Of a DNA stretch of 64,000 nucleotides, positions 1 through 64,000 are shown one piece after another; positions within the stretch are counted from its first letter, which is position 1, and each line of letters starts with the position of its first letter. The stretch covers positions 32,001 through 96,000 of the IMG/VR virus record IMGVR_UViG_3300033233_000009; one strand, written 5' to 3'. This stretch comes from a virus. The notes below the pieces were generated by a model. That model searched no databases, was not told the origin of the DNA, and saw nothing but the letters and a program-made list of their open reading frames with translations. The translations under genes and the position numbers were made by a program.

Positions 1-4
1 GCGG

Positions 5-1759
5 GTGCCGGACGGTGAACCGGCTGGAACCATCAGCCCGAACTTCGAGGTGGTGCGCGAGGGCAACGGTAAGGTGCCGACCTACGGCACGGCGCAGCGG
101 CACGTGATCGCCTGGTACCAGGGCCGGCGTGCGACCCCGAACCCCGTGCACCTCGCGCTCGATGGCAACTTCTCGTTCGGAATCGGAACGAAGGACGACA
201 CGCACATGAAGAAGAACGCGGCAGCCAAGGGCGAAGTGATCTGGGAGGACAACCTGCTGACGTGGACCTCCGCCGGAGTGGACAAGCTCGGCAATCCGCG
301 CGGTCTCAACATGACCGCGACCCCCGAGGGCCGCGTGCTCGCGCAGGACATGCTGGCGGAGCGCCAGACCGGACGCCGCCGCGGTATCCTCGCCGAGCAG
401 GCGGACTTCTTCGACGTCGCCATGGGCAACGGCTGGCAGTACGTCCCGCCGGAGGGCATCGGTGCGCTGACCGACGCGACCATCGTCAGCATGGACGGCT
501 TCATCGGCGACGACGGCAAGTGGTACCCGCATCCCGACGTGGAGGAGCCCGTCGTGTACGCCCACATGAACTACGAGGTCGAGGACCCGATCGAGTCGTG
601 GGCGGAGGGCAAGCCGGTGTTCTGGCAGGCCGAGACGATCGAAATGACACCGGAGGGCCGGGCCGCTGCCCTGGAGGAGCTGGCGAGCGCCACGGGGGAG
701 GCGTACGAGCCGAACGCGCGCAAGAACGTGACCGCGGTGATCAACGCCTTCATGGAAGGGCGCCGCCTCGGCGGGACGACCGTCAGCACGGACGGGCAGC
801 AGATTTTCTCCTACGCGATGCCGATCGCGGGCTGGGGTGCGGGCGGCGTGGTCGTGCTGGACGCGAAGGCCGCGCCGAGCCGAACGACCGCGAGCCACAT
901 TCGCGCGGTCCAGTCAGCGATGCCGGAGGCGCGCGTCGTGGCGGCGCTCGATCCGCCCGCCGAAGGGCATTCTGCCGGGCGAAGGCCCCTCGGCTGGGAG
1001 CCGATGCGGGCGAACGCTGCAATCGACGCTGACAAGATCAAGGCCGCGCTCAGGATGGTGCACCACGCCGAGCGTACGTCCACCAACCCTGGCGGAAAGG
1101 ACCGGGCCGTCGCCTATCGGCAGGCCGTGCGGGACTACGGGCTGAACGACGCGGAGGCCGACATCCTTGGGAACGCGCTGCATGTGTCCGCGCACGAGCG
1201 GAACGCGCGTGGCAGCAAGCCGTGGTTCGGACAGGACCAAGGCAACGTCGGGCACTGGGCCTACGCGATCAAGATCGACGGCATCGAGAACGACTTTCCG
1301 CTCAAGCCCCTGGGGCGCCAGGAGGAGTGGCCAGCGGTACGAGCCTTCCAGGCGTCCGCGCGTACCACGTGGATCAATGCCAAGCACGACCGCTCCGGCG
1401 GGATGAACAGCGTCAAGCGATTCGTCAAGTCGGAGCCACGTCCAGACCAGTTCTACGCGAAGTGGTCACCGGGCGATGACAGCTTCCAGATTTGGTACAC
1501 CGTCGGTGAGGCCGCAGAGAGTCACACCCCCAACTGGGGCCTGATGCTCGATCTGGGCGGTGTGGAACGCCGCCTCGGCGCCGACCATGTGGCCGCGGTG
1601 CTCGGGAGCGTCACGCCGCACGCGGTCGCGCTCGGTCTGGCGAACGACGCCCTGGACGCGAACGACGTGAAGCGGCACGAGGCGTACACGTCGCTCGCGC
1701 GCATGATCGACGACGGTGACCTCGACGACCTGATCGCGTCGGCGCGAGGGCGGGCCTGA
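5..1759 (+). CDS. Multi-domain hypothetical protein, probably truncated at the window edge
   Basis: Long ORF whose stop overlaps the next ATG; mosaic of short segments separated by xx(P/R/A/K)N motifs. Confidence 0.7.
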   Translation: MPDGEPAGTISPNFEVVREGNGKVPTYGTAQRHVIAWYQGRRATPNPVHLALDGNFSFGIGTKDDTHMKKNAAAKGEVIWEDNLLTWTSAGVDKLGNPRGLNMTATPEGRVLAQDMLAERQTGRRRGILAEQADFFDVAMGNGWQYVPPEGIGALTDATIVSMDGFIGDDGKWYPHPDVEEPVVYAHMNYEVEDPIESWAEGKPVFWQAETIEMTPEGRAAALEELASATGEAYEPNARKNVTAVINAFMEGRRLGGTTVSTDGQQIFSYAMPIAGWGAGGVVVLDAKAAPSRTTASHIRAVQSAMPEARVVAALDPPAEGHSAGRRPLGWEPMRANAAIDADKIKAALRMVHHAERTSTNPGGKDRAVAYRQAVRDYGLNDAEADILGNALHVSAHERNARGSKPWFGQDQGNVGHWAYAIKIDGIENDFPLKPLGRQEEWPAVRAFQASARTTWINAKHDRSGGMNSVKRFVKSEPRPDQFYAKWSPGDDSFQIWYTVGEAAESHTPNWGLMLDLGGVERRLGADHVAAVLGSVTPHAVALGLANDALDANDVKRHEAYTSLARMIDDGDLDDLIASARGRA

Positions 1760-3405
1760 TGGCGCGCAGGAAGGCTGCTACTCCGCGTCGTGCGGCCCAC
1801 TCCGGCACGACGGTGTCCGGCGTGCTGTACCGCGGGCTCGAACCCGTGCTCGTTCCGATCGCCGTAACGGTCGATCCGGGGCCGCCCGGCTTGCGCGTCG
1901 CCGGCCTCACCGAGTCGCACGCGCGGGAGGCGCGGGTGCGCGTGCTGAGCGCGCTCACCGGGGTGGGCTTTGCGCCCGAGGCGCAGATCACGGTGCAGGT
2001 GCCCCAGGAAGCCGCGACCGCCGCCCGCGCGGCGGGCTACCCCGGACTCGACCTTCCGATCGCACTCGGTGTCCTGGCCAGTCACGGGCTGATCCCGGCG
2101 GAGTCGCTGACGGGCACGCTGGCGGTCGGCGAGCTGGGCCTCGACGGCGGTCTGCGCGCCGTGCGCGGTGCGGCCGTGGCCGCAGTCGGCGCCGACGAGC
2201 ACGGCGCGGAGGTGCTTCTCGTCCCCGCCTGGAACGAACCGGAGGCAACCTTTTCCGGGCACGTGCCGGTTCAGCCGCTCCGCGACCTCGCGGAAGCCGT
2301 GGCCTACATGCAGGAGCGACCCGTCCCGCGCATGCGTGTGCATCGCGAGTTCGCGCCGTGCGGCGGGCAGCCAGTGGCCAGCGATCCGGGTCTGCCTCCC
2401 GAAGCGCTGGTGGCGGTCGAGGAAGGCCGCAACATTCTGCTCGTCGGGCCACCCGGTTCGGGGAAGACAATGGCCGCGCGGTACATCCTCGGGCTGCTAC
2501 CGCCGCTGTCCGCGGACGAGGCGACGGACCTGACGCTGATCTACAGCGTCGCCGGGCTGCTTCAAGGTAACTACGCCTGCGCGCGGCCGTTCCGTGCGCC
2601 GCACCACTCGGTAAGCGAGGCGGGGCTGGTCGGTGGCGGCAACCCGCCGCGGCCCGGCGAGGTGACGCTGGCGCACCGCGGGGTGCTGCTGCTGGACGAG
2701 CTGTCGGAGTTCAGCCGAACCAGCATCGAATCGCTCGCGGGCGCGCTGCGCCACGAGCAGGTGACGCGGGTGAAGTACCCGGCGGCCCCCCTGGTGGTCG
2801 TGGGCGCGGCCAACCCGTGCCCGTGCGGGTACCTCGGCAGCACGCGGGCGTGCCGGTGCAGCGACCGGGCTCGGGCGCTGCACGACGAACGGCTCAACGC
2901 GCTGGCCGAAGCCCTGGGCATGGAGCGGTTCGACATTGGGGCGCTCACCGTCAAGGGAATGCTGGGCGTGCACGCGCCGAACGCGCGGCCCGAGTCAGCC
3001 ATTGCGAAGCGGTGGATGCGGGACAGCCTTGCGAACGACATCCACCACGAGTTCGTGGACGGCATCACCGGCGAGGTCAACCTGACCAAGCTGGCGGAGG
3101 AGTGCGCCATCGCGCTCGGGCACACCGAGTGGCTCGACGACGAGACGCATCCGGTGTGGGACTGGGCCATCGAGGTGACGGACGCGGGCGGCTACGCGCG
3201 CAACGCGAGCGCGCGCTTCGTGAACTGGGACCTCTCGCGGACGCCATCCGGTCTGCTCGAAATCTCCTTGGCCAACGGCGCCGTGCTCTACTACGAGGTG
3301 GGGCCGGCGGACTGGCGCAACACGGGCGGCAGCCGAGTGAGCCCCGCGGAGGAGACGACGATCGACCGCTTCCTGGCGTACGCGCTGGCGCAGGGGGCGG
3401 GCTGA
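1759..3405 (+). CDS. ComM/YifB-like Mg-chelatase-family AAA+ ATPase, shortened and fused to unrelated C-terminal segments
   Basis: Lon-like N-part (REARVRV, LDLPIALG, GELGLDG), Walker A GPPGSGKT, RPFRAPHHS, PGEVTLAHRGVLLLDELSEF, ANPCPCGY. Confidence 0.85.
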   Translation: MARRKAATPRRAAHSGTTVSGVLYRGLEPVLVPIAVTVDPGPPGLRVAGLTESHAREARVRVLSALTGVGFAPEAQITVQVPQEAATAARAAGYPGLDLPIALGVLASHGLIPAESLTGTLAVGELGLDGGLRAVRGAAVAAVGADEHGAEVLLVPAWNEPEATFSGHVPVQPLRDLAEAVAYMQERPVPRMRVHREFAPCGGQPVASDPGLPPEALVAVEEGRNILLVGPPGSGKTMAARYILGLLPPLSADEATDLTLIYSVAGLLQGNYACARPFRAPHHSVSEAGLVGGGNPPRPGEVTLAHRGVLLLDELSEFSRTSIESLAGALRHEQVTRVKYPAAPLVVVGAANPCPCGYLGSTRACRCSDRARALHDERLNALAEALGMERFDIGALTVKGMLGVHAPNARPESAIAKRWMRDSLANDIHHEFVDGITGEVNLTKLAEECAIALGHTEWLDDETHPVWDWAIEVTDAGGYARNASARFVNWDLSRTPSGLLEISLANGAVLYYEVGPADWRNTGGSRVSPAEETTIDRFLAYALAQGAG

Positions 3406-3407
3406 AG

Positions 3408-4295
3408 ATGCCGCGCGTTCGCGTCAATCTGGCGGGGCAACGGTTCGGCAAATGGACCGTCCAGACGTATACCGGCGGCGGCCGGTGGACCTGTCTATGC
3501 GACTGCGGGCAGACGAGAGCCCTCGCGAGTACAACACTCAGCCAAGGGCGCTCCAAGTCCTGTGGCTGCCGCAGGGGCGAGCTGACGAGGCTGCGGAACC
3601 TGACGGCGAACCCAGCGCGGCGTACTCCGCTGGAGAGCCTCGTGGGACGGAGTTTCGCGCGACTCACCGTTATTGGATACGTGAAGGGGGCGAAGTGGCG
3701 GTGCGTCTGCAAATGCGGACGCGAGAGCGTCGTACGCGGTGTTCATTTGAAGAACGGTGCGGTGCGAAGCTGCGGTTGTTACATGATGGAGGTTGCCCTC
3801 GCGAGGGGCGAGCGGCTGCGTGTACCGGAGACGATCAGGAAGCAGCGTGATAAAACGCGCGGAGAGAGGTACCGCGCCACGCAGAGGTTTGCCAAGACTC
3901 GGGCCGAGTACGAGGCGTCGGAGCAAGGAAAGGCCAACCGCAGGAGAGGGTATCTGTCGCCGAAGGCAAAAGAAGCGGCGCGCCGTCGCCGCGCTTTGCT
4001 GGCGGGTTCCGACTCTTGCCTGACAGAGGCGCAGTGGCAGGCCATCGTTGGTCTGTGGGGCTGCTGTGCCTACTGCCTGGAACAAACGAAAGTGACCCAG
4101 GATCACATCGTACCGATCAGCAAACAAGGCTCCGGTGACGCTTGGAATGTGGTCCCCGCGTGCCCCCGCTGCAACAGCGCGAAGCACGTATCGGACGTGG
4201 AAGTGTTCCTGAGACGCAAAGGGCGTGACTCTGTGCAGTTCTGGGACCGCGTCCGAGAAGTTGCTCACGCTATCGAAATGATGGAGGCTGCGTAG
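3408..4295 (+). CDS. HNH endonuclease with two N-terminal CxCxCG/SCGC repeats (homing-endonuclease-like)
   Basis: GQRFGKWTV..WTCLCDCG..SCGC twice; C-terminal CAYC..DHIVP..N..PAC..CN..K; visibly more A/T-rich than flanks. Confidence 0.85.
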   Translation: MPRVRVNLAGQRFGKWTVQTYTGGGRWTCLCDCGQTRALASTTLSQGRSKSCGCRRGELTRLRNLTANPARRTPLESLVGRSFARLTVIGYVKGAKWRCVCKCGRESVVRGVHLKNGAVRSCGCYMMEVALARGERLRVPETIRKQRDKTRGERYRATQRFAKTRAEYEASEQGKANRRRGYLSPKAKEAARRRRALLAGSDSCLTEAQWQAIVGLWGCCAYCLEQTKVTQDHIVPISKQGSGDAWNVVPACPRCNSAKHVSDVEVFLRRKGRDSVQFWDRVREVAHAIEMMEAA

Positions 4296-4298
4296 CTC

Positions 4299-5339
4299 AT
4301 GTCCTACGGAATCCCGAATCCATACGTCGCGACAACGCACCCGTACCCCTCTCCCGCCACAGGCGGAAAGGGTGGTAGCTGGATCCGCCCCGTACACACG
4401 TTTCCTTACATGCGGTCCGTCCAGAGCGTATTCCTCCCCAGTCATTTCAACGACGGCAACCCGGCGCTCCGCGGGCTCGGTGACGTGAACGCCGCGAACG
4501 GCGTGTTCGGCACGTCGCAGGGTGGCGGCGGCGTGTTCGGGCCGTCGCTGTACGGGCTCGGGGACACAGGCGAGGACATCGACGCCATCGCGGCGTTCAT
4601 CCTGAACAGTCGCACCACCTCGCCGGCTGCCTTCGACGTCCAGACCCACTTCCGCGCCTGGTACAACGGGCTGTACTTCTGGCAGAAGGACGACGACGCG
4701 AAGGCGAAAGCAGAGAACTACAGGAGACAGTTCATCGACGCGAACGCGGTCGTCAGCAAGGCTACGGCGCCGACCAGCACCGCCCCGGCGCCGTCGTTCA
4801 TGCCGATGATCAACGACCCCAACGCGCCGGTCGCGACGAAGGGCCCGACTGCGCCTGCGCTCACGGGCCAGGCCAGTGGCCAGAGTGGCGACCCGCGCGT
4901 GAGCGAGCTTCAGGGCTACCTGAACCGTGTGCTCAAGACGGCGGGGCTGACCGCGCTTGACCAGGATGGCAAGCTCGGCGCGAAGGGCTGCGGCGCCATC
5001 GCGTGGTACCGCGGGCCGGGACGCTCCCTGGCAAGCGCGAGCACCGCGGCGGCGATCGACGCGAACCTCGGTGCGATGGGCGCGATCTACGCCTCGGTCT
5101 GCGCGGTCAAGGGCTCGACCGCGCCGGGCGGCGGGGGCGCCACGACGGTGAAGGCGCCTTCCGTGTACGTGGCGACGCCTCCGGTGGCGACGCCTCCGGT
5201 GGCGACGCCGCCCGTGGCACCTCCGCCGGAGGAGCCCGCGAAGGCGAGCGCCATGGGCGCGGGCACGTGGGCGATGATCGGTGGCGGATTGCTTGCCGTC
5301 GGGCTCGCGGTCGTGGGAAAGAAGAAGGGCTGGTTCTGA
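4299..5339 (+). CDS. Putative virion membrane protein with peptidoglycan-binding-like domain and C-terminal TM anchor
   Basis: ELQGYLN..DGKLGAKGC; TM WAMIGGGLLAVGLAVVG followed by KKK; GLG motifs. Confidence 0.65.
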   Translation: MSYGIPNPYVATTHPYPSPATGGKGGSWIRPVHTFPYMRSVQSVFLPSHFNDGNPALRGLGDVNAANGVFGTSQGGGGVFGPSLYGLGDTGEDIDAIAAFILNSRTTSPAAFDVQTHFRAWYNGLYFWQKDDDAKAKAENYRRQFIDANAVVSKATAPTSTAPAPSFMPMINDPNAPVATKGPTAPALTGQASGQSGDPRVSELQGYLNRVLKTAGLTALDQDGKLGAKGCGAIAWYRGPGRSLASASTAAAIDANLGAMGAIYASVCAVKGSTAPGGGGATTVKAPSVYVATPPVATPPVATPPVAPPPEEPAKASAMGAGTWAMIGGGLLAVGLAVVGKKKGWF

Positions 5340-5343
5340 TCCC

Positions 5344-7047
5344 ATGTCCCTCGGTTCACTCGGCAGCAGCAGGCGGCGGTCCAGCACGAACGGCGTGCTG
5401 GGCGGTCACCTCGGTGCCGTGCCGAGCCAGTGGACCGCGGATTCGCGCGTCAAGGCGCTGCAAGCCGCGCTGAACACGCAGATGGCGGCGGCGGGCTGCA
5501 CCACCGCGCTGACGGCCGACGGGCTGATCGGGCCCGGGACGTGCGGCGCCCTCGCCTGGTCGAAGGCGACCGGCGCGCCCCCGAGCGCGTACCAGACCTA
5601 CGCGGCGGACTTCGACGGGGGCTGCAAGGCGTTCACGCCCAAGGCGCCGGCCTGCCCGGCGGTCACTGCCACGGCGCCTGCCACCACCACCACCACCACC
5701 ACGGCGACGGCACCGGCGGGCACGTACGGCCTGCCCTTCGCGCTCGGAGTGAAGGACCCGACGGTGCTGAAGTGGCAGTACATGCTGAACACCGAGCTGG
5801 ACGCGCGCGGGATCCCGACCGTGCCGGAGGACGGGGTGTTCAGTCTGGCGACGTGCGCGGGCTTCGGGGCGTTCGGGCGCTCTTACAACGAGGCGCCGAA
5901 CGAGCCGACGCCGGACGATACCTTCGCGGGCATCGTGGCGCAGTACCAGAAGGGCATCGTCGCCGCCTGCGCAGCCCTGGCGCAGCCCGCGACGACGACC
6001 GCGCCGCCGGCCACCACGACCACGACCACGACCGCGCCGCCTCCCGCTACCACGCCGTCGGCGAGCGCGAGCGACCTGATGCGCCAGCAGCAGACGATGC
6101 TCAACGCCTGGCTCGCGAGCGTCGGGTATCTACCGATCCCGGTGAGCGGCGTGTGGGACGGGCGGACCTGCGGCGCGGGGCAGCTACTCGCCAAGACCCT
6201 GCCCGACACCGACCCGACGAAGATCGCGCTGGCCGGCGTGCTGGCGAAGATCAAGCCGCTGCTCGGGATGCCGTGCGGCGTGACCGTGCAGCCGATCGCG
6301 CCCTCGCGACCGGCGGTCGCTCCGCCGTCGAGCGCGCAGATCCTCCAGATGCAGAAGCTGCTCAACGCCGAGGTGCTCCGGCCCGGCAGCTACCGGCTGC
6401 TCGCGGAGGACGGGAAGCTCTCGGCGGCGACATGCGGCGCGGCGAGCGACACCGCGGCGGCGGCGAGCATCGGCCGGATCCGCGTGTCGGCGACGCTCCA
6501 GGCCCTGCTCGACCACACGGGGCTGCTCCCGGGCTGCCTGCCGCTGAAGCCCTGGCAGTTCCCGCAGACGGCGACGCCGATCGTGGCGAGCCGTTCCGCG
6601 TCGCTGCCGCCGCTGAACCGCGACGGCGAGTGCGTGATCAACTTCGGGCAGAAGTACGCCGAGATCGGCCTGCTGCAACAGCAGATGAACGCCACGCTCG
6701 CGAGCAACGGCTACAAGCCGATCCCCGTCACGAGCGCGTGGGACGCGGCGACCTGCGGCGCGCTGTTCGAGCTGGGAGGGAAGTTCTCGCCGCGCTCGTC
6801 GAGCGGGTGCCCGCACGCCTACTCGGTGCCGCTCACGTGCCCGACGGTGGCGCGACCGGCCAAGGTGGTGGTGGCGCCGCCGCCCACGAAGCTGCCGGTG
6901 CCGCCTCCCCCTCCGCTCGCTCCGGTGAAGCGGGCCAGCATGGCGCTCCCGCTCGGCATCGCCGCCCTGGTCGGCATCGGAGCGCTCGTCTACGCGAAGA
7001 AGAAGGGCCTCATCATGGCTGCGAAGAAGGCAACGGTGAAAGCATGA
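5344..7047 (+). CDS. Putative virion protein with about 5 Cys-containing peptidoglycan-binding-like repeats and C-terminal TM
   Basis: Repeated Q..LN...DGxxGxxTCGA units, Thr/Pro linkers, TM plus KKKG; start reassigned to ATG 5344. Confidence 0.65.
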   Translation: MSLGSLGSSRRRSSTNGVLGGHLGAVPSQWTADSRVKALQAALNTQMAAAGCTTALTADGLIGPGTCGALAWSKATGAPPSAYQTYAADFDGGCKAFTPKAPACPAVTATAPATTTTTTTATAPAGTYGLPFALGVKDPTVLKWQYMLNTELDARGIPTVPEDGVFSLATCAGFGAFGRSYNEAPNEPTPDDTFAGIVAQYQKGIVAACAALAQPATTTAPPATTTTTTTAPPPATTPSASASDLMRQQQTMLNAWLASVGYLPIPVSGVWDGRTCGAGQLLAKTLPDTDPTKIALAGVLAKIKPLLGMPCGVTVQPIAPSRPAVAPPSSAQILQMQKLLNAEVLRPGSYRLLAEDGKLSAATCGAASDTAAAASIGRIRVSATLQALLDHTGLLPGCLPLKPWQFPQTATPIVASRSASLPPLNRDGECVINFGQKYAEIGLLQQQMNATLASNGYKPIPVTSAWDAATCGALFELGGKFSPRSSSGCPHAYSVPLTCPTVARPAKVVVAPPPTKLPVPPPPPLAPVKRASMALPLGIAALVGIGALVYAKKKGLIMAAKKATVKA

Positions 7048-8003
7048 ACGGCATCCTCGGTAGCCCTACGGGGCTCGGCGTGTTCGCGGGCAGGCAGGGG
7101 CTCGGTGCGACCTACCCGTTCGGCAAGTACTCGGACGACACCAAGGCGTTGCAGCGCCAGGTGAACGCCTGGCTTGCGGCCACCGGCCTGGCCGTGGTCG
7201 CGGAGGACGGGCTGCTCGGGCAGCGCACGTGCGGCGCGCTTCGCAAGGCGAAGATGGAGGTCCCGAGCACGTGCAGTGGCTTCGTGGAGCCGACCCCGGG
7301 CTACTACCCCTGGAACAACTACAGCGCGGACACCAAGGCGTTGCAGGCCGTGCTCGCCGCCCGGTTCCCGAGCGTGAAGGTGGACGGTATCCTCGGGCCG
7401 CTGACGTGCGGCGCCGGCAAGGCTGCGGGGCGGTACCCCGCGACCTGCGAGAGCTTCACCCTCCCGGAGGGCGCGGTCGTCTCGGCCGGGCCGTCGGTGG
7501 CCCCCGCTCCCGCGGCGGCGCCCGGGAAGGCCGTGGACTGGGTGGCGCTGGCGGCGTACGCGGCGGCGGTCAAGGCGCAGAACGACAAGCGCGCGGCCGA
7601 CCTGCTCGCGTACGCGGCGGCGGTGAAGGCGGACAAGGACCGGCAGAACCTGCTCGCGTACGCGGCGGCGGTGAAGGCCGCGAACGACAAGAAGGCTGCC
7701 GACCTGCTCGCGTACGTGGCCGCGGTGAAGGCCGCGCAGGCTGCCAAGAAGCCCGCGCCGCGCCCGCCCGCTGCACGCGCGGTGACGGTGGCCAAGCCGA
7801 AGGTCAGCGCGGCCACGCCTGTCCCGCCGCCGCCGGCTCCTCCGCCGCCCGCGCCGGATCCGGCGCTGGAGCCCGCGCACGCCTCCGCGGAGATCGCGGA
7901 GGCCGGCATGAGCATGACCACCAAGCTCGCCCTCGGCGTAGGCGTCGTCGCGGTGGTAGGCTACATGGTGTTCTTCAGGAAGCCGTCGCCGAAGGCCGCG
8001 TGA
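7044..8003 (+). CDS. Putative virion protein with two PG-binding-like repeats, AYAAAVKA helical repeats and C-terminal TM
   Basis: YSxDTKALQ..DGxLGxxTCGA twice; ATG overlaps the upstream stop. Confidence 0.65.
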   Translation: MNGILGSPTGLGVFAGRQGLGATYPFGKYSDDTKALQRQVNAWLAATGLAVVAEDGLLGQRTCGALRKAKMEVPSTCSGFVEPTPGYYPWNNYSADTKALQAVLAARFPSVKVDGILGPLTCGAGKAAGRYPATCESFTLPEGAVVSAGPSVAPAPAAAPGKAVDWVALAAYAAAVKAQNDKRAADLLAYAAAVKADKDRQNLLAYAAAVKAANDKKAADLLAYVAAVKAAQAAKKPAPRPPAARAVTVAKPKVSAATPVPPPPAPPPPAPDPALEPAHASAEIAEAGMSMTTKLALGVGVVAVVGYMVFFRKPSPKAA

Positions 8004-8023
8004 TGCCGCGATAGGATCCCAAG

Positions 8024-8341
8024 ATGCGTAGAATTTATACCTCGACAGCGCACTTCCGCGCTCCGTACGACACCGCGAACATCAGCTTCGCCGGACTCGG
8101 CGTGCTCGGTTCGGATCACCGCGCGTACGACGCGAACCGATGGCCCGCGCGGCGGAGCTACTTCGACGTCTCGCAGTACCGCGCTCCGCTGCGTGCCGGC
8201 TACTACCAGTCGGGCGCGCTCCGCGGCGCCGAGGCACCGGAGGCGCAGGCAAGCATGACTGGCGCGCAGAAGTGGACGATCGTGGCGGTCATCCTCGGCT
8301 CCATCGCGCTCGGCGTCCTGGGCGACAAGCTGAAGGCGTGA
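8024..8341 (+). CDS. Small membrane protein with GLG motif and C-terminal TM
   Basis: WTIVAVILGSIALGVLG; internal HFRAPY/QYRAPL repeat. Confidence 0.6.
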   Translation: MRRIYTSTAHFRAPYDTANISFAGLGVLGSDHRAYDANRWPARRSYFDVSQYRAPLRAGYYQSGALRGAEAPEAQASMTGAQKWTIVAVILGSIALGVLGDKLKA

Positions 8342-8345
8342 GCCG

Positions 8346-8567
8346 GTGACGGCGCAGCTACCGAGCACCGCGGTCGTGGCGCCGGCCGACAGCGCCATGC
8401 CGCCTGCCGTACGGCGCTACGCCCTGACCGGGGTGGTGCCGAGCGCGTTCCGGCGGGATCTGGTCACGGCGACCAACCAGATCCCCCGCTGGGGCTACGT
8501 GGCGCTCGCGCTCGTGTCGGCGTGGCTCGCAGCGCGGGCCTACGGCGAGGACCGACCGAAAACTTGA
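8346..8567 (+). CDS. Small membrane protein
   Basis: TM WGYVALALVSAWLAA; fills the gap between genes. Confidence 0.5.
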   Translation: MTAQLPSTAVVAPADSAMPPAVRRYALTGVVPSAFRRDLVTATNQIPRWGYVALALVSAWLAARAYGEDRPKT

Positions 8568-8593
8568 CCCTCGGGGGCTCGCAGCGGGAAGCT
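8556..8593 (+). promoter_or_regulatory. Promoter CCGAAAAC-TTGACC-N18-GAAGCT
   Basis: Same motif and spacing as 12579 and 21901; ATG 6 nt downstream. Confidence 0.6.
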
Positions 8594-8599
8594 AACCCG

Positions 8600-9145
8600 A
8601 TGCGAAGGCAAACAAGCGGGCTCGGTGTGCTGGGCGGGCCTGACGTGCTCGGTGGCGCGCTGGGCGACCAGGCGGAGGACATCGACACCATCGCGAAGTA
8701 TATGTCCGGTACGCCGTACCGGACGGAAGCCGCGCGGAAGATTCAGGACGAGTGGAAGGTCTGGCTCGACGGCGTGAGCTGGTGGGACAAGAACTACGAC
8801 CGGCCGACATACGACCACGCTCGGAACCTCCGCAACTCCTTCAACAAGGCCAACGCGACGACCGCAGCGGAGGCGGCGGCGGCGGAGCACGTCATCAAGA
8901 CCGGCATGACCACCGAGACGATGACGGGCGGCGCCTCGCGGATCACGTCGGGGGGCACCTTCTCGGAAAAGGACGGCGGCACCGTGGCGCTGCCGCTGTG
9001 GGCGAAGTTCGGCATCGGCGTGGCGATTGCCGGGCTCGGGATCTATGCGCTGCGCGAGCTGCGCCTGTTCGCCACGCTGTTCAAGAAGGCGCCGAAGACC
9101 GGGCACACGCCGAACCGCCGGTCACGCCGGAGGGCTCGCGCGTGA
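8600..9145 (+). CDS. Membrane protein sharing a domain with 4299-5339
   Basis: GDQAEDIDTIAKY..W..G..WW.K vs GDTGEDIDAIAAF..WYNGLYFWQK; TM plus basic tail. Confidence 0.65.
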   Translation: MRRQTSGLGVLGGPDVLGGALGDQAEDIDTIAKYMSGTPYRTEAARKIQDEWKVWLDGVSWWDKNYDRPTYDHARNLRNSFNKANATTAAEAAAAEHVIKTGMTTETMTGGASRITSGGTFSEKDGGTVALPLWAKFGIGVAIAGLGIYALRELRLFATLFKKAPKTGHTPNRRSRRRARA

Positions 9146-9585
9146 TCTACTCCCGCTGGCGCCCGGACACGGGCGGCTACGACTACTTCCAGTCCGCGGA
9201 ACGCCGTGGGCTCGGCGACGATCTGCCCGTGCCGAAGCTCTACGGGGGCACGGCCATCGGCGTGGCCAGCACCGACATCGGGCGCCCTGCGCCGGGTGCG
9301 CTGCGCCCCGCCGGCAGCGGGCCGGTGGCGAAGGGGTCAATTCTGCCGCTGTCGCGGCAGGGGCTGAGCAGCATCGACTGGATGGGGAGCGGCGGCGTGG
9401 TCGCGGGCGTGCTGTTCTTCGGGGCGCTGGCGGCGTTCGTCGCGGTGCCGGGTGCGGTCGGTGGGTACCTGACGGCCGCGGCGCTCAAGAAGGACAAGAA
9501 GAAGTGGGCGATCTACGGCGCGGTCGGCGCGCCCGTGGCGCTGTTCGGCTGGAACGCGGTCGAGAAGCTGCGGTTGCGGAAATGA
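9142..9585 (+). CDS. Membrane protein with 2-3 TM segments
   Basis: GTG overlaps the upstream stop; hydrophobic C-half; RRGLGDD. Confidence 0.6.
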   Translation: MIYSRWRPDTGGYDYFQSAERRGLGDDLPVPKLYGGTAIGVASTDIGRPAPGALRPAGSGPVAKGSILPLSRQGLSSIDWMGSGGVVAGVLFFGALAAFVAVPGAVGGYLTAAALKKDKKKWAIYGAVGAPVALFGWNAVEKLRLRK

Positions 9586-10163
9586 GACGCTACGAGCGCA
9601 ACTTCGACGCGCGCCGCGCGGCCACGTCGCTTCGGGAGAAGTTCATCGACGCGCCTGCCACGAAGGAGCAGGTGATGCGGTGGGAGTGGCCGAAGGAAAT
9701 GCAGGAGGTCGGGCGCTGGGATGCGGGCGAGGGTGCGGTGATGTACGCATCCTCAAAGTGGCAGAAAAACCCCAGCAAGGTGATCGACTACAAGCACCTC
9801 GCCGAGGGCCCGCAGCGCCTGCTCGTACTGCCGGGTTTCCTGCGTGACTACCACCGGCCGGGGTCGAAGATCCCGGTCACGGGACCGATGGTCGAGCTGG
9901 ACGGGCCGCTGCCCGAAGCGTTCGCGGTGCTCGCGCCCATCCTCGGGATCCAGGCACGCCTGTACGACGGCGGCACCGAGGGGGAACCGGAGCTGTCGGA
10001 TGACAGCCTGTACCAGATCAACATCGCGAACGCGACGCTCGCCGCGGCGAAGCATCCGCGTACCGGGCAGACGTTCCTGTTCGTCTACACCGAGAAGGAA
10101 GGGCCGCTCTGCGTCATCACGGGCGACATCCTCGACGTGGAGAAGGACGGGATCGTAGGGTAG
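9582..10163 (+). CDS. Hypothetical protein
   Basis: ATGA overlap, protein-like composition. Confidence 0.65.
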   Translation: MRRYERNFDARRAATSLREKFIDAPATKEQVMRWEWPKEMQEVGRWDAGEGAVMYASSKWQKNPSKVIDYKHLAEGPQRLLVLPGFLRDYHRPGSKIPVTGPMVELDGPLPEAFAVLAPILGIQARLYDGGTEGEPELSDDSLYQINIANATLAAAKHPRTGQTFLFVYTEKEGPLCVITGDILDVEKDGIVG

Positions 10164-10166
10164 GTC

Positions 10167-12590
10167 ATGGCGTACGCGAGCACGCGCGGGTTCGGCCTGG
10201 GCGCCGAGGCATCGGCCGGCGCGTCGCTGGCGACGCCCGGATTGCCCACGGTCGCGTGGGCGCCGCCGCAGGTGCGGTTCAACGCGGCCGACTACCAGCC
10301 CCAGACATTCGCGCAGGCGCAGTTTGCGAAGTGGTCGCACTCGTCGATGCAGGCGGACATCGAGAAGGGCCGCGCGCAGCTTTCCGCCAAGCTCGGTGTG
10401 ACGCTCCCGAAGCTGCCGGCGATGGGGCAATCGGAGGTCACGAGCTGGACGGCGGCGTACGCGCTGGCGCACGGCGTCCCCACGAACTTCGAGGACGGGG
10501 CGAAGATGGTGACCGCGTTCGCGCACGCGCAGGCTGCGAAGCTGGGCGTGCCGCCGGAGTGGATCGCGGCGGCCGACGTGCTGATGCACCCGCCGACGAC
10601 GACGGCAGAAGCCACCGCGCTCGTCGCGGACGTCGGCAAGGCGTATTTCGCGAAGTACGGCATCGCGCTCCTCCAGAACGAGCTGATGAGCGTCAGCACG
10701 AACCTCGCGATGGTGACGCAGGCGATCCCGGTGGAGTTCGCGGTCGCCGGGTTCGACGCGCTGAAGGACGGCAAGCTGACGGGCGAGGAAATCGCCGGCA
10801 TCGCCGTGCAGGCGGCGGCGTACGCCTGCGGCATGCTCCTCCAGGGGATCGGGATCCCGGCGCCGCTCGGGGCGCTCATTGGAGGGGTGATTGCGGGGCA
10901 GCTCTCGGCGGTCGCGGACAACGTGATTCACGCGGACGACGCGGATACGCGCGCGCGCAAGGCCGCGTACGCCGCGCTCGACAAGCAGCGCGAGGCGCTG
11001 ATGACGGAATGCGCGAGCGCCGCCCAGGAGACGTGGAACAAGACGCAGGAGTACTGGGATCAGGTGCTCGGGCGCATCCAGGCGCTCCTCGACGTGCCGG
11101 CCATTGCCGCGCGGATCCGCGCGGCGGGAGGGATCCGGTACTACGGCCGCAACGTGGTCCAGCTCCCGGCCGGGGTCGTGCTGCCCGAGACCAGCAGCGT
11201 CGTGGCCAAGCGGTTTCGGGAGCCGGGCGACTGGGAGGCGTGGGCAAAGCAGGCCGAGGCGGACGCGAAGGCCGCAGAAGCAATCGCAAAGAAGCACTAC
11301 GGATCCAGAGACGCCGGCCCCTACATCGCCAAGGCGGGAGCGGCACGCAAGCGCGCAACCGATCTGGCCAAGAAGGCCGCGGAGCAGCCCAGGCTGCCGC
11401 TGTACGAGTACGGCTTCGACTGCCTGTGGTGGGAGGGACAGCTCGACCACCGGCAGGGCCAGCCGGTGCTGCCGCGGAACGCGCGCCCGTTTCCCGACGG
11501 CTGCCTCTACTACGGGCGCGTCCGACCCACCGGCGTGTGGGTGGGGAGTGAGCAGAAGCTCGACCCGGCGCAGTGGATGCAGGGCCCCTACTGGGTGGAT
11601 CCGAGCCGAGTCTGGGAGCGCTGCGCTGCGCGATCCTCCATGCGGTGGTACCCGTCGTTCCGGGCAGGGGACACCGACGAGTCGTGCAGCGCGGCGATGA
11701 AGGTCGCGGCCGAGTTCCGCTTCGACTTCACGCCCGATTATGAGACGCGCAAGATGAACGTGCGGCTCACTCCGTACACCGACCACCAGAGTGCGGTACG
11801 GACGAAGATCGTCACGATCACGCGGGGCGCGCTCGTGGACGGCGCGCCGAACGCACAGGCCGCGCTCCAGTTCTGGGGCGCGAAGCGGCCGACCTCGCCG
11901 GTGCTCTACTCGGACGGCTCCGATGCGTCGCAGTGGAAGCAGTTTGCCTACATCGACCCGGGCGCGATGGAGGTGCACAAGGTCGCCGGGAGCCTCACGG
12001 CGAAGCTGAACCTGCCGTTCGACTACTGCGACGTGAACCAGTGGATGGCGGCGGTGCAGACCGCGGCGGCGGCGTCGGCGCTCGTGGAGCAGGACATCGT
12101 CCGCACGGTGGCGTGGCAGGCCGGCGCGGAGGAGGCCCGGAGGGTCGCAGCCGACTGGCAGAAGCTCGCGGCGCTGACACCCGACCAGCAGCAGCAGCTC
12201 GTCGCCTACGCGAAGGCGGCGCAGACGGAGAAGGAGAACTGGGCGAAGCTCGCGGCGCTGACGCCGGAGCAGCAACGCCAGCTCGTCGCGTACGCTGCGC
12301 AGCAGGCCGAGCAGCGGCGCCAGCTCCTCGCCTACGCGGCGGCGCTGAAGGCCAAGCAGCAGTCGGACATGATCGCCGCGCGGGCCAACCGGGCCCTGCT
12401 CCAGGCGAAGGCGCTCGGGGCGGCGCGGGCGGCGTCGGGCGCGTACGCCGTGGCGCTGAAGGCCCGGCTCGGCTACCAGGCGGCGCAGATGAGCCAGCGG
12501 ACGACGCTACTCCTGGGCGGCCTGGCGATCGGGGCCTTCCTGCTGTGGAAGGTCGCTACGGGCAGCAAGCGGGCCCGACCGAAAACTTGA
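10167..12590 (+). CDS. Large (807 aa) membrane-associated protein, candidate entry/DNA-delivery protein
   Basis: Gly-rich hydrophobic stretch GMLLQGIGIPAPLGALIGGVIAG, coiled-coil segments, C-terminal TM plus basic tail. Confidence 0.55.
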   Translation: MAYASTRGFGLGAEASAGASLATPGLPTVAWAPPQVRFNAADYQPQTFAQAQFAKWSHSSMQADIEKGRAQLSAKLGVTLPKLPAMGQSEVTSWTAAYALAHGVPTNFEDGAKMVTAFAHAQAAKLGVPPEWIAAADVLMHPPTTTAEATALVADVGKAYFAKYGIALLQNELMSVSTNLAMVTQAIPVEFAVAGFDALKDGKLTGEEIAGIAVQAAAYACGMLLQGIGIPAPLGALIGGVIAGQLSAVADNVIHADDADTRARKAAYAALDKQREALMTECASAAQETWNKTQEYWDQVLGRIQALLDVPAIAARIRAAGGIRYYGRNVVQLPAGVVLPETSSVVAKRFREPGDWEAWAKQAEADAKAAEAIAKKHYGSRDAGPYIAKAGAARKRATDLAKKAAEQPRLPLYEYGFDCLWWEGQLDHRQGQPVLPRNARPFPDGCLYYGRVRPTGVWVGSEQKLDPAQWMQGPYWVDPSRVWERCAARSSMRWYPSFRAGDTDESCSAAMKVAAEFRFDFTPDYETRKMNVRLTPYTDHQSAVRTKIVTITRGALVDGAPNAQAALQFWGAKRPTSPVLYSDGSDASQWKQFAYIDPGAMEVHKVAGSLTAKLNLPFDYCDVNQWMAAVQTAAAASALVEQDIVRTVAWQAGAEEARRVAADWQKLAALTPDQQQQLVAYAKAAQTEKENWAKLAALTPEQQRQLVAYAAQQAEQRRQLLAYAAALKAKQQSDMIAARANRALLQAKALGAARAASGAYAVALKARLGYQAAQMSQRTTLLLGGLAIGAFLLWKVATGSKRARPKT

Positions 12591-12616
12591 CGGTGGCGTG
12601 GGCGGCGCGGGAAGCT
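12579..12616 (+). promoter_or_regulatory. Promoter CCGAAAAC-TTGACG-N18-GAAGCT
   Basis: 17-nt identity with the 8552-8568 site; 7 nt before ATG. Confidence 0.6.
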
Positions 12617-12623
12617 ATCGACC

Positions 12624-13217
12624 ATGAGCTACCACGTGAACCCGATCGCCCGGAGCCTGCCTCGCCTCGGCGCTCGGTCCGTCGGAGGGCTCGGTACGGT
12701 GGCCCCGCCTCCGGTGCTCCACGCGGCGCCGCGCCCGCTCACCGCCGCGGACTGGGCGAACATCGCGGCCTACGCGAAGGCGGTCAAGGCGGCCGAGGCA
12801 GCGAAGGTGACCGCGCCGCCCCCGCCCACGACCGTGCCGGTGGTGTCGCTCGCGACGCTGGTCAGCAAGCTCCAAGCGAAGGGCGCGACCCCCGACGAGG
12901 TCGGCTACTTCCAGGCGTGCATGACCGACAAGCTCGGCGACAAGCCGCCCACGGCGTGCGAAACGGAGGCTCGGAGCCTGGCAAAGCTCTCGGCGGAGGG
13001 GCTCGCGTTCTACAAGTCGTGCGCGAGCCAGCGCGCCGCGGACATGCCGGTCCGCACGCAGCACTCCGCGTGCTACGGCGAGGCGCTCAAGATCGCGAGC
13101 GGCGGCGCGGCGCCGGATGGCGGTGGCGCGACGACGACCGCCGGCATGGGCACCACGAAGTGGCTGCTGATCGGCGGCGTCGCGGTGGCGCTCTACTTCC
13201 TCGTGATCCGCAGGTAG
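12624..13217 (+). CDS. Cys-containing membrane-anchored protein
   Basis: PPVLHAA.RPLTA.DWANI module, 4 Cys, C-terminal TM. Confidence 0.6.
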   Translation: MSYHVNPIARSLPRLGARSVGGLGTVAPPPVLHAAPRPLTAADWANIAAYAKAVKAAEAAKVTAPPPPTTVPVVSLATLVSKLQAKGATPDEVGYFQACMTDKLGDKPPTACETEARSLAKLSAEGLAFYKSCASQRAADMPVRTQHSACYGEALKIASGGAAPDGGGATTTAGMGTTKWLLIGGVAVALYFLVIRR

Positions 13218-13227
13218 GAGGCTTCCG

Positions 13228-13452
13228 ATGGCCTTTGCGACCAGCGCCGACGCCGTGCAGAGCGGCGTGTTCCGTGCTCGGACCCGAGCGGTCGCGCCGG
13301 CACCCGTGCCGCAGCCGGTGGCCCTGGTGCTGGCCCCCGCTCCCGCAACGCCGCCGCCCGCCCCCGCCGCGGGGGGCTTCCGCTCCTGGTGGTGGCTCGC
13401 CCTGCTTGCAGCAGGTGGCTACCTCGTCTGGCGCCAGCGAACGAAGCGGTAA
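13228..13452 (+). CDS. Small Pro-rich protein with C-terminal TM
   Basis: GGAGG RBS; WWWLALLAAGGYLVW plus RQRTKR. Confidence 0.6.
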   Translation: MAFATSADAVQSGVFRARTRAVAPAPVPQPVALVLAPAPATPPPAPAAGGFRSWWWLALLAAGGYLVWRQRTKR

Positions 13453-13655
13453 CCGTTCAGGCCGCCGGCCCCGGCCGGGAGCGTCTGCGCAGCAACCCAG
13501 GTGAGCGCGAACACCTCGATGAGACCCGCCGCGACGAGCGCCTGCAACGCGACGTTCCGTCGGCCGCCCGCGAGATAAATGCCGGTGGCGACGAGGGATG
13601 CGCGGAGGAGGGCGGTCCCCATGACGCCCCAGAAGGCCCCGGGGACGCCGTCCAC
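13419..13655 (-). CDS. Possible small membrane protein, the only plausible minus-strand gene
   Basis: Two hydrophobic stretches; start uncertain. Confidence 0.35.
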   Translation of the reverse strand: MDGVPGAFWGVMGTALLRASLVATGIYLAGGRRNVALQALVAAGLIEVFALTWVAAQTLPAGAGGLNGYRFVRWRQTR

Positions 13656-13747
13656 GAACTGGATGGCGGCACGGGAGGACGGAAGCTCACGCGGGTCCGG
13701 TCCGGCATTGGCCCCCCAAGATTAGCCGGCCACCATTTTTCGGTGCA

Positions 13748-13782
13748 GAAAAGTTGACGGGCTGTTTTCTCCTGGGTAGCTT
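13748..13782 (+). promoter_or_regulatory. Promoter GAAAAG-TTGACG-N17-TAGCTT upstream of the core/capsid operon
   Basis: Sigma70-like hexamers in an AT-richer intergenic region. Confidence 0.6.
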
Positions 13783-13860
13783 CACCATCGACCCGTAGGA
13801 GCCAGCCGTACTTTCGAGGCCGCTGGGCACACCGCGCTAAGCGCGGAGGTATGCCCGAAG

Positions 13861-15891
13861 ATGGCCAGAACAATCGGCAAGGCGTTCAAGATCGGCAAGA
13901 AGGACGTGAAGTCCTACGGCTACGCCACGCCGAACCGCCGCGCGGGTGGCCGCATGACGGCGAACGCCGGGGTGACGGCCATCGCGGCCATCAACGGCCC
14001 CGGGGCACACGCTCGGCACCACCGGGGCGTGAGCGCGCGGGCGGCCATGAACGGTCTGTCGCGCGAGGAGCGCCTCGCGCGGGCTCGCAAGATCACCGGC
14101 GCTGACCGGGCGGCGTTCGCGCGCCGCATGGGTGCCGCCACGAAAACCAGAGGAACAACCATGCGAACGAACGCCAGTCCAGCGCAGATCGCGGCCGCAC
14201 GCCGCAACATCAAGAAGGCCATCGCTGCCCGTCGGGCAGGCGGTCATCGCCCGAACCTGCGTCCGATGCGGTTCGGTCGCCCGCTGGGCCGGCCCGGGCT
14301 GCGTCCGAACACCTGGCCCGGCGAGGTCCGTCGGCACGAGCACGCCGCGGCGCGCGGCTGGGCTCTGCGTACCGGGTCCCGTCCGCCGTTCGCCTCGACG
14401 CTGGGCACGGCGGCCAGGCGACGGAAGAAGAAGAAGCACACGGCCAACAGCCGGAGGAAGAAGACCATGAGAACCCATCGCCGGAACTTCAGCGCGAAGC
14501 AGCGGGCTGCCGCGCTCCGCAACCTCCGCAAGGCACGTGCCGCGCGGAAGCACCGCCCGAACGCCCGGAAGACGCGGAGCCGCCGGAAGGCGCACCGCCG
14601 CAACGGGCTGGTGTCGAACAAGCGGCGCGTCGCGCGGCGCAGGAGCCACCGCAAGAACTTCAGCGCGAAGCAGCGGGCCGCCGCGCTCCGCAACCTGCGC
14701 AAGGCGCGCGCGGCGCGGAAGCACCGCCCGAACGCCAAGCGGCGTACGGCTCGCCGGAGCCACCGTCGCAACGGCCTGGTCTCGAACAAGCGGCGCACGC
14801 ACCGCCGGAACTTCAGCGCGAAGCAGCGGGCTGCCGCGCTCCGCAACCTCCGCAAGGCACGTGCCGCGCGGAAGCACCGCCCGAACCGGAAGCACCGCCG
14901 GAACACGCACCGCAAGGCGCACCGCCGGAGCCACCGCCGCAACGGCCTGGTCTCGAACGGAGCATTCCGTCGCAACCAGTTCCTCGCGACGGCCAAGGCG
15001 GTCCTCAAGATCGGCGCGATCACCACGGCGGGCTTCGTGGCGCACAAGGCCGTCACCAAGGTCTTCACCGACCAGATCCTCGACCGCATCCTCGGGTCGA
15101 GCGGCGCGGCCTCCCCGGCCAAGCCGGCGGCGGCGAGCGGGCTCGAAGCGCTCCAGCCCTACCGGAGCATCATCGGCGGCGCCGCAGTCGCGGCGGCCGG
15201 CGTGTTCCTGGCCAACAAGGTGGTCAAGGACACGCAGACCAAGATGTTCCTCACGGCCGGCATCGCGACCTCGCTCGTTCACTCGATCGCGGTCGTCGCG
15301 CTGGCGAAGCTCGCTCCGTCGTACTCCGGCTACCTGTCCGGCGACGGAACGGCAGCCAACATCTCGGCCATGTACGGCTTCGGTGCGGGCGCGAGCATCA
15401 TGCCCGAGTACCACCCGATCAACGGCCTGGGCGAGTACTTCGCGCAGAACGGCCTGGGCGAGTACTTCGCGCAGAACGGCCTGGGCGAGTACTTCGCGCA
15501 GAACGGCCTGGGCGCGTACACGAGCAACCCCGACCTGATGCAGGCGGCGGCGGGCTACGGCGTGGTCGAGAACCAGAACAGCAACATCGTGGACCCCGGT
15601 GGTGACCTCGACGCGCAGCTTTCGATCGCGGAAGCGGCGGCGGGCGTCGGCGCGGTGCCCTACGAGGCGGCAGCCGGCTTCGGCCGGGTGCAGCCGTTCG
15701 AGGCGAGCGCGGGCTACGGCGGCTTCGGTGCGGTGAGCACCGTGCCGCCCACGGCCGACACCTGGATCCCCGGCTCGTCGCACGGCCAGCTCTGGGCAGG
15801 CACCCGCGACATCACCGCGGGCCAGTCGGCCCACGAGATGGTGAGCGCCGGGATCATGGAGACCGGCGGCAACCAGGGGGTCTTCGGCTGA
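13861..15891 (+). CDS. Arg/Lys-rich protamine-like core protein with TM segments and NGLGEYFAQ repeats
   Basis: 3x HRxNFSAKQRAAALRNLRKARAARKHRPN; central hydrophobic segments; acidic Gly-rich C-terminus. Confidence 0.7.
   Translation: MARTIGKAFKIGKKDVKSYGYATPNRRAGGRMTANAGVTAIAAINGPGAHARHHRGVSARAAMNGLSREERLARARKITGADRAAFARRMGAATKTRGTTMRTNASPAQIAAARRNIKKAIAARRAGGHRPNLRPMRFGRPLGRPGLRPNTWPGEVRRHEHAAARGWALRTGSRPPFASTLGTAARRRKKKKHTANSRRKKTMRTHRRNFSAKQRAAALRNLRKARAARKHRPNARKTRSRRKAHRRNGLVSNKRRVARRRSHRKNFSAKQRAAALRNLRKARAARKHRPNAKRRTARRSHRRNGLVSNKRRTHRRNFSAKQRAAALRNLRKARAARKHRPNRKHRRNTHRKAHRRSHRRNGLVSNGAFRRNQFLATAKAVLKIGAITTAGFVAHKAVTKVFTDQILDRILGSSGAASPAKPAAASGLEALQPYRSIIGGAAVAAAGVFLANKVVKDTQTKMFLTAGIATSLVHSIAVVALAKLAPSYSGYLSGDGTAANISAMYGFGAGASIMPEYHPINGLGEYFAQNGLGEYFAQNGLGEYFAQNGLGAYTSNPDLMQAAAGYGVVENQNSNIVDPGGDLDAQLSIAEAAAGVGAVPYEAAAGFGRVQPFEASAGYGGFGAVSTVPPTADTWIPGSSHGQLWAGTRDITAGQSAHEMVSAGIMETGGNQGVFG
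14476..14886 (+). repeat. Three copies of an ~80-bp coding repeat
   Basis: aacttcagcgcgaagcagcggg...cggaagcaccgcccgaac recurs three times. Confidence 0.85.
15421..15514 (+). repeat. 27-bp tandem coding repeat, ~3.5 copies (NGLGEYFAQ)
   Basis: aacggcctgggcgagtacttcgcgcag x3 plus partial; 26 nt of the array recur at 22205-22230. Confidence 0.9.
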
Positions 15892-15899
15892 GCTAGCCG

Positions 15900-16100
15900 A
15901 TTCCCTCGCGCTCCAGGCGCGGTGTCCTCCGGCAACGGAGGCCCGCGCCTTGGGCGCGTAGAGAGCACCCGTTCCCTTCCCCAGCTCCGCCCAGGAGGTT
16001 CCGCAACAGCGGTTCCCTGGGCTTCGGCCGTTGAGAGCCCAAGAGGGAATTTCCCCTCGAACGAGGAACGTAGCCTCGCAAAAAACGGTAAGGCTCATAC
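15900..16100 (+). ncRNA. Structured leader or intergenic RNA upstream of the putative capsid gene
   Basis: Nested stems 15907-15958 capped by a GCAA tetraloop; stem 16013-16049; further small hairpins. Confidence 0.4.
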
Positions 16101-16109
16101 GGAGTTACC

Positions 16110-16868
16110 ATGGCAAAGGTCGTTTCCATTCGCGAGCGAGTGCACCAGCCCTTCTGGGACAGTCTCGTTCGCACTGCCGGCTTGACCGCCGGTGCCCTCA
16201 ACGACACCACGTCGCTGTTCACCTCGAACGGCGCGCGGTCCGAGGCCACCACCAACCTGATCAACGGCAGCACGCTGCCGTCCGACCAGTCGCACGTGGT
16301 GCTCGCGCTCCGCGTGTTCACGTGGTTCCGCAACCCGATCCTCCGGGTCCCGGGCGGCGCGCCCGGCTCGGGCGAAGTCTCCGAGAACGGCGACTACGGC
16401 ACGCTCACCCCGTGGCTCGTCGGCGGTCCCGGCTTCGGCCAGGCTCCGGCGAACATCGAGGACATCTACCGCCTGCACTGGCAGACGGAGGAGCAGCTCC
16501 ACTGGAGCTTCGGAACGGGCCTCAAGAACAGCATCGACAATGTTCCGACGTGGTACTTCCCGACGGGAGGGGGCATCTCGGGCGACATGGGCGCCGCAAC
16601 CGACCTCATTCACTGGCAGAACAGTGGATGGGACGGGCACAGCGGGATCCTGCGGCTCGCCCGCGCGATCCTGATTCCGCCCCGCCAGAACATCCTCTGC
16701 CAGGCCAAGATTTTCGCCCTCCCCGACGCGGGGCAGGCGCAGACCTTCCTGACGTCGCAGGGGTCGCGGAACATGCTGTCCCTCAAGGACAACCTGAACG
16801 CGGTGGACGCGGCGCAGAAGTGCATCACGTTCGTGTTCGACGGTCTGTTCTCCCGAGACGTTCAGTAG
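16110..16868 (+). CDS. Putative major capsid protein (single jelly-roll type)
   Basis: QPFWDS, TNLINGSTLP, LARAILIPPRQN, C-terminal ITFVFDG beta pattern; no TM; follows the basic core protein; GGAG RBS. Fold inferred, not computed. Confidence 0.55.
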   Translation: MAKVVSIRERVHQPFWDSLVRTAGLTAGALNDTTSLFTSNGARSEATTNLINGSTLPSDQSHVVLALRVFTWFRNPILRVPGGAPGSGEVSENGDYGTLTPWLVGGPGFGQAPANIEDIYRLHWQTEEQLHWSFGTGLKNSIDNVPTWYFPTGGGISGDMGAATDLIHWQNSGWDGHSGILRLARAILIPPRQNILCQAKIFALPDAGQAQTFLTSQGSRNMLSLKDNLNAVDAAQKCITFVFDGLFSRDVQ

Positions 16869-16901
16869 CCAAGTACTGCGCGGCACGGAAGGGACACGGG
16901 A

Positions 16902-16938
16902 AGTGGTCGCGGGGCCTTCGACGGGCCTCGCGACCACT
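16902..16938 (+). terminator. 15-bp GC hairpin after the capsid gene, containing 16 nt identical to the CRISPR repeat
   Basis: agtggtcgcggggcc-ttcgacg-ggcctcgcgaccact; no U-tract, so termination is uncertain. Confidence 0.5.
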
Positions 16939-17009
16939 CGCTCCCGAGCGGGGGCAGGTCTGATGCGTACGGCGCGCTCCGCCGGTACTCCCTTGTGGAG
17001 GTAGCTACG

Positions 17010-17972
17010 ATGAATCCCATGCTTCAGCAGTTGATGGACAGCGCGGGCCTCGCGATCAAGCAGTCGCGTGACGCGCTGGCGGCCTCGCAGCAGATCGGCA
17101 ATCAGGTCAGCGGGGTGCGCCAGGAAATGGCGCGGCTCGCGCAGAACGCAGCCGATCTCCAGTCGGCGATCGGTCGCTTGCAGGTACAGCGGGCGAACGG
17201 CGACCCGGGCATCCAGCGGGTCGAGAACATCCCCGGGCGGCGGGTGCCGTTCGACCTGTTCGTGGACATCCCCATCGGGGACAACGTGACGAGCGTCCAG
17301 CAGGGCACGATCACGATCAGCCAGGAGGGGCCGTTCGTGGCCGTCTCCCGGATGGCGGTCTTCCTCTCGACCTACCAGTTCCAGGTGGTCACGGACCCGA
17401 ACCAGCCGAACAGCAAGGCGACGTTCGCCGGGCGGAGCTTCGGAAGGCAGCGGCCGATCCACAGCGTGTGGGACCTGAACGACGGGCTGCCGCGCACGCA
17501 GGTCGTGATGGCCGTCGCGATGCCGGGCACGGGCGCCCCGCAGGTGATCAGCCCGTCGAACGCGAGCCCGTTCCGCACGATGGAGGCGGACTACCGGATC
17601 CGGTTCGAGAACGCGGGGTCGAGCTTCCCGCGGTCGAACATCGAAATCCCGAGCGCGTTCTGGACGCGGGGGATGAACGATCCGTTCGAGCTGGCGGCGC
17701 TCGACGTGTTCGAGCGGGGCGAGGTGATGACCTTCCAGGTGCTCCCGCTCCACCCGAACAACCCGCCCTTCGGCAACGTCGCCGGCTTCGGCGCTCCGAA
17801 CCCGGCCTACCCGTTCGTGCAGAGCGGCTGGGATGCGGTGGAAGGCGTCGTGGACGCGAACAACCCCGCTGCCGGCACCACCGATCCGGTGACGCGCGTG
17901 GCGAGCGGCATCCTCACGATCGGCTTCCACGGCTACCGGATCGTCCAGCCTGCGGGCGCGGGCCCGTACTGA
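17010..17972 (+). CDS. Putative second capsid/penton jelly-roll protein with N-terminal coiled coil
   Basis: GGAGG RBS; ITISQEGPFVAV, PFELAALDVFERGEVMTFQV, LTIGFHGYRI. Confidence 0.5.
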   Translation: MNPMLQQLMDSAGLAIKQSRDALAASQQIGNQVSGVRQEMARLAQNAADLQSAIGRLQVQRANGDPGIQRVENIPGRRVPFDLFVDIPIGDNVTSVQQGTITISQEGPFVAVSRMAVFLSTYQFQVVTDPNQPNSKATFAGRSFGRQRPIHSVWDLNDGLPRTQVVMAVAMPGTGAPQVISPSNASPFRTMEADYRIRFENAGSSFPRSNIEIPSAFWTRGMNDPFELAALDVFERGEVMTFQVLPLHPNNPPFGNVAGFGAPNPAYPFVQSGWDAVEGVVDANNPAAGTTDPVTRVASGILTIGFHGYRIVQPAGAGPY

Positions 17973-17986
17973 GAAAGGGCCCCACG

Positions 17987-18625
17987 ATGTCGTACCGCGC
18001 AACGGGTGCTGTTCCTCCGGTTCTCCACGCGGCGCAGCGGCCGCTCACCGCCCAGGACTGGGCGAACATTTCGCTGTACGCCAAGGCCGTGAAGGACGCG
18101 CAGCGGCAGCGCCGCATGGGCGGCGAGCGGGCGATGCACGGCATGGGCGACCTGGGGCTTGGGCTCCTCCCCGCCCCCGCGCCCGTTCCGATGCCGATGC
18201 CGACGCCGACGCCGGTGGCCACCTCCGTGGCCGACTGCGTGCGGCACAACACGCAGAAACTGGCCACGCTTCCGACCCTCCGGCTGGGAGCGCGCGGCGA
18301 GGCGGTGGGCGGCTGGCAGGAGGAGCTGCGACACCTCGGGGCCGCCATCCGGGTGGACAGCGTGTTCGGTCCGGCCACCCGGGCGGTGACGGTGGCCTGG
18401 CAGCGCAAGCACGGTCTGGTACCGGACGGCGTGGTCGGCCCGCGGAGCTGGGCCACGATGATCCAGGTGCACTGCGCCCGGCGGGCACAGATGGATGCCA
18501 TGCGGGCGACGCACGGCATGGGCGCCGAGGCGGAGCTGTCCAAGCCTTCCGTCGTGCTGCCCGCCTTCGTCTACGGGGCCGCGGTGGGTCTCGGGCTGGG
18601 GTACGTCTTCTTCGCGTCGAGGTAG
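17987..18625 (+). CDS. Peptidoglycan-binding domain protein with C-terminal TM
   Basis: LRLGARGEAV..WQ..L...VDSVFGPAT..WQRKHGLVPDGVVGPRSW (PG_binding_1 pattern). Confidence 0.8.
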   Translation: MSYRATGAVPPVLHAAQRPLTAQDWANISLYAKAVKDAQRQRRMGGERAMHGMGDLGLGLLPAPAPVPMPMPTPTPVATSVADCVRHNTQKLATLPTLRLGARGEAVGGWQEELRHLGAAIRVDSVFGPATRAVTVAWQRKHGLVPDGVVGPRSWATMIQVHCARRAQMDAMRATHGMGAEAELSKPSVVLPAFVYGAAVGLGLGYVFFASR

Positions 18626-18637
18626 GAGCACACCGAG

Positions 18638-19381
18638 ATGGACGCGCAGAAATTCGTCGAGCAGTGCGTCGCCAAGGTGCAGCGGCAGCCGGCGATCCGG
18701 CTCGGTGCCCGAGGCGACGCGGTGCGCGTGTGGCAGACCCTGCTGAACCGGGAAATCGGCCAGGCGCTTCGGGTCGATGGGGTGTTCGGTCCGAACACCC
18801 ACCACGGGACGGTGGCATTTCAGCGCAAGGCCGGCCTGCGCCCGGACGGCGTGGTCGGATCGAAAACGTGGGCGGCCGCATCGGTGGCTCCCTGCTACGC
18901 CCAGGCGGTCGTGCAGCAGCGCGGCGCGGCGGCAGGCAAGGGCGGGGGCCAGGCGGCGCGTCAGGCCGCGCAGGGCCTCGGCCGCGGCGGCGGTGGGCAT
19001 CACGGCGGTGGCGGTCACCACGGCGGCGGCGGTCATGGCGGTGGGGGACACCACGGCGGCGGCGGTCGCTTCTGGGGTGGGGGCGGCGGCGGCGCGTACT
19101 TCGCCCCGGGCGGCGGCTACCCGTACATCGTCGAGGACTACGGGCCGACGCTGCTCGTGGTGGGCGACGACTGCGCGAACCGCGTGCGGAACTCCTGCTA
19201 CCAGCAGTTCAGCCAGAACCCCGCTCAGCAGGCGGGCTGCACGCAGGCCGGTCTGGCCCGGTGCGGCACGGCGGGCCTCGGGGCGATGGACTTCACCTTC
19301 TCGGTGCTCGACCCGAAAAGCATGGTTCTCGGGGCCGTGCTCGGCCTCACGGTCGGGGCCGTGCTTTTCGGGCGGAAGTGA
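18638..19381 (+). CDS. Peptidoglycan-binding domain protein with GGGHH repeats and C-terminal TM
   Basis: IRLGARGDAVRVWQ..VDGVFGPNT..FQRKAGLRPDGVVGSKTW; paralog of the previous gene. Confidence 0.8.
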   Translation: MDAQKFVEQCVAKVQRQPAIRLGARGDAVRVWQTLLNREIGQALRVDGVFGPNTHHGTVAFQRKAGLRPDGVVGSKTWAAASVAPCYAQAVVQQRGAAAGKGGGQAARQAAQGLGRGGGGHHGGGGHHGGGGHGGGGHHGGGGRFWGGGGGGAYFAPGGGYPYIVEDYGPTLLVVGDDCANRVRNSCYQQFSQNPAQQAGCTQAGLARCGTAGLGAMDFTFSVLDPKSMVLGAVLGLTVGAVLFGRK

Positions 19382-19396
19382 GCGAAGATCAGGCGC

Positions 19397-20275
19397 ATGC
19401 AGCCCAGCTTCCGCGAACAGATGCTCGCCTCGTTCCAGGCGGTGAATCCCCACATGGCGCTGGGCGCTGCGCCGCCGCAGCCGGAGCCGGCCGCGAGCTT
19501 CAAGGAGACGAGCATCAACAAGGTGGTCCAGGCGGGCGGCGAGGTTGCGGCGCGCTTCATGCACCCGACGTTCCTGCCGTTCGAGAAGCTGTACCGGAAG
19601 TTCCCGCAGCAGGGCGTGTTCACGGCGACGCCACAAAACAACTTCGTGCTGGAGCTGGGGTCGTTCCGGGTGCCGCAGCAGATGGCGTTCGCCCTGGTGG
19701 ACTACCGCTTCGACCTGTACCGGCTGTCAGGGGCGGCAGCGGGCGACTGGGTGCCGCTGGAGGAGCGGCGCCTGTCGGGCCAGATCGGCTACGACGTGCT
19801 GATCGCTGACTACCGCAAGGCAAACCTGTCGTACGAGCTGGACCCGACGGAAATCCAGGCGGCGAAGGAGGCGAGCGAGCAGCCGCCGAGCCCCGGCATC
19901 ATCGCGGCGGGCGCGGAGTTCAACAACAATTTCCCGCCGCAGATCGGCAACCCGCTGTTCCCGCCGAGCGCGGCGCCGTTCGGCGCGAGCCTCACCGACT
20001 TCGCGAACGCGCGCGCGGCCGCTGCGTCGTCGCCGGGTGGCCCCGGGCTGTCGCTCATGCCGCAGCGCCACGAGCGGCTCGGGCCGCTGCCGCTGCCCTT
20101 CACGCTGATGGTGCGCGAGAACCAGCGCGTGACGTTCAAGGCCGTCGTGTTCCGGCCGGTGCCGATCCCGCTGGCGTTCTTCGAGGTGGACGTGACCGGC
20201 GTGCTCATGCCGGCGAACGTCGCCGATTCGCTGCTCGCCGCGATGGCGCCCTACGTGCCGCAGGGGAGGCACTGA
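19397..20275 (+). CDS. Beta-rich protein, possible third jelly-roll protein
   Basis: FRVPQQMAF, PFTLMVRENQRVTFKAVV, FFEVDVTGVLM resemble the patterns in 16110 and 17010. Confidence 0.4.
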   Translation: MQPSFREQMLASFQAVNPHMALGAAPPQPEPAASFKETSINKVVQAGGEVAARFMHPTFLPFEKLYRKFPQQGVFTATPQNNFVLELGSFRVPQQMAFALVDYRFDLYRLSGAAAGDWVPLEERRLSGQIGYDVLIADYRKANLSYELDPTEIQAAKEASEQPPSPGIIAAGAEFNNNFPPQIGNPLFPPSAAPFGASLTDFANARAAAASSPGGPGLSLMPQRHERLGPLPLPFTLMVRENQRVTFKAVVFRPVPIPLAFFEVDVTGVLMPANVADSLLAAMAPYVPQGRH

Positions 20276-20447
20276 TGCCGAGCGGGCTCCAGTCTACGGG
20301 CGGCGACGCTCTCGGGTGCTTTCTTCTTCGTCGTCGGCAGCACCGTGACGCCTCGTGCGCTCCCGCAACTCAAAAAGTGGGAGTCAGCGAGATCGTCCTC
20401 GAAACGAGGGTGTCGCCTCCCGTTCTATTCCGGCGGGAGGTGCGACC

Positions 20448-21215
20448 GTGAACGGCAGCCCCGCGTACTACCGTCCGCAGGCGGCACTGGCGCTGGCAAC
20501 CGACAGCGGCGACGCCGCGCTCGGCAAGGGGCAGAGCCTCGCGGTCGAGACGATGCTGCGCACCGTGCGATCGAGCCATGCGTTCGATCCGCTCGGCGTC
20601 TACGTGCCGTGGGCACGGCAGAAGGGCGGTGTCACCTGGGAGACGATCGCGGAGCCGGACCACGACCTCGTGCTCTACCCGATCAGCGCCGCGACGGTCG
20701 ATCGGGTGAACGCGGCGTCCTACGGCCACGAGCTGCCGTGGGTCGGCGTGGTCGCCGAGGCACCGACGAACAGCCGGACGGCTGACGAGGTGTGGGACGC
20801 GACGCGGTACGATCTGTTCGCGGTCGAGGGGCTGTACGACGTGAACGATGCGCGGCCGGCGCCGCGGATCTGTTTCCTCTACTGGGCAAAGCTCCACGAT
20901 GACGTGGGCGGCGGGCGAGCGTCGCTCGATGCGGTCGCGCAGCGGCTTGGAGGGCGACTCGTGTTCCCGATGCACGTGCCGGTCACCGATCCGCGCCGGC
21001 CGCCGTCGCTACCCTTCCAGATGGTGCTGAACGCGCAGCTTGCCGGCCCGGAGGCGTTGCCCGAGCTGGCAGGCTTCGGCGCGGAGGCGAGCGCAGCAGC
21101 GGCAGCCGCGGCACCGCCCGCGACCCGGAGCGCGCTGCCGTGGCTGGCGCTCGCCGCCGCGGCAGGCGGCGCCGTGTGGCTCGCGCTGCGCGGCGGGAAG
21201 CGAAGGAAGCGGTGA
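20448..21215 (+). CDS. Hypothetical protein with C-terminal TM and basic tail
   Basis: GGAGG before GTG 20448; LPWLALAAAAGGAVWLAL-RGGKRRKR. Confidence 0.6.
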   Translation: MNGSPAYYRPQAALALATDSGDAALGKGQSLAVETMLRTVRSSHAFDPLGVYVPWARQKGGVTWETIAEPDHDLVLYPISAATVDRVNAASYGHELPWVGVVAEAPTNSRTADEVWDATRYDLFAVEGLYDVNDARPAPRICFLYWAKLHDDVGGGRASLDAVAQRLGGRLVFPMHVPVTDPRRPPSLPFQMVLNAQLAGPEALPELAGFGAEASAAAAAAAPPATRSALPWLALAAAAGGAVWLALRGGKRRKR

Positions 21216-21218
21216 GCG

Positions 21219-21449
21219 ATGCCGACCTTCATGGCGACGCCGACCGACGTGCTGAAGCTGGTGCACACCGCACGGAAGCTCGACGCGAATCCGTTTTCGC
21301 TCGCGGGCAAGCTCGTGGGGCTCGGCGCGGACGAGCAGCGGGCGGGCATCCCGGCGTGGGCCTGGGTGCTCGCGGGAGTGGGGGTCGGGGTGGCACTCGG
21401 CTGGAAGCTCGCGCCGACCGCGCGGGCGCGACTCAAGGCGTTCTCCTGA
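21219..21449 (+). CDS. Small membrane protein
   Basis: TM AWAWVLAGVGVGVALGW. Confidence 0.6.
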   Translation: MPTFMATPTDVLKLVHTARKLDANPFSLAGKLVGLGADEQRAGIPAWAWVLAGVGVGVALGWKLAPTARARLKAFS

Positions 21450-21467
21450 ACCAAAGGACAAGTAACC

Positions 21468-21878
21468 ATGGCATTTGCACTCGCAGTCGGTGACCTCGTG
21501 TCCCCCCTCGCCGTCGCGGCCTTCGCGTCCAGCACCGAGCCGCCGCTCCTCGGCGTCGTCACGAAGATCAGCCCCACGACCGTGGTGTGGCAGGATGGGC
21601 GCGAGGTGACCTACACGCCCTCGACGGGCGCCTCGGTGGACGAGGGGCTGTCGAAATTCGAGCCGACCCTCGGCACACCCTTCCAGAACGCGAAGGTGCG
21701 GCCGAACGGGACGATTCCGTTCCCGAACCCTGCCGGTCGCGCGGAGGGCTTCGTGGTGCTCGTCGGCAACGTCACCAACGCCCTCGTGACGGCACTACCG
21801 ACGGCGATCATCCGCTTCGGCAACGGCCTCTACACGGCGGTGCCCGTCTCCGGCATCGAGGTGATCCCGGGCGCCTGA
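21468..21878 (+). CDS. Hypothetical beta-rich protein, paralog of 48924-49358
   Basis: MAFALAVGDLVS..VVWQDGREVT vs MAFVLGDVVS..VLWEDGRVVT. Confidence 0.65.
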   Translation: MAFALAVGDLVSPLAVAAFASSTEPPLLGVVTKISPTTVVWQDGREVTYTPSTGASVDEGLSKFEPTLGTPFQNAKVRPNGTIPFPNPAGRAEGFVVLVGNVTNALVTALPTAIIRFGNGLYTAVPVSGIEVIPGA

Positions 21879-21900
21879 GAGGCCCGCCGCTCTCCCGATA

Positions 21901-21938
21901 CCGAAAACTTGACGGCGAGCCGGGCAGCCGGCGAGCAT
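21901..21938 (+). promoter_or_regulatory. Promoter CCGAAAAC-TTGACG-N18-GAGCAT
   Basis: Recurrent motif in an intergenic position. Confidence 0.55.
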
Positions 21939-21955
21939 GAAGGAACAGGCAAACC

Positions 21956-22360
21956 ATGTCGCTCAATCAGATGGCGTACCAGTCCGGCGTGCTCGGGGCC
22001 CTGCCCCCGGCTCCCGCCTTCCGCTCGGGCTCGCTCGGCGTGCTCGGCTTCGTGCCGCCGGTGTCCGGTGCGGTGCGCTCGGGCTCGCTCGGCATCCTGG
22101 GGGCGCCCCCACCGAGCGGCGCCGTGAAGTCCGGCGTGCTCGGCACGCTCGGTGGCGGCCCGCCTCCCTCCGGTGCGGTGCGCTCCGGCTCGCTCGGTGT
22201 ACTCGGCGAGTACTTCGCGCAGAACGGCCTCGGTGCCGATGCGGTCGTGATGCCCACCGCGGTGGGGCCGAAGCCCGCCATGGCGACCCTCACCATGGCC
22301 ATCGCTGGCCTGGGCGCGGTCGCCGCGATCTGGTGGGCCATGACCCGCCGGCACGCCTGA
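21956..22360 (+). CDS. Repetitive membrane protein (SGAVRSGSLG repeats, GEYFAQNGLG, C-terminal TM); carries the self-protospacer
   Basis: Internal repeats; shares a DNA motif with the core protein gene. Confidence 0.7.
   Translation: MSLNQMAYQSGVLGALPPAPAFRSGSLGVLGFVPPVSGAVRSGSLGILGAPPPSGAVKSGVLGTLGGGPPPSGAVRSGSLGVLGEYFAQNGLGADAVVMPTAVGPKPAMATLTMAIAGLGAVAAIWWAMTRRHA
22153..22188 (+). other. Protospacer identical to CRISPR spacer 5
   Basis: tggcggcccgcctccctccggtgcggtgcgctccgg at both 22153-22188 and 33554-33589 (36/36). Confidence 0.95.
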
Positions 22361-22406
22361 GCCCGGCATCGGAGGGCTGCCCGGGAGAGCCCTTCGGAGC
22401 GGACGC

Positions 22407-22444
22407 CCGAAAACTGGCGTGAGGGTTGGACCCAGGTGTAGCCT
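22407..22444 (+). promoter_or_regulatory. Promoter CCGAAAAC-TGGCGT-N18-TAGCCT
   Basis: Recurrent upstream element and -10. Confidence 0.5.
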
Positions 22445-22456
22445 GCGAGGCACAGC

Positions 22457-23077
22457 ATGGCGGACCTGCTCGAAACCCTCGGCCGCGTCGTCCTGACCTT
22501 CCAGTCCGCTCCGCAGGGCGTGCCGGGCAGGATCTGGGACGAGCTGCGTCCGTGGTTCGGGCGGCTCGTGGTGAGCGCGGCGCCGAAGTGGCTACCGCGC
22601 CTGTCGTTCGGCTTCGCGTGCTCGGTGCCGCATCCGAACGGCGCGGCCTGTCCGCGGCCCGCCATCGCGGCCTGCGATGTGTGCGGCCAGCCCTGCTGCC
22701 TCGACCACGCGCGCATCGACCAGTACGGCGACGCGATCTGCTACCTCTGCTGCATCGAGGCGATCCGGCGGAAGCAGGCCGAGCGCGCCGGGGAGCCAGC
22801 GCCGGGGCACGGTCACGCCCAGGGGGGCCATGCCGGGCACGGGCATGGGCCGCAGCCGACCCCTGAAAAGGAGCTGGCCTGGGCCCGCAAGACGCTCGGC
22901 GTGAAGAAGGGCGCGGACTGGGAAGAAGTGCGCGCGGCGCACCGTAGACTCTCCGCGAAGTGGCACCCCGATCGCCATCAGGGCGCGGGCTACCAGGCAG
23001 CCGAGGACCGGTTCAAGCAGGTACAGAGAGCGTTCGACTTGCTCACGAAGGAACGTGAGCGAAAGGAAGCGGCGTGA
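22457..23077 (+). CDS. Zinc-finger plus C-terminal J-domain (DnaJ-like) protein
   Basis: CxxC motifs; ARKTLGV..EVRAAHRRLSAKWHPDRH..RFKQVQRAFDLL. Confidence 0.85.
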   Translation: MADLLETLGRVVLTFQSAPQGVPGRIWDELRPWFGRLVVSAAPKWLPRLSFGFACSVPHPNGAACPRPAIAACDVCGQPCCLDHARIDQYGDAICYLCCIEAIRRKQAERAGEPAPGHGHAQGGHAGHGHGPQPTPEKELAWARKTLGVKKGADWEEVRAAHRRLSAKWHPDRHQGAGYQAAEDRFKQVQRAFDLLTKERERKEAA

Positions 23078-23798
23078 TGGCGAAGCGAGCAACCAAGGCG
23101 AAGCGGGCCCCCGCTGACTTCGACGACGAGGACGCGGTGCTCAAGGAAGTTGCGAAAGACCTCGGCGAGGACGCCGACGATCTGAAGATCAAGGAGGACG
23201 GTGGCCTCGGGAGTTTCGGCGAGGGCACGGTCTACCGGATCAGCACGCCACGCGGCGGCCGCGAGTGGTGCGTCGTGCAGGACCACGACACCGCCTACAA
23301 GCTGGCCGTCGCAGTGGTCACTCAGGATCTGGAGAGCGAGCCGGAAATCTTCAACAAGGACTTTCTCGAATCGCACATCGACAAGATGAAGCTCGCTCGC
23401 GAGCTGGAATCGGACCTGCGCAGCATGGCCGAAGACGACGTGCGCGAATGGACGCGGACGACTTCTGGCGCGAGGCGGGGCGCGAGGGCATGGAGGTGCC
23501 GGAAGCCGAGGTGGACGAGGACGGCAACGAGGAGGATCTGCGCGACCCGACCGAGAACGAGCTGAGCGAGCTGGCCGAGAAGCGCGTCGAGGACCAGCTA
23601 CGCGATCCGATGCAGTACCTCTCCGACATTTACGGCGACAAGGAAGCGGTCGAGCAGGCGATCAAGATCGCGGGCATCGACGTGGACGCTGCCGCCGAGG
23701 ACGCCGTGGACACCGACGGCTGGGAGCACTTCCTGTCGCGCTACGACGGGCACAGCCACGAGACGGCGAGCGGGTTCGTCTACTGGCGGGAGAACTGA
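23077..23798 (+). pseudogene. Acidic hypothetical protein split by an apparent 1-nt frameshift near 23447
   Basis: Frame reads ..DDVRE then continues as MDADDFW.. in another frame; adding one A restores continuity. Confidence 0.55.
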
Positions 23799-23801
23799 GC
23801 C

Positions 23802-24581
23802 ATGGCCGCCCAGAAGTGGACGCTGAAGTTCCGTGAGCTTGCCGAGGGTGCATCGCTCGTCGAGGCGAAGCCACCCAAGAGCCGCCGAACGCTGAAGGGC
23901 GGCGAGAGTCCGCGCTACGTCCAGGCGTACGTCCAGGCCACCGGGATGCAGGAGCGCGCCCAGAAGCTGATGAGCTACAGCGGCGACGACGTGCAGTACA
24001 TGGAGGCCGTGATCGAGGAGGAGCACATGGCGAACGCTAAAAGCAAGACGAGCGACAAGCTCAACACGGACCAGATCGCCAAGCTGTTCGACCTCGACAC
24101 GTACGAGGATCTGAACGAGCGGAACATCGACTACATCGCCGAGCAGGGCCACTACGCCTACAAGGCCGCGATCGAGGACGGCGCCTCGGAGGAGGAAGCC
24201 GACGAAGCGAACATGAAGGGCCAGGAGGAGGCCGACGGCGAGCTGTTCCGTCAGTGGCACGACGGCGTGATGGCGGCCGCCGAGGATCTGTTCGGGAAGC
24301 ACGGGCTCACGCTGGTGCCGGTGGGCAAGCAGGGCAGCGCCGCCTACCCCTACGAGTACAAGGTCGTGCCCGAGGAGTCGTGGGACAAGGCCGTCGTCGC
24401 GATCATCGAGACGATCAACGGCGTTGGCGACTACCACTTCAGCAGCGTCCGTGAGTTTCTGGACTCCGGGCCGTACACGGCACGCTCGGGCGTGCTGGAG
24501 CACCTGGGCTACATCGCGAGCTACCCCGAGGTCTACGGGGACACGAGCGCGCGGCGCATCTACGAAGGTCACTTCCGCTGA
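23802..24581 (+). CDS. Acidic hypothetical protein
   Basis: Long ORF with protein-like composition. Confidence 0.7.
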   Translation: MAAQKWTLKFRELAEGASLVEAKPPKSRRTLKGGESPRYVQAYVQATGMQERAQKLMSYSGDDVQYMEAVIEEEHMANAKSKTSDKLNTDQIAKLFDLDTYEDLNERNIDYIAEQGHYAYKAAIEDGASEEEADEANMKGQEEADGELFRQWHDGVMAAAEDLFGKHGLTLVPVGKQGSAAYPYEYKVVPEESWDKAVVAIIETINGVGDYHFSSVREFLDSGPYTARSGVLEHLGYIASYPEVYGDTSARRIYEGHFR

Positions 24582-24604
24582 GAGGCGGGAAGGCAAGCAA
24601 CCCC

Positions 24605-25276
24605 ATGTCATACGATCGCGTGAACCCGACCTACTACCAGACGTTCCAGCAGGACACGCCCTTCCACGCCGGATCGGAGGGCTGGACGAGGTCGCCCTGG
24701 CCGACCTGGGGCGACAACCCGAACCTCGCGGGTCGGCGCACGCTCGCGACCGACGGGCTCGGTGGCTGCGGGTGCGCGGGAGCGTCCGGGCTCGGCACCG
24801 TCCTGGCAATCTCGGGGCTCGGCACCGTCGCGGTGACCAAGCCGGCGCCGTACTCCGCGCCCGCTCGGGCGACCATGGGCAACCCGGCGTCGGAGAACTG
24901 CGTCGCGAAGGGCGGCACGGTCCAGGTCGTCGAGACGCCAGCGGGGCAGAGCGGGATCTGCGTGTTGCCGAACGGCACCCGGTGCGAGGAGTGGGCGCTG
25001 TTCCGCGGCCAGTGCGGCCCGGCGGCGGCGAGCATGTTCCCTCCCATCCCCGAGCAGCCTGCCTGGAAGAAGGCGCTCAGCATGGCGGCGGGGGCCGCCT
25101 GCGCCTACCACGGCTTCAAGCGGAACGAGTCGGCAGGCTGGGCGGTCGCGTGGGCCGCGTTCGGCAGCACGATCCCCCTTCTGGCGCTCCCCATTGCGCT
25201 CGCGCAGGGCTTCGGGAAGCCGGCGCGGAAGCCCGCGATGGCAGCGAACAGGCGGCGCGGTCGCGCCCGGCGCTGA
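24605..25276 (+). CDS. DUF333-containing membrane protein
   Basis: MGNPASENCVAKGG..GICVLPNGTRCEEWALFRGQC; C-terminal TMs; GLG motifs. Confidence 0.75.
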   Translation: MSYDRVNPTYYQTFQQDTPFHAGSEGWTRSPWPTWGDNPNLAGRRTLATDGLGGCGCAGASGLGTVLAISGLGTVAVTKPAPYSAPARATMGNPASENCVAKGGTVQVVETPAGQSGICVLPNGTRCEEWALFRGQCGPAAASMFPPIPEQPAWKKALSMAAGAACAYHGFKRNESAGWAVAWAAFGSTIPLLALPIALAQGFGKPARKPAMAANRRRGRARR

Positions 25277-25282
25277 GCCCGA

Positions 25283-25320
25283 CCGGAAACTTGCCGGCCC
25301 CCGACCGGGGGGCGTAGCCT
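25283..25320 (+). promoter_or_regulatory. Promoter CCGGAAAC-TTGCCG-N18-TAGCCT (leaderless)
   Basis: ATG 6 nt after -10; spacer contains a hairpin. Confidence 0.5.
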
Positions 25321-25326
25321 CGGGGC

Positions 25327-26490
25327 ATGGACTACTACCGCGTCGGCTACGCACAGTCCCCGCTCGTTCCCATGGGGATGGGCTCCTCGCCCGACGGCCT
25401 CGGCGCGTACTTCCAGACGACGTACCAGCAGCCGATCCGCGCGGTGCACGGCGGCACGAGCACGGTGGCGGCCTACCAGCCGATCGATGGGCTCGGCGCG
25501 TACTTCGCGACGACGTACCAGCAGCCGATCCGTCCGGCGCAAGGCGGCGCGAGCATCATCGCGGACTACAAGCCGATCGACGGGCTCGGGGAGCTGACGC
25601 CCGCCCAGCGCAGCGCAGTCGCCTGGGCCTCGCTCCTCGGCTTCGTCGGGTGGGGCAGCGGGCTCCTGGCGCGGGGCCCCGTCTACGCCCGCAAGCGCGG
25701 CCCGTGGGTACCGCTGGCCGGCGCGGCGGCCGGCGTGGCGGTGGGCTACGCGATCGGCACGCGGCGGGCTACCGCCCCGCCTGCGCCCACGGCTGGCCTT
25801 GGCGCGTGCCTCCCGTGCATGGCAGCGGCCGCGGGCCTCGGTGCGGATGCGGTGCCGGCGGCGACGCCCTCCGCACTCAGCAAGCCATGGGTCAAGGTCG
25901 CGCTCGGTGTCGGCGCCGTCACGCTCGCCTGGTACACCGTGCCGGCGTTCCGCAAGCTGTGGGGTCCCGGTGGCGCGCTCGCGAAGAACAAGCGGCACCG
26001 GCGGAACGCGCACACGGGCGGACCCGACGATCACGTTTACGCGCCAAGCGGGATGCGTGGCTGGGATGCCTGCGCGAGGTGCGGTTACGCCCGCGGACAG
26101 CACCTCACTGCTGCCGAGCTAAAGCGACTCCGCTCGCTCACGCCGAACCGCCGCCGCAGGCACCGGAAGAACGCGAAGTGGTCGGGCAAGGCGAAGCGGA
26201 GCCTGCCGGACACCAGCTTCCTCTACGTTGCGCCCGGCGGCCACGCGCGCATCGAGGGCGGCAAGAAGGTCACCATCCCGCGGAGCCTGCGGAAGTTCCC
26301 GTACCGCACGGCGGCGGGCAACATCGACCTGCCGCACCTGCGGAACGCCATCGCGCGCATCCCGCAGTCGAACCTGCCGGAGAGCCAGCGCACGCTGCTC
26401 CAGGCGAAGGCCCGCGCCATCCTCGCCGAGCACGGCGGGTACAAGCGCGCGCGCAAGGCGGCGGGCGGCGTGCTCCGACAGGCGGCGTGA
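25327..26490 (+). CDS. Modular membrane protein: DGLGAYF repeats, TMs, basic C-terminal phage-type domain
   Basis: 2x DGLGAYFxTTYQQPIR; LPDTSF..RKFPY..DLPHLRNAIAR. Confidence 0.65.
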   Translation: MDYYRVGYAQSPLVPMGMGSSPDGLGAYFQTTYQQPIRAVHGGTSTVAAYQPIDGLGAYFATTYQQPIRPAQGGASIIADYKPIDGLGELTPAQRSAVAWASLLGFVGWGSGLLARGPVYARKRGPWVPLAGAAAGVAVGYAIGTRRATAPPAPTAGLGACLPCMAAAAGLGADAVPAATPSALSKPWVKVALGVGAVTLAWYTVPAFRKLWGPGGALAKNKRHRRNAHTGGPDDHVYAPSGMRGWDACARCGYARGQHLTAAELKRLRSLTPNRRRRHRKNAKWSGKAKRSLPDTSFLYVAPGGHARIEGGKKVTIPRSLRKFPYRTAAGNIDLPHLRNAIARIPQSNLPESQRTLLQAKARAILAEHGGYKRARKAAGGVLRQAA

Positions 26491-26552
26491 TGGCCAGGAG
26501 ACGCCCGAAGCCCGAGAGGCCCGACTCGGATCAAACGCTGGCCAAGGCGTAA

Positions 26553-27359
26553 GTGTCCTACGCCGCCGCCCTGCCGCTCGCCCGCTCCCAGCGCCGCCCG
26601 CTCGGGGCTGGCGCAGGCGTAGGCGAGTTCTACCTCCGGCAGTGGCCGATCATGGTGGCGCCGCGGGTGCGGGCGTACCGGCTCGCGCGCGCGATGGCCG
26701 GCTCGCTCGGAGCGACGGTACTGGGCGGCACACGGATCCCCGACAAGCTGACGCCGCTGACGCCGGAGCAGGCCGCGCAGGCGCTGGCGACGGCGTACCA
26801 GCGCGTGACGGGCAAGGTGGCCGACCAGCGGGTGCTCGGGCTCCTGATCGGGCAGACCGCGCTCGAAACCGGCAACTGGAAGTCGCTGCACAACTACGGG
26901 TTCGGAAACGTCAAGGCCACGGCGAGCGACCCGTACTACGCCGGCTTCCGGTGCTGGGAAGTGGTGAACGGCGAGAAGGTCTGGTACGAAGCCGACCACC
27001 CGGCGTGTCAGTTCGCGGCGCACCTCACCGCGGCCGACGGCGCGGAGCACTATGTACGAATCCTTCAGCGCCGTCCCCACTGGTGGGCGGGCCTGGAGTC
27101 GCGCACGGTACCAGGGTTCGTCGCGGGGCTCACGACGCGCCCCGCCTACTTCACGGCCGACCCGGGCACGTACGAGCGGGTGCTCTCCGAGCGGATGGGG
27201 CAGTACGCCGACCAGGCCGTGAAGTACGCCGGGCAGGCGGTGGAGTTCGCGGGCAAGCACAAGGTCGCGGTGGGAGGCACGGTCGTGGGCGTGTTCGCCC
27301 TCACGTTCGGATCCTGGTATCTCTACAACGCGATGACCAGCAAGCGGAAGGCGGCCTGA
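26553..27359 (+). CDS. Lysozyme-fold peptidoglycan hydrolase (GH73/FlgJ-like) with C-terminal TM
   Basis: GQTALETGNW..NYGFGNVKA..YFTADP; TM plus KRK. Confidence 0.65.
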   Translation: MSYAAALPLARSQRRPLGAGAGVGEFYLRQWPIMVAPRVRAYRLARAMAGSLGATVLGGTRIPDKLTPLTPEQAAQALATAYQRVTGKVADQRVLGLLIGQTALETGNWKSLHNYGFGNVKATASDPYYAGFRCWEVVNGEKVWYEADHPACQFAAHLTAADGAEHYVRILQRRPHWWAGLESRTVPGFVAGLTTRPAYFTADPGTYERVLSERMGQYADQAVKYAGQAVEFAGKHKVAVGGTVVGVFALTFGSWYLYNAMTSKRKAA

Positions 27360-27484
27360 CCATGGCCAAGGCATTGAGTAAGGCGGCACGCGAGGTCGCG
27401 GCCGAGACACTCTGGACGAGGCAATCAAAATGCTGGCGCGTGCGCGAGGCGCTATGATGCACGCTCGCAGGAGACTGCGCTGAC

Positions 27485-28078
27485 GTGAAGCTCGACCCGA
27501 CCATCATCCTGCTCGGTGTCGGTGGCGCGCTCGTCGGCTACGGCGTCTACCACGCACTCGCGAAGCGCGGCACCGTGCCGGCGCCGCCGTGGGTCCAGCC
27601 GGATGGGAAGCCGGAAGTGACCGGGCCACCGCCGCCTGGCCTGCTGAAGTCCGAGCCGCTGATCCAGCAACTGCTCCCGAGCCTCCAGCCGATGGCGCGC
27701 GAGACGCTCCAGCGCGCGTTCAACATCGGCATCCCGCTCGTGGTGACGCAGGGCTACCGCAGCCCGGCGACGCAGGCGGCGCTCTACGCGCAGGGACGCA
27801 CCGCGCCGGGCGCGGTCGTGACCAACGCGCCGCCGGGGTGGTCGTGGCACGAGTACCGGCGCGCGTTCGACGTGGCCGTGCTGGACGCCCGCGGGAACCC
27901 GACCTGGCCAAACGACGTGGCGCTGTGGAGCCGCATCGGGCAGTGCGGGAAGGAGGCCGGCCTGGAGTGGGGAGGGGACTGGACGGGCATCATCGACCGG
28001 CCGCACTTCCAGCACACGGGCGGGATGACCATGGCGCAGGCCCGCGCGGGGCAGAGCCCCGCGTCGCTGGTGGCGTGA
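27485..28078 (+). CDS. M15 family L-Ala-D-Glu peptidase (endolysin-like) with N-terminal TM
   Basis: GYRS..Q..LYAQGRT..VTNA..SWHEY..AFDV..EWGGDW..DRPHFQ. Confidence 0.9.
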   Translation: MKLDPTIILLGVGGALVGYGVYHALAKRGTVPAPPWVQPDGKPEVTGPPPPGLLKSEPLIQQLLPSLQPMARETLQRAFNIGIPLVVTQGYRSPATQAALYAQGRTAPGAVVTNAPPGWSWHEYRRAFDVAVLDARGNPTWPNDVALWSRIGQCGKEAGLEWGGDWTGIIDRPHFQHTGGMTMAQARAGQSPASLVA

Positions 28079-28155
28079 GCGCTGGACGGCGGCTGCCGCG
28101 GAGGGGCCAGAGGCCCCTTGACCGGGGCGTGGCGGCGGTGCTACCACTGGCGCCA

Positions 28156-28755
28156 ATGGCAGACGACGACGTGCCGGCCAAGCCGGCGGCTTCCGAGCGC
28201 ATCCAGGCCCCCATGATCTTCGTGAAGGGCGGGACCACGACCGCCGCGCACGACGCCATGATGGCGAAGCAGCGCGCCGACACGGACCAGCGCCGCGCGA
28301 TTCAGGATGCGAAGTACGCTGCCACGCAGCGCGACCCCCTCGGGGCACGGATGCACAGCATGAAGCTCGGCGGGCAGGACGACCCGAAGATCGTGCTCGC
28401 GGTCAAGCACCCGAAGGACACGCTGTTCCTTGACTGGATCGTGTGCGAGATCATCCAGCACGGGCCCGACGAGCTGGTGCTCAACATGGCGTGTCCGAAG
28501 TGCCACGCGAAGAACCCTGGCCACGAACCGGACTTCAAGATCCATCAGAGCAACCGGAAGTGGTGGCTCGACCCGAACCCCCCGAAGTGGATGCGGGAGG
28601 TGGGGGCGGATCGGATCTGGCTGAACCCGCGGGACCAGAGCACGGTCGTGGTGGCGGGCAGCGTCACTACCGAGGACTGGATCCGGTGCCCCGGGCTCGG
28701 CTGCACATGGGTGTTCAAGATCGACGACTCGGTGGTTCACACCCGGGGGCCCTGA
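28156..28755 (+). CDS. Cys-containing hypothetical protein
   Basis: TTGACC promoter-like site at 28118; CPKC and CPGLGC motifs. Confidence 0.6.
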   Translation: MADDDVPAKPAASERIQAPMIFVKGGTTTAAHDAMMAKQRADTDQRRAIQDAKYAATQRDPLGARMHSMKLGGQDDPKIVLAVKHPKDTLFLDWIVCEIIQHGPDELVLNMACPKCHAKNPGHEPDFKIHQSNRKWWLDPNPPKWMREVGADRIWLNPRDQSTVVVAGSVTTEDWIRCPGLGCTWVFKIDDSVVHTRGP

Positions 28756-29135
28756 TGGCGGGCATCTTCGACCACGAGACCGAGCAGGCCACCGACGCGG
28801 CCGCGCAGGAAGCTGACAGCCAATCGGCGGACCTGATCCAGCAGGCGGTGCAGACGATGCAGGCCGTGCAGGCGAGCCTGCCGCGCGATCAGGGCATGGG
28901 CGTGTTCGCGTACGGCGCCCCGAGTGCGCCGGGCTGGCCGGCTGCGCCCCAGCCGTTCGTGCCGGCCACCCCCGTGCAGCCGATCCCAGTCCCATCGCTC
29001 TGGATGGACCCGCCGCCGCCGCACGCCGATGCGGAGTTCGCGGCGCTGGGCAAGATCCTGGACGCCCTGGCTGGCCTTCCGCCCGAGGCGCAGAAGCGGC
29101 TCGTGCGCTACCTCGCGTCGAGGTACGAGCCGTGA
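28755..29135 (+). CDS. Hypothetical protein
   Basis: TGATG overlap. Confidence 0.55.
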   Translation: MAGIFDHETEQATDAAAQEADSQSADLIQQAVQTMQAVQASLPRDQGMGVFAYGAPSAPGWPAAPQPFVPATPVQPIPVPSLWMDPPPPHADAEFAALGKILDALAGLPPEAQKRLVRYLASRYEP

Positions 29136-29259
29136 CGGCTTGTGCTACCTTGCTCTGCAAGGCGTGGCGGCTCAATGGGTCCCCCCCCTCCTGTTGCCTG
29201 TCGCGCCCAGCCTGTCCGTCGGGGAACCCCTGGCGGGCAGGCGCTTTGGGGGGAAGACG

Positions 29260-29502
29260 GTGAGCGCGCGGGAGCCGCCTGCGTGGCTGGAGGCGCTGGA
29301 CACCGTGTTCTTCGGCATCGACTGGGCGGTGCTACTCGCGACGGTGGCCTTCGTGGTGCACGCGCTCGGCTGGAAGTCGCTGCCGGTCGTGTTCCTGCCG
29401 CTGTTCTGCGCGTACTCGGTGGGCAAGCGGCTTGCGACCGACAAGTGGATGCGGGCGATGGACGCGAAGGTCGCCGAGCTGAAGAAGCGGGAGGAGCGGT
29501 GA
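29260..29502 (+). CDS. Small 2-TM membrane protein (holin candidate, weak)
   Basis: Two hydrophobic segments, charged C-terminus. Confidence 0.4.
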   Translation: MSAREPPAWLEALDTVFFGIDWAVLLATVAFVVHALGWKSLPVVFLPLFCAYSVGKRLATDKWMRAMDAKVAELKKREER

Positions 29503-29738
29503 TTGCGCGCAAGCGCAAGAAGGCGCCGCGAGCGCGCCTCGTGGTGAAGACGCCGGTGCGGTTCCGGGTGCACGCGATCATCAGCGAGAAGGTCGAGCAG
29601 GGTGTGCGCTACGGGTACAGCCGCGCGCACAAGCACACGAACACGCCGAACGCGGAGGCGTTCACCGAAGCCATCGAGCAGGCCGTCATGGACGCGCTGT
29701 CGGAGGTGATCGACTTCGAGCCGGAGTTCGACGAGTGA
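29499..29738 (+). CDS. Hypothetical phage protein
   Basis: GGAGGAG RBS, GTGA overlap. Confidence 0.55.
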   Translation: MIARKRKKAPRARLVVKTPVRFRVHAIISEKVEQGVRYGYSRAHKHTNTPNAEAFTEAIEQAVMDALSEVIDFEPEFDE

Positions 29739-29797
29739 AGACATCCGCGCGGCAGGCCCTTGCGTGCCCACCGAGCAGGTGTTATAGCGTCTGTACG

Positions 29798-30004
29798 ATG
29801 AAACAACGGTGGACGGCCGCGCGCGTACAGGCGGCCCGGAAGCGCCTGGCGCTGACGCAGGAGCAGTTTGCAGGGCTGCTCGGGGTCACGTTCGCGACGG
29901 TCAATCGCTGGGAAGCCGGCCACTCCTCGCCGAGGGGGCTGTCCGTGCGGGCGCTGGATGCGCTGGCGATGCCGGGCGACGCCGGCAGCGGGAAGGGGCG
30001 GTAG
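29798..30004 (+). CDS. XRE-family helix-turn-helix regulator
   Basis: RKRLALTQEQFAGLLGVTFATVNRWEAG; upstream TTGCGT-N17-TATAGC. Confidence 0.9.
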   Translation: MKQRWTAARVQAARKRLALTQEQFAGLLGVTFATVNRWEAGHSSPRGLSVRALDALAMPGDAGSGKGR

Positions 30005-30055
30005 GGGCAGTGCGGGCGACCCACGAGGCCGTGCAAGGGGCGCCGCCGAACTGAC

Positions 30056-30442
30056 ATGACGGACTTCGGAGGCATGGGCGGCGTGCAGGGCGGCCGACCG
30101 CGGAACCCGGACGACCCGTTCGAGGCGGCGGTGGAGCGGGCGCTCGGCGAGCGGCTGCGCAAGGAACATGTCGGAGTGCCGCGCCTCGGCTGGTACGAGG
30201 GCAGGGCCATCGGCAATCGCCTGTGGGGCTCGCTCGCGAACGTGGACTGGACGCACGAGAACGGCGACACGGCGAGCTACTCGTTGCGGGCGGCCGGCGA
30301 CCTGATCGCGGCCATCGTCGGCGAGGGCGACTACATGACCTACTACTGCTCCGCGGAGCACGGCGTCATCGACGAGGAGATCGCCGATGCGATGGCGCGC
30401 GAGGGCTGGACGGCGAGCGTGATGGAGGCGGAGGGAACATGA
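30056..30442 (+). CDS. Hypothetical protein
   Basis: Coherent ORF overlapping the next start. Confidence 0.6.
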   Translation: MTDFGGMGGVQGGRPRNPDDPFEAAVERALGERLRKEHVGVPRLGWYEGRAIGNRLWGSLANVDWTHENGDTASYSLRAAGDLIAAIVGEGDYMTYYCSAEHGVIDEEIADAMAREGWTASVMEAEGT

Positions 30443-30720
30443 GCGTCACGACGATCACTGGGCTGTTGCTCGCTGCCGCGTGGGGTTGGTTGGGCTACCG
30501 CCACGGGCGACGGAGCGGCATCCGGGCCGAGCGGCTGCGCGTGCTCTACGGCATGGACGTCGCCTTGAACCTCCTGTCGAGCCCGGCGCTCCACTACCTG
30601 AACGGCTGGATTCGCGGGGACATCGACGAGGACTATCTCCGCGCCGGGGTCCGCGACTACGCGAAGCGGAAGCAGGAGAAGCACGAGGCGGAGCGCAAGC
30701 AGTGGAGGGGGCCACTATGA
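30439..30720 (+). CDS. Small protein with N-terminal TM
   Basis: ATGA overlaps at both ends. Confidence 0.55.
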   Translation: MSVTTITGLLLAAAWGWLGYRHGRRSGIRAERLRVLYGMDVALNLLSSPALHYLNGWIRGDIDEDYLRAGVRDYAKRKQEKHEAERKQWRGPL

Positions 30721-31112
30721 GCCCGACTGCTGCCGCTGAGGCCGCGGAGCTACGCGCCGCCGAGCTAGCGCTCGGGAACCTGCCCGAGCGAGCGCTCACG
30801 CTGCTGTACCGCTCGCTCGTGCAGAACCGCCACCTGAGCCCGCTGGAGCACCCGGCCCGGCCGATGACCGAGTGGGAGCTGGACGCCTTCCGTCAGGTCG
30901 AGGCGGAGTTCTTCACGCCGGACGGCACGCGCACGCTGCGCGTTGCCCCGGCCTTCGTGGACGCGGTGAACGCCGGGAACGTCCCTGTGCGACTGACGGG
31001 CACGCCTCGGGATGTCTACTACTGCGGAAATTACAACGGCTGGGTCCAGCTACGGAAGCTGATCCCCGGCGAAGCGGTGTACGTGGACACGGAAAGAAAG
31101 GATCGAACATGA
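30717..31112 (+). pseudogene. Stand-alone fragment homologous to the C-terminal part of ThyX
   Basis: HLSPLEHPARPMT..GNYNGWVQLRKLIPGE vs HLSPLEHVARPMT..GNYDGWVQHRKLVPGE in 36517-37764. Confidence 0.65.
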
Positions 31113-33226
31113 AACGTCGAACGTCCCAAGCATTGGTCGGTATCTGGACTGGATTCGCACGGCCGCCCGTGGAGGGGGCCGCTCTGGTGCGGCGAGAGCT
31201 GGAGAAGGCGCACGACTACTACAACCAGATCGTGCAGTTGGAGCTGGACAGGCGGACCCTGTACCGCGCTGCGCGCGGGACGGTCGGGGAGACCCTCACC
31301 GCCCTCCAGGCGGAGATGGACGCGCTGAACGAGAAGATCACGGCGGAGGTCGGCGGCCTGCGCGCAGTGCGCCAGGCGGCGCGGACGCGCGTCGAGGATC
31401 CCGCGGCGAGTGCCAGGATCAAGGCGGTGAAGGAGGAGCGGCGGGCGCTCGCCGAGCGGCTCAAGGCGGCGCGCGCGGAGGCCGAGAAGGTCTACGGGCC
31501 GGGCAACGAGGAGCTGAGCCAGCGGAGCGCCCGTCTGGCGGAGGGGAACACGGCGTCGCGCATCCGGGAGAAGACGAACCGCGCGGCGCTGGAGGAAATG
31601 CTCACGGAGCCGGAGTGGGCTGACGAGTGGAAGATGGTCGCGCGGATCAATCACGACGCGAACGAGGTGAAGAAGCAGATCCGGGCCGCCTGTGGCCTCA
31701 CCCCCGGCACGTACCTGCTGGTCGAGAAAGCGGTCGAGGCTGCGTTCGCGCCGCCGCCGAAGGGGCGGCCGCCGCGGCCCGACCCGCGCCCGAAGGAGCG
31801 GTTCATCGGCGAGGGGCGCCTCGGTGTGCAGGTGCACCGGCTGCCGGTGGCAGACCTGCTGGCGGGTCGCAACGGGCAGATCGCCCTGCGCATGAGCGAC
31901 CGGCTCCCGAACGGAGCGAAGGCGGCGCAGCGGTACGGCACGCTGCGCATGCGGGTCACCACCGACGGTCAGTACGCCGAGTTCCCGGTGAAGCTCCACC
32001 GGCCACTGCCGCAGGACGGGTTCATCACGCAAATCTGGATCCGCGCAGAGCGGCAAGGACCGCGGACGCTGTATTCGCTCCAGTGCGTCGTGGAGTCGCC
32101 GCAGTGGGCGAAGCCTGGCCCGGTCGAGGGTGCCGGGACGATTGCCATTGACACCGGCTGGCGCGTCATGGATGGCGGCATCCGGGTGGCCTACTGGATG
32201 GACGACCACGGGCGGCACGGGCAGCTCCTCGTCCCGGAGGGGGTGCGGAAGGCGATCGACTACGCCGACGTGCTGCGCGGCCGGGCGGACGATCACTTCA
32301 ACGCCGCGTGCGCGGAGTTGCGCGCGTGGATGGTCGCCAACCCGGGGCACGTCCCGGCCTGGATGCAAGCCGCGACGGCGACGATGCCGTACTGGCGCGC
32401 GCACGGGAATCTCATCCGGGTGGCCCGGCGGCTGGGGGCCGACCACGGCCTGTGGAAGCAGTGGCGCATCGACCGGAAGGCGGCGGGGCTCGACCTGTTC
32501 GGCACGTTCGCGGAGGTGAGCGCGTGGCTCCAGCAGAGGCATGCCGCGACGACGGCCCCCGTCCACCCGCTCATGCAGATCGCCGTCTACCTGGAGTGGT
32601 GGCGGCGGAAGGACGCGCACCTCTACGACTGGGAGATCCGCGAGCGGCGCTACGCCGAGAACGCGCGGACCGAGATGTTCCGCAAGGTCTGCCAGGTCGC
32701 CCGGCAGTACGAGCACGTGCTGGTCGAGAAGATCGACCTGCCGAAGTTCGCCAAGAACGCCTCGGCCGAGGAGAAGGTGAACCGGGACTGGCTGCACCGG
32801 GTGGCGCGCATCGCATCGCCCGGCGACCTCGCCGCACGGCTCATGGAGACGTGCAAGGGGCAGGCGGAGAAGATGGCGCCGCACAACAACACGCGCACGT
32901 GCCACAAGTGCGGTCACGTGAACAATGCGTGGGAGCGGCAGGCGGATAGGGTCCAGACCTGCGCGGGGTGTGCGGCGAGCTGGGACCAGGACGAGAACGC
33001 TTGCCGGGTGATGCTGGCGCTGTGGCACGGGCATGCGCCCGGTGGCGAGCGCGAGCGGTCGGGTGATGCACCGACCACGGCACCCGCTCGCAGCGCGGAA
33101 AACAAGCCCGCTCGCAGCGGGGAAGTGGCAGATCGGCAGCCCACGGGGTCTTCCGATCTGGGGCGCCCGAGGGACCGCTCGCAAGGCGGTCGCCAAGGGC
33201 CCGAAAGGATAGCAGGGCCCGGATGA
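31109..33226 (+). CDS. cas12m: Compact type V CRISPR effector (~705 aa), Cas12m/V-U1-like, TnpB-derived
   Basis: RFIGEGRLGVQ, LHRPLP, RuvC-I IAIDTGWR, RuvC-II VLVEKIDL, Zn finger CHKC..CAGC, RuvC-III WDQDENA; directly adjacent to the CRISPR array. Confidence 0.8.
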   Translation: MKRRTSQALVGIWTGFARPPVEGAALVRRELEKAHDYYNQIVQLELDRRTLYRAARGTVGETLTALQAEMDALNEKITAEVGGLRAVRQAARTRVEDPAASARIKAVKEERRALAERLKAARAEAEKVYGPGNEELSQRSARLAEGNTASRIREKTNRAALEEMLTEPEWADEWKMVARINHDANEVKKQIRAACGLTPGTYLLVEKAVEAAFAPPPKGRPPRPDPRPKERFIGEGRLGVQVHRLPVADLLAGRNGQIALRMSDRLPNGAKAAQRYGTLRMRVTTDGQYAEFPVKLHRPLPQDGFITQIWIRAERQGPRTLYSLQCVVESPQWAKPGPVEGAGTIAIDTGWRVMDGGIRVAYWMDDHGRHGQLLVPEGVRKAIDYADVLRGRADDHFNAACAELRAWMVANPGHVPAWMQAATATMPYWRAHGNLIRVARRLGADHGLWKQWRIDRKAAGLDLFGTFAEVSAWLQQRHAATTAPVHPLMQIAVYLEWWRRKDAHLYDWEIRERRYAENARTEMFRKVCQVARQYEHVLVEKIDLPKFAKNASAEEKVNRDWLHRVARIASPGDLAARLMETCKGQAEKMAPHNNTRTCHKCGHVNNAWERQADRVQTCAGCAASWDQDENACRVMLALWHGHAPGGERERSGDAPTTAPARSAENKPARSGEVADRQPTGSSDLGRPRDRSQGGRQGPERIAGPG

Positions 33227-33229
33227 CGG

Positions 33230-34886
33230 GTCGCCAAGGCAGCGCGGGGCCTTCGACGCCGCGACCCGCGCGTCCGTCCATGCGTAGTGCGCGCCGCTGG
33301 GTCGCCAAGGCAGCGCGGGGCCTTCGACGCCGCGACCCGCTGCCGCTCGCCGGGGCCGGCTCGGAGGAGCTGCCGTCGCCAAGGCAGCGCGGGGCCTTCG
33401 ACGCCGCGACGCGCGATCGACGTCCTTCCGCGCGGCCTCCACCTTGTCGCCAAGGCAGCGCGGGGCCTTCGACGCCGCGACTGTGCGCCCGTTAGTCTAC
33501 TCCATGCGCCTCCGGCGGTCGCCAAGGCAGCGCGGGGCCTTCGACGCCGCGACTGGCGGCCCGCCTCCCTCCGGTGCGGTGCGCTCCGGGTCGCCAAGGC
33601 AGCGCGGGGCCTTCGACGCCGCGACAACGAGGCGCCGCCCGACGGCATCGACGACATCGCGGAGGAGGTCGCCAAGGCAGCGCGGGGCCTTCGACGCCGC
33701 GACTGGGGCAGGGAGCCGGATCGGGTGTATGCTTGGGCTTGGGTCGCCAAGGCAGCGCGGGGCCTTCGACGCCGCGACTGCTCTCTCTCTCTCCTTCTCT
33801 ATTTTTCTCCTCTCTCTGTCGCCAAGGCAGCGCGGGGCCTTCGACGCCGCGACGCGTGCTCCGTGTCGGGGGACGGCTCCTCCGTTGCGTCAAGTCGCCA
33901 AGGCAGCGCGGGGCCTTCGACGCCGCGACGACAGGCGCTTCGGGAGCACATGATTCGCGAGCTGGGTCGCCAAGGCAGCGCGGGGCCTTCGACGCCGCGA
34001 CAAGCCGGTTTGGTCCTCCCGGCTGGCGGCCCTGCTCGGGTCGCCAAGGCAGCGCGGGGCCTTCGACGCCGCGACCTTTCCTGTTGGTGCGACGGGCACG
34101 GAGACCCGTCCAGTCGCCAAGGCAGCGCGGGGCCTTCGACGCCGCGACCTCCCGTGGACAGCCCCGTGTGCTTGGCAACTTCGAGGTCGCCAAGGCAGCG
34201 CGGGGCCTTCGACGCCGCGACTAGTCGCTCGGCTGCAGCAGCAAGTCGGAGAGGACGACGGTCGCCAAGGCAGCGCGGGGCCTTCGACGCCGCGACCTCG
34301 CAACATGCAGAGGGTCAGGGGACGCCCCTCGCCGAGGGTCGCCAAGGCAGCGCGGGGCCTTCGACGCCGCGACTATCCGCTCCGCCCGATCAGACGCTGC
34401 GCCCGTCGGAGTCGCCAAGGCAGCGCGGGGCCTTCGACGCCGCGACGAGATCCTCGGCGAGCAAGACCCGGTGGCCCCTCACCAGTCGCCAAGGCAGCGC
34501 GGGGCCTTCGACGCCGCGACCATCCCGCCCTGGAGTGAGTCCGACCTGCGCCACAAGGTCGCCAAGGCAGCGCGGGGCCTTCGACGCCGCGACGAGCACG
34601 CCGTCGGTGAAGAGGCGGATTTCTACTTCGTCGCCAAGGCAGCGCGGGGCCTTCGACGCCGCGACCGAGGGTCCGAGTGGAGCTGGGGTCGCTGATGCCG
34701 GAGTCGCCAAGGCAGCGCGGGGCCTTCGACGCCGCGACCGGGGCTGGATACTGTGACAATCGCCCGGGCAGCAATGCATGTCGCCAAGGCAGCGCGGGGC
34801 CTTCGACGCCGCGACCCGTGCTTGCCGACGAGGATGCGGCGCGCGTCGGAGTCGCCAAGGCAGCGCGGGGCCTTCGACGCCGCGAC
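33230..34886 (+). CRISPR. CRISPR array: 23 x 36-bp repeat GTCGCCAAGGCAGCGCGGGGCCTTCGACGCCGCGAC, 22 spacers of 35-42 bp
   Basis: Counted directly; repeats appear identical; begins 3 nt after the effector stop; + orientation inferred from the 3' GAC and gene direction. Confidence 0.98.
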
Positions 34887-34910
34887 TGGTAAGCGCTGGC
34901 GGGGGGCGCC

Positions 34911-34939
34911 TTGACGCCGGTGCTGCCACCGGCTAAGGT
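34911..34939 (+). promoter_or_regulatory. Promoter TTGACG-N17-TAAGGT (leaderless)
   Basis: ATG 34946 lies 6 nt after the -10. Confidence 0.6.
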
Positions 34940-34945
34940 GCCGCC

Positions 34946-35155
34946 ATGTACCGTGACTTCGGGGAGAACATCCAATTCCCGCGTGGCGTCGCCGCAGAGG
35001 TCGAGAACCGGGCCGACGACGCGATCGTGCGCCTGTGCTTCACGACCCTGGAGCAAGGGGAGGCATGCGTGCAGACGCTGCGTGAGGCCGCCGACCGGAT
35101 GGAGAAGGAGCTGACGCTGTGGCGGAAGGCCCAGAGCGAGGGGAAGTGGCTGTGA
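34946..35155 (+). CDS. Hypothetical protein
   Basis: Follows the promoter; overlaps the next start. Confidence 0.55.
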   Translation: MYRDFGENIQFPRGVAAEVENRADDAIVRLCFTTLEQGEACVQTLREAADRMEKELTLWRKAQSEGKWL

Positions 35156-35349
35156 AGCTCGTCGAACGCTGGCCACTCACGATCCTTTACCTGCTGCTCC
35201 TCGGAGTGACGGCGGTTCTCGGAAGCGTCTTCGCGGCGATACTGTGGAAGCTGGGCCCGTGGTGGACCGGAGGGGGCCTGGTCGTCTCGATGTTCTGTGC
35301 GTTCGTGGAGATCGACCGACGGGCGCAGCGGCGAGGAGGACGGCGATGA
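35152..35349 (+). CDS. Small 2-TM protein
   Basis: Hydrophobic; coupled junctions. Confidence 0.5.
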   Translation: MKLVERWPLTILYLLLLGVTAVLGSVFAAILWKLGPWWTGGGLVVSMFCAFVEIDRRAQRRGGRR

Positions 35350-35615
35350 CTGAGGTTACTCTCCTCTGGAGCTTGGCATGCATCTTCACGGGGCTCGCAT
35401 GGTACCGGTACGGGCTTCGTAAAGGCCGCCGAGAGGTCCGCGATGCCGCGCTGACGGCCATCGTCTCCGCGCTGCACGAGGTGCGGACGAGAGAGGCAGT
35501 CGCGACGGTCGGCAGCCTCTACCGGGTCGTCGATGGCGAGTGGACCGACGAGCAGATGCGGGATCAGATACGGGCGATACAGTCGGAAACACGGGAGATC
35601 GGGAGGCAGCGATGA
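35346..35615 (+). CDS. Small N-terminal TM protein
   Basis: Similar layout to 30439-30720. Confidence 0.5.
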   Translation: MTEVTLLWSLACIFTGLAWYRYGLRKGRREVRDAALTAIVSALHEVRTREAVATVGSLYRVVDGEWTDEQMRDQIRAIQSETREIGRQR

Positions 35616-35917
35616 GGGGCTTGGCGTTAGGTCTGTTCAGCGTGCTCGGGGTCGTGATCATCGGGTCCATGGTCGTTGGAGTCCACGAACTGCTCGACCG
35701 CCTTGCGCGCGACGCGGCCGGCTCCTGCTGGGTGGACCCGCGCCCCGAAGTGCGACTCGACTTCGACTTCTACACCGGCATCGACGGGCAGCTGTCGCGC
35801 TGCGGGTACTCGCGGGGCACGCTGGGTAGGGCGCAAGCCATCGCTGGAGATCCGCGTGAGGGCTTCGTCGATGTCGTCCGCTGCTACCCGCTCGCCAGGA
35901 AGGAGTGCCCGAAGTGA
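35612..35917 (+). CDS. Small membrane or secreted protein
   Basis: N-terminal TM, Cys residues. Confidence 0.5.
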   Translation: MRGLALGLFSVLGVVIIGSMVVGVHELLDRLARDAAGSCWVDPRPEVRLDFDFYTGIDGQLSRCGYSRGTLGRAQAIAGDPREGFVDVVRCYPLARKECPK

Positions 35918-36162
35918 AGGTCGCGCTGAACATCGTGCTGTTCTCGGCATTCATCTTTCTCGGCTTCATGCTCGGGCGCGTCCACGAGATGAATGACCAC
36001 GCCGAGCGTGACGTGAAGGAGTGCTTCGCTTGCGGTCAGACGCAGGCGTGCGCATTCGGTCCCGGCATCGTTGGCGTGCAGTCGTGCGAGGTCGGCTACA
36101 AGTGGGGCCGCTGCGAGCCGGACCCGCGGTTCAAGGTGCCGCGCGAAGGAGAGGTCAAGTGA
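35914..36162 (+). CDS. Small Cys-rich membrane protein
   Basis: TM then C..C....C..GVQSC..WGRC. Confidence 0.5.
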   Translation: MKVALNIVLFSAFIFLGFMLGRVHEMNDHAERDVKECFACGQTQACAFGPGIVGVQSCEVGYKWGRCEPDPRFKVPREGEVK

Positions 36163-36238
36163 CCCAGACCGAAGAAGAAGCCACGCAGAAGTACGCGCGT
36201 GAACTGGACGTGCGAACCGTCGGGAGCATCCGGTACTG

Positions 36239-36520
36239 ATGCGCGAGCGAACGATCCTCGCGCCAGGTGCCTACGCGGTGCCGCTGGCGGACTACCCGAA
36301 GTGCAAGCACTGCGGCGCGCTCAAGTACGCGGTCTTCGACGCGTCGCCCGGCGGCTTCAGCGGCGGCTCGGAGCACATCCACGCCCCGCACTGCCCCGAG
36401 CTTCGGTGCGAGCACGGCGTCCTCTGGGCCTACGAGTGCGAGAAGTGCGAGGCCGCGGACGAGGCACGCAGGAAGCAGGAAGCGGAGTTGTCCCGGTTCC
36501 GGGACGAGGAGTACCAATGA
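36239..36520 (+). CDS. Zinc-finger-like hypothetical protein
   Basis: CKHC, CEHG, CEKC. Confidence 0.5.
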   Translation: MRERTILAPGAYAVPLADYPKCKHCGALKYAVFDASPGGFSGGSEHIHAPHCPELRCEHGVLWAYECEKCEAADEARRKQEAELSRFRDEEYQ

Positions 36521-37764
36521 GCTACGACGCGAAGATCCTGGCAGACTCGATCACGGAGCACGGCGAGCGCCTGACCACGTTCGAGGTCACGTTCCCGCGC
36601 ATCGTGCTCGCTGAAGTGAATACGCACCGGATGCTGAGCCGGAACAGCGCCTCGTCCCGGGCCACCCCGGTCGCGAAGAAGATCGCGCAGATCGAGGTCG
36701 ATCCGTTCATCCCGGCGGCGTTCATCAAGAACCAGAAGGGGATGCAGGGCGCGGAGGCGCTGGACGACGCCATGGCGCTGGAGGCCGAGGCGTGGTGGCG
36801 GCAGGGAGTGACCGGCGCGCTCAGTGTCGCCAGGGCGCTGTCCGGCGCGGGGCTACACAAGGCGCTCGCGAACCGCGTGCTCGAACCCTACGCCTGGCAC
36901 ACCGCTATCCTGTCGGCGACCGACTGGTCGAACTTCTGGCACCTGCGTGTGAACCCGGACGCGCAGGGGGAGTTCCGCACGGCGGCGGAGATGATGCTCG
37001 CGCTCTACGAGAAGCACGAGCCGACGTTGCTCGGGGACGACGACTGGCATCTGCCGCTGGTATCGGAGGAGGAGCGCGACGCCGCGCTGCCAGGTACGCC
37101 GGCAGAGGTGCATGCAGCAGATCAGCGCCTCGTGAAGATCAGCGTGGCCCGTTGCGCTCGCGTCTCGTACCTCACGCACGACGGAGTCCGGGACCAGGCG
37201 GAAGACCTGGCTCTCTACGAGAAGCTCGTCACGGGCGGCCACCTGAGCCCGCTGGAGCATGTGGCGCGGCCGATGACGACCTACGAGCGAACACGGTTCG
37301 AGCAGATCCCTCACATGTGGGACGGACGTGTCTGGATCTGGGCAGGCCAGCGGACGACGCACTACCTCGGCAACTACGATGGGTGGGTCCAGCACAGGAA
37401 GCTCGTCCCCGGCGAGGCGGACATCCTCGGGTACCGAGCGCGAGTCGAGAAGGACTGCGAGCAGATGGGGGCCATGTGCGCCGCGTACGAGGAGAAGTTC
37501 AAGATGCAGCGCGAGATCGTCTGCGCTGCGCAGGACTGGCGGAAAGAGGACATGGATCGGGAGGCAGAGGCGCACGAGGAGACGGGACGCGGCCTGCTCG
37601 ACACGCTCGCCGACGCCGTGGACGCTCTGAACGAGTGGGTGAAGGAGCGCGCCGCGGAGCGCGCGGGGTCGTTCACCTGTCCGACCTGTGGCCCCCACGT
37701 CAAGGCGGACGAGGACGGATGCTGCGCGACGTGCGGCGCGGATTGCAAGATGGAGGGCGCGTGA
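36517..37764 (+). CDS. thyX: Flavin-dependent thymidylate synthase with C-terminal extension
   Basis: FPRIVLAEVNTHRMLSRNSASSRA, HK..ANRVLEP, NFWHLR..AQ.E, SVARCARVSY, HLSPLEH. Confidence 0.85.
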   Translation: MSYDAKILADSITEHGERLTTFEVTFPRIVLAEVNTHRMLSRNSASSRATPVAKKIAQIEVDPFIPAAFIKNQKGMQGAEALDDAMALEAEAWWRQGVTGALSVARALSGAGLHKALANRVLEPYAWHTAILSATDWSNFWHLRVNPDAQGEFRTAAEMMLALYEKHEPTLLGDDDWHLPLVSEEERDAALPGTPAEVHAADQRLVKISVARCARVSYLTHDGVRDQAEDLALYEKLVTGGHLSPLEHVARPMTTYERTRFEQIPHMWDGRVWIWAGQRTTHYLGNYDGWVQHRKLVPGEADILGYRARVEKDCEQMGAMCAAYEEKFKMQREIVCAAQDWRKEDMDREAEAHEETGRGLLDTLADAVDALNEWVKERAAERAGSFTCPTCGPHVKADEDGCCATCGADCKMEGA

Positions 37765-37961
37765 ACGAAGGCCCGAAAGTCCGTGTCGAGGCGTCCTGCT
37801 CGGACTGCGTCCACTGTCGGAACGACAGGTACGTGTGCCAGGGCGACTCCGGCTTCGACGTCTCGTGCGGACATCCCGACGTGAAGGGTGACCGGCGCAT
37901 CGGGGACACGACGTGGAAGACGCCTGCGTGGTGTCCGTTCCTGGGAGGACAGCAACCGTGA
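37761..37961 (+). CDS. Small Cys-rich protein
   Basis: CSDCVHC..C..PAWCP. Confidence 0.5.
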   Translation: MNEGPKVRVEASCSDCVHCRNDRYVCQGDSGFDVSCGHPDVKGDRRIGDTTWKTPAWCPFLGGQQP

Positions 37962-38287
37962 CCGACGAGGAGTGGGCTGCCTCAATCGTGAACGTGGATC
38001 TGCTGGAGGCCTACGCGGAGTCGGCAGCGGCGCTGGGCACTACGGACCTAGTCATGTGTCTCAACGTCGCGGAAGACGGCCTCGTGGCTTTCCGGCGCGA
38101 AAAGCTCCAGGCCGACTGGCGCAAACTGTTCCCGGATCCGAGCACCTTCTCGAAGCAGCTGTCGGAGCCCGCGACCGATCACACCGCTCTGCAGATGGCC
38201 TTCTGGTTCGTCGTGCAAGCGCCTGGTGGCGTCGTGTGCATCGCGGTGGGTTGCCAGCGTGCGCCACGAAAAGCAGCGACGGCCTGA
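37958..38287 (+). CDS. Hypothetical protein
   Basis: GGAGG RBS, GTGA overlap. Confidence 0.5.
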   Translation: MTDEEWAASIVNVDLLEAYAESAAALGTTDLVMCLNVAEDGLVAFRREKLQADWRKLFPDPSTFSKQLSEPATDHTALQMAFWFVVQAPGGVVCIAVGCQRAPRKAATA

Positions 38288-38313
38288 GTACGGGAACCAC
38301 CGAAGGAGAGAGC

Positions 38314-39519
38314 ATGGAGCACGAGCAGACGACGAACGATGACCTGAACGACCACGCGGTCGAGCGGGCGATGCGCGAGGACGCGGAGGCCAACGACCCG
38401 GTCAACCACCCGAAGCACTACCGGAGCCACCCGAGTGGCGTGGAGTGCATCACCGTCGTCGAGCACTTCAACTTCAACCGCGGGAACGCCATGAAGTACA
38501 TCTGGCGCGCCGGGGAGAAGGGCGACGTGATCGAGGATCTGAGGAAGGCCGCGTGGTACGTACAGCGCGAGATCGAGCGGCTGACGCGACCAGCGGTACC
38601 CGTCCCTGACGTGCATGTCGCGGCGTCACCGGAGACGATCGACGAGGTGCTGGCCCCGGCCGGCCCGATCACCTGCCTCGTCTGCAACTTGACGTTCGGC
38701 ACCGCGGAAACATTCCAGGCGCACCGCGAGATGGTCCACGGCGAGGAGGAGATCCCGCCGGCCCTGGACTGCCCCATCTGCCGCGCCCTCGCGCGGATGC
38801 CAGGGACTGACTGGATCTGCGCGCACCACAAGAAGACTCCCGCCATCGACTCCACGTGCGATGGCGTTCTAGCCGGTGCCGGCCACGGTGGAGAAGACCG
38901 GCGCTCTGACGCGGCGCTGTTCGCCGGTGGCGAGGAGGATGACGGGTGGGACCCGATGGACCTGGAGCGCGCGCTGGATCGAGCGCGGCTGGTGGAAGTC
39001 GGCTCGCGCCGATTCATCAACAGCGTGCGCGGGCTGCGATCTGTGATCGTGGCGCTGCTGCGAGCGTACACGACGGTGCAGGCACTGGAGCACCAGGAGG
39101 CTGCGAAGGCGGCCGAGCGGCTGACCGTGCAGCTAACGGCACGGACAGCGAAGCTCGAACACGTGGAGACCGAGATGACCGCCGCCTACGCGGCTGCCGG
39201 CATCAGCGACATGGAGAACCTGGCGAGGCACATCACCCGGCTGCGCACCATGGCAGCGAGCGCGGAGGACTACCGCGACCGGGCAACCGTCGCGCAGGCG
39301 GAACGACAGACCGCCGAGGCCCGTCGTGGTTCCCTGCTGGCGCTCGTCGAGCGCGTCGGCGCACTACTCGCGTACCTGGACGGCCGCTGCCGCTCGGACG
39401 GCTCCGAGAACGAGACGGAACGCGCCGCGCTCAACGCCTACGGCTACGTGCGCGCACGGTTGCAGTCCGCCATGGCCGCGCTGCCGCAGGATCTGCGGGA
39501 AGAAGCGTGCGGCGCGTGA
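38314..39519 (+). CDS. DUF3310 domain protein with zinc-finger and coiled-coil extension
   Basis: DPVNHPKHY..GVECI..FNRGNAMKYIWRAGEKG..EDLRKAAWY. Confidence 0.8.
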   Translation: MEHEQTTNDDLNDHAVERAMREDAEANDPVNHPKHYRSHPSGVECITVVEHFNFNRGNAMKYIWRAGEKGDVIEDLRKAAWYVQREIERLTRPAVPVPDVHVAASPETIDEVLAPAGPITCLVCNLTFGTAETFQAHREMVHGEEEIPPALDCPICRALARMPGTDWICAHHKKTPAIDSTCDGVLAGAGHGGEDRRSDAALFAGGEEDDGWDPMDLERALDRARLVEVGSRRFINSVRGLRSVIVALLRAYTTVQALEHQEAAKAAERLTVQLTARTAKLEHVETEMTAAYAAAGISDMENLARHITRLRTMAASAEDYRDRATVAQAERQTAEARRGSLLALVERVGALLAYLDGRCRSDGSENETERAALNAYGYVRARLQSAMAALPQDLREEACGA

Positions 39520-39521
39520 AG

Positions 39522-39557
39522 CAACCCAAGGCAGCGCGGGGCCTACGACGCCGCGAC
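39522..39557 (+). CRISPR. Orphan degenerate CRISPR repeat
   Basis: caacccaaggcagcgcggggcctacgacgccgcgac: 31/36 identical to the array repeat, 31 of the last 32. Confidence 0.9.
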
Positions 39558-39575
39558 AAGGTCCAATCCACCCAG

Positions 39576-39604
39576 TTGACAGCAGCGGCAGCACGCTGTA
39601 CGCC
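39576..39604 (+). promoter_or_regulatory. Promoter TTGACA-N17-TACGCC
   Basis: Consensus -35; 8 nt before ATG 39613. Confidence 0.55.
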
Positions 39605-39612
39605 TACAGAAG

Positions 39613-39990
39613 ATGACCGACGACGACGCCAAGAGCCCCAAGGCCCCCGCTCCGCTGAACCGCCAGCAGCGCCGCGCCCTGAAGCGCGGCCGGATGAAGC
39701 TGATCGAGGGCGGCAAACCGGCGGACGCCCCGTCGGTGGACATGAGCCAGCCGGCCGGGCGCTTCGCCTACCACCTGCACGAGTTCATCGTGCGGTACTT
39801 CGCGGCAAACCCGGATCTGGAGCGCACGGCGGCGTGCGCGGCCGCGTTGCAGATCGCGGCGAAGTTCGCTGTCGAGCTGGGCGGGGACACCGATCAGTTC
39901 GCCATGGCGGCGTCGCACTTCTTCGACGGCGAGGCCGCGGCGCGCCGGAAGCCGGGCGGCGGTACGCCTGGGCCGGGCAGGGCAGGATGA
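39613..39990 (+). CDS. Hypothetical protein
   Basis: Follows the promoter; NRQQRR motif. Confidence 0.6.
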   Translation: MTDDDAKSPKAPAPLNRQQRRALKRGRMKLIEGGKPADAPSVDMSQPAGRFAYHLHEFIVRYFAANPDLERTAACAAALQIAAKFAVELGGDTDQFAMAASHFFDGEAAARRKPGGGTPGPGRAG

Positions 39991-39997
39991 GCGCGCC

Positions 39998-41314
39998 ATG
40001 AGCGAACCGCGACCGGAACAGCCGACCATCCCAGCCGAGGACTACTTCGGCCCGGGGGACGCCGCGACGTACGACTACGGTGTCCTGTACCAGGCGGAGT
40101 GGGAGACGCCGTGGGACGCGACGGCCATCGCTGCGCGCCTGCACGCGCGGGCGCTGGCGGCGCAGGGGGTCCCGGTGCTGCTCAAGTCGTTCTCGGGCAT
40201 CATCGTGAACGACGCGGGGATCCCCGAGCCCGTGTTCGCGCCGGGGGGCCTGCCGGACGTGGTGAAGGCCGAGGTCGGCACGCTGCCCGACACGTCGATC
40301 CGTACGCTGGCCGTCTTGCTCCGGCACATGGTGGTGCACGGCCAGGGCACGCTGGAAAACCATCTGATGCCGCGCCAGGTGGTGGCCTCCGACCCGGAGC
40401 TGCTGCTGGCCCTGCGGCGCGCGGTGTACGACTCGACGATCACCTACACGGTCTGGGAACGGGACCGCGTGGCACCCGGCATTGCGGCGCAGCTTGCCCG
40501 GTGCGGGCAGGCGTGGGTCCCCTGCCACCAGAACGCGGCGATGCTGATCCGGTCGGGCGTGCCGGCGGAGAAGGTCCACGTCGTGCCGCACCCGTACGAG
40601 CCGAGCGACCCGATCTGTCGGCTGGTCGAGCGGCGGCCGTTCGCGGAGCGCCGCTTCTACACCATCGGGCGCTGGGAGCCGCGCAAGGGCCTGCATGAGC
40701 TGGTCGGCGCGTTCCTGGAAGCGTTCCGGCCGGGCGACGACGTCCGGCTCACGATCAAGACCAGTCCGGGCACGTGGAGGGGGTACCCGACGCCCGAGGA
40801 GAGCCTCGCCGAGTGGCTCAAGCGGTACGACTACTGGCGGAACCCGGAGACGATGGCGGCGCACCTCACGGTGGACACGCGGCGGTACCCGCGGAGCAAG
40901 ATCCTGAAACTGCACTTCGACCACAACCTGTACGTCTCCGCGTCGCATGGAGAAGCGTGGGCCCTGGGGGCATTCGAGGCGAAGCTCGCGGGCAATCGCG
41001 TGGTGCACGTGCCGTATGGCGGCACGGCGGACTTCTGCGAGCCGGAGGACGTGCCGGTGGCCTACGGTATGGAGAAGGTGCACCCGAGCTACGGCTGGGA
41101 GCCCGACGCCGAGTGGGCGAGCGTCACGAGTGAGGCGCTCGTGCGCGCGCTGCGCAAGGCGACGCCGCCTGTCGCGTTCGCGCGGCCGGCGCACTACGAG
41201 CGCGTGTTCGGCTTTCCGGCCGTCGGGCGGCAGATGGCCGACTTGATCCTCAAGCGGCTTGACGGAGTGGACCCAAAGGCGGCCGCGTGGCTGCGGGAGC
41301 GGGTGAAGACATGA
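39998..41314 (+). CDS. Glycosyltransferase, GT-B/GT4-like
   Basis: YTVWE, WVPC, VVPH, IGRWEPRKG, YVSASHGEAWAL..EA. Confidence 0.85.
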   Translation: MSEPRPEQPTIPAEDYFGPGDAATYDYGVLYQAEWETPWDATAIAARLHARALAAQGVPVLLKSFSGIIVNDAGIPEPVFAPGGLPDVVKAEVGTLPDTSIRTLAVLLRHMVVHGQGTLENHLMPRQVVASDPELLLALRRAVYDSTITYTVWERDRVAPGIAAQLARCGQAWVPCHQNAAMLIRSGVPAEKVHVVPHPYEPSDPICRLVERRPFAERRFYTIGRWEPRKGLHELVGAFLEAFRPGDDVRLTIKTSPGTWRGYPTPEESLAEWLKRYDYWRNPETMAAHLTVDTRRYPRSKILKLHFDHNLYVSASHGEAWALGAFEAKLAGNRVVHVPYGGTADFCEPEDVPVAYGMEKVHPSYGWEPDAEWASVTSEALVRALRKATPPVAFARPAHYERVFGFPAVGRQMADLILKRLDGVDPKAAAWLRERVKT

Positions 41315-41574
41315 AGATCGCGAGCGAGCAGGACGAGTCAAAGAAGGATGCACTGCTCCTGGCGGTGCACGCCGTGAGCACGCAGGCATACGGGGACCTC
41401 GTGCTGCGGCTGGGCCTGGAGCCCGAGGATGCTGTTGGCCTGATCGGGATGGCGATGTTCGAGGAAGCGGCGGCGATGACGCAATCCCATCGGCTGTCGC
41501 GGGAAGAGTTCCTGACGGCAGCGGGTCTGTGCTGGGACGCAGTGGCCGCGGTGCGCGAGAAGGGGGCAGCGTGA
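41311..41574 (+). CDS. Hypothetical protein
   Basis: Coupled junctions. Confidence 0.5.
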   Translation: MKIASEQDESKKDALLLAVHAVSTQAYGDLVLRLGLEPEDAVGLIGMAMFEEAAAMTQSHRLSREEFLTAAGLCWDAVAAVREKGAA

Positions 41575-42152
41575 GCACCGGACGACCCAGCGACGATGCC
41601 TCCACCGAGGAGTGGCAGCTCTATGTACTTCACCGGGTGGCGCCGCTCATCGCGGAGCGCGATGTAGAGTTTCAGGGGGCGCTGCCGCTGTTTACGGCGC
41701 TGGCCGCACAGATGGACGTCGAGACCGCGCGGTTCGCGCCCGTCGTGAGGGAGATGCTGGCTCTCGCGCAGGCTGCGGCAGTGAGTGTCGAGGGCCTGCT
41801 CGACACCCTGAAGGCGGCGTTCGCTCCCGACCCGATGCCCTGGCCACTGTGGCTCGGGCGTCCGCGTCAGGCGGAGGGCGGCGACGGCAGCGAGGCGTAC
41901 TTTGCGCCGCCCGCGTGGGAGGCTCACTGCGAGCGGGTCTACCTGCGAGAGTGGGAGCGACGCCGTCTGGAGGCGCAGGGCCTGGACTTCGCGACGATCG
42001 AGCGGGCGAAGAATCGCGGGACGGCTGACGAGCGCGCGATCATGGCGCAGGCGGGGCTCGGGAGCCTCGGCGGTGGCGTGGTCGTGGTGGTGGAGCGAGC
42101 GCCGCAGGGCGAGGGGGCTACGGACGATCCGGCGGAGCGGACGGGGCCATGA
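41571..42152 (+). CDS. Hypothetical protein
   Basis: Coupled junctions. Confidence 0.5.
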   Translation: MSTGRPSDDASTEEWQLYVLHRVAPLIAERDVEFQGALPLFTALAAQMDVETARFAPVVREMLALAQAAAVSVEGLLDTLKAAFAPDPMPWPLWLGRPRQAEGGDGSEAYFAPPAWEAHCERVYLREWERRRLEAQGLDFATIERAKNRGTADERAIMAQAGLGSLGGGVVVVVERAPQGEGATDDPAERTGP

Positions 42153-42427
42153 CGAGGCTGACCCGAGAGGAAGCGATCCAGAAGATGCGCGAGGGGCAGA
42201 CCGTGCGCCACGTGACCTGGGCACACGGTGCCGTCATCTTCATGGAGGACGCTGCCGGTCGAGATCCGTGGCTGGTGCGGCGTGAGCGGCTCTCCGACGC
42301 TTTGAAAAGCACGCCCAACGGGGGCAACGGGCTCAACTGGGAGGTGGTGCTCAAGCCCTGTGAGCCGGAGGAGGAGCCCCGGTGTGGCGCCATCCCGGCA
42401 GCGGTGGCGACGAAGGCGGGGTCGTGA
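42149..42427 (+). CDS. Hypothetical protein
   Basis: Coupled junctions. Confidence 0.5.
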   Translation: MTRLTREEAIQKMREGQTVRHVTWAHGAVIFMEDAAGRDPWLVRRERLSDALKSTPNGGNGLNWEVVLKPCEPEEEPRCGAIPAAVATKAGS

Positions 42428-43545
42428 CGCCCACGGTCCGCCTCTACGGCCGCGTGCTCGGCTACGGATCGCACGCGCAGGTCACGGATGGATTTGCCGG
42501 CGTGCTGCGCGACGCGGACCTGCTCGCCGGCATCGTCGCGTTCGATCGCGACCTGCCGCCCGACTCGCCCCAGCCCGGCGGCGCGCTCGCGCCGCATGCC
42601 GTATTCACCGGGCCACTCGGCCACCTGCGCGCCATGCGGAGCGGTGCGCGCCACCGGGCACGGTACGCGATGCTGGCACCGAACAGCTCGGCGGTGCCCC
42701 CGCTCCTGCTCCGGGCGCTGGAGAGCGAGTGCACGGAAATCCTCGTGCCGTCGGAGTGGGCGCAGGAAGTCGTCGAGGAGCTGACAAGCATTCCGGTGCG
42801 CGTCGTGCCGCACGGCATTGCCCCGGGGTTCGTTCGGAGCCCGTCCCTGCGCGAGGTGGCCGCGGAGGCGTATCGACGTGGCGCCTTCAACGTGCTGCAC
42901 CTGTCGTCGAGTGACCGGGAGCGCAAGGGCACGCACGCCTTGCTGGAGGCGTGGGGGATGCTGATGGCGAAGGGGGAGCTGCCCGCGGAAGCGAAGCTCC
43001 GCCTGGTGCTCGACGTGGAGGCGCTCTCGAAGACCGTGGCGTGGATGGCGGAGCGTGCGGGGCCAGGTATGCGCCTCGATTCCGTCACGGTGACGGCACG
43101 GCTGGAGGCGCGTCCGACAGCGCTCGCGCAGGTCTACGGCGTGCAGCACGTCGTGTGCCAGCCCTCACGTGGGGAGGGCTTCGGCTGCTGCCCCCTCGAA
43201 GGGCTCGCGTGCGGGGTGCCGATCGTGGCCACGGCCTGCACGGGGCATTCGCAGTGGTTCCGCCCTCTCAGTCTTCAGCCCAGCCTCCCGGGCGCCGTGC
43301 GGGTCGAGCATGGCCCGGACGCGCGAATCGACGACCTGCCGGGGGCCATGGCGCCGACGGTCGAGCCCGACGCCGTTGCGGTGGCGCTGCGGCGCGCGTA
43401 CGCGGAGTGGGAGGCGCTCGACGCCGCGGCTGCATCCGGGGCCGCGGCCCTGCGCGAGACCTGGGCGTGGGGCAGACAGATCGCGCCCTTCGTGGAGTAT
43501 CTGCGTCAATCGGACGCCAACCAGCAGGAGACGACGACCCCATGA
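42424..43545 (+). CDS. Glycosyltransferase, GT4 family
   Basis: LVPSEW, VVPHGI, RKG, PSRGEGFGCCPLEGLACGVPIVAT (EX7E). Confidence 0.9.
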   Translation: MTPTVRLYGRVLGYGSHAQVTDGFAGVLRDADLLAGIVAFDRDLPPDSPQPGGALAPHAVFTGPLGHLRAMRSGARHRARYAMLAPNSSAVPPLLLRALESECTEILVPSEWAQEVVEELTSIPVRVVPHGIAPGFVRSPSLREVAAEAYRRGAFNVLHLSSSDRERKGTHALLEAWGMLMAKGELPAEAKLRLVLDVEALSKTVAWMAERAGPGMRLDSVTVTARLEARPTALAQVYGVQHVVCQPSRGEGFGCCPLEGLACGVPIVATACTGHSQWFRPLSLQPSLPGAVRVEHGPDARIDDLPGAMAPTVEPDAVAVALRRAYAEWEALDAAAASGAAALRETWAWGRQIAPFVEYLRQSDANQQETTTP

Positions 43546-44006
43546 ATGACCCTACCGATCCGCCCGCCACCTCGACCGAGCCCGGCATCACTCCCACCTC
43601 GCAGCCGGCCAGCAAGCCCACCGACGACCGGCTCGCGCCGTTCCGTGCGCTGTTCGGGATGCCGGTCGCCGTGCAGTTCGCGCAGCAGGTGCCCTACGTG
43701 CAGATCGCTCCGCTGATGGACAAGAACGGGGAGCCGCAGACGGTGCGGGTTCCGGGCTCCGACCGCGTGATCGGGCTGCCGGGCATCGTGGAGCCCATGC
43801 AGCCCACCGCCGTCGCCGTCGGCGTGCTCCGGGCGTCGGAGTGCGGCACGTGGCTCGTCATCGAGGAGCGGCTCGGCATCCCGCGCACGGCGGAGTCGCT
43901 CGGCGGGCAGGCGCTGATGGACGTGTACGTGCGACCGGAAATGGTCACGCACGTCAGCTTCGTCCGCGCGGTCGAGTTGCGGCCGCGGCGCGACGGGGGC
44001 GGATGA
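43542..44006 (+). CDS. Hypothetical protein
   Basis: AGGAG RBS, ATGA overlap. Confidence 0.55.
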   Translation: MNDPTDPPATSTEPGITPTSQPASKPTDDRLAPFRALFGMPVAVQFAQQVPYVQIAPLMDKNGEPQTVRVPGSDRVIGLPGIVEPMQPTAVAVGVLRASECGTWLVIEERLGIPRTAESLGGQALMDVYVRPEMVTHVSFVRAVELRPRRDGGG

Positions 44007-44365
44007 CCTCGCCGCAGGCGCGCCTTCGCGCCATCGAGAAACAGATCCGATCCTGCGAAGCCGCGCTCAACCGCGCCCAGGAGGCGAAGTACCGGTTCTA
44101 CCGGTCGTACTGCAAGCAGCACCCGCTGACGGCGAAGCAGTACGATTGGCTCGTCGCGCGGGTAGCGGCGGGCGGAGCACTCTGCTGCGACGAGGGCCGT
44201 AAGTTCCTGCTGAGCACGGTGCCGCCCATCTGGGCAGCGCTCATCAACCACTGGGCGTACGAGGCGCTGAGTTGCAAGGGCAACTCGAAGAACCACGGGG
44301 AGGACGTAGCGAAGGTCCGGCTCCAGCTTCGGCGGGATGTGCCGCCGCCGGGCTACCACGCCTGA
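44003..44365 (+). CDS. Hypothetical protein
   Basis: ATGA overlap. Confidence 0.5.
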   Translation: MTSPQARLRAIEKQIRSCEAALNRAQEAKYRFYRSYCKQHPLTAKQYDWLVARVAAGGALCCDEGRKFLLSTVPPIWAALINHWAYEALSCKGNSKNHGEDVAKVRLQLRRDVPPPGYHA

Positions 44366-44375
44366 GCGTGCCGTC

Positions 44376-45041
44376 ATGCCGGAGCCCCCGCCGAAGGAGG
44401 AGGACCACGCCCGCTTCCGGCGCTGGCTGATCGAGAAGGTCAAGCGGTCGCGCTGGGTGACCTACCCGACGGACAGTCTGGAGGCGGTCGCGCGTCGTGT
44501 CGGTGTGCAGCCCGACGTGCTCGTGCAGGCGCAGGCCGAGCTGTCGGCGGAACGGCGCAGCGCGGGCCAGCGAGCGGTCGTGCTGGGCACCGGGAAGACC
44601 GTGCACGGTCGGCGCAAGCAGATCGACCTCGACCTGCCGAAGGCGCTGAACGACGACTGGCTCGCGTACTGCCGCGCGCGCGACCTGTCCAGCTCGGTGG
44701 TGCTGCGGAGCATCATCCACACGCTGCTGTCGGGGCCGGAGAATCCCGGCTGGACCGGCCGCTCGTGGTGGTACCGCGGCAAGACGCACCGGCTGAGCAA
44801 CTTCAAGGAGGTCGCGGCGAAGGGGTGGTGGCCGTACAACGCCAAGACCGACGTGACACCGGGGGCCTTCCGGGCGCTGGTGCTGCGGGCCCAGCGGCTC
44901 CGTTGCACGTACACGGGCCTGGTCCGGGGGGCCATCATCGATCTGCTGGAGGGGCGCACGAAGCGGCTGAACGTGGTCACCGTGGCCTCGGAGATGTGGG
45001 AGGACGAGAACCGCTACTGGACGGGGAAAGAGCCCCCTTGA
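44376..45041 (+). CDS. Hypothetical, possibly DNA-binding (RHH/HTH-like segments)
   Basis: IDLDLPKAL..SSVVLRSII; LEAVARRVGV. Confidence 0.45.
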   Translation: MPEPPPKEEDHARFRRWLIEKVKRSRWVTYPTDSLEAVARRVGVQPDVLVQAQAELSAERRSAGQRAVVLGTGKTVHGRRKQIDLDLPKALNDDWLAYCRARDLSSSVVLRSIIHTLLSGPENPGWTGRSWWYRGKTHRLSNFKEVAAKGWWPYNAKTDVTPGAFRALVLRAQRLRCTYTGLVRGAIIDLLEGRTKRLNVVTVASEMWEDENRYWTGKEPP

Positions 45042-45066
45042 CAGCCGGTGGCGGGAGTGGCAGCGT
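45038..45066 (+). promoter_or_regulatory. Promoter TTGACA-N17-CAGCGT
   Basis: 7 nt before ATG 45074. Confidence 0.45.
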
Positions 45067-45258
45067 TGGCGGCATGGAACCATGTGCCTGGTACAGCGTC
45101 ACAGCGGGCCAGGGCCTGGCCCTGCTCAGCACGGACGAGTGGGACGGGGGGAGCGAGTTCGTGCTCGTGGTCGGCGGCCGCGTGGCGGCGCGCTCGGGCG
45201 CCCCGGCGGTGCAGAAGGCCGAGCCGGCGCAGTGGCCCAGCGGATGGGGGCAGGGCCC

Positions 45259-45612
45259 ATGACGGAGGGGACCAAGGCCGAGCTGGCCGCACTCGTCGAG
45301 CGCATGGATGAAGTTGCGTGCCGGACCTACGGTCTGTTCTTCGGCGCGAACATGGGTGGGGAGGTGCATGCCTTCATCGAGTTCAACGGGCTGCTCGGCA
45401 AGTACGTCGAAGTGTGCGCGCGGTGCGCCGCGCAGGGGATCGACTTCCGCTTCCTGAACACGCACACGGGGCAGGCGCTGCCGGTGGCCGTGCACGACAT
45501 GGAGTACCTCGGGGAGAAGCTCCGGTGCATCTTCGGCCCGATCATCGACGCGAACCCGGCAGCGCGCGAGGCGCTGAAGAAGGCGCTGTTCGGGGAGGGG
45601 CCGCAGCCATGA
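45259..45612 (+). CDS. Hypothetical phage protein
   Basis: HAFIEFNGLL..EKLRCIFGP. Confidence 0.6.
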   Translation: MTEGTKAELAALVERMDEVACRTYGLFFGANMGGEVHAFIEFNGLLGKYVEVCARCAAQGIDFRFLNTHTGQALPVAVHDMEYLGEKLRCIFGPIIDANPAAREALKKALFGEGPQP

Positions 45613-45869
45613 CCTGGGCGGAGGCGTACGCGCTGTGGCAGCGGCTGGATGGGTCGATCTGGTTCGGCGTCGCCGTGTACCCCTACCTGTCGCGGCGCCG
45701 CATCCAGGAGCGGCTCGACCTGGCGGCGGAGGCGGTACGCGACCAGGAGACGACCATCCGGGGGCTGCTGGTCGCTACCGGGCTCAGCGGCGTGGATCTG
45801 CATCGGGTGCGGCGGCGGATGCGGCTGCTGCTGACGGACGACGAAGACAGCACGGAGGCGCGGCACTGA
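45609..45869 (+). CDS. Hypothetical protein
   Basis: Coupled junctions. Confidence 0.45.
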   Translation: MTWAEAYALWQRLDGSIWFGVAVYPYLSRRRIQERLDLAAEAVRDQETTIRGLLVATGLSGVDLHRVRRRMRLLLTDDEDSTEARH

Positions 45870-46123
45870 TGCGAGCGTTCCGTCTAGGGAGTCGCGTCGT
45901 GGTCCGGCGGACCGCGGAGGGCCACGTCGTCAACGCCGCGGGCAGGGTCGCGCGGCTGCGCCGCTGCGACGACGGGGCGTGGATCGCGCTGGACCGGCGG
46001 CTGCCGGACGAGGCGCCGCATCCGTTCCCTGCGGGCGACCAGCGCGGCACGCACGTGCTCGCCTTCCCTGATGACTGCGAGCCGGCGCACCTGCGCGCGG
46101 TGGCGGCAGCGGAGCGTGGGTGA
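45869..46123 (+). CDS. Hypothetical protein
   Basis: GGAGG RBS, TGATG overlap. Confidence 0.45.
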   Translation: MRAFRLGSRVVVRRTAEGHVVNAAGRVARLRRCDDGAWIALDRRLPDEAPHPFPAGDQRGTHVLAFPDDCEPAHLRAVAAAERG

Positions 46124-46394
46124 CATGCCGTGAGGTGGCGTCCCTTCACCCTGCGCGCCGTGCGTCTCGAAGGAGAGCCGGACCCCGGCGGCGAGTCCGA
46201 CCACTGGCTCACGTGTCTGCTGTGCGAGCAGCCGACGCGGGGCGACCTGGCAGGCAAGCGGCCGAGTGGCAAGCCGGTGGAGTACACGGTGACGCTCCTC
46301 GGTGACGGTCAGGTGCGCGGCTTCGGGCTGCACTTACGCTGCCTGGAGAAGATGGAGCGGTGGCAAGAGAAGATGGCGATCGGAGAGGACGAGC

Positions 46395-46829
46395 ATGGAC
46401 ACGAGTGAACCTCAGCACCTCCTCTGGGTCCGCCTGCGGCCCGAGCAGGGGAACTGCGACCAGTTGCCCGAGTGGCTCGACCCGAAGGTCGGCTGCCCCG
46501 AGTGCGGGAGCGCCTGGACGGACGTGCGCGCGGTGGCGTGTGCCGCCACCTGCATGCACGGGCAGTTCGAGGAGGAGCACTGGTTCATCCGGCAGATCGG
46601 TACTCCCGAGCCGATCCTCGCGGTGCGCCTCTGCTGCTTCAACGGCCACTTCGTCGAGTACGACGGCACCAGGCTGAAGGTGATCCCCCCGACGCCCCAC
46701 TGGGCGCTCCTCGCTGCGGCCACCTACATGATCGGCGCGTTCGCGTTCCGGAGCGCGATGACGGCGCGCGGGCCGATCGTGGAGCACCTTCGGGTGAGCA
46801 GCGGCAACACCGGAGACCCCAACCCATGA
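46395..46829 (+). CDS. Cys-rich hypothetical protein
   Basis: CPEC motif; overlaps the next start. Confidence 0.5.
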   Translation: MDTSEPQHLLWVRLRPEQGNCDQLPEWLDPKVGCPECGSAWTDVRAVACAATCMHGQFEEEHWFIRQIGTPEPILAVRLCCFNGHFVEYDGTRLKVIPPTPHWALLAAATYMIGAFAFRSAMTARGPIVEHLRVSSGNTGDPNP

Positions 46830-47683
46830 GAATCGTCGAATCCATCGCCTTTTCGGACCGCGGATTGCTGGAGCGCGCGTTCGAGCAGCGCTGCAAGACC
46901 GTCTACCTCGGCAACCACGTCGCGCTGACGCGCGTGCTCGGCGACCTGCTGCTGTACGTGGACACGCGCGACCTGATCCTGGCGCCCCACCTGCTGATGA
47001 ACGGCTGCTGGGAGTTCTGGGTCACGCAGGCCATCGCACGGCACCTGCAACCCGGCATGGTCTGCGCCGACGTGGGCGCGAACGTCGGCTACTACACGCT
47101 GCTGATGGCGGCGCGCGTCGGCGCGGCGGGGCGCGTGCACGCCTTCGACATCCTGCCCGCCCACTGCCGCCTGGTCACGCGCAGCGCGGAGATCAACGGG
47201 TTCCGCGGCACGGTCACCGTGCACCAGTGCGCGGTGGCGGAGCGGGATGGCGAGGCGCGCATCCTCGTGCCGCAGTCGGGGGATACGTTCGCTCACCTGG
47301 GGAACGCGGCCATGGCCGACGTGAACACGCGGTCGCCGCCGGGCGAGATGATGCAGCCGGGGGTCGTGGCGTCCCGCAAGCTCGACTCGGTGGACTTCTG
47401 GCCCGCCGGTGCGCCGCTTGCCGACCGCAGGCTCGACTTCATCAAGGTGGACGTGGAAGGCGCGGAGCCGCTCGTGTGGGAGGGCTCGCTCGCGGTGCGC
47501 GACACGTACCGCCCGGTCATCTGCATGGAGTACGAGGGCTGGCGCCAGGGCTACCCGGAGTTCCTCACGCGGGTGAGGGAGCACGGCTACCGCGTGCGCT
47601 ACATCGAGTACGACAGCAGCCTCGTCGAGCTGCCGAAGGAGCCGGCCCCGGAGCGGCTCTACATGCTGTGGGTGACCAAGTGA
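46826..47683 (+). CDS. FkbM-family SAM-dependent methyltransferase
   Basis: ADVGANVGYY, GRVHAF, LDFIKVDVEGAE. Confidence 0.9.
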   Translation: MRIVESIAFSDRGLLERAFEQRCKTVYLGNHVALTRVLGDLLLYVDTRDLILAPHLLMNGCWEFWVTQAIARHLQPGMVCADVGANVGYYTLLMAARVGAAGRVHAFDILPAHCRLVTRSAEINGFRGTVTVHQCAVAERDGEARILVPQSGDTFAHLGNAAMADVNTRSPPGEMMQPGVVASRKLDSVDFWPAGAPLADRRLDFIKVDVEGAEPLVWEGSLAVRDTYRPVICMEYEGWRQGYPEFLTRVREHGYRVRYIEYDSSLVELPKEPAPERLYMLWVTK

Positions 47684-47910
47684 CGGGTCGGGGCAAGGGC
47701 CCGACGGCACGGGTCAAGATCACGTTCGCGACCATCGCGGAGACGCGCGACCGGATTGCCGCCGCGGCGAAGCAGGCCGGGACGGACGTGGAGAGCGTGA
47801 TCGCCGAGGCGCTCTACGTGCACCTGCACCGGCTGGAGACGAGCGGCAAGCGGGCGTACCCGGACGCGACGGACAAGCTGGCACGGCGCGTGCAGCGAAG
47901 GAAGCCATGA
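47680..47910 (+). CDS. Small RHH-like protein
   Basis: VKITF..ETRDRIAAAAKQ..VESVIAEAL. Confidence 0.4.
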   Translation: MTGRGKGPTARVKITFATIAETRDRIAAAAKQAGTDVESVIAEALYVHLHRLETSGKRAYPDATDKLARRVQRRKP

Positions 47911-48848
47911 CAACCTTTACCCTGAACATCGTTTCTCTGTGCGTGGTGCTCGCCGGCTGTGGCGGCGACTCGTTTGGCGGCGCTGCTGCCAGTGACGGCG
48001 GCGTGGGCGAGGCGGACGGCGCCCGTGTCACGGCGGACGCGGTCGGTGCGGGCGGCGGGACGCAGGCCCGCGAGGGCGGTGCCGGGGGGCCGGGGGCGGG
48101 CGGACACGCCGGTACCGGTACGGGGGGCGAGGCAGCGGACGGCGGCACGGTCACCCCGGGAGCAGGCGGGGCGACAACGGAGGGCGGCTTCGGTACGGGC
48201 GGAGCGGCGCCGGGGGCCGGCGGGACCGTCCCGGGTGCGGGTGGGATGACGGCCGAGGACGGCCCCGGGGCAGGCGGAGCGGCGCCGGGAGCCGGCGGAG
48301 CCAGCCAGGGCGCAGGCGGAGCGGCGCCGGAGGCCGGCCCCGGCTGCAAGCCCCCGGTGGTGGACGAGACGAACCTGCCGCCCACGGTGGTCTGGGAGTC
48401 GTACCTCACGAAATACGGGACGTACTGCCTGACGTGCCAGCACAGCCCGTGCACGATCTGCCCGCTCACGTGGTGGCCGGTCACGCAGAGTGCGGACGGG
48501 CTGACCGTCACGGCGACGATCAACAAGGGCGTCTGCGACCCCCTGCCGCTGAACATGGGCCTCTGCACCAGCGACCTGACTGCTGGAAGCTGTACGACGC
48601 TGAATCCCAGCGTCGAGGCGACGTTTGTGCTCCGCCTGGAGCCGAAGCCGGACGGTACGGGCTACCGCGTGGCGGACGCCAGCGGCGAGCAGGCCCGCGT
48701 CACCCGTCTGTACGGTTCGTGTACCGGGGGCACCATCCAGGGCGCCACGACGTTCGACAACGCCTGGGCGGCCTACCCCGCCGATCGGAGTCTGCTCGCG
48801 GCGACGCGTGCCACGATGCTGGCAGCCGAGTGGCCCTGTGGGCGATAG
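47907..48848 (+). CDS. Lipoprotein with Gly-rich linker and Cys-rich domain
   Basis: Lipobox LAGC; GAGG repeats; multi-Cys C-terminal domain. Confidence 0.75.
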   Translation: MTTFTLNIVSLCVVLAGCGGDSFGGAAASDGGVGEADGARVTADAVGAGGGTQAREGGAGGPGAGGHAGTGTGGEAADGGTVTPGAGGATTEGGFGTGGAAPGAGGTVPGAGGMTAEDGPGAGGAAPGAGGASQGAGGAAPEAGPGCKPPVVDETNLPPTVVWESYLTKYGTYCLTCQHSPCTICPLTWWPVTQSADGLTVTATINKGVCDPLPLNMGLCTSDLTAGSCTTLNPSVEATFVLRLEPKPDGTGYRVADASGEQARVTRLYGSCTGGTIQGATTFDNAWAAYPADRSLLAATRATMLAAEWPCGR

Positions 48849-48887
48849 GGCACGATTTCTGCTGTCCTGGGCCTGACCGCCGTTTTC

Positions 48888-48917
48888 TTGACGGCACGGC
48901 TCGGCGAGCGATAGCCT
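48888..48917 (+). promoter_or_regulatory. Promoter TTGACG-N18-TAGCCT (leaderless)
   Basis: ATG 48924 lies 6 nt downstream. Confidence 0.55.
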
Positions 48918-48923
48918 CCCCAC

Positions 48924-49358
48924 ATGGCGTTCGTTCTCGGTGACGTGGTGTCCATGACCCTGTTCGCGCAGGAGAACCTGTCCGGGCTGCTCGGACCGCT
49001 CGTGCAGGCGCAGCCCCCGAAGTTCGGCATCGTGCAGGCCCTCGGCATGGGGGCCACGGTGGACGTGCTGTGGGAGGACGGTCGCGTCGTGACCGCGGTG
49101 CCCAACACCGCGCTCGACAAGATCGGCGCTCCCGACTCGGGCGTCGTCGCGAGCTTCCAGGGCTTCGTGCTCAAGACCGACCCCGGCGTCGCGGCGCAGG
49201 CGGAGAGCCCGGAGTACCAGGGCGTGGATGTCACGTTCTACACGCGCGACAACGCCGCTGCCGGTACGCCGACCGACACGCTGTGCCTCATGCTGACGAA
49301 CGCCGGGCTCTACCGCGAGCTGCTGGCCTCGACGCTGAAGGTGGTCGGAGGACGGTGA
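48924..49358 (+). CDS. Paralog of 21468-21878
   Basis: Shared MAF..GD.VS and W.DGR motifs. Confidence 0.65.
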   Translation: MAFVLGDVVSMTLFAQENLSGLLGPLVQAQPPKFGIVQALGMGATVDVLWEDGRVVTAVPNTALDKIGAPDSGVVASFQGFVLKTDPGVAAQAESPEYQGVDVTFYTRDNAAAGTPTDTLCLMLTNAGLYRELLASTLKVVGGR

Positions 49359-49753
49359 GCGAGGCGGTCGCCAGCGCGCAGCCGGACCCGAGCGCGCTCC
49401 GCGCTCCGCTTGCCGCGTGTCTGGCCGGGCTGCGGGCGGCAATCGAGCACGCCCGCGCCGCCGCCGATGCGTGGAGCGCCGGGGGCGACCCGCACGGGCC
49501 GCTGGACGCTGCGGACGGTGCCGTGCGCCGTGCCCGTGCGCAGACGGTGGCGCTGCGCTCGGTGCTCCCGGGCCACTCGCGCCGGGTGCGCCTGGCCGAC
49601 CGGGCAGTGGAGCGCGCGGGCGAGCTGGTTGCCGTCGTCCGCGGGCTGCCACCGGCGGACTCGACCGATGTCGAGGAGACCCTCCTGATCGTGGTCGAGC
49701 GCGCCTTCGGTGCAGCCGAGAGGGCGGTACGGGCGGCGGACGGCGGCGCCTGA
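49355..49753 (+). CDS. Ala-rich hypothetical protein
   Basis: GGAGG RBS, GTGA overlap. Confidence 0.45.
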   Translation: MSEAVASAQPDPSALRAPLAACLAGLRAAIEHARAAADAWSAGGDPHGPLDAADGAVRRARAQTVALRSVLPGHSRRVRLADRAVERAGELVAVVRGLPPADSTDVEETLLIVVERAFGAAERAVRAADGGA

Positions 49754-50210
49754 TCGCCGTGTCACGGGTGACGCAGCGTTGCGTCACTGCTGCCACTGGC
49801 AGCACCCTGGCACGGGACCGGACCTGCCGCACCGACGGCGAGGCCATCTGGTCCTACGCCCTCCTGATCGCCGTGCGGGCCGGCTCCATCGTCTACGTGC
49901 TCGACCTGGCCGAGTCGCCCAGCCGACGCCCTGCCCCGTAGCGGTGTCTCCCTGGCCGGCATGTGGCAGGCGGGCCACGGGGACGAGGACGACGACCGCG
50001 GCTTCCCCGTCCGCGGCGACCGGGAGGACTTCCACGCGGACGGGTGAGGCGTCACACGTGACGCTACGTGACGGCCGGGTTACGCCCGGCCGTTCGCGTT
50101 TTGTGGGCTTCGGGGCTTGATCTTGCGCGCTGCCGGTGGCAGCATGGGCTGGCACGACGGGTGCAAGGCAGGTAGGCATGACCAGTAAGCCGGCCACCAG
50201 GAGAGACCAG

Positions 50211-51071
50211 ATGACCACCGCCACGACGACCCCGATCCAGGACGCTCTCGCTCTGCTCCCCGAGTCCGCCGACGACTGCCCGTGTGTGGAGGCAGCCCTG
50301 GCCGCCTACGAGGCCGCGGCCCCGGGCTCACCGGAGGAGACCGGTGCGGACCTCGCCCATGATGCGCTCCGCGCGGAGGTGCAGGCCGGCCTCGACGCCT
50401 GGCGCGCCTATGGCATCGACCTACTCACCGGCTCGGACGAGCCCCGTGAGTGGCAGCTCGACGAGGACGAGGGCCGCGGGTATGACACCTGCGTCGCCTC
50501 CTCAGCCGCCGAGGCGCTCGCCGTCGCCCGCGGCAACGTTGACCGCGACAACTACACGACGGACCCGGACGCCGGCACCATCTACGTCGATTACGGCGTC
50601 CGCTGCGTGCTCACCGGCGAGCACGACGAGGACGGAGCCACGCTCGCCCCGGAGGAGCCCTACTGCGACTCTGAGGCGGGCTCCCACGAGTGGGTGACGC
50701 CCGTCTGGCTCGTCGGTGGCATCGGCGAGAACCCCGGATGCTGGGGCCACGGTGGGGGCGTCATCTGCGCCGAGGTCTGCCGGCACTGCGGGTGTCGGCG
50801 GACGACCGACACATGGGCTCAGCGCCGCGACACCGGGGAGCAGGGCCTCACCGAGGTGAGCTACGACGCGGATCACTACCTCGATTCCATCGCCGAGCAC
50901 GCCGAGCGCATCGCCACGCGGCTCCGCCGGGACATCGGCGAGGACACGTTCGCCTCGCCCGAGGCTCTCCGGGAGTACGTGGAATCCTGCTCCACGCGAG
51001 CGACGGAGATGCCCGTGCTCTGCGCCCAGGTGGTCGGGCTCCTCGCCGATCTGATCTCGGAGGCAGCGTGA
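50211..51071 (+). CDS. Acidic Cys-containing hypothetical protein
   Basis: AGGAG RBS; protein-like composition. Confidence 0.65.
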   Translation: MTTATTTPIQDALALLPESADDCPCVEAALAAYEAAAPGSPEETGADLAHDALRAEVQAGLDAWRAYGIDLLTGSDEPREWQLDEDEGRGYDTCVASSAAEALAVARGNVDRDNYTTDPDAGTIYVDYGVRCVLTGEHDEDGATLAPEEPYCDSEAGSHEWVTPVWLVGGIGENPGCWGHGGGVICAEVCRHCGCRRTTDTWAQRRDTGEQGLTEVSYDADHYLDSIAEHAERIATRLRRDIGEDTFASPEALREYVESCSTRATEMPVLCAQVVGLLADLISEAA

Positions 51072-51140
51072 TCCGCCTCGCCTCCCTCACCCCCGACGCC
51101 GTGGCTCGCGAGGTGGAGCTGACGGTGAGCGGCGGCGAGG

Positions 51141-51395
51141 TCACTGGCGGAGTTCATCGCGACGCTGACCGGGCTCGCCGTGCCGGCCCTCGGGGACCTG
51201 GCACGCGGCGCCGTGGTCGGAGCGATCACGATCACGGACTGTGTGCAGAAGTCCGAGTCTCGGTGGTTCTTCGGGCCGTACGGATTCGCGCTGGCGAACC
51301 CCGTGGCGTTGTCCACCTCGGTCCCGTGTCCGGGCAGGCTCGGGTTCTTCGATGTGCCAGCGGACGTGGCCGAGCAACTGCGGAGGGCAGCGTGA
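51141..51395 (+). pseudogene. C-terminal half of an ASCH-domain protein
   Basis: RGAVVGAITITDCV..SRWFFGPYGFALANP..PCPGRLGFFDV; N-terminal half missing. Confidence 0.6.
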
Positions 51396-51433
51396 ACGGT
51401 GTCAGAGACGCCATTGTGGCTCGTCCCACTGGT

Positions 51434-51694
51434 ATGCAGCCAATGCAGTCAACCGCCTACCGCATCGTACGACTCTTTCGCGGGCACGTCAGGCCGGACG
51501 GCTGGGGCGGCCCCTACGGCGAAACCGTGCGCGACGACGTGTCTCTCGCGGAGGCGCAGGCGCACTGCTCCGGCCCGGAATCGAGCAGCGAGACGTGCAC
51601 GAGCGCGGCCGGCAAGCGGCTGACACAAGAGCGTGGGCCCTGGTTCGACTCGTACCTGGGGCCCGAGGACGAGGACGACTCGTTTCTGGACTGA
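51434..51694 (+). CDS. Hypothetical phage protein
   Basis: YRIVR..SLAEAQAHC..E.SS..WFD.Y. Confidence 0.55.
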   Translation: MQPMQSTAYRIVRLFRGHVRPDGWGGPYGETVRDDVSLAEAQAHCSGPESSSETCTSAAGKRLTQERGPWFDSYLGPEDEDDSFLD

Positions 51695-51708
51695 GAGGCA
51701 GCAACCGC

Positions 51709-51930
51709 ATGGACAAGGACCGAACCGAGTACGTGGTGGTCTGCCGCGGCGACGCCGATCCGGGCTCGCCCTACGTCTACGGCGCGTACGAGCTTGCGAC
51801 GCGCACGGTGTTTCCGACGCGCGAGGCGGCGCTGGCGTACAGCGTCGGGATCGCGGCGGAGCGTGCGCCACTGGTCGTCGCCGGGCGCTGGAGTGGTCTG
51901 CGCCGGGATGCGGCGGAGCGCTTTCCGTGA
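51709..51930 (+). CDS. Hypothetical protein
   Basis: GAGG RBS; coupled to the next gene. Confidence 0.5.
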   Translation: MDKDRTEYVVVCRGDADPGSPYVYGAYELATRTVFPTREAALAYSVGIAAERAPLVVAGRWSGLRRDAAERFP

Positions 51931-52229
51931 GCGTCACCGGTTGGAAGCGGCGCCTGGCGAAGCGTGGGCTGGCGCTGAGCCTGCGGCCCGGCAACCGCGA
52001 CTGCTGGATCGCCTACGTGACGGCGCCGGACGCGCCCGTGGACCAGCGCTTCTCGCCGCTCGTCGGGGTCGGCTGGGCAGATAGCTACGACGAAGCGATC
52101 GACGCGGCGGTCCGCGCCTTCGATGCGAAGCGTGAGGACCAGCAGCATGAGCGGGTGGTGCTCGCCCTGGCCGAGCCGGAGACGGCGCGAGCTAGGAGGA
52201 ACAGAGCCAATGCCGGGCAGCCCGCGTAA
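51927..52229 (+). CDS. Hypothetical protein
   Basis: GTGA overlap. Confidence 0.45.
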   Translation: MSVTGWKRRLAKRGLALSLRPGNRDCWIAYVTAPDAPVDQRFSPLVGVGWADSYDEAIDAAVRAFDAKREDQQHERVVLALAEPETARARRNRANAGQPA

Positions 52230-52482
52230 GCGCTCCTCTCGCGTCCTGAAGCCTGGGTCTGGTGACACTCCCGCGGCCGTCCGTCGCGCGGGCTGGTGCT
52301 ACGAGTGCAAGGAGGCCCTGGCGGATTGCGTGTGCGGGCTGGACGAGCCGGTGGACTTCCAGACACGTCGAGCGGCGTGGTGCGTGCAGGATGACGGCAA
52401 CGACGACTGAATACTGGCAGCGTTGCTGCCGTCGGACCCGATACGTTGACGACGCCGCGGGCGTCCGGTAGGTGAAATCCTC

Positions 52483-53010
52483 ATGGCCAAGACGCAGACC
52501 GAGAGCGCACTCACCCTCCTCGAAATGGCCGCCTCGGAGGTCGAGTCGCTCCAGGGGGAAATGACCGACTGGCAGGGCAACATGGAGGGGGCCAACATGG
52601 ACCACCTGCCGAAGTACGAGCAGGTGACCGAGTGCGTGGACGCGCTGGAGAATGCCGACGTGCGCTCGCGGGTGGACGAGCTGGCGACGCTCGTCGAGAT
52701 GGCGGGGTCGCTCGGCGACCTCGGAGCGGTCATGGCGACCTACGTGCAGAGCACGGCGAAGCGCAAGACCCGGGCCGATCGGCTGGGCGAAGCGCAGGGC
52801 TGGCTGGAGCAGGCGCTGGCCGCGCTCGACGACCGTCTGCAAGACCTGAAGGACCAGGACGACCTGCGGGTGAAGGCCGACGAGGAAGCCAACCCCGAGA
52901 CCGAAGCGGAGCCGGACCCGCGCATCGAGGAGGTGCAGGCCGCCCTGTCCGACCTGCGCGACGCGATGGACTCGCTGTCGGACGTGTCGTTCCCCGGCAT
53001 GTACGGATGA
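52483..53010 (+). CDS. Acidic helical hypothetical protein
   Basis: Upstream TTGACG-N17-TAGGTG at 52446. Confidence 0.65.
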   Translation: MAKTQTESALTLLEMAASEVESLQGEMTDWQGNMEGANMDHLPKYEQVTECVDALENADVRSRVDELATLVEMAGSLGDLGAVMATYVQSTAKRKTRADRLGEAQGWLEQALAALDDRLQDLKDQDDLRVKADEEANPETEAEPDPRIEEVQAALSDLRDAMDSLSDVSFPGMYG

Positions 53011-53065
53011 GCGCCGCTGGCGTTGACAGCACTGCTGCCGCCTGATAGGACAGGGAGGTAAACCG

Positions 53066-53404
53066 ATGCCCACGCAGATGGACCTGAAATGGGAGAGCCC
53101 GCGGGCTGCAATCCGGGCGCGCGACCGCGCCATCGATCAAGTCGAGCGCGGCTCGGGTGAGTGGCAGGTGGAGGCGCTCACGGCGATCCGCCAGGTGGCG
53201 CGCACGCAGCCGGAGCTGACAACGGATGACGTGTGGCGGGCGCTCGGGCGGGACCCCGATGTCGAGGGCCGAGCGATGGGCGCTGCCATGCGCCAGGCAG
53301 CGAAGCTGGGGCTCATCGAGCGCACGGACCGGACGACCAAGAGCGCGCGCGTCGCGTGTCACCGGCGCGACCTGCGCGTCTGGGTATCGAGACTCGGCCG
53401 ATGA
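53066..53404 (+). CDS. Winged-helix-like phage protein
   Basis: LTTDDVW..RAMGAAMRQAAKLGLI; promoter TTGACA at 53023; GGAGG RBS. Confidence 0.6.
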   Translation: MPTQMDLKWESPRAAIRARDRAIDQVERGSGEWQVEALTAIRQVARTQPELTTDDVWRALGRDPDVEGRAMGAAMRQAAKLGLIERTDRTTKSARVACHRRDLRVWVSRLGR

Positions 53405-53952
53405 CGCGCCTGCGCAAGGCGGAGCCGGTGCGCCACGAGCGCTCGGTGGCCTTCGTGACCCGCTCCCGCCGTGCGGCGGAGTGGTCGGGAGTCGAGCGGG
53501 GGAGCCTGGTGCCCGAGTCGATGGACGACTGGAACGCCTTGCGGAAGGCGGCGGAGGCGCCGTGACGCGCCTGCGCTGCTGGAAGCACGCGCGGCGCGTG
53601 GCGGTCGCCTGCGGAACTACCACACGCCGCGGGTACTGCCGCCACTGCTGGCCGGAGCGCGCGGAGTGTCCGGCGGACACGCTCCACGTCCTGCTGGCCA
53701 TCCACTGGCCCCGCACCCCCCGCGACGCCACCCTGGCGCTCGCCATGTGACCGGCATGGTACGCTCGGAAGCGTCACGTTACGCCTGCCCGCCTTCCGCC
53801 CTGGCGGCACGCCAGCCAGGGGCGGCACCGCCGCCAGGCAGGCCAGGGGCGCCAGGGTAGCCAAATCCGCCGGTTCCATCGGTTCCGCCAGGGGCGGAAG
53901 GGGCTGCATTGGCAGCGCGCGGGCTGGCACGGAGGGTGCAGGGTAGGTTGGC

Positions 53953-54576
53953 ATGTCCAAGACGATCCACTCCATCACGCTCGGAACCGAAACCTTCACC
54001 CGCGAGTCCGCCTCGCGGAAGTACGGGGCCTGCCTCGTGGCGACCATCACAGAGGAGAGCCAGCGCGTCGAGAACGCGCGGGCGGCACGGACGGCGGAGC
54101 AGGCGACGAAGCTGGAGGCCGAACTGGCCGCCATGCTCGCGGAGCGGGGGACGACGCTGGAGAAGGCGCAGGCGGAGTATGACGCGCGGCACGTCGCGTC
54201 TGACGCGACGCACGAGAAGGTGCTCGACTACATCGGCGCGCATCGCGAGGATGATGGCATGTACCAGGCGCCGCAGTACCTCGCGCTTCGGGCAACGCAC
54301 CGCGCGGCGCACGACTTCACGTTCGCCAAGAGCGGCCCCTTCGGCGTGCTCGAACTGGCCGAGCAGGCGAAGCGGGAGCGCGCTGCATCGGTGGCCCACT
54401 GCCTCCCGATCGGCGGGCAGGGGGTCGTTTCCTGGCACCACACGGTCGCCCTGGCCGAGAAGGCGGCGGCTCACGAGGCGGCCGTGAACGCCCGCTGCGC
54501 GCGGTACAGGGCCTTCTCCGTCCGCACGGACTTCACGACCCGCGAGCGCGCCGTCCGCAAGGCGAAGGTCGCGTGA
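53953..54576 (+). CDS. Hypothetical protein
   Basis: First ORF after an intergenic region. Confidence 0.6.
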   Translation: MSKTIHSITLGTETFTRESASRKYGACLVATITEESQRVENARAARTAEQATKLEAELAAMLAERGTTLEKAQAEYDARHVASDATHEKVLDYIGAHREDDGMYQAPQYLALRATHRAAHDFTFAKSGPFGVLELAEQAKRERAASVAHCLPIGGQGVVSWHHTVALAEKAAAHEAAVNARCARYRAFSVRTDFTTRERAVRKAKVA

Positions 54577-54835
54577 CCGGCACGGCGCGTGCAACGGAGG
54601 AAGCCATGAAGAACAAGAACGCTGGAATCCCGAAGTCTGCGCCGGAGACGACCCGTGAGGCGTACGGCCGCATCCTGGAACTAGCGGAGGCGGTCGGCGC
54701 GCTCCGCGTGGCGGGAGCGAGCGAACTGCACTCGCTCCGGCTGCCGCCGGAGGCGGTCCGCGCCCTGGGCGAGGCGCACCAGGCGCTTCTGGCGGCGCAC
54801 AGGGCGGTCGAGGCAGCGGTGCTCGGGGGTGCGTC

Positions 54836-55291
54836 GTGAGTGCTGTGGCCCTGGGCGTGAGTCCCGCGGGCGTCGAGTGGGTCGTGTACCCGCGCGGCGG
54901 AGAGACGCCGGAGCGGTTCGCCTGGCGCGTCCAGCGGGGCCAGGAGCGGCTCGCGGCGCTCGCGGCACGGCTGGCCGCCAGAGCGGAGCCGGAGGCCCCG
55001 TCGGCCGATCTGGCGCGGCTGCGCGCCCGTCACGCGGCAGCCCGGCGCGAGGTGTTCCGCCTGCTCGGACAGGACCGGGCAGCGCGGGCACGGGGGCGCT
55101 ACGCGCGGGCCTGGGATCGCCCGGAGTACGTCGCAGCGTACGAGCGGCTGCAAGCGTCCCGGAAGGGCGACCGCTACGGCGAGGTGGTCAAGGTCGAGCC
55201 TGAGCGCGTGCGCGTCCGCCTCGACAAGTCGGGCAAGTCGTTCTGGTTCCGGCGCGAGGACGTGCTGCACCCGGGGAATCGAGCGCCATGA
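54836..55291 (+). CDS. Hypothetical protein with SH3/KOW-like C-terminus
   Basis: GEVVKVEPERVRVRLD. Confidence 0.45.
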   Translation: MSAVALGVSPAGVEWVVYPRGGETPERFAWRVQRGQERLAALAARLAARAEPEAPSADLARLRARHAAARREVFRLLGQDRAARARGRYARAWDRPEYVAAYERLQASRKGDRYGEVVKVEPERVRVRLDKSGKSFWFRREDVLHPGNRAP

Positions 55292-55611
55292 GCCTGCCAG
55301 AAGTGATCCGGGGACCGTGCGCGCCTGAGCCGGATGGCGGCTGGCGCCAGCAGGTACTCGTGGACGGCCTGAGGTTCGATCTGGCGCTCACGCGCGAAGG
55401 GACGTACCGGCAGCCCTGCCTGGAGTACGGCAAGGCGGCGCAGAAGGGCGTGCGCTACCGCGCCGCGGATCGCTGGCAGGGCGTGGTCCGAAACGCAGGG
55501 GGCAGCGTGGTCTGGACCGGGATGGTATCCAGAAGCTGCGGACCGGCCCGGCTCCTTTGGCGGGCAGGCATCGTCCCGGCGGGGTACACAGTGCCCGGGG
55601 CAGTGCCATGA
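55288..55611 (+). CDS. Hypothetical protein
   Basis: Coupled junctions. Confidence 0.45.
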   Translation: MSLPEVIRGPCAPEPDGGWRQQVLVDGLRFDLALTREGTYRQPCLEYGKAAQKGVRYRAADRWQGVVRNAGGSVVWTGMVSRSCGPARLLWRAGIVPAGYTVPGAVP

Positions 55612-56021
55612 GCAAGACAGACGCCGAGTGGCGGAACTGGCTCACGGAGCGGAAGCTGCCGCCTGCCCCCGAAGGCGTGGTCACCAACGTGCGTTGGATT
55701 GCTCGGCATGACGACTGGTACGTCCGCGTTGGTGCCCCAGTGGTACTGGCTCGACCCGCGCGGCGCTCAGTGGAAGCGAACTTCGTTCGAGCCATGATGG
55801 AACCCATGAGCCGCTACCTGAACGTGATCAGCACTGGGCCGCTGATGATCTTGCGCCTGCCGGAGCCAGAGCCGTCGTGGAGGCAGGTGCTCAAGGCGTT
55901 CGCCCCGGTCAAGCGCGGGCACAAGCTGCGCTGGAAGGACGTGTTCGCGTTGGAGCAGCCGCACGCTGACATGGCGGACCGGCTGGACGGCGTTTTCGTG
56001 CTCGTCCGGGGAGCTACGTGA
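55608..56021 (+). CDS. Hypothetical protein
   Basis: Coupled junctions. Confidence 0.45.
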   Translation: MSKTDAEWRNWLTERKLPPAPEGVVTNVRWIARHDDWYVRVGAPVVLARPARRSVEANFVRAMMEPMSRYLNVISTGPLMILRLPEPEPSWRQVLKAFAPVKRGHKLRWKDVFALEQPHADMADRLDGVFVLVRGAT

Positions 56022-56232
56022 CCGACCCGACCCTCACCGCGAGCGACGTGCGCGCCCTGCGCGGGCTGCACCAGCGTGGCGGCGGCCCGCTATCTCCGGG
56101 GCGCTCGGCGCGCCTGATCGGCCTTGGGCTCGCGGAGCCGCACCCGAGCGACCCGGAGCGGCGCTACCGGCTGACGGGCAAGGCGCGCGTGCTGCTCCAC
56201 AACCGGGGCAAGCTGCCCGGCGCGACGGGGAT

Positions 56233-56538
56233 GTGACCGGGACGCGGCGCGAGCCGAGCGAGCGCCAGCGCGCGCTGTGGGCGCTGGCCGGCTACGTCGT
56301 CCCGAGGGTCGGCGACGAGGGTCGGTGGGGGCCCTCGACCGGCAACGCCTTCCGCGTCCGCGTGTCGCGCGTTTCTGGCGACGGCATGGCGATCTGGGTG
56401 CGCTTCCTCTGGACGGCGACGTATGGGCCCGGCTTCGGCCCCGAGCGCAAGTTCGGCCGGCAGGCAAACGGCCTCTACTGGGGCCGACAGGACGATCTGT
56501 ACGATCCAGCCAGGGCGCTCCCGTTGCACTTCCGGTGA
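56233..56538 (+). CDS. Hypothetical protein whose 5' end is duplicated immediately downstream
   Basis: 56257-56321 recurs imperfectly at 56553-56628. Confidence 0.5.
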   Translation: MTGTRREPSERQRALWALAGYVVPRVGDEGRWGPSTGNAFRVRVSRVSGDGMAIWVRFLWTATYGPGFGPERKFGRQANGLYWGRQDDLYDPARALPLHFR

Positions 56539-56719
56539 CTCAACGCCAACCCAGCGAGCGCCAGCGCGCGCTGTGTGGGCGCTGTGGGCGCTGGCCGGCT
56601 ACGTCGTGCCGAGGGTAAGCGACGAGGGCTGCGGGGCCGCCTGGAGCGGGAGGGGCTCCAACTTTCATGTGGCCGAGGCTGACTCCCGCGCAACCGCGCG
56701 GCCTACCAAGCTCTGGACC

Positions 56720-56944
56720 ATGGAAACCATGACGTTCAATCTACTCCGTCGCCGCCACGGCCTCACCCTCACCCGCGTCGCCAGGGAAGCGCGCTGCGCC
56801 CCGCGCACGGCCCGGCGGTTTGAGCGGGGCCTTGCAGTGCGCGATGCCAGCGCTGAGCGCCTCCGGGCTGCGTACTGGCGGCTCACCACTCCCCGCTATT
56901 TCGACGACAGCGGAACGCTCCTTCGTCCGATCCGTCCGGCATAA
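56720..56944 (+). CDS. XRE-like HTH protein
   Basis: LRRRHGLTLTRVAREA..TARRFERG. Confidence 0.6.
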   Translation: METMTFNLLRRRHGLTLTRVAREARCAPRTARRFERGLAVRDASAERLRAAYWRLTTPRYFDDSGTLLRPIRPA

Positions 56945-56987
56945 TCGGTAATACGCAGGAGGGTAGCAACGTGCTACGGTGGGCCGG

Positions 56988-57383
56988 ATGCCTCGCCCGG
57001 CCCGGAGCTACGAGCGCGCCGCACTAAAGGCTGGCCTGCTCGCCGTGGACGCCGAGGGCAGGGTCTGGCGCCTGCGGCGCTTCGGCCGCCCCTGCGCGCC
57101 GTACCGGGCCGAGAGCCCGCGGGCCGACGGGTACCTCGCGGCGCCCCTGTCGCTGGCCGGGCGCCGCGTCCGGGTGCTCGCGCACCGGCTGGTGTTCGAG
57201 GCGCGCGTCGGCCGGATCCCCGGGGGCTGGGTTGTGCGCCACCGGAACGGCCAGCGCGCCGACAACCGCCCCGAGAACCTCGTGGCCGCACCGCATCCGG
57301 TGCCAGGGAAGCGTCGGACGCCGGCCAGCGTACAACCCGAACGGTTGGCCGGAGGCGAGCCTTCCGGCAGGATGACCCCATGA
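56988..57383 (+). CDS. HNH endonuclease (HNH_3 type)
   Basis: GYL..AHRLVFEA..G.IP..VVRHRNGQRADNRPENL. Confidence 0.85.
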   Translation: MPRPARSYERAALKAGLLAVDAEGRVWRLRRFGRPCAPYRAESPRADGYLAAPLSLAGRRVRVLAHRLVFEARVGRIPGGWVVRHRNGQRADNRPENLVAAPHPVPGKRRTPASVQPERLAGGEPSGRMTP

Positions 57384-58585
57384 GCACAGTCCTACGTCAC
57401 GTCGGCTGGTGTCCCGTCTGCGAGGGCACGTTCAAGGTGCGGAACAAGCTGCTCGTGCACCACGGGTACGAGCGGCCCGGCCACGGGTACATCGTGGGCG
57501 ACTGCTTCGGCGTGAACCGCCCGCCGCACGAGCTATCGCCGCGCACAGCCGAGGAGTACCTGTCCGACGCCGTGGTCCCCCGCATCCGCGCGGTCGAGAA
57601 GTCGATCCAGCACCTGGGGCCGCCCGGCGAACCGAAGGAACTGTTCTTCGATGAGTACGACCGGGTGAGCCGCCAGTACGTGCCGGTGATGAAGCGGCGC
57701 TCCGAGGTGAAGGACTACGACTGGACGAACCGGCTTCGGCGCATCCGCGAGCAGGCGGCCGACGAGCTTGCGTCGTGGCAAAAGGAAGCACGGCAACTGG
57801 AAAAGCTGATCGCAGAGTGGCAGCCGCAGCCGCTGCGCACGGTCGAGGAGGAGGAGGCGGCGCACCGCGAGGTCAAGGCGGCGCAGCACTCCCGCGTCAG
57901 CGCCGACCGGGAGCAGCGCTCTGCGCACGCGCTCGTGAACCTCCAGCAGCAGATCGACCGGGCTGTGAAGAAGCGGGACGTGTACGACCTGACCGGCCTG
58001 TACGCCCGCGCCTGGGAGAAGGTTTCCGGCCCGCTCGGGCGAGAGGCCGAATTGACCCGCGATCAGGTGCTCAAGCTGGTGGACCGGGACGAGGTCTGGG
58101 GCGCCCTCGGCTTCATGCGCGGCCGGGAGTACCTCCCATGGCGGGAGGCCGAGGCCATGGACAAGTGGCGCACGGACATCGACTGGCCGGAGCCGCGCGC
58201 CGTCTCGCGGGAGACGCTCGCCCAGGTGAAGGCCGAACGCGCAGCCAAGAAACAGGCGAAGGAGCAGGCGTCTATCGACAGTGCGCACGCTCAGCACGCA
58301 GCGCGGGTCGAGAAGGCTCTCCGTACCCGCAACATGAAAGCGTTGATGCAGGCGTTCCTGGGTGCGGAGCTTCCGTACGACCTCGGCCGCAAGCTCCCCG
58401 ACCGTGGCCGCAGCCAGATGATTCCTCTGCTCGGCATGGACGACCTGTGGGCGTCCCTCGGCTGGGTTCACCCGGACGGGGCCTACTGGTCCACCAAGGA
58501 CTTCGAGACAGCTATCGGAGTGCCCTACTACGACAACGACCGCTTCGACCCGACCGGGGTCTTCGAGTGGCCGGAAGGCTTCTGA
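57380..58585 (+). CDS. Zn-binding hypothetical phage protein
   Basis: GWCPVC..LVHHGYERPGHGYIVGDCFG. Confidence 0.7.
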   Translation: MSTVLRHVGWCPVCEGTFKVRNKLLVHHGYERPGHGYIVGDCFGVNRPPHELSPRTAEEYLSDAVVPRIRAVEKSIQHLGPPGEPKELFFDEYDRVSRQYVPVMKRRSEVKDYDWTNRLRRIREQAADELASWQKEARQLEKLIAEWQPQPLRTVEEEEAAHREVKAAQHSRVSADREQRSAHALVNLQQQIDRAVKKRDVYDLTGLYARAWEKVSGPLGREAELTRDQVLKLVDRDEVWGALGFMRGREYLPWREAEAMDKWRTDIDWPEPRAVSRETLAQVKAERAAKKQAKEQASIDSAHAQHAARVEKALRTRNMKALMQAFLGAELPYDLGRKLPDRGRSQMIPLLGMDDLWASLGWVHPDGAYWSTKDFETAIGVPYYDNDRFDPTGVFEWPEGF

Positions 58586-58730
58586 GCGCTGCCACTTGCG
58601 CCACCGCCGCCACTGGTGTACCTGACCGGAGTGACGCCCGTGACGGGCCTGGCCTACCTGGCGGCGCTGCCGCCGCCGTCGTGAATACAAGCGTACCCGC
58701 GAACGTCGTTCGGAGGAAGGACCACCGGAA

Positions 58731-59111
58731 GTGCAGCACCTGCCGCTAGTAGCCGACCTGTACGAGGAGAAGGAAGGGCAGCGCACGCTGCTCGGCTCGT
58801 ACCCGGTCCACGTGCGGCGCCGGAGCCCCGGTTACCTGACTGCGGAGGTGCGCCACTCGTGTGGCTTTCTGCGCACGCTCATGGACCATCCGAAGCACTG
58901 CTGGGTGGTGCGGCGCGGCGCGGCCGTACTGGAGACCCGGCCCGTGTCGTCGTACGTGCTCGGTGCGCCTCCGCCGGGCACGGCGCCCGACGCCACGCTG
59001 CAAGCCTGGCAGTTCGAGCAGATCGCGGTCTGGGCGTGGAACTCGACCGACGACGGATGGCGCGAGCGCTTCGGCGTCGAGGCATTGCAAGGACAGGAAG
59101 ACCTCCCATGA
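58731..59111 (+). CDS. Hypothetical protein
   Basis: Overlaps the next start. Confidence 0.45.
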   Translation: MQHLPLVADLYEEKEGQRTLLGSYPVHVRRRSPGYLTAEVRHSCGFLRTLMDHPKHCWVVRRGAAVLETRPVSSYVLGAPPPGTAPDATLQAWQFEQIAVWAWNSTDDGWRERFGVEALQGQEDLP

Positions 59112-59335
59112 GCGAGAAGCACTACACCATCAGGCAGGCGATCTTCGACGCCTTCGGGATCGTCGCGAAGGGACTGGAGGAGCCGAGGGACCTCGCCAGG
59201 CTGGCGCTGCTGCTGCGCACCGCGGGGCACTCGCTCACCCTGATGTGCAGGGGCTGGGCGTTCGAGGCGATCGAGAAGGCCGCCGAGGAGGCTGAACGGC
59301 TGCTGCGCGAACCCGGGAGGGAGGACGTGCCATGA
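59108..59335 (+). CDS. Hypothetical protein
   Basis: Coupled junctions. Confidence 0.5.
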   Translation: MSEKHYTIRQAIFDAFGIVAKGLEEPRDLARLALLLRTAGHSLTLMCRGWAFEAIEKAAEEAERLLREPGREDVP

Positions 59336-59928
59336 CCTGGATCGAGACGTTCAGCGGTAAGCGGTTCGACCTGCTGGAACCAACGCCCGAGCAGGTGGAC
59401 CTGAAGGACATCGCCCACGCGCTCGCCCGGATCAACCGGTTCACGGGCCACACCACCGTTCCGTACTCGGTTGCAGAACACGCCATGCACGTCGAGTGGT
59501 GCGTCCGGGAGATCGGGAACGGCGACCCGCTCCTGAATGCGCTCGCGCTGCACCACGACGACGCGGAGGCGTACGTGGGGGACGTGTCGGCGCCGATGAA
59601 GGCGGCGCTACGGGAGTCGGCGTACGACGGGCGCACGTGGTTCCACTCCATCGAGGATGGCGTGCAGGAGACCATCCTGAAGGCCCTGAGCCTGCCGGAA
59701 CCGACGTCCGAGCAGGAGGCCATCATCAAGGAGGCCGACCTCTGGTGCCTGGCAGCCGAGCGCATGGTGCTCATGCCGAACACCGGCGAGCACGAGTGGT
59801 ACCTGAAGGCGCAGGCGCCACCGGAGCTTGTCCAGCGGCTCCGAGAGCCGTACTGGCGCCACGCCCGGGTGGAGGAGATCGGGGCGCGGTTCTACGACGC
59901 GGCCAAATCCCTGCTGGCCCAGCAGTGA
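59332..59928 (+). CDS. HD-domain 5'-deoxynucleotidase (YfbR/YfdR-like)
   Basis: WIETFSG, DIAHALARINRFTGH..YSVAEH, LHHDDAEAYVGD..PMK. Confidence 0.9.
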   Translation: MTWIETFSGKRFDLLEPTPEQVDLKDIAHALARINRFTGHTTVPYSVAEHAMHVEWCVREIGNGDPLLNALALHHDDAEAYVGDVSAPMKAALRESAYDGRTWFHSIEDGVQETILKALSLPEPTSEQEAIIKEADLWCLAAERMVLMPNTGEHEWYLKAQAPPELVQRLREPYWRHARVEEIGARFYDAAKSLLAQQ

Positions 59929-60386
59929 GCGTCCCGCGGTGCCCCTCGAAGGCTGGGCACCGCCGCTGGACCTGCCCGTACTGCCGACGGCGGTTCGCGG
60001 CGCGGTCCCAGGAGGACCCGGAGCAGTTTGCGGCGCGCTGCGGCGCGCACCAGCGAAGCCGCCTCTGTGGCGCGCTCGACCTGGCTGACCGGCTGGGTGC
60101 GCGGGAGCTGGAGCGCCTGATCGGTCGCACCGGCGACTTCCTGGAAGGGCACGCGGCGCTGAAGGAAGCGGGTCTCGTCGAGACGCACCGTACACGCCTC
60201 GTCGAGCCCGACTCCCTGCGGCCCGAGCCGTGGGCGCCGATCTGGGCCATCGAGTACGAGCGGTACCTGCGGCGGAAGCCGCGGCGCCCGTTCAGTGAGC
60301 GCGTTGCCGAGCTACGGGCGGCGGCGGAGAGTCCCGAGAGCGTGGAGCGGGCCCGTGCGTTTCTCGCGCTCGTTGACAAGGGCTGA
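59925..60386 (+). CDS. Zinc-finger hypothetical protein
   Basis: CPYC; coupled junction. Confidence 0.45.
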   Translation: MSVPRCPSKAGHRRWTCPYCRRRFAARSQEDPEQFAARCGAHQRSRLCGALDLADRLGARELERLIGRTGDFLEGHAALKEAGLVETHRTRLVEPDSLRPEPWAPIWAIEYERYLRRKPRRPFSERVAELRAAAESPESVERARAFLALVDKG

Positions 60387-60408
60387 CCCCTGTGGCAGCA
60401 TCGGCAGC

Positions 60409-60609
60409 ATGATGAAGACTGAGCAGCCCGACAGCCGCGACTGGATCCCCCCGGAGGATATGCGCCGCATCTTCGTGGCGCTCAAGTACGCGAGGGCTCA
60501 CATGAGCATCGACGGTGACGGGCAAGCGGCGGCGATCGAGTGCCTGGCCGACGCCGTGGAAGACCTGGCGACCTACGTGGCCAACAGCAGAGGCAGCCGT
60601 GGCCTGTGA
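60409..60609 (+). CDS. Hypothetical protein
   Basis: Upstream TTGACA-N17-CAGCAT at 60373. Confidence 0.45.
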   Translation: MMKTEQPDSRDWIPPEDMRRIFVALKYARAHMSIDGDGQAAAIECLADAVEDLATYVANSRGSRGL

Positions 60610-61310
60610 TCGCATCGTCAGGTTTTCGGCGTACCCGAAGCCGAGCCGCGAGGACATCGCCAATCTGCTCCAGGATTACTTCGGGCTCGGCGGCGCAACA
60701 TCGATCAAGTGGAATACGGACCGGTTCGACGTGCTTATGGTCGGCAACTGCTCGTCGCCCCGGGCGCGCTACCGCGCGCGGCTCGGGCTCCCTGGCTCGG
60801 ACCTGAAGATTATCGCGCGGCTCTCCTCGTACCGAGCGAACGGTGGCGTCACCGGTGTGTGTCGGACGTGCTCACGGACGAGGGCGAAGGAACTGTACCC
60901 GCTCCCCGGGAAGGAGCCCGTCACGACGCGGACCAAGCGCGCGAGGAGTGCCGACGGGTTCGTTCGCGGGCTGCACAAGAAGGCGGTTTTGCTGCGCATG
61001 CAGGGACGGGAGCGAGAGGGCCTTTTGCGGGACGCGCTGGAGCGTCTGCGTCACAATCGCGGCCCGTGGACGGAGCGCTACGACATTGCGAGCCGCGCAC
61101 TCGCGGAGACGGCGCCAAAGGCGAGTAACCCCGAACCCACCACCGGTGCAACCGTGAAGCAGTACACCATCGTGGTCTGCGCGCCCCGAGTCGTGACCAC
61201 CTACGCTCGCACCTGGGACGGCTACGTTGCGCTCCAGCTCTGGTGGACGACATGACCGCGTTCTTCCGCTACCTGTTCGGCCTCCTGATCCCGCGCGGTT
61301 GGGGGCACTG

Positions 61311-61790
61311 ATGGCTGCACCCACCGTTGCTGTCTCGGCAGTGATCCTCGACGCGCTGCGACGGCGCGCGACAGAGGCGCGGTGGGAGCTGGGCCGGCTT
61401 CTGCTCGACCTGCTGCGCGCCGGGGCGGAGACGGTCCGGTTCGACGATGTGCGCGTAGCGGACGCCGTAGCCTCGGTCAGGGAGGCCGAGGCGGCGGTGA
61501 CCGAAGCGGAGAGCGCGGCTGCCGAGCTGGAGCGGCTGCGGCAGGAGAACGCCGTGCTGCGCGGCGAGCTGGACGGGTTCCTGCCCCCGATGGACGGCCG
61601 CGGCACGACGGCGTCCGGGGAGGCGCTCCAGACCAACGCGGCGCTCCGCTCGCTCGTCGCCGCGTGGCAGCCGGTCGTGCGGGCAGCCGATGCGTGGCAG
61701 GGGGCCGGTGGGGGAGACCGAGCTGCCGAGGCGAAGCTGTTGGAAGCCCTGTACGGGCTCACCGACGCGCAGCGGGAGGCGGCCCGGTGA
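61311..61790 (+). CDS. Coiled-coil hypothetical protein
   Basis: AELERLRQENAVLRGEL. Confidence 0.45.
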   Translation: MAAPTVAVSAVILDALRRRATEARWELGRLLLDLLRAGAETVRFDDVRVADAVASVREAEAAVTEAESAAAELERLRQENAVLRGELDGFLPPMDGRGTTASGEALQTNAALRSLVAAWQPVVRAADAWQGAGGGDRAAEAKLLEALYGLTDAQREAAR

Positions 61791-62117
61791 TCGGCAGCGT
61801 TCTGGGCGCGGTCGCGGCCATGGTGCTCGTGGTCGGCATCCGGGCAGCGGTCTACTACCCGTTCTGGAAGCGGCACCAATCGGAGCGGCACCATGACTGA
61901 AAGCGCCGGCACCGGCCCGGACGTGACCACGCTCCGGGCGGCCATCGCGAAGGCCGACGCGCTGATCGCGCACTACCACCAGGGCATCACGCTCGCGCAG
62001 AGCCTGAAGCGGACGCTCGTGCTACGTCTGCTCCACGCGCAGTTCCAGAACCTCACCGTGTTCGAGCAGAACAAGCTGCTGCGTGGCTACGGGCTCGAAC
62101 CGTGAAAGGGCTGTAGG

Positions 62118-62468
62118 ATGGCGACATCGAAGAAGCGAATCAGGCGACGGCGGAGCGAGTCGGAGGTGTCCGTGGCCATCAACGAGCGTGTCCACTCGCT
62201 GGAGGACGCCGTGTTTGCAGCGATGGACGCCGTCGAGCGTCACGCCGGGCTGCGCGCGGCAACGGAGATCGTGCCCGTTGCGCTGACCATGTTCGCGGCG
62301 CAGATCGCCTGGCACGAGACGCTGGCCACCGAGGAGGACTTCGTGAACGAGGCGCGGCGCTGCTTTCAGAAGATCGCGATCGCGCACGCGGGCTGCCGGC
62401 GCAGGACGCAAGGCCAGCCCGCGCACGGGGCGCCGGTGCACGGGGCACGGCGGGACGATCTGAATTGA
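62118..62468 (+). CDS. Hypothetical protein
   Basis: Coherent ORF. Confidence 0.5.
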   Translation: MATSKKRIRRRRSESEVSVAINERVHSLEDAVFAAMDAVERHAGLRAATEIVPVALTMFAAQIAWHETLATEEDFVNEARRCFQKIAIAHAGCRRRTQGQPAHGAPVHGARRDDLN

Positions 62469-62818
62469 GCGTGGCCGCACTGCGCGAGGAGTTGCAGCGC
62501 GAGCAGGTCGTCTGGGCGCTCGGATCCATGCGCCCTGTGAAGGACTGGGAGCGCTGGGGCCTGGCCAAGGCGGCACTGGAGGCGCACCTGCCACCCGGCA
62601 CGCCGATGCGGCTCCCGCTCGGGCTCATGCCGGACTGGTACCGCCAGACGTTCGCCGACCCGACGCAGATTGATGGCCGCGTCGCGCTGATCGAGGCGAA
62701 CTCGGCGGTGGTGACGGTGATCACTGCCACGCACTGGAACGGCGGCACGAGGTACTCGGTCGAGTCCGTCGCCTTCCTCGACGCGGTGCTGGCAGGCCAG
62801 GTAGGGGACGCCTCGTGA
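62465..62818 (+). CDS. Hypothetical protein, distant paralog of the next gene
   Basis: Ends FLDAVLAG..DAS. Confidence 0.5.
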   Translation: MSVAALREELQREQVVWALGSMRPVKDWERWGLAKAALEAHLPPGTPMRLPLGLMPDWYRQTFADPTQIDGRVALIEANSAVVTVITATHWNGGTRYSVESVAFLDAVLAGQVGDAS

Positions 62819-63141
62819 CGCTCGCTTCCCTGAAAGAGGACAGCGAGTACGAGCTGATCGTGCGGACGCTGGCGGCCGGAACCACCGTGCGCGTATGGGG
62901 CTGGTTGAACGAAAGCATCGCGCGGCACGTGCCGAGCGGCACGCGCGTTCTGCTGGACGCTCCGGTGGTGCCGATCCTGCTCCGCGACCTGTCGCCCGAG
63001 CCACAGGGCCAGGTCGCCACGGTGCTCGATTGGGATGCGTACAACGTCCGGTTGCTGTTCAGCGACGGCCAGCAGGTCTGGATGCCGACCGAGCGCTTTA
63101 TCGACGCGGTGTTCGACGGCACGGCAAGGGACGCCTCGTGA
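62815..63141 (+). CDS. Hypothetical protein flanked by 21-bp direct repeats
   Basis: Ends FIDAVFDG..DAS; gggacgcctcgtgacgctcgc at 62805 and 63128. Confidence 0.5.
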   Translation: MTLASLKEDSEYELIVRTLAAGTTVRVWGWLNESIARHVPSGTRVLLDAPVVPILLRDLSPEPQGQVATVLDWDAYNVRLLFSDGQQVWMPTERFIDAVFDGTARDAS

Positions 63142-63434
63142 CGCTCGCGGAGATTCGCGCGGAGGTCGAGCGGCACCTGGCGGTGTCGGCCCTCTCGGGC
63201 GCGAGCCGGGCGGTGAGCGAGGGGACGGCCCAGCGCGTCCTGGCGGCCCTGCTGCGCGCACACCTGCGGCCGCGGTGCACCCTGCTTTGGTACGGCGAGC
63301 CCTGGCTGCTGGAGCGGTTCGAGCACGGCGACCTGATCTTCCACCGCCCCCGGAGCGTGATCCGTCTCGATCGACTTCCTGACGGCGCTCCGGCGGGGCG
63401 GCGTGCGGGACGACCCGGCCGGCGCGGAAGCGCC

Positions 63435-63469
63435 CGTAACGTGACGGTTGCTGCGCGTCACGTTACGCC
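63435..63469. promoter_or_regulatory. 12-bp perfect inverted repeat, putative operator
   Basis: cgtaacgtgacg-N9-cgtcacgttacg; the right arm plus flanks recurs exactly at 53771-53785. Confidence 0.55.
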
Positions 63470-64000
63470 CGTCCGTTACGCCTTCGGTTGCAGCCAGGAC
63501 GGAACGAAGGTTGCGCCGGGGGCTGCCTACGCTGCCAGTGCCGCCAGTGGCGTTGGCACGGCGGGTGCAGGCTGGGGGAGCATGACGAACATGAAGCTGG
63601 CCGATGGCGAGTACCGGGTGCGAGAGACGACGCGGAACCCGCTCCCTGCGAGGGAGCACCGGAAGGAAGGCGGCTGGCTCCGCGCCGCCGTGTGGGACCG
63701 TGGACTGCAAATCACGGTCAAGGATGGCCGACTGAGCGGCTACCCCGGCCACGGTCGGCACCCGCCGCCGCTCACCGCTGCGCAGCAACGACTGGTCTGT
63801 CAGGCAATCACCCCGATGCTGACGCCGTGGGCGCCAAGCGTGCCGAGTGAACTTCACGAGCTTCCCTACCAGGGCGCAAGTCGGGTTCTCGATGCCCTCG
63901 CACTCGCGGGGAAGATCACGCTCGACGACGTGCGCGAGGCGTGCGCGGTCGTCAAGGCAGTGCGAGACATCGACGAGGTGTTCGAGGGCCTCCGCGCTCT

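Follow-up and report, generated by a model that had tools for sequence, protein, structure and literature searches.

In a large, uncultured, bacterial and apparently tailless virus, the triplet G-(L/M/F)-G is restricted as a tag to the probable particle module. We tentatively read it, at somewhat less than an even chance, as an assembly tag, a short linear motif by which membrane proteins would be coupled to one shared partner and which may be trimmed later. The module, here called the block, lies largely within a window of 64,000 nucleotides (positions 32,001 to 96,000 of IMG/VR record IMGVR_UViG_3300033233_000009) and probably belongs to an undescribed viral lineage with genomes of 95-180 kb. 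Genes for a terminase, a portal, an HK97 capsid or a tail were not found, no FtsK/A32-type packaging ATPase was recognised, and we infer that the particle made by the block contains a membrane. The evidence comprises enrichment of the tag, which is in frame, limited to the block and maintained in relatives, together with an N-terminal bias, the anchor architecture of the carriers and a conserved enzyme.

Enrichment of the tag

The 28 genes at 4299-27360 hold 44 copies of G[LMF]G, whereas per-protein shuffling predicts 9.7 (z 10.6); 0 of 300 shuffles give as many, and composition does not account for the excess. Control triplets in the block were not enriched (G[IV]G 10 versus 7.9, GAG 8 versus 12.2, G[ST]G 6 versus 8.4), and in the remaining 175 genes of the genome the tag is not clearly in excess (39 versus 30.0; 28 of 300 shuffles reach 39). 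The codon pattern GGN-CTN-GGN lies in frame 33 times in the block, versus 1 and 9 times in the other two frames, and in frame 6 times in 65 kb of other plus-strand genes; the signal is in frame and at the protein level.

An earlier note on this DNA had reported the motif in at least 12 proteins at 4299-26490. There, 19 of 27 called genes carry it outside a predicted membrane helix, with the site of g009 at a helix edge, and every example listed in the note is present (in g004-g007, g012, g013, g015, g018, g021 and g030, see below). The following residue is mostly D/A/E/T/V, as the note had said (31 of 43 sites, with A in 17), and Gln is 2.7-fold enriched at position -4. Frequent longer forms are [A/S]-G-L-G-[A/E]-Y-F and G-L-G-[A/D/Q]-D-x-P. 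The family does occupy the span proposed by the note but also continues beyond it, in three genes upstream of the window (G000:C1:28561-30669) and downstream in g031. Most carriers have no detectable relationship to one another, only four pairs of block proteins matching at E<1e-3.

The tag recurs in the complete 179-kb relative G001 (block 45 versus 9.8, 0 of 200 shuffles; rest of the genome 40 versus 43.6). Near the same core genes, it is enriched in 12 of 15 further relatives, each of these loci holding more copies than any of its 200 shuffles, and relatives with 56-67% G+C are likewise enriched; at the remaining three loci enrichment is weak or absent (L020 z 2.0, L021 z 2.3, L028 z 1.0). 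The tag is kept in relatives while its flanks and position drift.

Genes of the block

All genes described here are on the plus strand. In the upstream half, g004 (4299-5339, 346 aa) carries RGLGD at aa 59 and YGLGD at aa 86, and its C-terminal helix (324-340) is followed by KKKGWF; residues 87-145 show a 34% match to g009 over 61 aa. Weak peptidoglycan-binding repeats are found in g005 (5344-7047, 567 aa), together with AGFGA at aa 173, a C-terminal helix and a tail with 6 K/R. QGLGA belongs to g006 (7044-8003, 319 aa), which has N-terminal tags at aa 10 and 19, AYAAAVKA repeats and a C-terminal helix followed by RKPSPKAA, and AGLGV stands at aa 24 of g007 (8024-8341, 105 aa), also with a C-terminal helix. 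For g009 (8600-9145), the start from ATG 8600 reads MRRQTSGLGVLGG (the gene caller picked GTG 8627), and the helix is followed by a 36-aa tail with 11 K/R. The RGLGDDLPVP at aa 23 of g010 (9142-9585, 147 aa) is represented in distant orthologs by NINDDLP in place of the tag, GLG and NIN alternating with the central hydrophobic residue kept. The 807-aa g012 (10167-12590) starts with MAYASTRGFGLGAE, has FGLGA at aa 8-10 and ends in a helix (781-797) followed by TGSKRARPKT; g013 (12624-13217, 197 aa) has an MSY start, GGLGT at aa 22, AGMGT at aa 174 directly ahead of the C-terminal helix, and an RR end. In G001, the tag of the g012 ortholog is AGLGV at aa 25, and the g013 counterpart carries GFG at aa 3 plus GLG at aa 11.

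In g015 (13861-15891, 676 aa; orthologs in 11 of 15 relatives), Arg-rich repeats (aa 1-400) are followed by two to three hydrophobic helices and an acidic C-terminal region with GFG sites and a 9-aa array, NGLGEYFAQ (nt 15421-15514), of four to five tag copies spaced at 9 aa; the protein has NGLGE three times and NGLGA once. The DNA identity that the note had seen between this array and 22205-22230 in g024 is a 26-base exact string, found again at 15430, 15457 and 15484 within a 27-base tandem repeat. With two helices instead of three, the tags of g015 would lie on the same side as the Arg-rich domain.

The adjacent and highly conserved g016 (16110-16868, 252 aa) and g017 (17010-17972, 320 aa) look like jelly-roll capsid proteins, the former a candidate small and the latter a candidate large capsid protein with an N-terminal helical hairpin and then a beta-rich body. 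Both are present in 15 of 15 relatives, as is the soluble and tagless g020 (19397-20275, 292 aa), which completes a core of three block proteins conserved throughout. A PG_binding_1 domain and a C-terminal helix are found in g018 (17987-18625, 212 aa; MSY start, HGMGD at aa 52, HGMGA at aa 177) and in g019 (18638-19381, 247 aa; AGLGA at aa 213, RK behind the helix). The conserved globular domain of g021 (20448-21215, 255 aa; in 13 of 15 relatives) is accompanied by AGFGA at aa 209, a C-terminal helix and a tail with 6 K/R; its orthologs start with LGAY[FY] and then have GLG, and in the close clade the tag has decayed to xLGxG, so the definition of the tag is loose.

In g022 (21219-21449, 76 aa), GLGADEQRAGIPAWAW stands directly ahead of the helix, and G-L-G/S is retained in 12 of 12 aligned sequences. 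Five SG(S/V)LG(V/I/T)LG repeats, then GEYFAQNGLGAD, a helix and TRRHA make up g024 (21956-22360, 134 aa), which is composed of tags and an anchor and nothing more. A Cys-rich N-terminal half and a DnaJ (J) domain (Pfam DnaJ, E 7.9e-14) characterise g025 (22457-23077, 206 aa; in 12 of 15 relatives), which may bring in host Hsp70 to handle the anchored proteins. The DUF333 protein g029 (24605-25276, 223 aa) has an MSY start, tags at aa 51, 62 and 71, a helix and a 23-aa tail with 9 K/R, and g030 (25327-26490, 387 aa) combines three to four hydrophobic helices with 31-aa repeats, in which DGLGAYF stands at aa 24 and 55 and DGLGEL at aa 86, and has 40 K/R in its C-terminal 182 aa. The final gene, g031 (26553-27359, 268 aa), ends in a helix followed by SKRKAA, and the block is bounded by g032 (27485-28078), an M15 peptidase endolysin that has a hydrophobic helix at its N-terminus.

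Tag position and membrane anchors

Over 16 genomes, the first 30 residues of the carriers hold 79 tags versus 44.3 expected (0 of 1000 shuffles), whereas for this genome by itself the excess falls short of significance (7 versus 5.2; 241 of 1000); the note's claim that the motif precedes domains is borne out in part. The tag often follows a few residues behind a Met-Ser/Thr-Tyr/Phe start: it lies within the first 60 residues of 29 of 41 M[ST][YF]-start proteins but of only 81 of the 365 that start differently (Fisher p 8e-10). The distance from start to tag ranges from 3 to >60 residues, with tags at residues 2-6 in MTNGLGEYF and, in relatives, MLGAYFGS. Tags also lie 2-17 residues ahead of the C-terminal helix in g013, g018, g019, g021 and g024, but the 30 residues upstream of the anchor show no enrichment (27 versus 26.2).

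A hydrophobic C-terminal helix with a K/R tail ends 14 of the 19 carriers at 4299-26490; g015 and g030 have internal helices, and g016, g017 and g026 are soluble. Some proteins of 62-136 aa consist of tags, one helix and K/R and nothing more. Among 406 block proteins from 16 genomes, on which the anchor and signal-peptide counts are based, 185 end in one membrane helix and a basic tail. A candidate signal peptide (N-terminal hydrophobic stretch) is present in no more than 3 of these 185. The absence of signal peptides described in the note is also seen in the first 40 residues of anchored proteins, which are without a hydrophobic stretch by Kyte-Doolittle scan only. Mean charge is +2.23 in the tail and +0.23 in the 15 residues ahead of the helix; this charge difference alone suggests an N-out topology.

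A conserved Transglut_core enzyme

A Transglut_core protein stands at the head of the block here and in each of the relatives examined (6 of 6); in five relatives its gene shares the strand of the g017 homolog and is found 12-16 kb upstream of it, at the block head, as in this genome (G000) and G001. Its D-C-D, H and D (Cys-His-Asp) are invariant in 7 of 7 sequences, which match Transglut_core only and no peptidase family at E<=5, and no adenain-family protease was detected by Pfam among the called genes. The protein is a candidate for the viral cysteine protease that the note had proposed to search for, but it falls outside the adenovirus, poxvirus and ASFV protease families, and the tag does not fit their site consensus. 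A dedicated sorting or maturation signal, as proposed in the note, is partly supported: it agrees with a protein-level, block-confined tag on mostly unrelated proteins, kept in relatives and accompanied by a candidate enzyme. Its model in those three virus groups does not carry over, and the tandem arrays, the tags as early as residues 2-6 and the tiny tag-plus-anchor proteins suit binding better than cutting.

Alternative roles of the tag

These data raise the question of whether the tag is simply a cleavage site, at or next to which the Transglut_core cysteine enzyme would cut, with no docking role, stripping short N-terminal leaders or freeing ectodomains during maturation. This is rather unlikely, although a conserved protease-like enzyme at the block head needs a substrate, for which the tag is the obvious candidate, and Gly-containing sites are the targets of the viral cysteine proteases in adenovirus, poxviruses and ASFV. 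The N-terminal enrichment, the small or acidic residue after the tag in 31 of 43 sites and the tags shortly ahead of five C-terminal helices fit such cutting, yet it would turn the 9-aa-spaced arrays into nonapeptides, find nothing worth removing at residues 2-6 and destroy the tiny tag-plus-anchor proteins, so a binding tag fits these three features better than a cut site does. Moreover, MLGAYF starts are without the first Gly, the residues upstream of anchors are not enriched, and the Transglut_core fold, the enzyme's sole match, is also found in transglutaminases and amidases.

It is improbable that the tag is an export or insertion signal, an M[ST][YF]...GLG leader that would send proteins lacking signal peptides across or into the membrane and yield the N-out, C-in orientation implied by the basic tails. 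Such a leader would explain the anchors, charges and missing N-terminal hydrophobic stretches, it is N-terminal and common to many proteins, and the N-terminal peptidoglycan-binding and DUF333 domains are extracytoplasmic in cells, although phage lysins have peptidoglycan-binding domains without export. However, tags are also found in the C-terminal region of g015, loops of g030, soluble g026 and the capsid candidates, the start-to-tag distance varies widely, and none of the block genes was recognised as a translocase.

Equally doubtful is a cohesive low-complexity motif, in which Gly-hydrophobic-Gly repeats in disordered arms would self-stick, like nucleoporin FG repeats, into a matrix between membrane and shell, or would serve as handles for transglutaminase cross-linking, with no single defined binding site. 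GVFG, GFG, GMG and GLG do co-occur in G/Q/N/S/A-rich stretches (g004 aa 60-90, g015 aa 500-676 and genome gene 48), Gln is raised at position -4, and true transglutaminases belong to the Transglut_core fold; against this, many carriers have a single tag adjoining a folded domain, the tag of g022 lies within a conserved, probably structured stretch, and disorder is suggested by composition alone.

Chance, composition or a DNA-level repeat is very improbable and was rejected on the shuffles here, in G001 and at the loci of 15 relatives and on the frame test: the genome has 70% G+C, Gly, Ala and Leu are common, tandem repeats supply part of the count and three genes have the 26-base string in common, but related triplets are flat, 38 sites are left in this genome once tandem copies are collapsed, codons differ among sites, with DNA in common at the sites of those three genes only, and relatives of lower G+C are likewise enriched.

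Comparison with known systems

In vaccinia, the N-terminal arm of A17 is thought to hold the D13 jelly-roll lattice on the viral membrane, and I7 is a cysteine protease. A small-residue/Gly motif near the arm and a virus-encoded cysteine protease in the morphogenetic gene set are shared features; the differences are a bacterial host, G-(L/M/F)-G instead of A-G-X, Transglut_core instead of an I7/Ulp1-like enzyme and dozens of carriers instead of one or two, and both binding and cutting would be putative here. In adenovirus (pVI/hexon/AVP), an N-terminal peptide is docked into the capsomer before it is cleaved away, AVP sites being (M/I/L)XGG|X and (M/I/L)XGX|G. Gly-containing motifs likewise lie near the termini of several particle proteins, but here a hydrophobic residue stands between two glycines, the carriers are membrane-anchored and Pfam gives no adenain-family match.

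The capsid targeting sequence of T4, a short common N-terminal tag that loads unrelated internal proteins into the forming particle and is removed by the prohead protease, is similar in principle; T4, however, is tailed, with an HK97 fold, a scaffold core, a serine protease and no membrane, and its tag sequence is unrelated. Encapsulin cargo-loading peptides, flexible terminal Leu/Ile motifs flanked by Gly/Ser that bind the shell interior and tether cargo, resemble the SGSLGVLG repeats of g024 by analogy only, with an HK97-fold shell, soluble cargo and usually C-terminal peptides. Sortase, exosortase and rhombosortase signals share the C-terminal helix and K/R cluster, but here the tag is not enriched just ahead of the helix, N-terminal signal peptides are missing, and sorting-domain or sortase models gave no match.

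Icosahedral viruses with an internal membrane and two single-jelly-roll capsid proteins (P23-77, HCIV-1, HHIV-2; also SPV1) similarly have adjacent small and large capsid-protein genes and many small membrane proteins within the module. The best matches of the g016 model are capsid proteins of this group, while no sequence similarity to these viruses was found; the present genomes are of 95-180 kb and without a recognised FtsK/A32-type ATPase. Sphaerolipovirus genomes are put at about 30 kb (PMC12643093).

Proposed role in assembly

Counting against an assembly tag are the N-terminal bias that is not significant in this genome alone, the three weak loci, the tag decay in g021 and a topology that varies with the helix count assumed for g015. 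As an assembly tag, G-(L/M/F)-G would be displayed on flexible arms of viral membrane proteins, on the membrane side opposite their basic tails and domains, and would be read by the common partner while the particle assembles; tandem copies would provide avidity. The conserved Cys-His-Asp enzyme may trim the tag afterwards, a "dock, then cut" order with precedents in vaccinia, adenovirus and the T4 capsid-targeting sequence. The likeliest partner would be the lattice that g016, g017 and g020, the conserved jelly-roll proteins, would form, and such a shell lattice may sort by capture, gathering dozens of unrelated anchored proteins and the lipid vesicle beneath the shell.

Enrichment of the tag in the orphan-gene block

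Counts of the tag G-(L/M/F)-G were compared with expectations from per-protein shuffles (300 for G000, the virus record studied here). In the 28 genes of window 4299-27360, which belong to a run of orphan genes (hereafter, the block), 44 tags were found versus 9.7 expected (z 10.6), and none of the 300 shuffles reached this number; GLG alone gave 30 versus 6.0. The earlier note had described a family of tail-anchored GLG proteins in this region, and every motif example that it cited was found in block proteins; Gly/Leu composition as the explanation of the motif is rejected by the shuffles. Control triplets were flat in the block (G[IV]G, 10 versus 7.9; GAG, 8 versus 12.2; G[ST]G, 6 versus 8.4; A[LMF]A, 27 versus 23.2), and GGG was likewise raised (25 versus 9.6). 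The other 175 genes of G000 contain 39 tags versus 30.0 expected, a number reached by 28 of the 300 shuffles. We exclude chance as an explanation of the tag, leaving it only a very small probability.

The tag signal is at the protein level. The pattern GGN-CTN-GGN occurs 33 times in frame in the block versus 1 and 9 times in the other frames, and a 65-kb set of other + strand genes holds only 6 in-frame copies. Site codons are variable, and DNA is common to only three genes there, namely genome gene 48, g015 and g024; the shared DNA reported previously proved to be a 26-base string at 22205-22230 with three further copies within 15430-15509. A DNA-level repeat as the cause is excluded by the in-frame bias and the varied site codons, and common descent of the carriers is ruled out because only four detectably related pairs exist among the block proteins (g004-g009, g004-g005, g013-g018 and g018-g019), so that duplication does not account for the recurrence of the tag. 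A second shared module, PPVLHAAP..T..DWA.I..YAKAVKA, is present in g013, g018 and genome gene 46, and LLAYAAAVKA-type repeats are present in g006, gene 46 and g012 (window 12690-12780, 18000-18080 and 7600-7850; G000:C1:28770-29000); g013 and g018 share 83% identity across 23 residues.

Conservation of the tag in related genomes

G001, a complete record from a close relative (179,401 bases with direct terminal repeats), is syntenic with G000, and its block contains 45 tags versus 9.8 expected (0/200 shuffles), compared with 40 versus 43.6 elsewhere. In 15 further viral contigs (G+C 56-67%), tags were counted around the homolog of g017, one of the two candidate capsid proteins; in 12 of them, none of 200 shuffles reached the observed count, and enrichment was weak at the loci L020 (z 2.0), L021 (z 2.3) and L028 (z 1.0). 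Loci L017 and L018 agree in all numbers and are probably one virus. The alignments reveal that the tag is kept while its flanks and position drift: G-L-G/S is retained in all 12 aligned sequences of the g022 family; orthologs of g010 carry GLGDDLP, GIGDDLP or NINDDLP, the central hydrophobic residue being retained; and orthologs of g021 start with LGAY[FY] followed by GLG, a tag that has decayed to xLGxG in the close clade of G000.

Anatomy and position of the tag

Across 16 genomes, 395 sites were identified, 63 in predicted helices and 332 outside them. The logo of the latter is [A/S]-G-[L 65%, M 17%, F 17%]-G-[A 24%, E 16%]-[Y 18%, D 11%]-[F 17%, P 13%]. When tandem copies were collapsed (291 sites, 16 genomes), 79 sites fell within the first 30 residues versus 44.3 expected (0/1000), a bias that is not significant in G000 alone (7 versus 5.2). 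Some tags lie at residues 2-6. A start of the form M-[S/T]-[Y/F] is found in 6 of 34 block proteins of G000 versus 3 of 169 proteins elsewhere (p 8e-4), and in the 16 genomes, 29 of 41 proteins with this start possess a tag in their first 60 residues versus 81 of 365 others (p 8e-10); 32 of the 41 end in a C-terminal helix. Tags also form arrays, with four copies of NGLGEYFAQ in g015, five SG(S/V)LG(V/I/T)LG repeats in g024 and 31-residue repeats in g030, and the relatives encode proteins of 62-136 residues built from tags, a single helix and a K/R terminus.

Membrane anchors and predicted topology

Nearly half of the block proteins in the 16 genomes (185/406) are predicted from hydropathy to be anchored by a C-terminal helix, nearly all of them without a signal peptide. 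The helix is the sole one in 156 of the 185, and 114 of the 185 have a tag upstream of it. The proposal that the family is tail-anchored without signal peptides holds by hydropathy: an N-terminal hydrophobic stretch occurs in only 3 of the 185 anchored proteins, and in G000 a clear single terminal helix with a tail of 2-11 K/R and 0-1 D/E behind it is seen in 17 of 34 block proteins. By hydropathy, the features of bacterial tail-anchored proteins are present, that is, a single helix no more than ~30 residues from the C-terminus and the lack of a signal peptide. The mean net charge of the tails is +2.23 versus +0.23 in the 15 residues preceding the helix (16 genomes). According to the positive-inside rule, basic tails stay on the cytoplasmic or cis side, which would place the large N-terminal parts on the opposite side without a signal peptide. 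Protein g030 agrees with this N-out arrangement provided that the membrane is crossed by three of its four hydrophobic stretches, and g015 agrees with it only if its weak third helix spans.

A helix followed by a basic tail is also part of the tripartite C-terminal signal of sortase, exosortase and rhombosortase substrates. This class was rejected, as the 30 residues that precede the C-terminal helix show no excess of the tag (27 versus 26.2, 465/1000, 16 genomes); no sorting-domain or sortase model of NCBIfam matched the 33 block proteins searched at E<=0.05, and the scarcity of N-terminal hydrophobic stretches also differs from such substrates.

Genome and lineage

The window has a G+C content of 70% and contains ~105 genes, every one on the + strand according to a third-position G+C frame plot and a codon-based caller. 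G000 is an IMG/VR record of 124,597 bases, of which the window covers 32001-96000; its completeness is estimated at 69% (CheckV). Pfam and PHROGs recognized replication, nucleotide-metabolism, methylase, glycosyltransferase and HNH genes and an M15 endolysin (g032, 27485-28078, + strand). No terminase, portal, HK97 capsid or tail genes were recognized by these collections in the window or the remaining G000; Terminase_6N is absent from the complete G001, and no structural PHROG matched the 39 largest G001-specific genes. In the ESM Atlas, the neighbours of g017 are labelled Uroviricota, yet these tailed-phage hallmark genes went unrecognized, and we therefore do not adopt the tailed-phage reading, although missing matches are not proof. 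The records G000 and G001 (loci L008-L016) have the look of a so far undescribed virus lineage with genomes of 95-180 kb. Host leads are a match on a 122.7-kb contig of a Pseudomonadota MAG and a homolog labelled Gemmatimonadales, neither of which decides the host. A DNA search of a phage collection with window 15900-20300 gave no match.

An HNH endonuclease gene (window 3408-4295) is inserted between the ATPase gene g002 and the first tagged gene in the window; G001 has no gene at this position, its best match being a 117-aa protein elsewhere. A TnpB/Cas12f-like gene (31169-33226; 685 aa), which matches a transposase PHROG and, weakly, a Cas12f1-like TNB domain (E 1e-4), is followed by ~1.2 kb without a called gene. 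Upstream of the window, a minus-strand island in this + strand genome (G000:C1:22205-26057) encodes a ParE-like toxin, an N6 DNA methylase (806 aa) and an IS1595-family transposase. Beyond the window, at G000:C1:118508-121033, a DUF2201 VWA/metallopeptidase protein lies beside a MoxR-like ATPase and has an internal LAGLIDADG domain, possibly an intein or nested endonuclease.

The block as a putative particle module

The orphan genes of the block extend over 4299-27359 in the window and run on upstream to G000:C1:27987; in G001, the block lies at the left genome end, directly behind the terminal repeat. Orthologs of g016, g017 and g020, the third conserved core protein, are present in all 15 related genomes (identity 50-93% for g016 and 34-89% for g017), and more than 569 g017 homologs, all unnamed, occur in public data on contigs of up to ~138 kb. 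The adjacent genes g016 and g017 are probable jelly-roll capsid genes; fold matches of g017 are weak because its AF2 model has a pLDDT of only 47.6. The conservation of the block, taken jointly with its membrane proteins, is most simply read as that of the particle module of a tailless, membrane-containing virus. A complex prediction for g016, g017 and residues 505-565 of g015 scored 0.00, which counts neither for nor against an interaction.

Neither Pfam nor PHROGs recognized an FtsK/HerA (A32-like) packaging ATPase, and for this reason g002, a YifB/ComM-type AAA+ ATPase in the block (window 1813-3405; Mg_chelatase E 7e-50), is a candidate for a role in genome packaging. It is preceded by a 1027-aa orphan (window 5-1759, starting upstream of the window), and in G001, the two are fused (1060 aa). 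Within the block, g025 (window 22457-23077) combines a DnaJ (J) domain with a Cys-rich N-terminal half and is kept in 12 of 15 relatives; this suggests recruitment of host Hsp70, which would suit post-translational handling of the anchored proteins. The N-terminal 400 residues of g015 (window 13861-15060) comprise three Arg-rich repeats of ~60 residues (HRRNFSAKQRAAALRNLRKARAARKHRPN...) joined to membrane helices, so that the protein looks like a membrane-tethered DNA condenser. These Arg-rich residues, the basic tails and the 40 K/R of the g030 C-terminus may bind DNA. The adjacent tail-anchored proteins g018 and g019 (17987-19381) carry PG_binding_1 domains and no recognizable catalytic domain.

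A conserved Transglut_core enzyme upstream of the tagged genes

Immediately before the first tagged gene, upstream of the window at G000:C1:27987-28532, lies a gene whose product passes the curated cut-off of the Pfam family Transglut_core (E 1.3e-7). In G001, it is the second gene behind the terminal repeat, and all five further relatives searched have it too (41-63% identity), on the strand of the g017 homolog and 12-16 kb upstream of it. All seven homologs match Transglut_core (best E 1.3e-7), and a Cys-His-Asp triad (D107-C108-D109, H141 and D158) is invariant in the seven sequences. The viral cysteine protease whose search had been suggested thus has a conserved candidate, although no peptidase family model matched any of the seven homologs at E<=5; the enzyme may act as protease, transglutaminase or amidase. 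Membership in LapG/BTLCP (peptidase C93) is not supported by sequence: the triad is present, but no C93 model matched the seven homologs at E<=5. No PDB sequence matched the enzyme at E<=0.5.

An adenain-type system was rejected as well, as there is no such protease family and the motif register differs. No adenain/Ulp1-like family was found in the 105 window genes (Pfam E<=0.01) or in 93 further genes (E<=1e-4), and the only protease-like match in these scans was Transglut_core. The adenain site consensus is (M/I/L)XGG↓X or (M/I/L)XGX↓G, whereas here the hydrophobic residue sits between both glycines.

Possible function of the tag

What does the tag do? The earlier note had read it as a sorting or maturation signal for virion membrane proteins; the tag itself is confirmed and extended to relatives, and that interpretation is supported in part. 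The reading that we favour, at a little short of an even chance, is an assembly tag: each membrane protein would carry a flexible, Gly-flanked hydrophobic peptide on its arm, and a partner shared by all of them, most probably the jelly-roll lattice, would recognize this peptide while the particle forms. Cutting at the tag by the Transglut_core enzyme may be a second step compatible with the assembly-tag reading, and that the tags are cut at all, in whatever scheme, we hold to be somewhat less than evenly probable. The main rival, cleavage by this enzyme as the sole function, appears rather unlikely; multivalent binding fits better than cutting because of the arrays, the tags at protein starts and the proteins consisting of tags and an anchor only. 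An export signal would account for the odd topology of the anchored proteins but fails for tags in C-terminal regions and in soluble proteins, and we consider it improbable. We are similarly doubtful that the tag is a cohesive or cross-linking matrix motif.

In its logic, the assembly-tag reading is closest to the dock-then-cut tags known from vaccinia A17/D13/I7, adenovirus pVI/hexon/AVP and the capsid-targeting sequence of phage T4. Here, the same short, N-terminally biased tag is borne by otherwise unrelated putative particle proteins, and the place of the module protease in those systems may be taken by the conserved candidate enzyme. In the literature accessible to full-text search, we found no paper on such a tag or on jelly-roll phages this large.

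A bolder and distinctly less probable proposal is that the GLG arms of anchored proteins lacking signal peptides first dock onto the shell, after which a cysteine protease with a transglutaminase fold cleaves them, this being the loading code of an undescribed lineage of 95-180 kb tailless, membrane-containing, single-jelly-roll bacterial viruses. The results also flag a widespread lineage that marker-based tools file under tailed phages despite no tailed-phage hallmark genes having been found. It is poorly understood how membrane-containing phages pick their vesicle proteins and tie the lipid vesicle to the shell. The tag occurs on dozens of unrelated proteins, near candidate capsid proteins and a candidate protease, and such a simple, conserved and countable tag would make vesicle-protein selection testable by mutagenesis, peptide binding and N-terminomics. 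If the proposal is true, membrane proteins would be inserted by a non-canonical route that works without a signal peptide and puts large N-terminal domains on the non-basic side, and the system would be a bacterial-virus counterpart of vaccinia and adenovirus maturation, so that the "dock, then cut" logic known from large eukaryotic DNA viruses would apply to bacterial viruses as well.

Follow-up and report, generated by a model that had tools for sequence, protein, structure and literature searches.

The window analyzed here, 64,000 nucleotides in length, corresponds to positions 32001 to 96000 of one 124,597-bp virus record, 70% GC, which is classed as a linear fragment with an estimated completeness of ~69%. 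On the plus strand lies a gene for a 705-amino-acid Cas12m-like effector (31109 to 33226), whose ATG overlaps the stop codon of the upstream gene. A CRISPR array (33230 to 34886, plus strand) begins 3 nt past the stop codon of the effector gene; its 36-nt repeat is present in 23 identical copies, with 22 unique spacers of 35 to 42 nt between them. Since all 23 repeats are identical, the array appears active. The subject of this study is spacer 5 (33554 to 33589, plus strand; the fifth counting from the cas12m-proximal end), which matches a site in the same virus. Truncated stand-alone repeats with short guides are present in the same genome at 39527 to 39557 and at other sites beyond the window; the guides of these repeats had no match of ≥12 nt elsewhere in the genome.

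We compared a profile built from 19 relatives of the effector with the sequences of the PDB. This profile matched 23vw_A with an E value of 4.3e-123 over profile positions 11 to 594 of 637, and it also matched Cas12m2 (8hio_A, 4.6e-67), 8pm4_A (6.2e-63), and UnCas12m4a (3.6e-57). With the effector as a single sequence, the E value was 4.7e-37. The RuvC motifs carry D (AIDTGW), E (LVEKIDL), and D (WDQDENA), and a C4 zinc finger is present. A search of genome contigs with the effector found no relative. On the evidence of the profile matches to solved Cas12m structures, which run over the full length of the protein, we concluded that the effector is a full-length Cas12m relative, as the first-pass annotation of this DNA had assumed.

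Pfam profiles for Cas1, Cas2, and Cas4 gave no matches in the 124.6-kb record (~69% complete); as positive controls, matches were obtained in 6 to 8 of 14 genomes. V-U1 and V-M loci are reported to be typically without acquisition genes (PMC11013384). The virus system resembles those of subtype V-M (MmCas12m2, GoCas12m, and PmCas12m) in this lack of adaptation genes, in the full-length homology of the effector, in the array lying directly downstream of the effector gene, and in a repeat that can form the crRNA pseudoknot pairs at the same positions. Unlike those systems, it is encoded by a large virus rather than by a plasmid or chromosome, and its effector is ~100 amino acids longer, with a low-complexity tail, while keeping the D-E-D triad. 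A further difference, from Cas12m2, is that the positions that read TTN are replaced in the clade of the virus effector.

Using the repeat core as a query, we found no matches in genome contigs and eight loci in metagenome contigs. One of these (L038) is a related full array, with an effector 63% identical to that of the virus, and two (L042 and L044) repeat the mini-array of L001. The other five look like coding-sequence coincidences. The only complete relative found, G004, is a 179,401-bp genome with terminal repeats. In both G004 and L038, uniform repeats adjoin cas12m and degenerate repeats are distant from it. By analogy, spacer 5 would be near the young end of its array, and it is probably a fairly recent gain.

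Spacer 5 and its target gene

Spacer 5 and its protospacer (22153 to 22188, plus strand), which reads (G)GGPPPSGAVRSG, are identical on the same strand at 36 of 36 positions (BLAST E value, 7e-16). The protospacer lies in the fourth repeat unit of a gene at 21956 to 22360. Identity ends exactly at the borders of the spacer, with C in the array versus G in the target on the left and G versus C on the right. The protospacer is flanked by ..GCTCGG on the 5′ side and by CTCGCT.. on the 3′ side, in agreement with the first-pass annotation, which had given the flanks as ..CTCGG and CTCG... The E value rules out a chance origin of the match, and recombination between the array and the gene is ruled out because the homology stops at the spacer ends.

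None of the other 21 spacers matched the window at ≤7 substitutions or the whole 124,597-bp record at ≤8 substitutions. Since the guide length of PmCas12m has been reported as ~17 nt (bioRxiv 10.64898/2026.03.26.714355), we repeated the self-search with each spacer cut to its first 17 nt. In this form, the 22 spacers gave one exact match (that of spacer 5), no one-mismatch matches, and two two-mismatch matches; the means of twenty rounds of shuffling were 0.05, 0.1, and 2.1, respectively. A 17-nt partial match to the same gene at 22064 to 22080 (plus strand), also noted in the first pass, was recovered by BLAST. It covers the PAM-distal positions 17 to 33 of spacer 5 and falls in repeat unit 2, which overall (22048 to 22083) agrees with the spacer at 26 of 36 positions; it is explained by a 54-nt tandem repeat within the target gene. 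We concluded that spacer 5, which lies between intact repeats and is identical over its full length to a site on the same record, is probably a true self-targeting spacer and is the only one of the 22 with a self-match.

The target gene (plus strand) encodes a tail-anchored protein of 134 amino acids that is rich in repeats. Its GC1/GC2/GC3 values of 0.72/0.62/0.90 are a coding pattern. A minus-strand open reading frame at 21967 to 22716, the choice of a crude gene caller, has the antisense pattern (0.62/0.71/0.89) and was rejected as a gene. The 54-nt tandem repeat (22022 to 22208, plus strand) is present in 3.5 copies, and the protein has four glycine/proline-rich SG..(R/K)SG.LG..G..PPP units. 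It also has an LGEYFAQNGLG motif that is common to the neighboring genes and, at the C-terminal end, a single hydrophobic stretch (Kyte-Doolittle mean over 19 residues, 1.79) with a basic tail, RRHA, behind it. No Pfam, NCBIfam, or PHROG family matched the protein. Among the other proteins of the module, a family scan identified one as a cell-wall peptidase, five had no family in Pfam or PHROGs, and three had none in the single library scanned for each. The words “structural” and “late” in the first-pass annotation had no family match behind them and would follow from context. The homologue in G004 has 181 amino acids, with conserved ends and more repeat units, and is 52% identical, versus 89% for a neighboring 320-amino-acid protein. 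The protospacer is not conserved in this homologue, where the closest stretch agrees at 17 of 18 nt.

A promoter-like box, CCGAAAACTTGAC, lies at 21901 to 21913 (plus strand), 43 nt upstream of the ATG of the target gene. The same box occurs at 8556 and 12579, and a variant at 22407 precedes the next gene, that of a DnaJ-domain protein. In the window, four copies of the 8-nt core of the box are present versus 0.51 expected, and 1 of 100 shuffled sequences reached four. A sigma-70 scan around the target found no promoters, and it found one terminator-like site, which is at chance level. If the boxes act as promoters, the target gene and the next gene would each have their own, and a roadblock at the protospacer would mainly hit one gene.

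To judge whether the contig is sound, we compared the region with an independent assembly, the Logan contigs of sediment run X1, which is probably the source run. Three long X1 contigs cover the region at depths of 18, 17.5, and 16.8. One of them spans 22153 to 33265 and so has the protospacer, cas12m, and the first repeat physically on one contig. This contig starts at 22153, and the preceding one ends at 22182, an overlap of 30 nt. A 36-mer with two contexts must split a graph of k=31 (the k value suggested by the overlap), and a break exactly at the 36-mer indicates that both contexts are present in the reads. The array interior is thinly covered in X1, with depths of 2.35 and 0.46 in two bins. 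We concluded that a chimeric contig is unlikely and that the contig is probably sound, with less certainty for the array interior.

The same data bear on the idea that the record merges two kinds of genome, one with spacer 5 and a changed or deleted protospacer and the other with an intact protospacer and no spacer 5. Leader-near spacers often vary within a population, and the tandem repeat that holds the target could easily lose a unit. The low depth of the array interior would also fit such a mixture, and contigs drop rare variants, so that minority alleles are invisible in them. The single contig that takes in both the protospacer and the start of the array, the equal depths of the long contigs, and the graph break that reveals both contexts in the reads all argue against it, and the X1 contigs contain no variant or credible joint at 22100 to 22200. 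We consider a strain mix of this kind unlikely.

The PAM position and the guide

To place the PAM, we determined which strand of the array is likely to give the crRNA. We scored the seven pairs of the PmCas12m crRNA scaffold (positions −28 to −26 with −15 to −17 and positions −23 to −20 with −3 to −6) in the array repeat. All seven can form on the plus strand, and four of seven can form on the reverse strand. In G003, a distant relative, the repeat retains 7 of 7 pairs, with different bases at four positions. The cas gene upstream of the array is also on the plus strand. The complete set of pairs on the plus strand alone points to a plus-sense crRNA, whose pairing partner at the target gene would be the minus strand, the template. 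A codon model of spacer strand bias was uninformative and was set aside: it called three spacers confidently sense and three antisense, and it miscalled spacer 5 (accuracy of the model, 81% overall and 92% in the confident subset).

Type V effectors read a PAM on the nontarget strand, on the 5′ side of the protospacer. With a plus-sense crRNA, this position would be 22150 to 22152 (plus strand), which reads CGG and is preceded by CT. The PAMs reported for Cas12m proteins are TTN, YTN, YTTS, TTV, and T- or C-rich (PMC10442227; PMC11013384; bioRxiv 10.64898/2026.03.26.714355), and CGG matches none of these. The dinucleotide TT makes up 2.2% and YT 7.4% of the genome, so that a flank taken without PAM selection would usually miss such a motif.

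Cas12m2 is reported to read TTN via Y141, W152, N156, Q195, and Q197 (PMC10442227). In a hand count on the HMMER alignment, these residues align with K, P, L, Q, and H, respectively, in the virus effector. All nine effectors that are 47 to 100% identical to it have ..LTPGTY.. (TP for YW), and seven of the nine have H at the position of Q197. In more distant relatives, W152 is kept in 8 of 10 and Q197 in 7 of 10. With four of the five PAM-contact positions replaced in the clade, the T-rich rule may not apply, and, judging from the alignment, CGG could be a working PAM; spacer 5 would then be active. Hence, the first-pass statement that neither orientation offers a T-rich PAM holds for the flank itself, and the premise of a PAM mismatch that was built on it is weakened.

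The first-pass annotation had also suggested that the PAM be derived by mapping all spacers to the genome and to viral databases. The whole array gave one match at chance level against GenBank phages and one, also at chance level, against plasmids. An IMG/VR scan with 25 nt of spacer 4 found no matches, and neither did IMG/VR scans with each of spacers 18, 6, and 19 after their third codon positions had been replaced by N. Against the records L001, L002, L003, and G004, the array gave only chance matches of 14 to 23 nt. Finally, the spacers of the G004, G003, and L038 arrays (67 parsed segments) had no protospacer in the sequences searched. In these searches, none of the other 21 spacers was matched to a protospacer, and the mapping hence gave no PAM logo for the effector.

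What a bound complex would do at the site depends on the activity of the effector. Characterized Cas12m proteins bind DNA without cutting it (PMC11013384; PMC10442227; bioRxiv 10.64898/2026.03.26.714355); these reports agree with the first-pass annotation on this point and on T-rich PAMs. The Cas12m variants with a D-E-D triad that have been assayed bind and do not cut (PMC11013384), and the discussion of PMC10442227 leaves cutting by D-E-D clades as a possibility. If the intact triad of the virus effector supported cutting and CGG were a working PAM, a harmless accident would be impossible. Cas12m is reported to silence genes whether its target lies in the promoter or within the coding region and whichever strand is targeted (PMC11013384; PMC10442227).

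Origin of the self-matching spacer

The explanation that we favor, tentatively and as somewhat short of probable, is that spacer 5 derives from the DNA of the virus itself, or of an indistinguishable clone-mate, and is tolerated with little or no harm. The record has an effector and an array and no Cas1, Cas2, or Cas4, from which we infer that host adaptation machinery must insert the spacers in trans. During infection, replicating virus DNA would be a major source of fragments, and a GC-rich tandem repeat would be a plausible break site. Trans acquisition of spacers has been described for nuclease-free systems borne by mobile genetic elements, in which adaptation prefers the DNA of the mobile element and self-targeting is a cost (bioRxiv 10.1101/2023.06.23.546257). 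A self origin is indistinguishable from one in which a near-identical strain was the source of the spacer.

The site at which crRNA-5 is predicted to pair, on the template strand, is ~200 nt downstream of the promoter-like box of the target gene, and the virus might tolerate this guide by any of three routes. First, CGG may not be a PAM for the effector, and nothing would be bound. Second, the effector may bind without cutting, and partial repression of one membrane-protein gene may be affordable. Third, the virus DNA may be chemically modified and thereby shielded. The third route is suggested by genes downstream of the array, which encode a ThyX-like protein, a DUF3310 protein, a GT4-conflict glycosyltransferase, and an FkbM methyltransferase. 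In one paper, protection by GoCas12m is listed only for T4 phage with unmodified C or hydroxymethyl-C. The protospacer has no escape change or variant contig in X1, in keeping with little or no pressure. At least four acquisitions followed that of spacer 5 if spacer 1 is the newest, while spacer and target stayed unchanged; this would be equally expected of a useful spacer.

We considered whether spacer 5 was instead taken from a co-infecting, near-identical competitor and serves in superinfection exclusion, with the carrier spared by a difference in PAM or DNA modification. Virus-borne arrays directed against related viruses are known (PMC7162821; PMC11656645), and a second sediment run, X2, contains a related strain at low share. 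The perfect match, however, sits in the carrier itself, and the X1 contigs offer no alternative flank. Moreover, the other 21 spacers had no DNA matches to the relatives G004 and G003 or to partial loci (0 of 21 against two related genomes plus fragments). At the protein level, their best score against genes of G000 or G004 was 4.00 per residue, versus a maximum of 4.17 for shuffled controls. On these comparisons, the array does not seem to be directed against related viruses. The first-pass suggestion of a spacer against a close competitor found no counterpart in the rest of the array, at either the DNA or the protein level, and we regard it as unlikely.

The other first-pass suggestion was programmed repression of the virus's own gene. 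Cas12m with crRNA-5 would form a roadblock on the template strand at 22153 to 22169 or beyond and so lower or time expression of the membrane-protein gene. Several features are in keeping with this: silencing by Cas12m from within coding regions, as described above, a perfect guide with an unmutated target, altered PAM-contact positions that make CGG possible as a PAM, and the stand-alone truncated repeats with short guides, which hint at fixed guides in the same genome. A natural self-targeting, nuclease-free type IV system has reportedly been described in P. oleovorans. Against programmed repression, the related arrays had no self-matches among 18 segments in G004 (compared with its own complete genome), 19 in G003 (compared with a 63-kb record), and 30 in L038 (compared with only 9.3 kb of sequence). 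Self-targeting is thus not a conserved device across these three arrays, and the protospacer itself has not been kept in G004. The guide is also mid-array, where turnover would remove it, and no known Cas12m PAM is present at the site. Known cr-like regulators are stand-alone repeats with partial matches (bioRxiv 10.1101/2023.03.03.530964), whereas spacer 5 is an ordinary, full-length spacer with a 36/36 match in a uniform and apparently growing array. We therefore consider programmed self-repression unlikely. Its most specific form, a natural CRISPR interference circuit on the virus's own genome that throttles or times a virion-membrane gene, with a clade of effectors whose altered PAM-contact residues permit reading of a G-rich flank (CGG) used by no characterized Cas12m, appears quite unlikely.

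Self-targeting in other mobile elements

Self-targeting spacers have been published for another virus: a Chiyouvirus of Bathyarchaeia has a mini-array with two spacers that match its own genome at 100%, with a role given as unclear (PMC10541130). Like that virus, the one described here was assembled from a metagenome and has an array of its own with a fully self-matching spacer. Unlike the Chiyouvirus, which has mini-arrays only and is presumed to use host effectors, it encodes its own effector and a 22-spacer array in which 1 of 22 spacers is self-directed. V-M systems have already been noted on plasmids and in some prophages (PMC11656645), and V-U variants have been noted in huge phages (PMC7162821); neither “self-target” nor “own genome” is present in the main text of the latter report. 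Among the reports listed on self-targeting by Cas12m or in virus-encoded CRISPR systems, we saw no description of a virus-encoded Cas12m array that targets its own genome.

Nuclease-free type IV-A systems on plasmids and chromosomes, which acquire spacers in trans, are similar to the virus system in that interference is, or for the virus would be, by binding and the mobile element has no adaptation genes of its own; self-targeting by these systems has been viewed as a cost or as a regulatory option (bioRxiv 10.1101/2023.06.23.546257). They differ from the virus system in having a multisubunit class 1 complex with DinG and in being plasmid-borne. In bacteria and archaea, self-targeting is reported to be tolerated when the PAM is missing or the effector is inactive, or through inhibitors or regulation (PMC6990116; PMC7708048). 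Spacer 5 resembles these cases of autoimmunity in being a perfect match to the genome that needs tolerance. It differs from them in that “self” is the virus, and, the characterized members of the effector family being noncutting, the cost of a self-match would be lower than in bacteria and archaea.

An active guide would mean that this virus regulates its own gene with its own CRISPR effector. It would also place the effector in a clade of Cas12m proteins that has a non-T PAM, a property of value for compact DNA-binding tools. With an inert guide, the locus would still be a clean natural record of virus arrays without adaptation genes sampling their own DNA, and such self-sampling bears on how virus-borne arrays fill and on what keeps them safe. 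With an active or an inert guide alike, the site is a ready native target for studying the PAM and the DNA binding of this effector.

Putative gene modules around the array and a recurrent upstream box

A box with the sequence CCGAAAACTTGAC, exact or in variant form, recurs upstream of membrane-protein module genes at positions 8556, 12579, 21901, 22407, and 25283 of the window. In two cases, the box is followed by GGGAAGCTA. We conclude that the box probably represents a virus-specific promoter class.

The presumed virion module (10167-28755) includes nine large proteins that had no family assignment, five when compared with both Pfam and PHROGs and four when compared with one library only. 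The sole recognized domains in this module are DnaJ (22457-23077) and an M15/VanY peptidase (27485-28078), and no tailed-phage hallmarks were found among its scanned proteins. The region 36517-47683, downstream of the CRISPR array, contains a ThyX-like gene and genes for a DUF3310 protein, a "GT4 in conflict systems" glycosyltransferase, and an FkbM-type methyltransferase. Together, these genes could constitute a module for modifying either DNA or the surface.

Possible growth of a related array by duplication, and truncated repeats

A related CRISPR array of approximately 31 repeats lies at 4820-6900 of metagenome locus L038, and its repeats become more degenerate with distance from cas12m. 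Since this array contains pairs of alike but diverged spacers (e.g., segments 1/12, 7/16, and 9/27), it looks as if it grew by duplication in addition to acquisition. DNA-level conservation of the cas12m 3′ end (33100-33229 in the window versus 4740-4815 in L038) extends to the first repeat. This conserved end, which encodes a low-complexity protein tail, may double as the array leader. Within the array of the virus itself, spacer 8 (33779-33817) is CT-rich, with low GC content and low complexity; the other 21 spacers are GC-rich.

Truncated copies of the CRISPR repeat, occurring singly or as mini-arrays, were found in the window (39527-39557, plus strand), outside the window in the same record (genome positions 106172-106252, minus strand), and in locus L001 (10585-10860, minus strand), and likewise in L042 and L044. 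These copies lack the first 5 nt but retain all seven scaffold pairs of the crRNA pseudoknot. Their guides are 16 to 20 nt long, close to the mature guide of ~17 nt reported for PmCas12m (bioRxiv 10.64898/2026.03.26.714355). The short guides in this genome had no match of at least 12 nt elsewhere in it. A TTGACA sequence lies 18 nt downstream of the repeat at 39527-39557. Truncated repeats with short guides also terminate the array of G004, a relative with a complete genome.

PAM-contacting and nuclease motifs of Cas12m-like effectors

In Cas12m2, the YW motif and the Q197 position are described as contacting the TTN PAM (PMC10442227). Throughout the effector clade P0001 to P0009 (47 to 100% identity to the product of 31109-33226), TP replaces YW, and the Q197 position is mostly H; more distant relatives mostly retain YW and Q. 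These replacements suggest that the PAM of the clade has changed. In the Cas12m-like protein of G004 (146613-148409; 1312-3393 of locus L026, minus strand), the zinc-finger/RuvC-III segment is missing and R takes the place of D in RuvC-I. Judging from this protein sequence, nuclease motifs are dispensable in the family to which G004 and this virus belong.

Follow-up and report, generated by a model that had tools for sequence, protein, structure and literature searches.

Solitary repeat units in viral genomes are said to have been described by Faure and colleagues in 2019. A phage genome that carries its own CRISPR array and effector together with a single repeat at a distant operon boundary raises the question of whether such a unit is a working element or a remainder of the array. 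The DNA considered here is a linear virus record of 124,597 nt with about 70% G+C, estimated to be 69% complete and known from sediment metagenomes. We analyzed bases 32001-96000 of this record (64,000 nt, the window; positions are window positions unless stated otherwise), in which nearly all genes lie on the plus strand. The orphan unit is present as a single copy at 39522-39557 (+), where it spans 36 nt (CAAC followed by 32 nt) in a region that is intergenic according to codon-position G+C (GC3). A gap of 2 nt separates it from the stop codon (TGA, 39517-39519) of a DUF3310 ORF, a TTGACA hexamer (39576-39581) follows 18 nt after its end, and its start lies 4,635 nt from the end of the last array repeat.

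This arrangement, a near-perfect single repeat 4.6 kb from the array and between a DUF3310 stop and a TTGACA, had been noticed in an earlier sequence-only reading, and its coordinates were confirmed. The same reading described the 3' part as conserved and the first four nucleotides as diverged, to which we can add a change of one loop base. In total, 31 of the 36 positions are identical to the array repeat; the mismatches are positions 1-4, with CAAC where the array repeat has GTCG, and position 24, with A where the array repeat has T (T24A). A chance match is excluded. When the 20-nt 3' core of the repeat was searched with up to three mismatches, the window gave 24 matches, being the 23 array repeats and the orphan, against 0.10 expected from shuffled sequence (100 shuffles, largest count 2). 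A separately assembled contig of 35,320 nt from a public run, which is possibly the source sample, covers positions 35295-40100 with zero differences, so the junction is not an assembly artifact of the record alone. The region 33100-40100 was found in two sediment runs, both of DNA, and in no RNA run.

The effector to which the repeat is cognate is a Cas12m-like (type V-M-like) protein of 705 aa, encoded at 31109-33226 (+). In phmmer searches against the PDB it matched the entry 23vw_A, 'DNA-binding protein Cas12m', with an E-value of 7.5e-37 in three stretches spanning residues 19-638, and Cas12m2 (8hio/8hhl) with an E-value of 1.7e-12 over residues 278-637. The only Pfam match, to the Cas12f1-like TNB family, was weak and below the cut-off. 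In the Cas12m alignment the residues at the RuvC positions are D/E/D. Relatives retrieved by protein searches show 47-71% identity, among them P0002 to P0007 at 63-71% (P0002 at 71%), and one record among cultured phages encodes a relative, at 25.8%. The CRISPR array starts 4 nt after the effector stop (33230-34886, +) and consists of 23 identical 36-nt repeats and 22 spacers of 35-42 nt. As far as the type V-M systems Cas12m2, GoCas12m and MsCas12m are described in PMC10442227 and PMC11013384, the phage system resembles them in its homologous effector, a repeat of 36 nt for which a 3' stem and possibly a pseudoknot are predicted, an array on the effector strand, the absence of Cas1 from the record and a TTG-flanked protospacer, of which one was found. 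It differs in that the effector is longer (705 aa vs about 577-614 aa for the solved ones), is borne by a phage and is known from sequence alone.

The block of 4,635 nt between the array and the orphan (34887-39521, +; gene calls by GC3) contains a promoter-like element, TTGACG-17-TAAGGT (34911-34939, +), that follows the main array. It further contains a 69-aa ORF (34946-35155, +) along with other small ORFs, a ThyX gene (36517-37764, +; Pfam Thy1, 6.9e-14) and the DUF3310 ORF (38314-39519, +; Pfam DUF3310, 4.8e-12). A candidate degenerate repeat directly after repeat 23 was rejected, as its local score of 24 was equalled in 4.7% of random windows. On the other side of the orphan, the TTGACA hexamer is part of a second promoter-like element, TTGACA-17 nt-TACGCC (39576-39604, +; TACGCC at 39599-39604). 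This leads into an operon whose first gene (39613-39990, +; ATG at 39613) encodes a 125-aa protein without a Pfam family and which includes a glycosyltransferase gene, assigned by Pfam, at 42424-43545 (+). We use the term promoter-like because the element at 39576 is conserved in the related locus L028 and recurs in the record, but fails a strict sigma-70 scan, which returned no site at all in 33000-41500. Sites of the form TTGAC[AGC] that lie outside genes and at most 150 nt upstream of called gene starts number 16 in the record, the one at 39576 among them, and many are located 35-37 nt before an ATG. As a whole, the intergenic region has no special fold (z-score -0.44).

The repeat is predicted to form a 3' hairpin (CGCGG..CCGCG) followed by AC, and this hairpin is kept in the orphan. 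In addition, AAGGC at positions 7-11 can pair with the loop sequence GCCU(U) in a proposed pseudoknot, the strands of which (AAGGC/GCCU) are also kept, as they are in the arrays of relatives. The predicted combination is similar to the Cas12m2 scaffold of a stem plus a pseudoknot (PMC10442227). The columns that vary among 29 variants of the repeat family are 1-5, 8, 12-13, the loop positions 24-26, and 35-36. Over these variants the stem and the AAGGC/GCCU helix are 97.7% paired, with a single compensatory pair; 30 of 500 shuffles did as well, and the variants differ too little for covariation to be decisive. No Rfam family was matched (best E-value 0.94). By structure prediction, the orphan keeps the whole crRNA scaffold, i.e., the pseudoknot strand, the stem and the 3' end, so that the effector might still recognize and cut it.

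By analogy with characterized Cas12m enzymes, the orphan would probably be bound and cut if it is transcribed. MsCas12m is reported to cut pre-crRNA within the repeat (PMC11013384), and Cas12m2 upstream of the scaffold (PMC10442227), in both cases without a tracrRNA; the first seven nucleotides of the Cas12m2 crRNA (-36 to -30) were omitted from one final structural model (PMC10442227). According to a study of another phage type V system, a working guide can be made from one repeat only (bioRxiv 10.64898/2026.04.20.719267). On RNA that reads through from the DUF3310 ORF, the effector would bind and cut just past the stop codon. The product would be a crRNA-like RNA with the guide AAGGTCCAATCCACCCA.., which has no known target. 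Of the functions that the sequence-only reading had proposed, a crRNA-like RNA and a processing site are plausible, as the orphan is a true solitary unit with an intact scaffold, while a guide aimed at the promoter found no support.

To explain the position of the orphan, the DNA of relatives was compared, comprising five metagenome loci with an effector 58-66% identical to that of the window and 15 viral loci at 25-32%. The effector of L028, the closest relative in which this junction is present, shows 66% amino acid identity. In L028, L025 and L027 the order is homologues of the genes at 30056 and 30439, ThyX, a gene in the DUF3310 position, a promoter-like site, effector and array. In L028 the effector is preceded by an orthologue of the window's DUF3310 ORF, with the N- and C-terminal parts shared and the middle domain swapped. 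The L028 array ends with its 15 repeats, one more spacer and a terminal repeat that lacks the 3' half, followed by GTTGACAGCAcCGGCAGCgCGCTGTAC and the same operon as in the window. The gene right after the array corresponds to that at 39613 (84% aa; 71% to the L037 counterpart), followed by orthologues of those at 39998 (81%) and 42424 (74%) and onward. The promoter-like sequence GTTGACAGCA.CGGCAGC.CGCTGTAC is common to the window and L028, and lies inside an alignment of 99 identities in 126 positions that extends into the gene. The orphan occupies the place where the L028 array ends.

The window differs from L028 in three respects. Before the effector there is a ThyX fragment instead of a whole ThyX gene; full ThyX and DUF3310 genes follow the array rather than standing upstream of the effector; and one repeat remains at the old junction of array and operon. 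The fragment (30717-31112, +) is located directly 5' of the effector gene and is ThyX-like in its C-terminal part. It aligns by tblastn with the ThyX ORF of L025, L027 and L028 in the same frame over residues 23-130, and patches of its DNA are 78-81% identical to the full ThyX gene at 37224-37420. Judged by its sequence and place, this fragment reads as a relic of the ancestral gene order.

The variants found in the orphan also point to the old end of an array. Compared with L027, the arrays of L028 and L025 are longer by one spacer on the side of the effector, which indicates that the far, promoter-side (trailer) end is the oldest. The A at position 24 of the orphan is the state of all L028 and L029 repeats, whereas all 23 repeats of the window array have T24. 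Its 5' end CAACCC is found as the 5' end of the last unit in the long degenerate array of L026. Over positions 5-36 the orphan is one base off the window array repeat and two off the L028 repeat. In L037, a complete record of 179 kb, another gene stands upstream of the same operon, a repeat-free gap of about 25 nt separates the two, and the effector homologue is encoded elsewhere in the genome, away from the operon. Relatives of the DUF3310 ORF gave no repeat-like unit at 80 loci, among which L079 is the single close orthologue (80% over residues 6-114).

Synteny, array polarity, the older variants and the repeat-free operon of L037 together indicate that the orphan is the stranded end of an array that once ended here, and this origin as a terminal repeat is well supported. 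The ancestral order would have been that of L028, i.e., ThyX, the DUF3310-position gene, effector, array, terminal repeat, promoter-like element and operon. A rearrangement would then have placed the effector and array about 5 kb upstream, behind the ThyX fragment, and ThyX and DUF3310 after the array, leaving one repeat, cut off by an insertion of 4.6 kb, at the old junction, still beside the conserved promoter-like element. The path, for which duplication plus deletion or recombination between phages may be envisaged, is deduced from one close relative type (L025/L027/L028). We consider it probable, if by no means certain, that the orphan is simply this stranded trailer-end repeat, the oldest of the phage's own array, and a relic that yields at most a by-product crRNA. 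The searches with its guide, which gave no target, are in line with this. The sequence-only reading had named a recombination remnant, neither transcribed or processed nor conserved in relatives, as the case that would speak against a function. With respect to conservation this is largely what the comparison revealed, as the L028 site is a degenerate array end and the operon of L037 is repeat-free.

The orphan agrees with a terminal array repeat in its strand, in lying on the side of the old array end, at the place where the L028 array stops, and in carrying older variants. It differs in that 4,635 nt of genes, rather than one spacer, separate it from the array. It is also much better preserved than the L028 terminal repeat, which has decayed in its 3' half, while the orphan deviates only in its first 4 nt and in one loop base. 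At the place of the 18 nt that adjoin the orphan, the L028 DNA shares nothing with the window. A well-preserved unit beside an unshared stretch fits either a recent event or selection.

A second explanation, which we regard as possible but doubtful, is that the orphan has been exapted as a working unit of a dispersed class that acts at the level of RNA. The effector would bind and cut the phage's own read-through transcript; cutting would end the ThyX-DUF3310 message 2 nt past its stop codon, and may insulate or mark the boundary of the next operon. A terminator-like site was not found in the interval from the DUF3310 stop to the following gene, and the pre-crRNA cutting reported for Cas12m effectors, in or upstream of the repeat, is in line with this explanation as well. 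Against it stands the homology to the array end, which explains the place of the orphan without any function.

Further evidence comes from other solitary units. A second cluster lies outside the window, at 106172-106329 of the record (-), in an intergenic region between convergent genes and immediately behind a minus-strand operon. It opens with 51 nt that copy (94%) the promoter-like element found after the main array, behind which three variant units follow. Unit A differs by seven transitions that keep the stem and has C at position 24; unit B has a spacer of 14 nt behind it; and unit C is degenerate at its 3' end. Units B and C have A24, as in the orphan, and in one unit of the cluster the stem is kept via a compensatory change. 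A solitary unit also occurs once in L026, where both it and the genes around it are on the minus strand. All of these units, i.e., the orphan, the second cluster and that of L026, are co-oriented with the local genes. Conversely, L028 and L029 have no solitary unit in the 14-18 kb examined.

Eight other phages with this effector family were scanned as whole records for their own repeat cores, allowing up to three mismatches; G003 is identical to G002 in seven of seven compared stretches of 832 nt, and the two were counted as one phage. Co-oriented intergenic solitary units were found in three of the eight. In G002, all 23 core matches lie on the strand that carries 206 of the 224 called genes: 8 are array repeats at the ends of the record, 2 lie beside the effector and 13 are singles. 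Ten of these 13 singles are fully intergenic, vs 14.5% non-coding DNA, and several occur 6-49 nt past a gene end or 4-14 nt before an ATG. The guides that they would provide gave no clear target within the genome of G002. In G004, a complete record, all 11 matches are on one strand, with 7 in the array and all 4 singles intergenic. G001 has one single unit with a compensatory stem change. The other five phages (G005 to G009) have arrays only, which speaks against the orphan being a working unit.

A pure relic reading cannot explain the solitary units of G002 and G004. They resemble the orphan in being copies of the phage's own repeat, mostly intergenic and co-oriented with the genes. However, they are dispersed and number 13 and 4, as compared with one unit and one three-unit cluster in the present record, and the orphan has a simple origin in an array end. 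The effectors of G002 and G004 are 27-29% identical to the window effector, so that a function would be transferred by analogy. We hold only tentatively, and with less confidence than the origin as a relic, that the orphan and the cluster at 106.2 kb form a 'repeat regulon', in which the effector docks on and cuts the phage's own messages at repeats located at operon boundaries. Such cutting would set mRNA ends or control the next gene, alongside array-based defense against rival phages. In the literature searched, supplements aside, we found neither the use of a CRISPR effector on self transcripts via solitary repeats nor a description of solitary units cognate to a phage's own Cas12m.

Taken alone, the stranded repeat is an instructive but ordinary outcome of array rearrangement. 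It shows a phage-borne Cas12m cassette moving away from a conserved promoter junction, where one repeat stayed behind. It is also one data point in a wider pattern, in that solitary copies of the phage's own repeat, intergenic and co-oriented, are often retained by phages with Cas12m-like effectors. If the phages make use of such units, the action of a DNA-binding CRISPR effector would extend to RNA of the phage itself, and one repeat would suffice to encode a fixed guide or a processing site compactly. Some solitary units may arise as array debris, so counts should be checked against synteny before they are called regulators.

A regulatory mini-crRNA, as put forward in the sequence-only reading, would use the sequence behind the orphan as a guide, so that the DNA-binding effector is brought to, and represses, the adjacent promoter or that at 53022. 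Cas12m effectors are reported to silence transcription by DNA binding (PMC11013384, PMC10442227), the unit stands 18 nt before a conserved -35-like hexamer, and the earlier observation that this sequence recurs at the 53022 promoter is correct: GTTGACAGCA is present at 53022-53031 before another gene. Nevertheless, we find this use of the orphan very improbable. Type V-M effectors bind DNA beside a T- or C-rich 5' PAM and do not cleave it; for Cas12m2 a 5'-TTG PAM and a 17-bp heteroduplex are described (PMC10442227). The site in cis is flanked by the end of the repeat, ..CGAC, which is not a TTN-type PAM, and a heteroduplex of the Cas12m2 length would end at 39574, just before the -35. The sequence shared with 53022 corresponds to guide positions 18-27 and is located past such a heteroduplex.

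The 18 nt between the unit and the -35 (39558-39575, +; AAGGTCCAATCCACCCAG), which would provide the PAM-proximal seed and body of the guide, gave no target. They occur only once in the record, even when up to four mismatches are allowed, and no PAM-adjacent seed match occurs elsewhere in it, the only other 8-nt seed match being flanked by GGAG. Overlap with a promoter is not a shared property of solitary units either, as for those of G002 the distance to the following promoter-like site varies between 11 and about 95 nt. A promoter-directed guide was rejected as the main reading on PAM, heteroduplex length and seed searches, and most likely the orphan was not purpose-built to regulate the neighboring promoter.

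The proposal that the orphan is a decoy is in our judgment highly unlikely too. According to it, the unit would act as a Racr-like RNA anti-CRISPR that soaks up Cas12m of the host or of a rival, or as a viral crlRNA that tunes the phage's own effector pool. Racrs are reported as single intergenic repeat units of viral genomes that keep the secondary structure of the repeat and bind Cas proteins (Camara-Wilpert et al., 2023; PMC10651486). The orphan, a solitary unit in a viral genome with its scaffold intact, is similar in this respect, and the second cluster sits right behind a promoter-like copy. However, the Racr units described there have no cas association, are often located right behind a promoter, and mostly match the CRISPR type of the host. 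The orphan is accompanied in its own phage, 4.6-8.4 kb upstream, by the effector cognate to it and an array of 23 repeats, and follows a stop codon by 2 nt, with no promoter-like site upstream of it, and no matching host system was found. The repeat family, searched as an exact degenerate pattern, was absent from the genomes of 185,579 prokaryote species (one each; genome_contigs), and two patterns gave no match in other IMG/VR contigs (viral_contigs). The Racr idea of the sequence-only reading thus fails on two features that define this class in the source cited, cas association and an upstream promoter of its own.

With crlRNAs, i.e., CreR and CreA of hosts and the viral Cracr (bioRxiv 10.1101/2024.10.29.618823), the orphan has in common that an effector could be loaded with an RNA made from a repeat apart from the main array, the effector being in this case one from a family that silences by binding. 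In that study crlRNAs are recorded for V-A and type I systems, and their spacer portions match a cas or toxin promoter at 9 or more PAM-proximal positions. For the orphan, the first 12-18 guide nucleotides have no second match, and no PAM-proximal match of at least 9 nt to any promoter, as needed by Cracr- and CreR-type RNAs, was found.

That the orphan supplies a fixed guide against a competitor phage or a host site, with a PAM and without the unit, is hardly credible: although a single repeat can serve a phage type V system, as noted above, the 18-nt guide has no exact match in 2.9 million viral contigs (viral_contigs), the 20-nt guide has one match in 596 Gb of prokaryote genomes (genome_contigs), and the homologous place in L028 has unrelated sequence. 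The one match, in a Phycisphaeraceae MAG, is flanked by GGCC and ends at 20 nt, and we rated it as chance because about one was expected. The comparison of the downstream sequence with virus and prokaryote genomes, suggested along with the first description of the unit, thus gave no PAM-flanked target. The spacers of the array itself, searched against 50,697 cultured-phage records, gave nothing below an E-value of 1e-3 except repeat-like sequence, and the self-match of array spacer 5 is flanked by TCGG. Related phages do target each other, which speaks for a fixed guide: a spacer of L029 matches the present record at record positions 11490-11527 in 31 of 38 positions with a 5' TTG flank, the flank used by Cas12m2, and is the only cross-phage protospacer found.

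Variant repeat units also form a second cluster in the virus record, outside the window and on the minus strand (record positions 106172-106400, about 5173-5400 of locus L009). The cluster lies in a convergent intergenic region, directly after a minus-strand operon, and is arranged in the order unit A, unit B, a 14-nt spacer and unit C. The stem of unit A is kept by a compensatory change, and the A24 variant, also carried by the solitary repeat at window 39522-39557, is present in units B and C. Upstream of the units there is a 51-nt copy (94%) of the promoter-like element that is found after the main array.

Promoter-like sites of the form TTGAC[AG]-17 nt-TA... constitute a family that extends across the whole record, with examples at window positions 34911, 39576, 45038, 52446, 53023 and 60373, and several of them share the motif ..GGCAGCA.. 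in the spacer. Since many of these sites are located 35-37 nt upstream of an ATG, the spacing suggests that the phage messages starting from them may be leaderless or near-leaderless.

Repeat units were also found in other phages. In L026, a metagenome locus of a phage with a related effector, the array (12038-14089) is long and degenerate, with 23 units, variable loops and some very short spacers (7-23 nt), and a solitary unit on the strand opposite to this array is located upstream of the effector (8838-8873). In G002, another phage with this effector family, a further short hairpin element, tCCGCCCGTACGGGCGGA, is found repeatedly beside solitary repeat units (loci L040, L044 and L046). In the syntenic relative G010 (the record of L037), which has the same downstream operon, the effector homologue is encoded at a different genomic place (146568-148400, minus strand), and no member of the repeat family of the main array and the solitary copy was found in that record. 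The effector cassette seems to move between genomic sites.

Main-array spacers 1, 4 and 5 are alike. Spacer 5 (window 33554-33589) matches the phage's own DNA over 36 of 36 positions at window 22153-22188, within a gene (21956-22360) for a 134-aa protein with SG[SV]LG repeats and a hydrophobic C-terminal tail. The 5' flank of this self-match is TCGG, not TTN. A spacer of L029, from another phage with a related effector (L029 7769-7806), matches positions 11490-11527 of the present record at 31 of 38 nucleotides with TTG as the 5' flank, which hints that these phages target one another and that the PAM is TTN.

The gene preceding the solitary repeat (window 38314-39519) is orthologous to a gene at about 900-2110 of L028, a third such metagenome locus. 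The two genes have their N- and C-terminal parts in common, whereas the middle domains, DUF3310 in the window gene, differ. This pattern resembles an exchange of domains among related phages.
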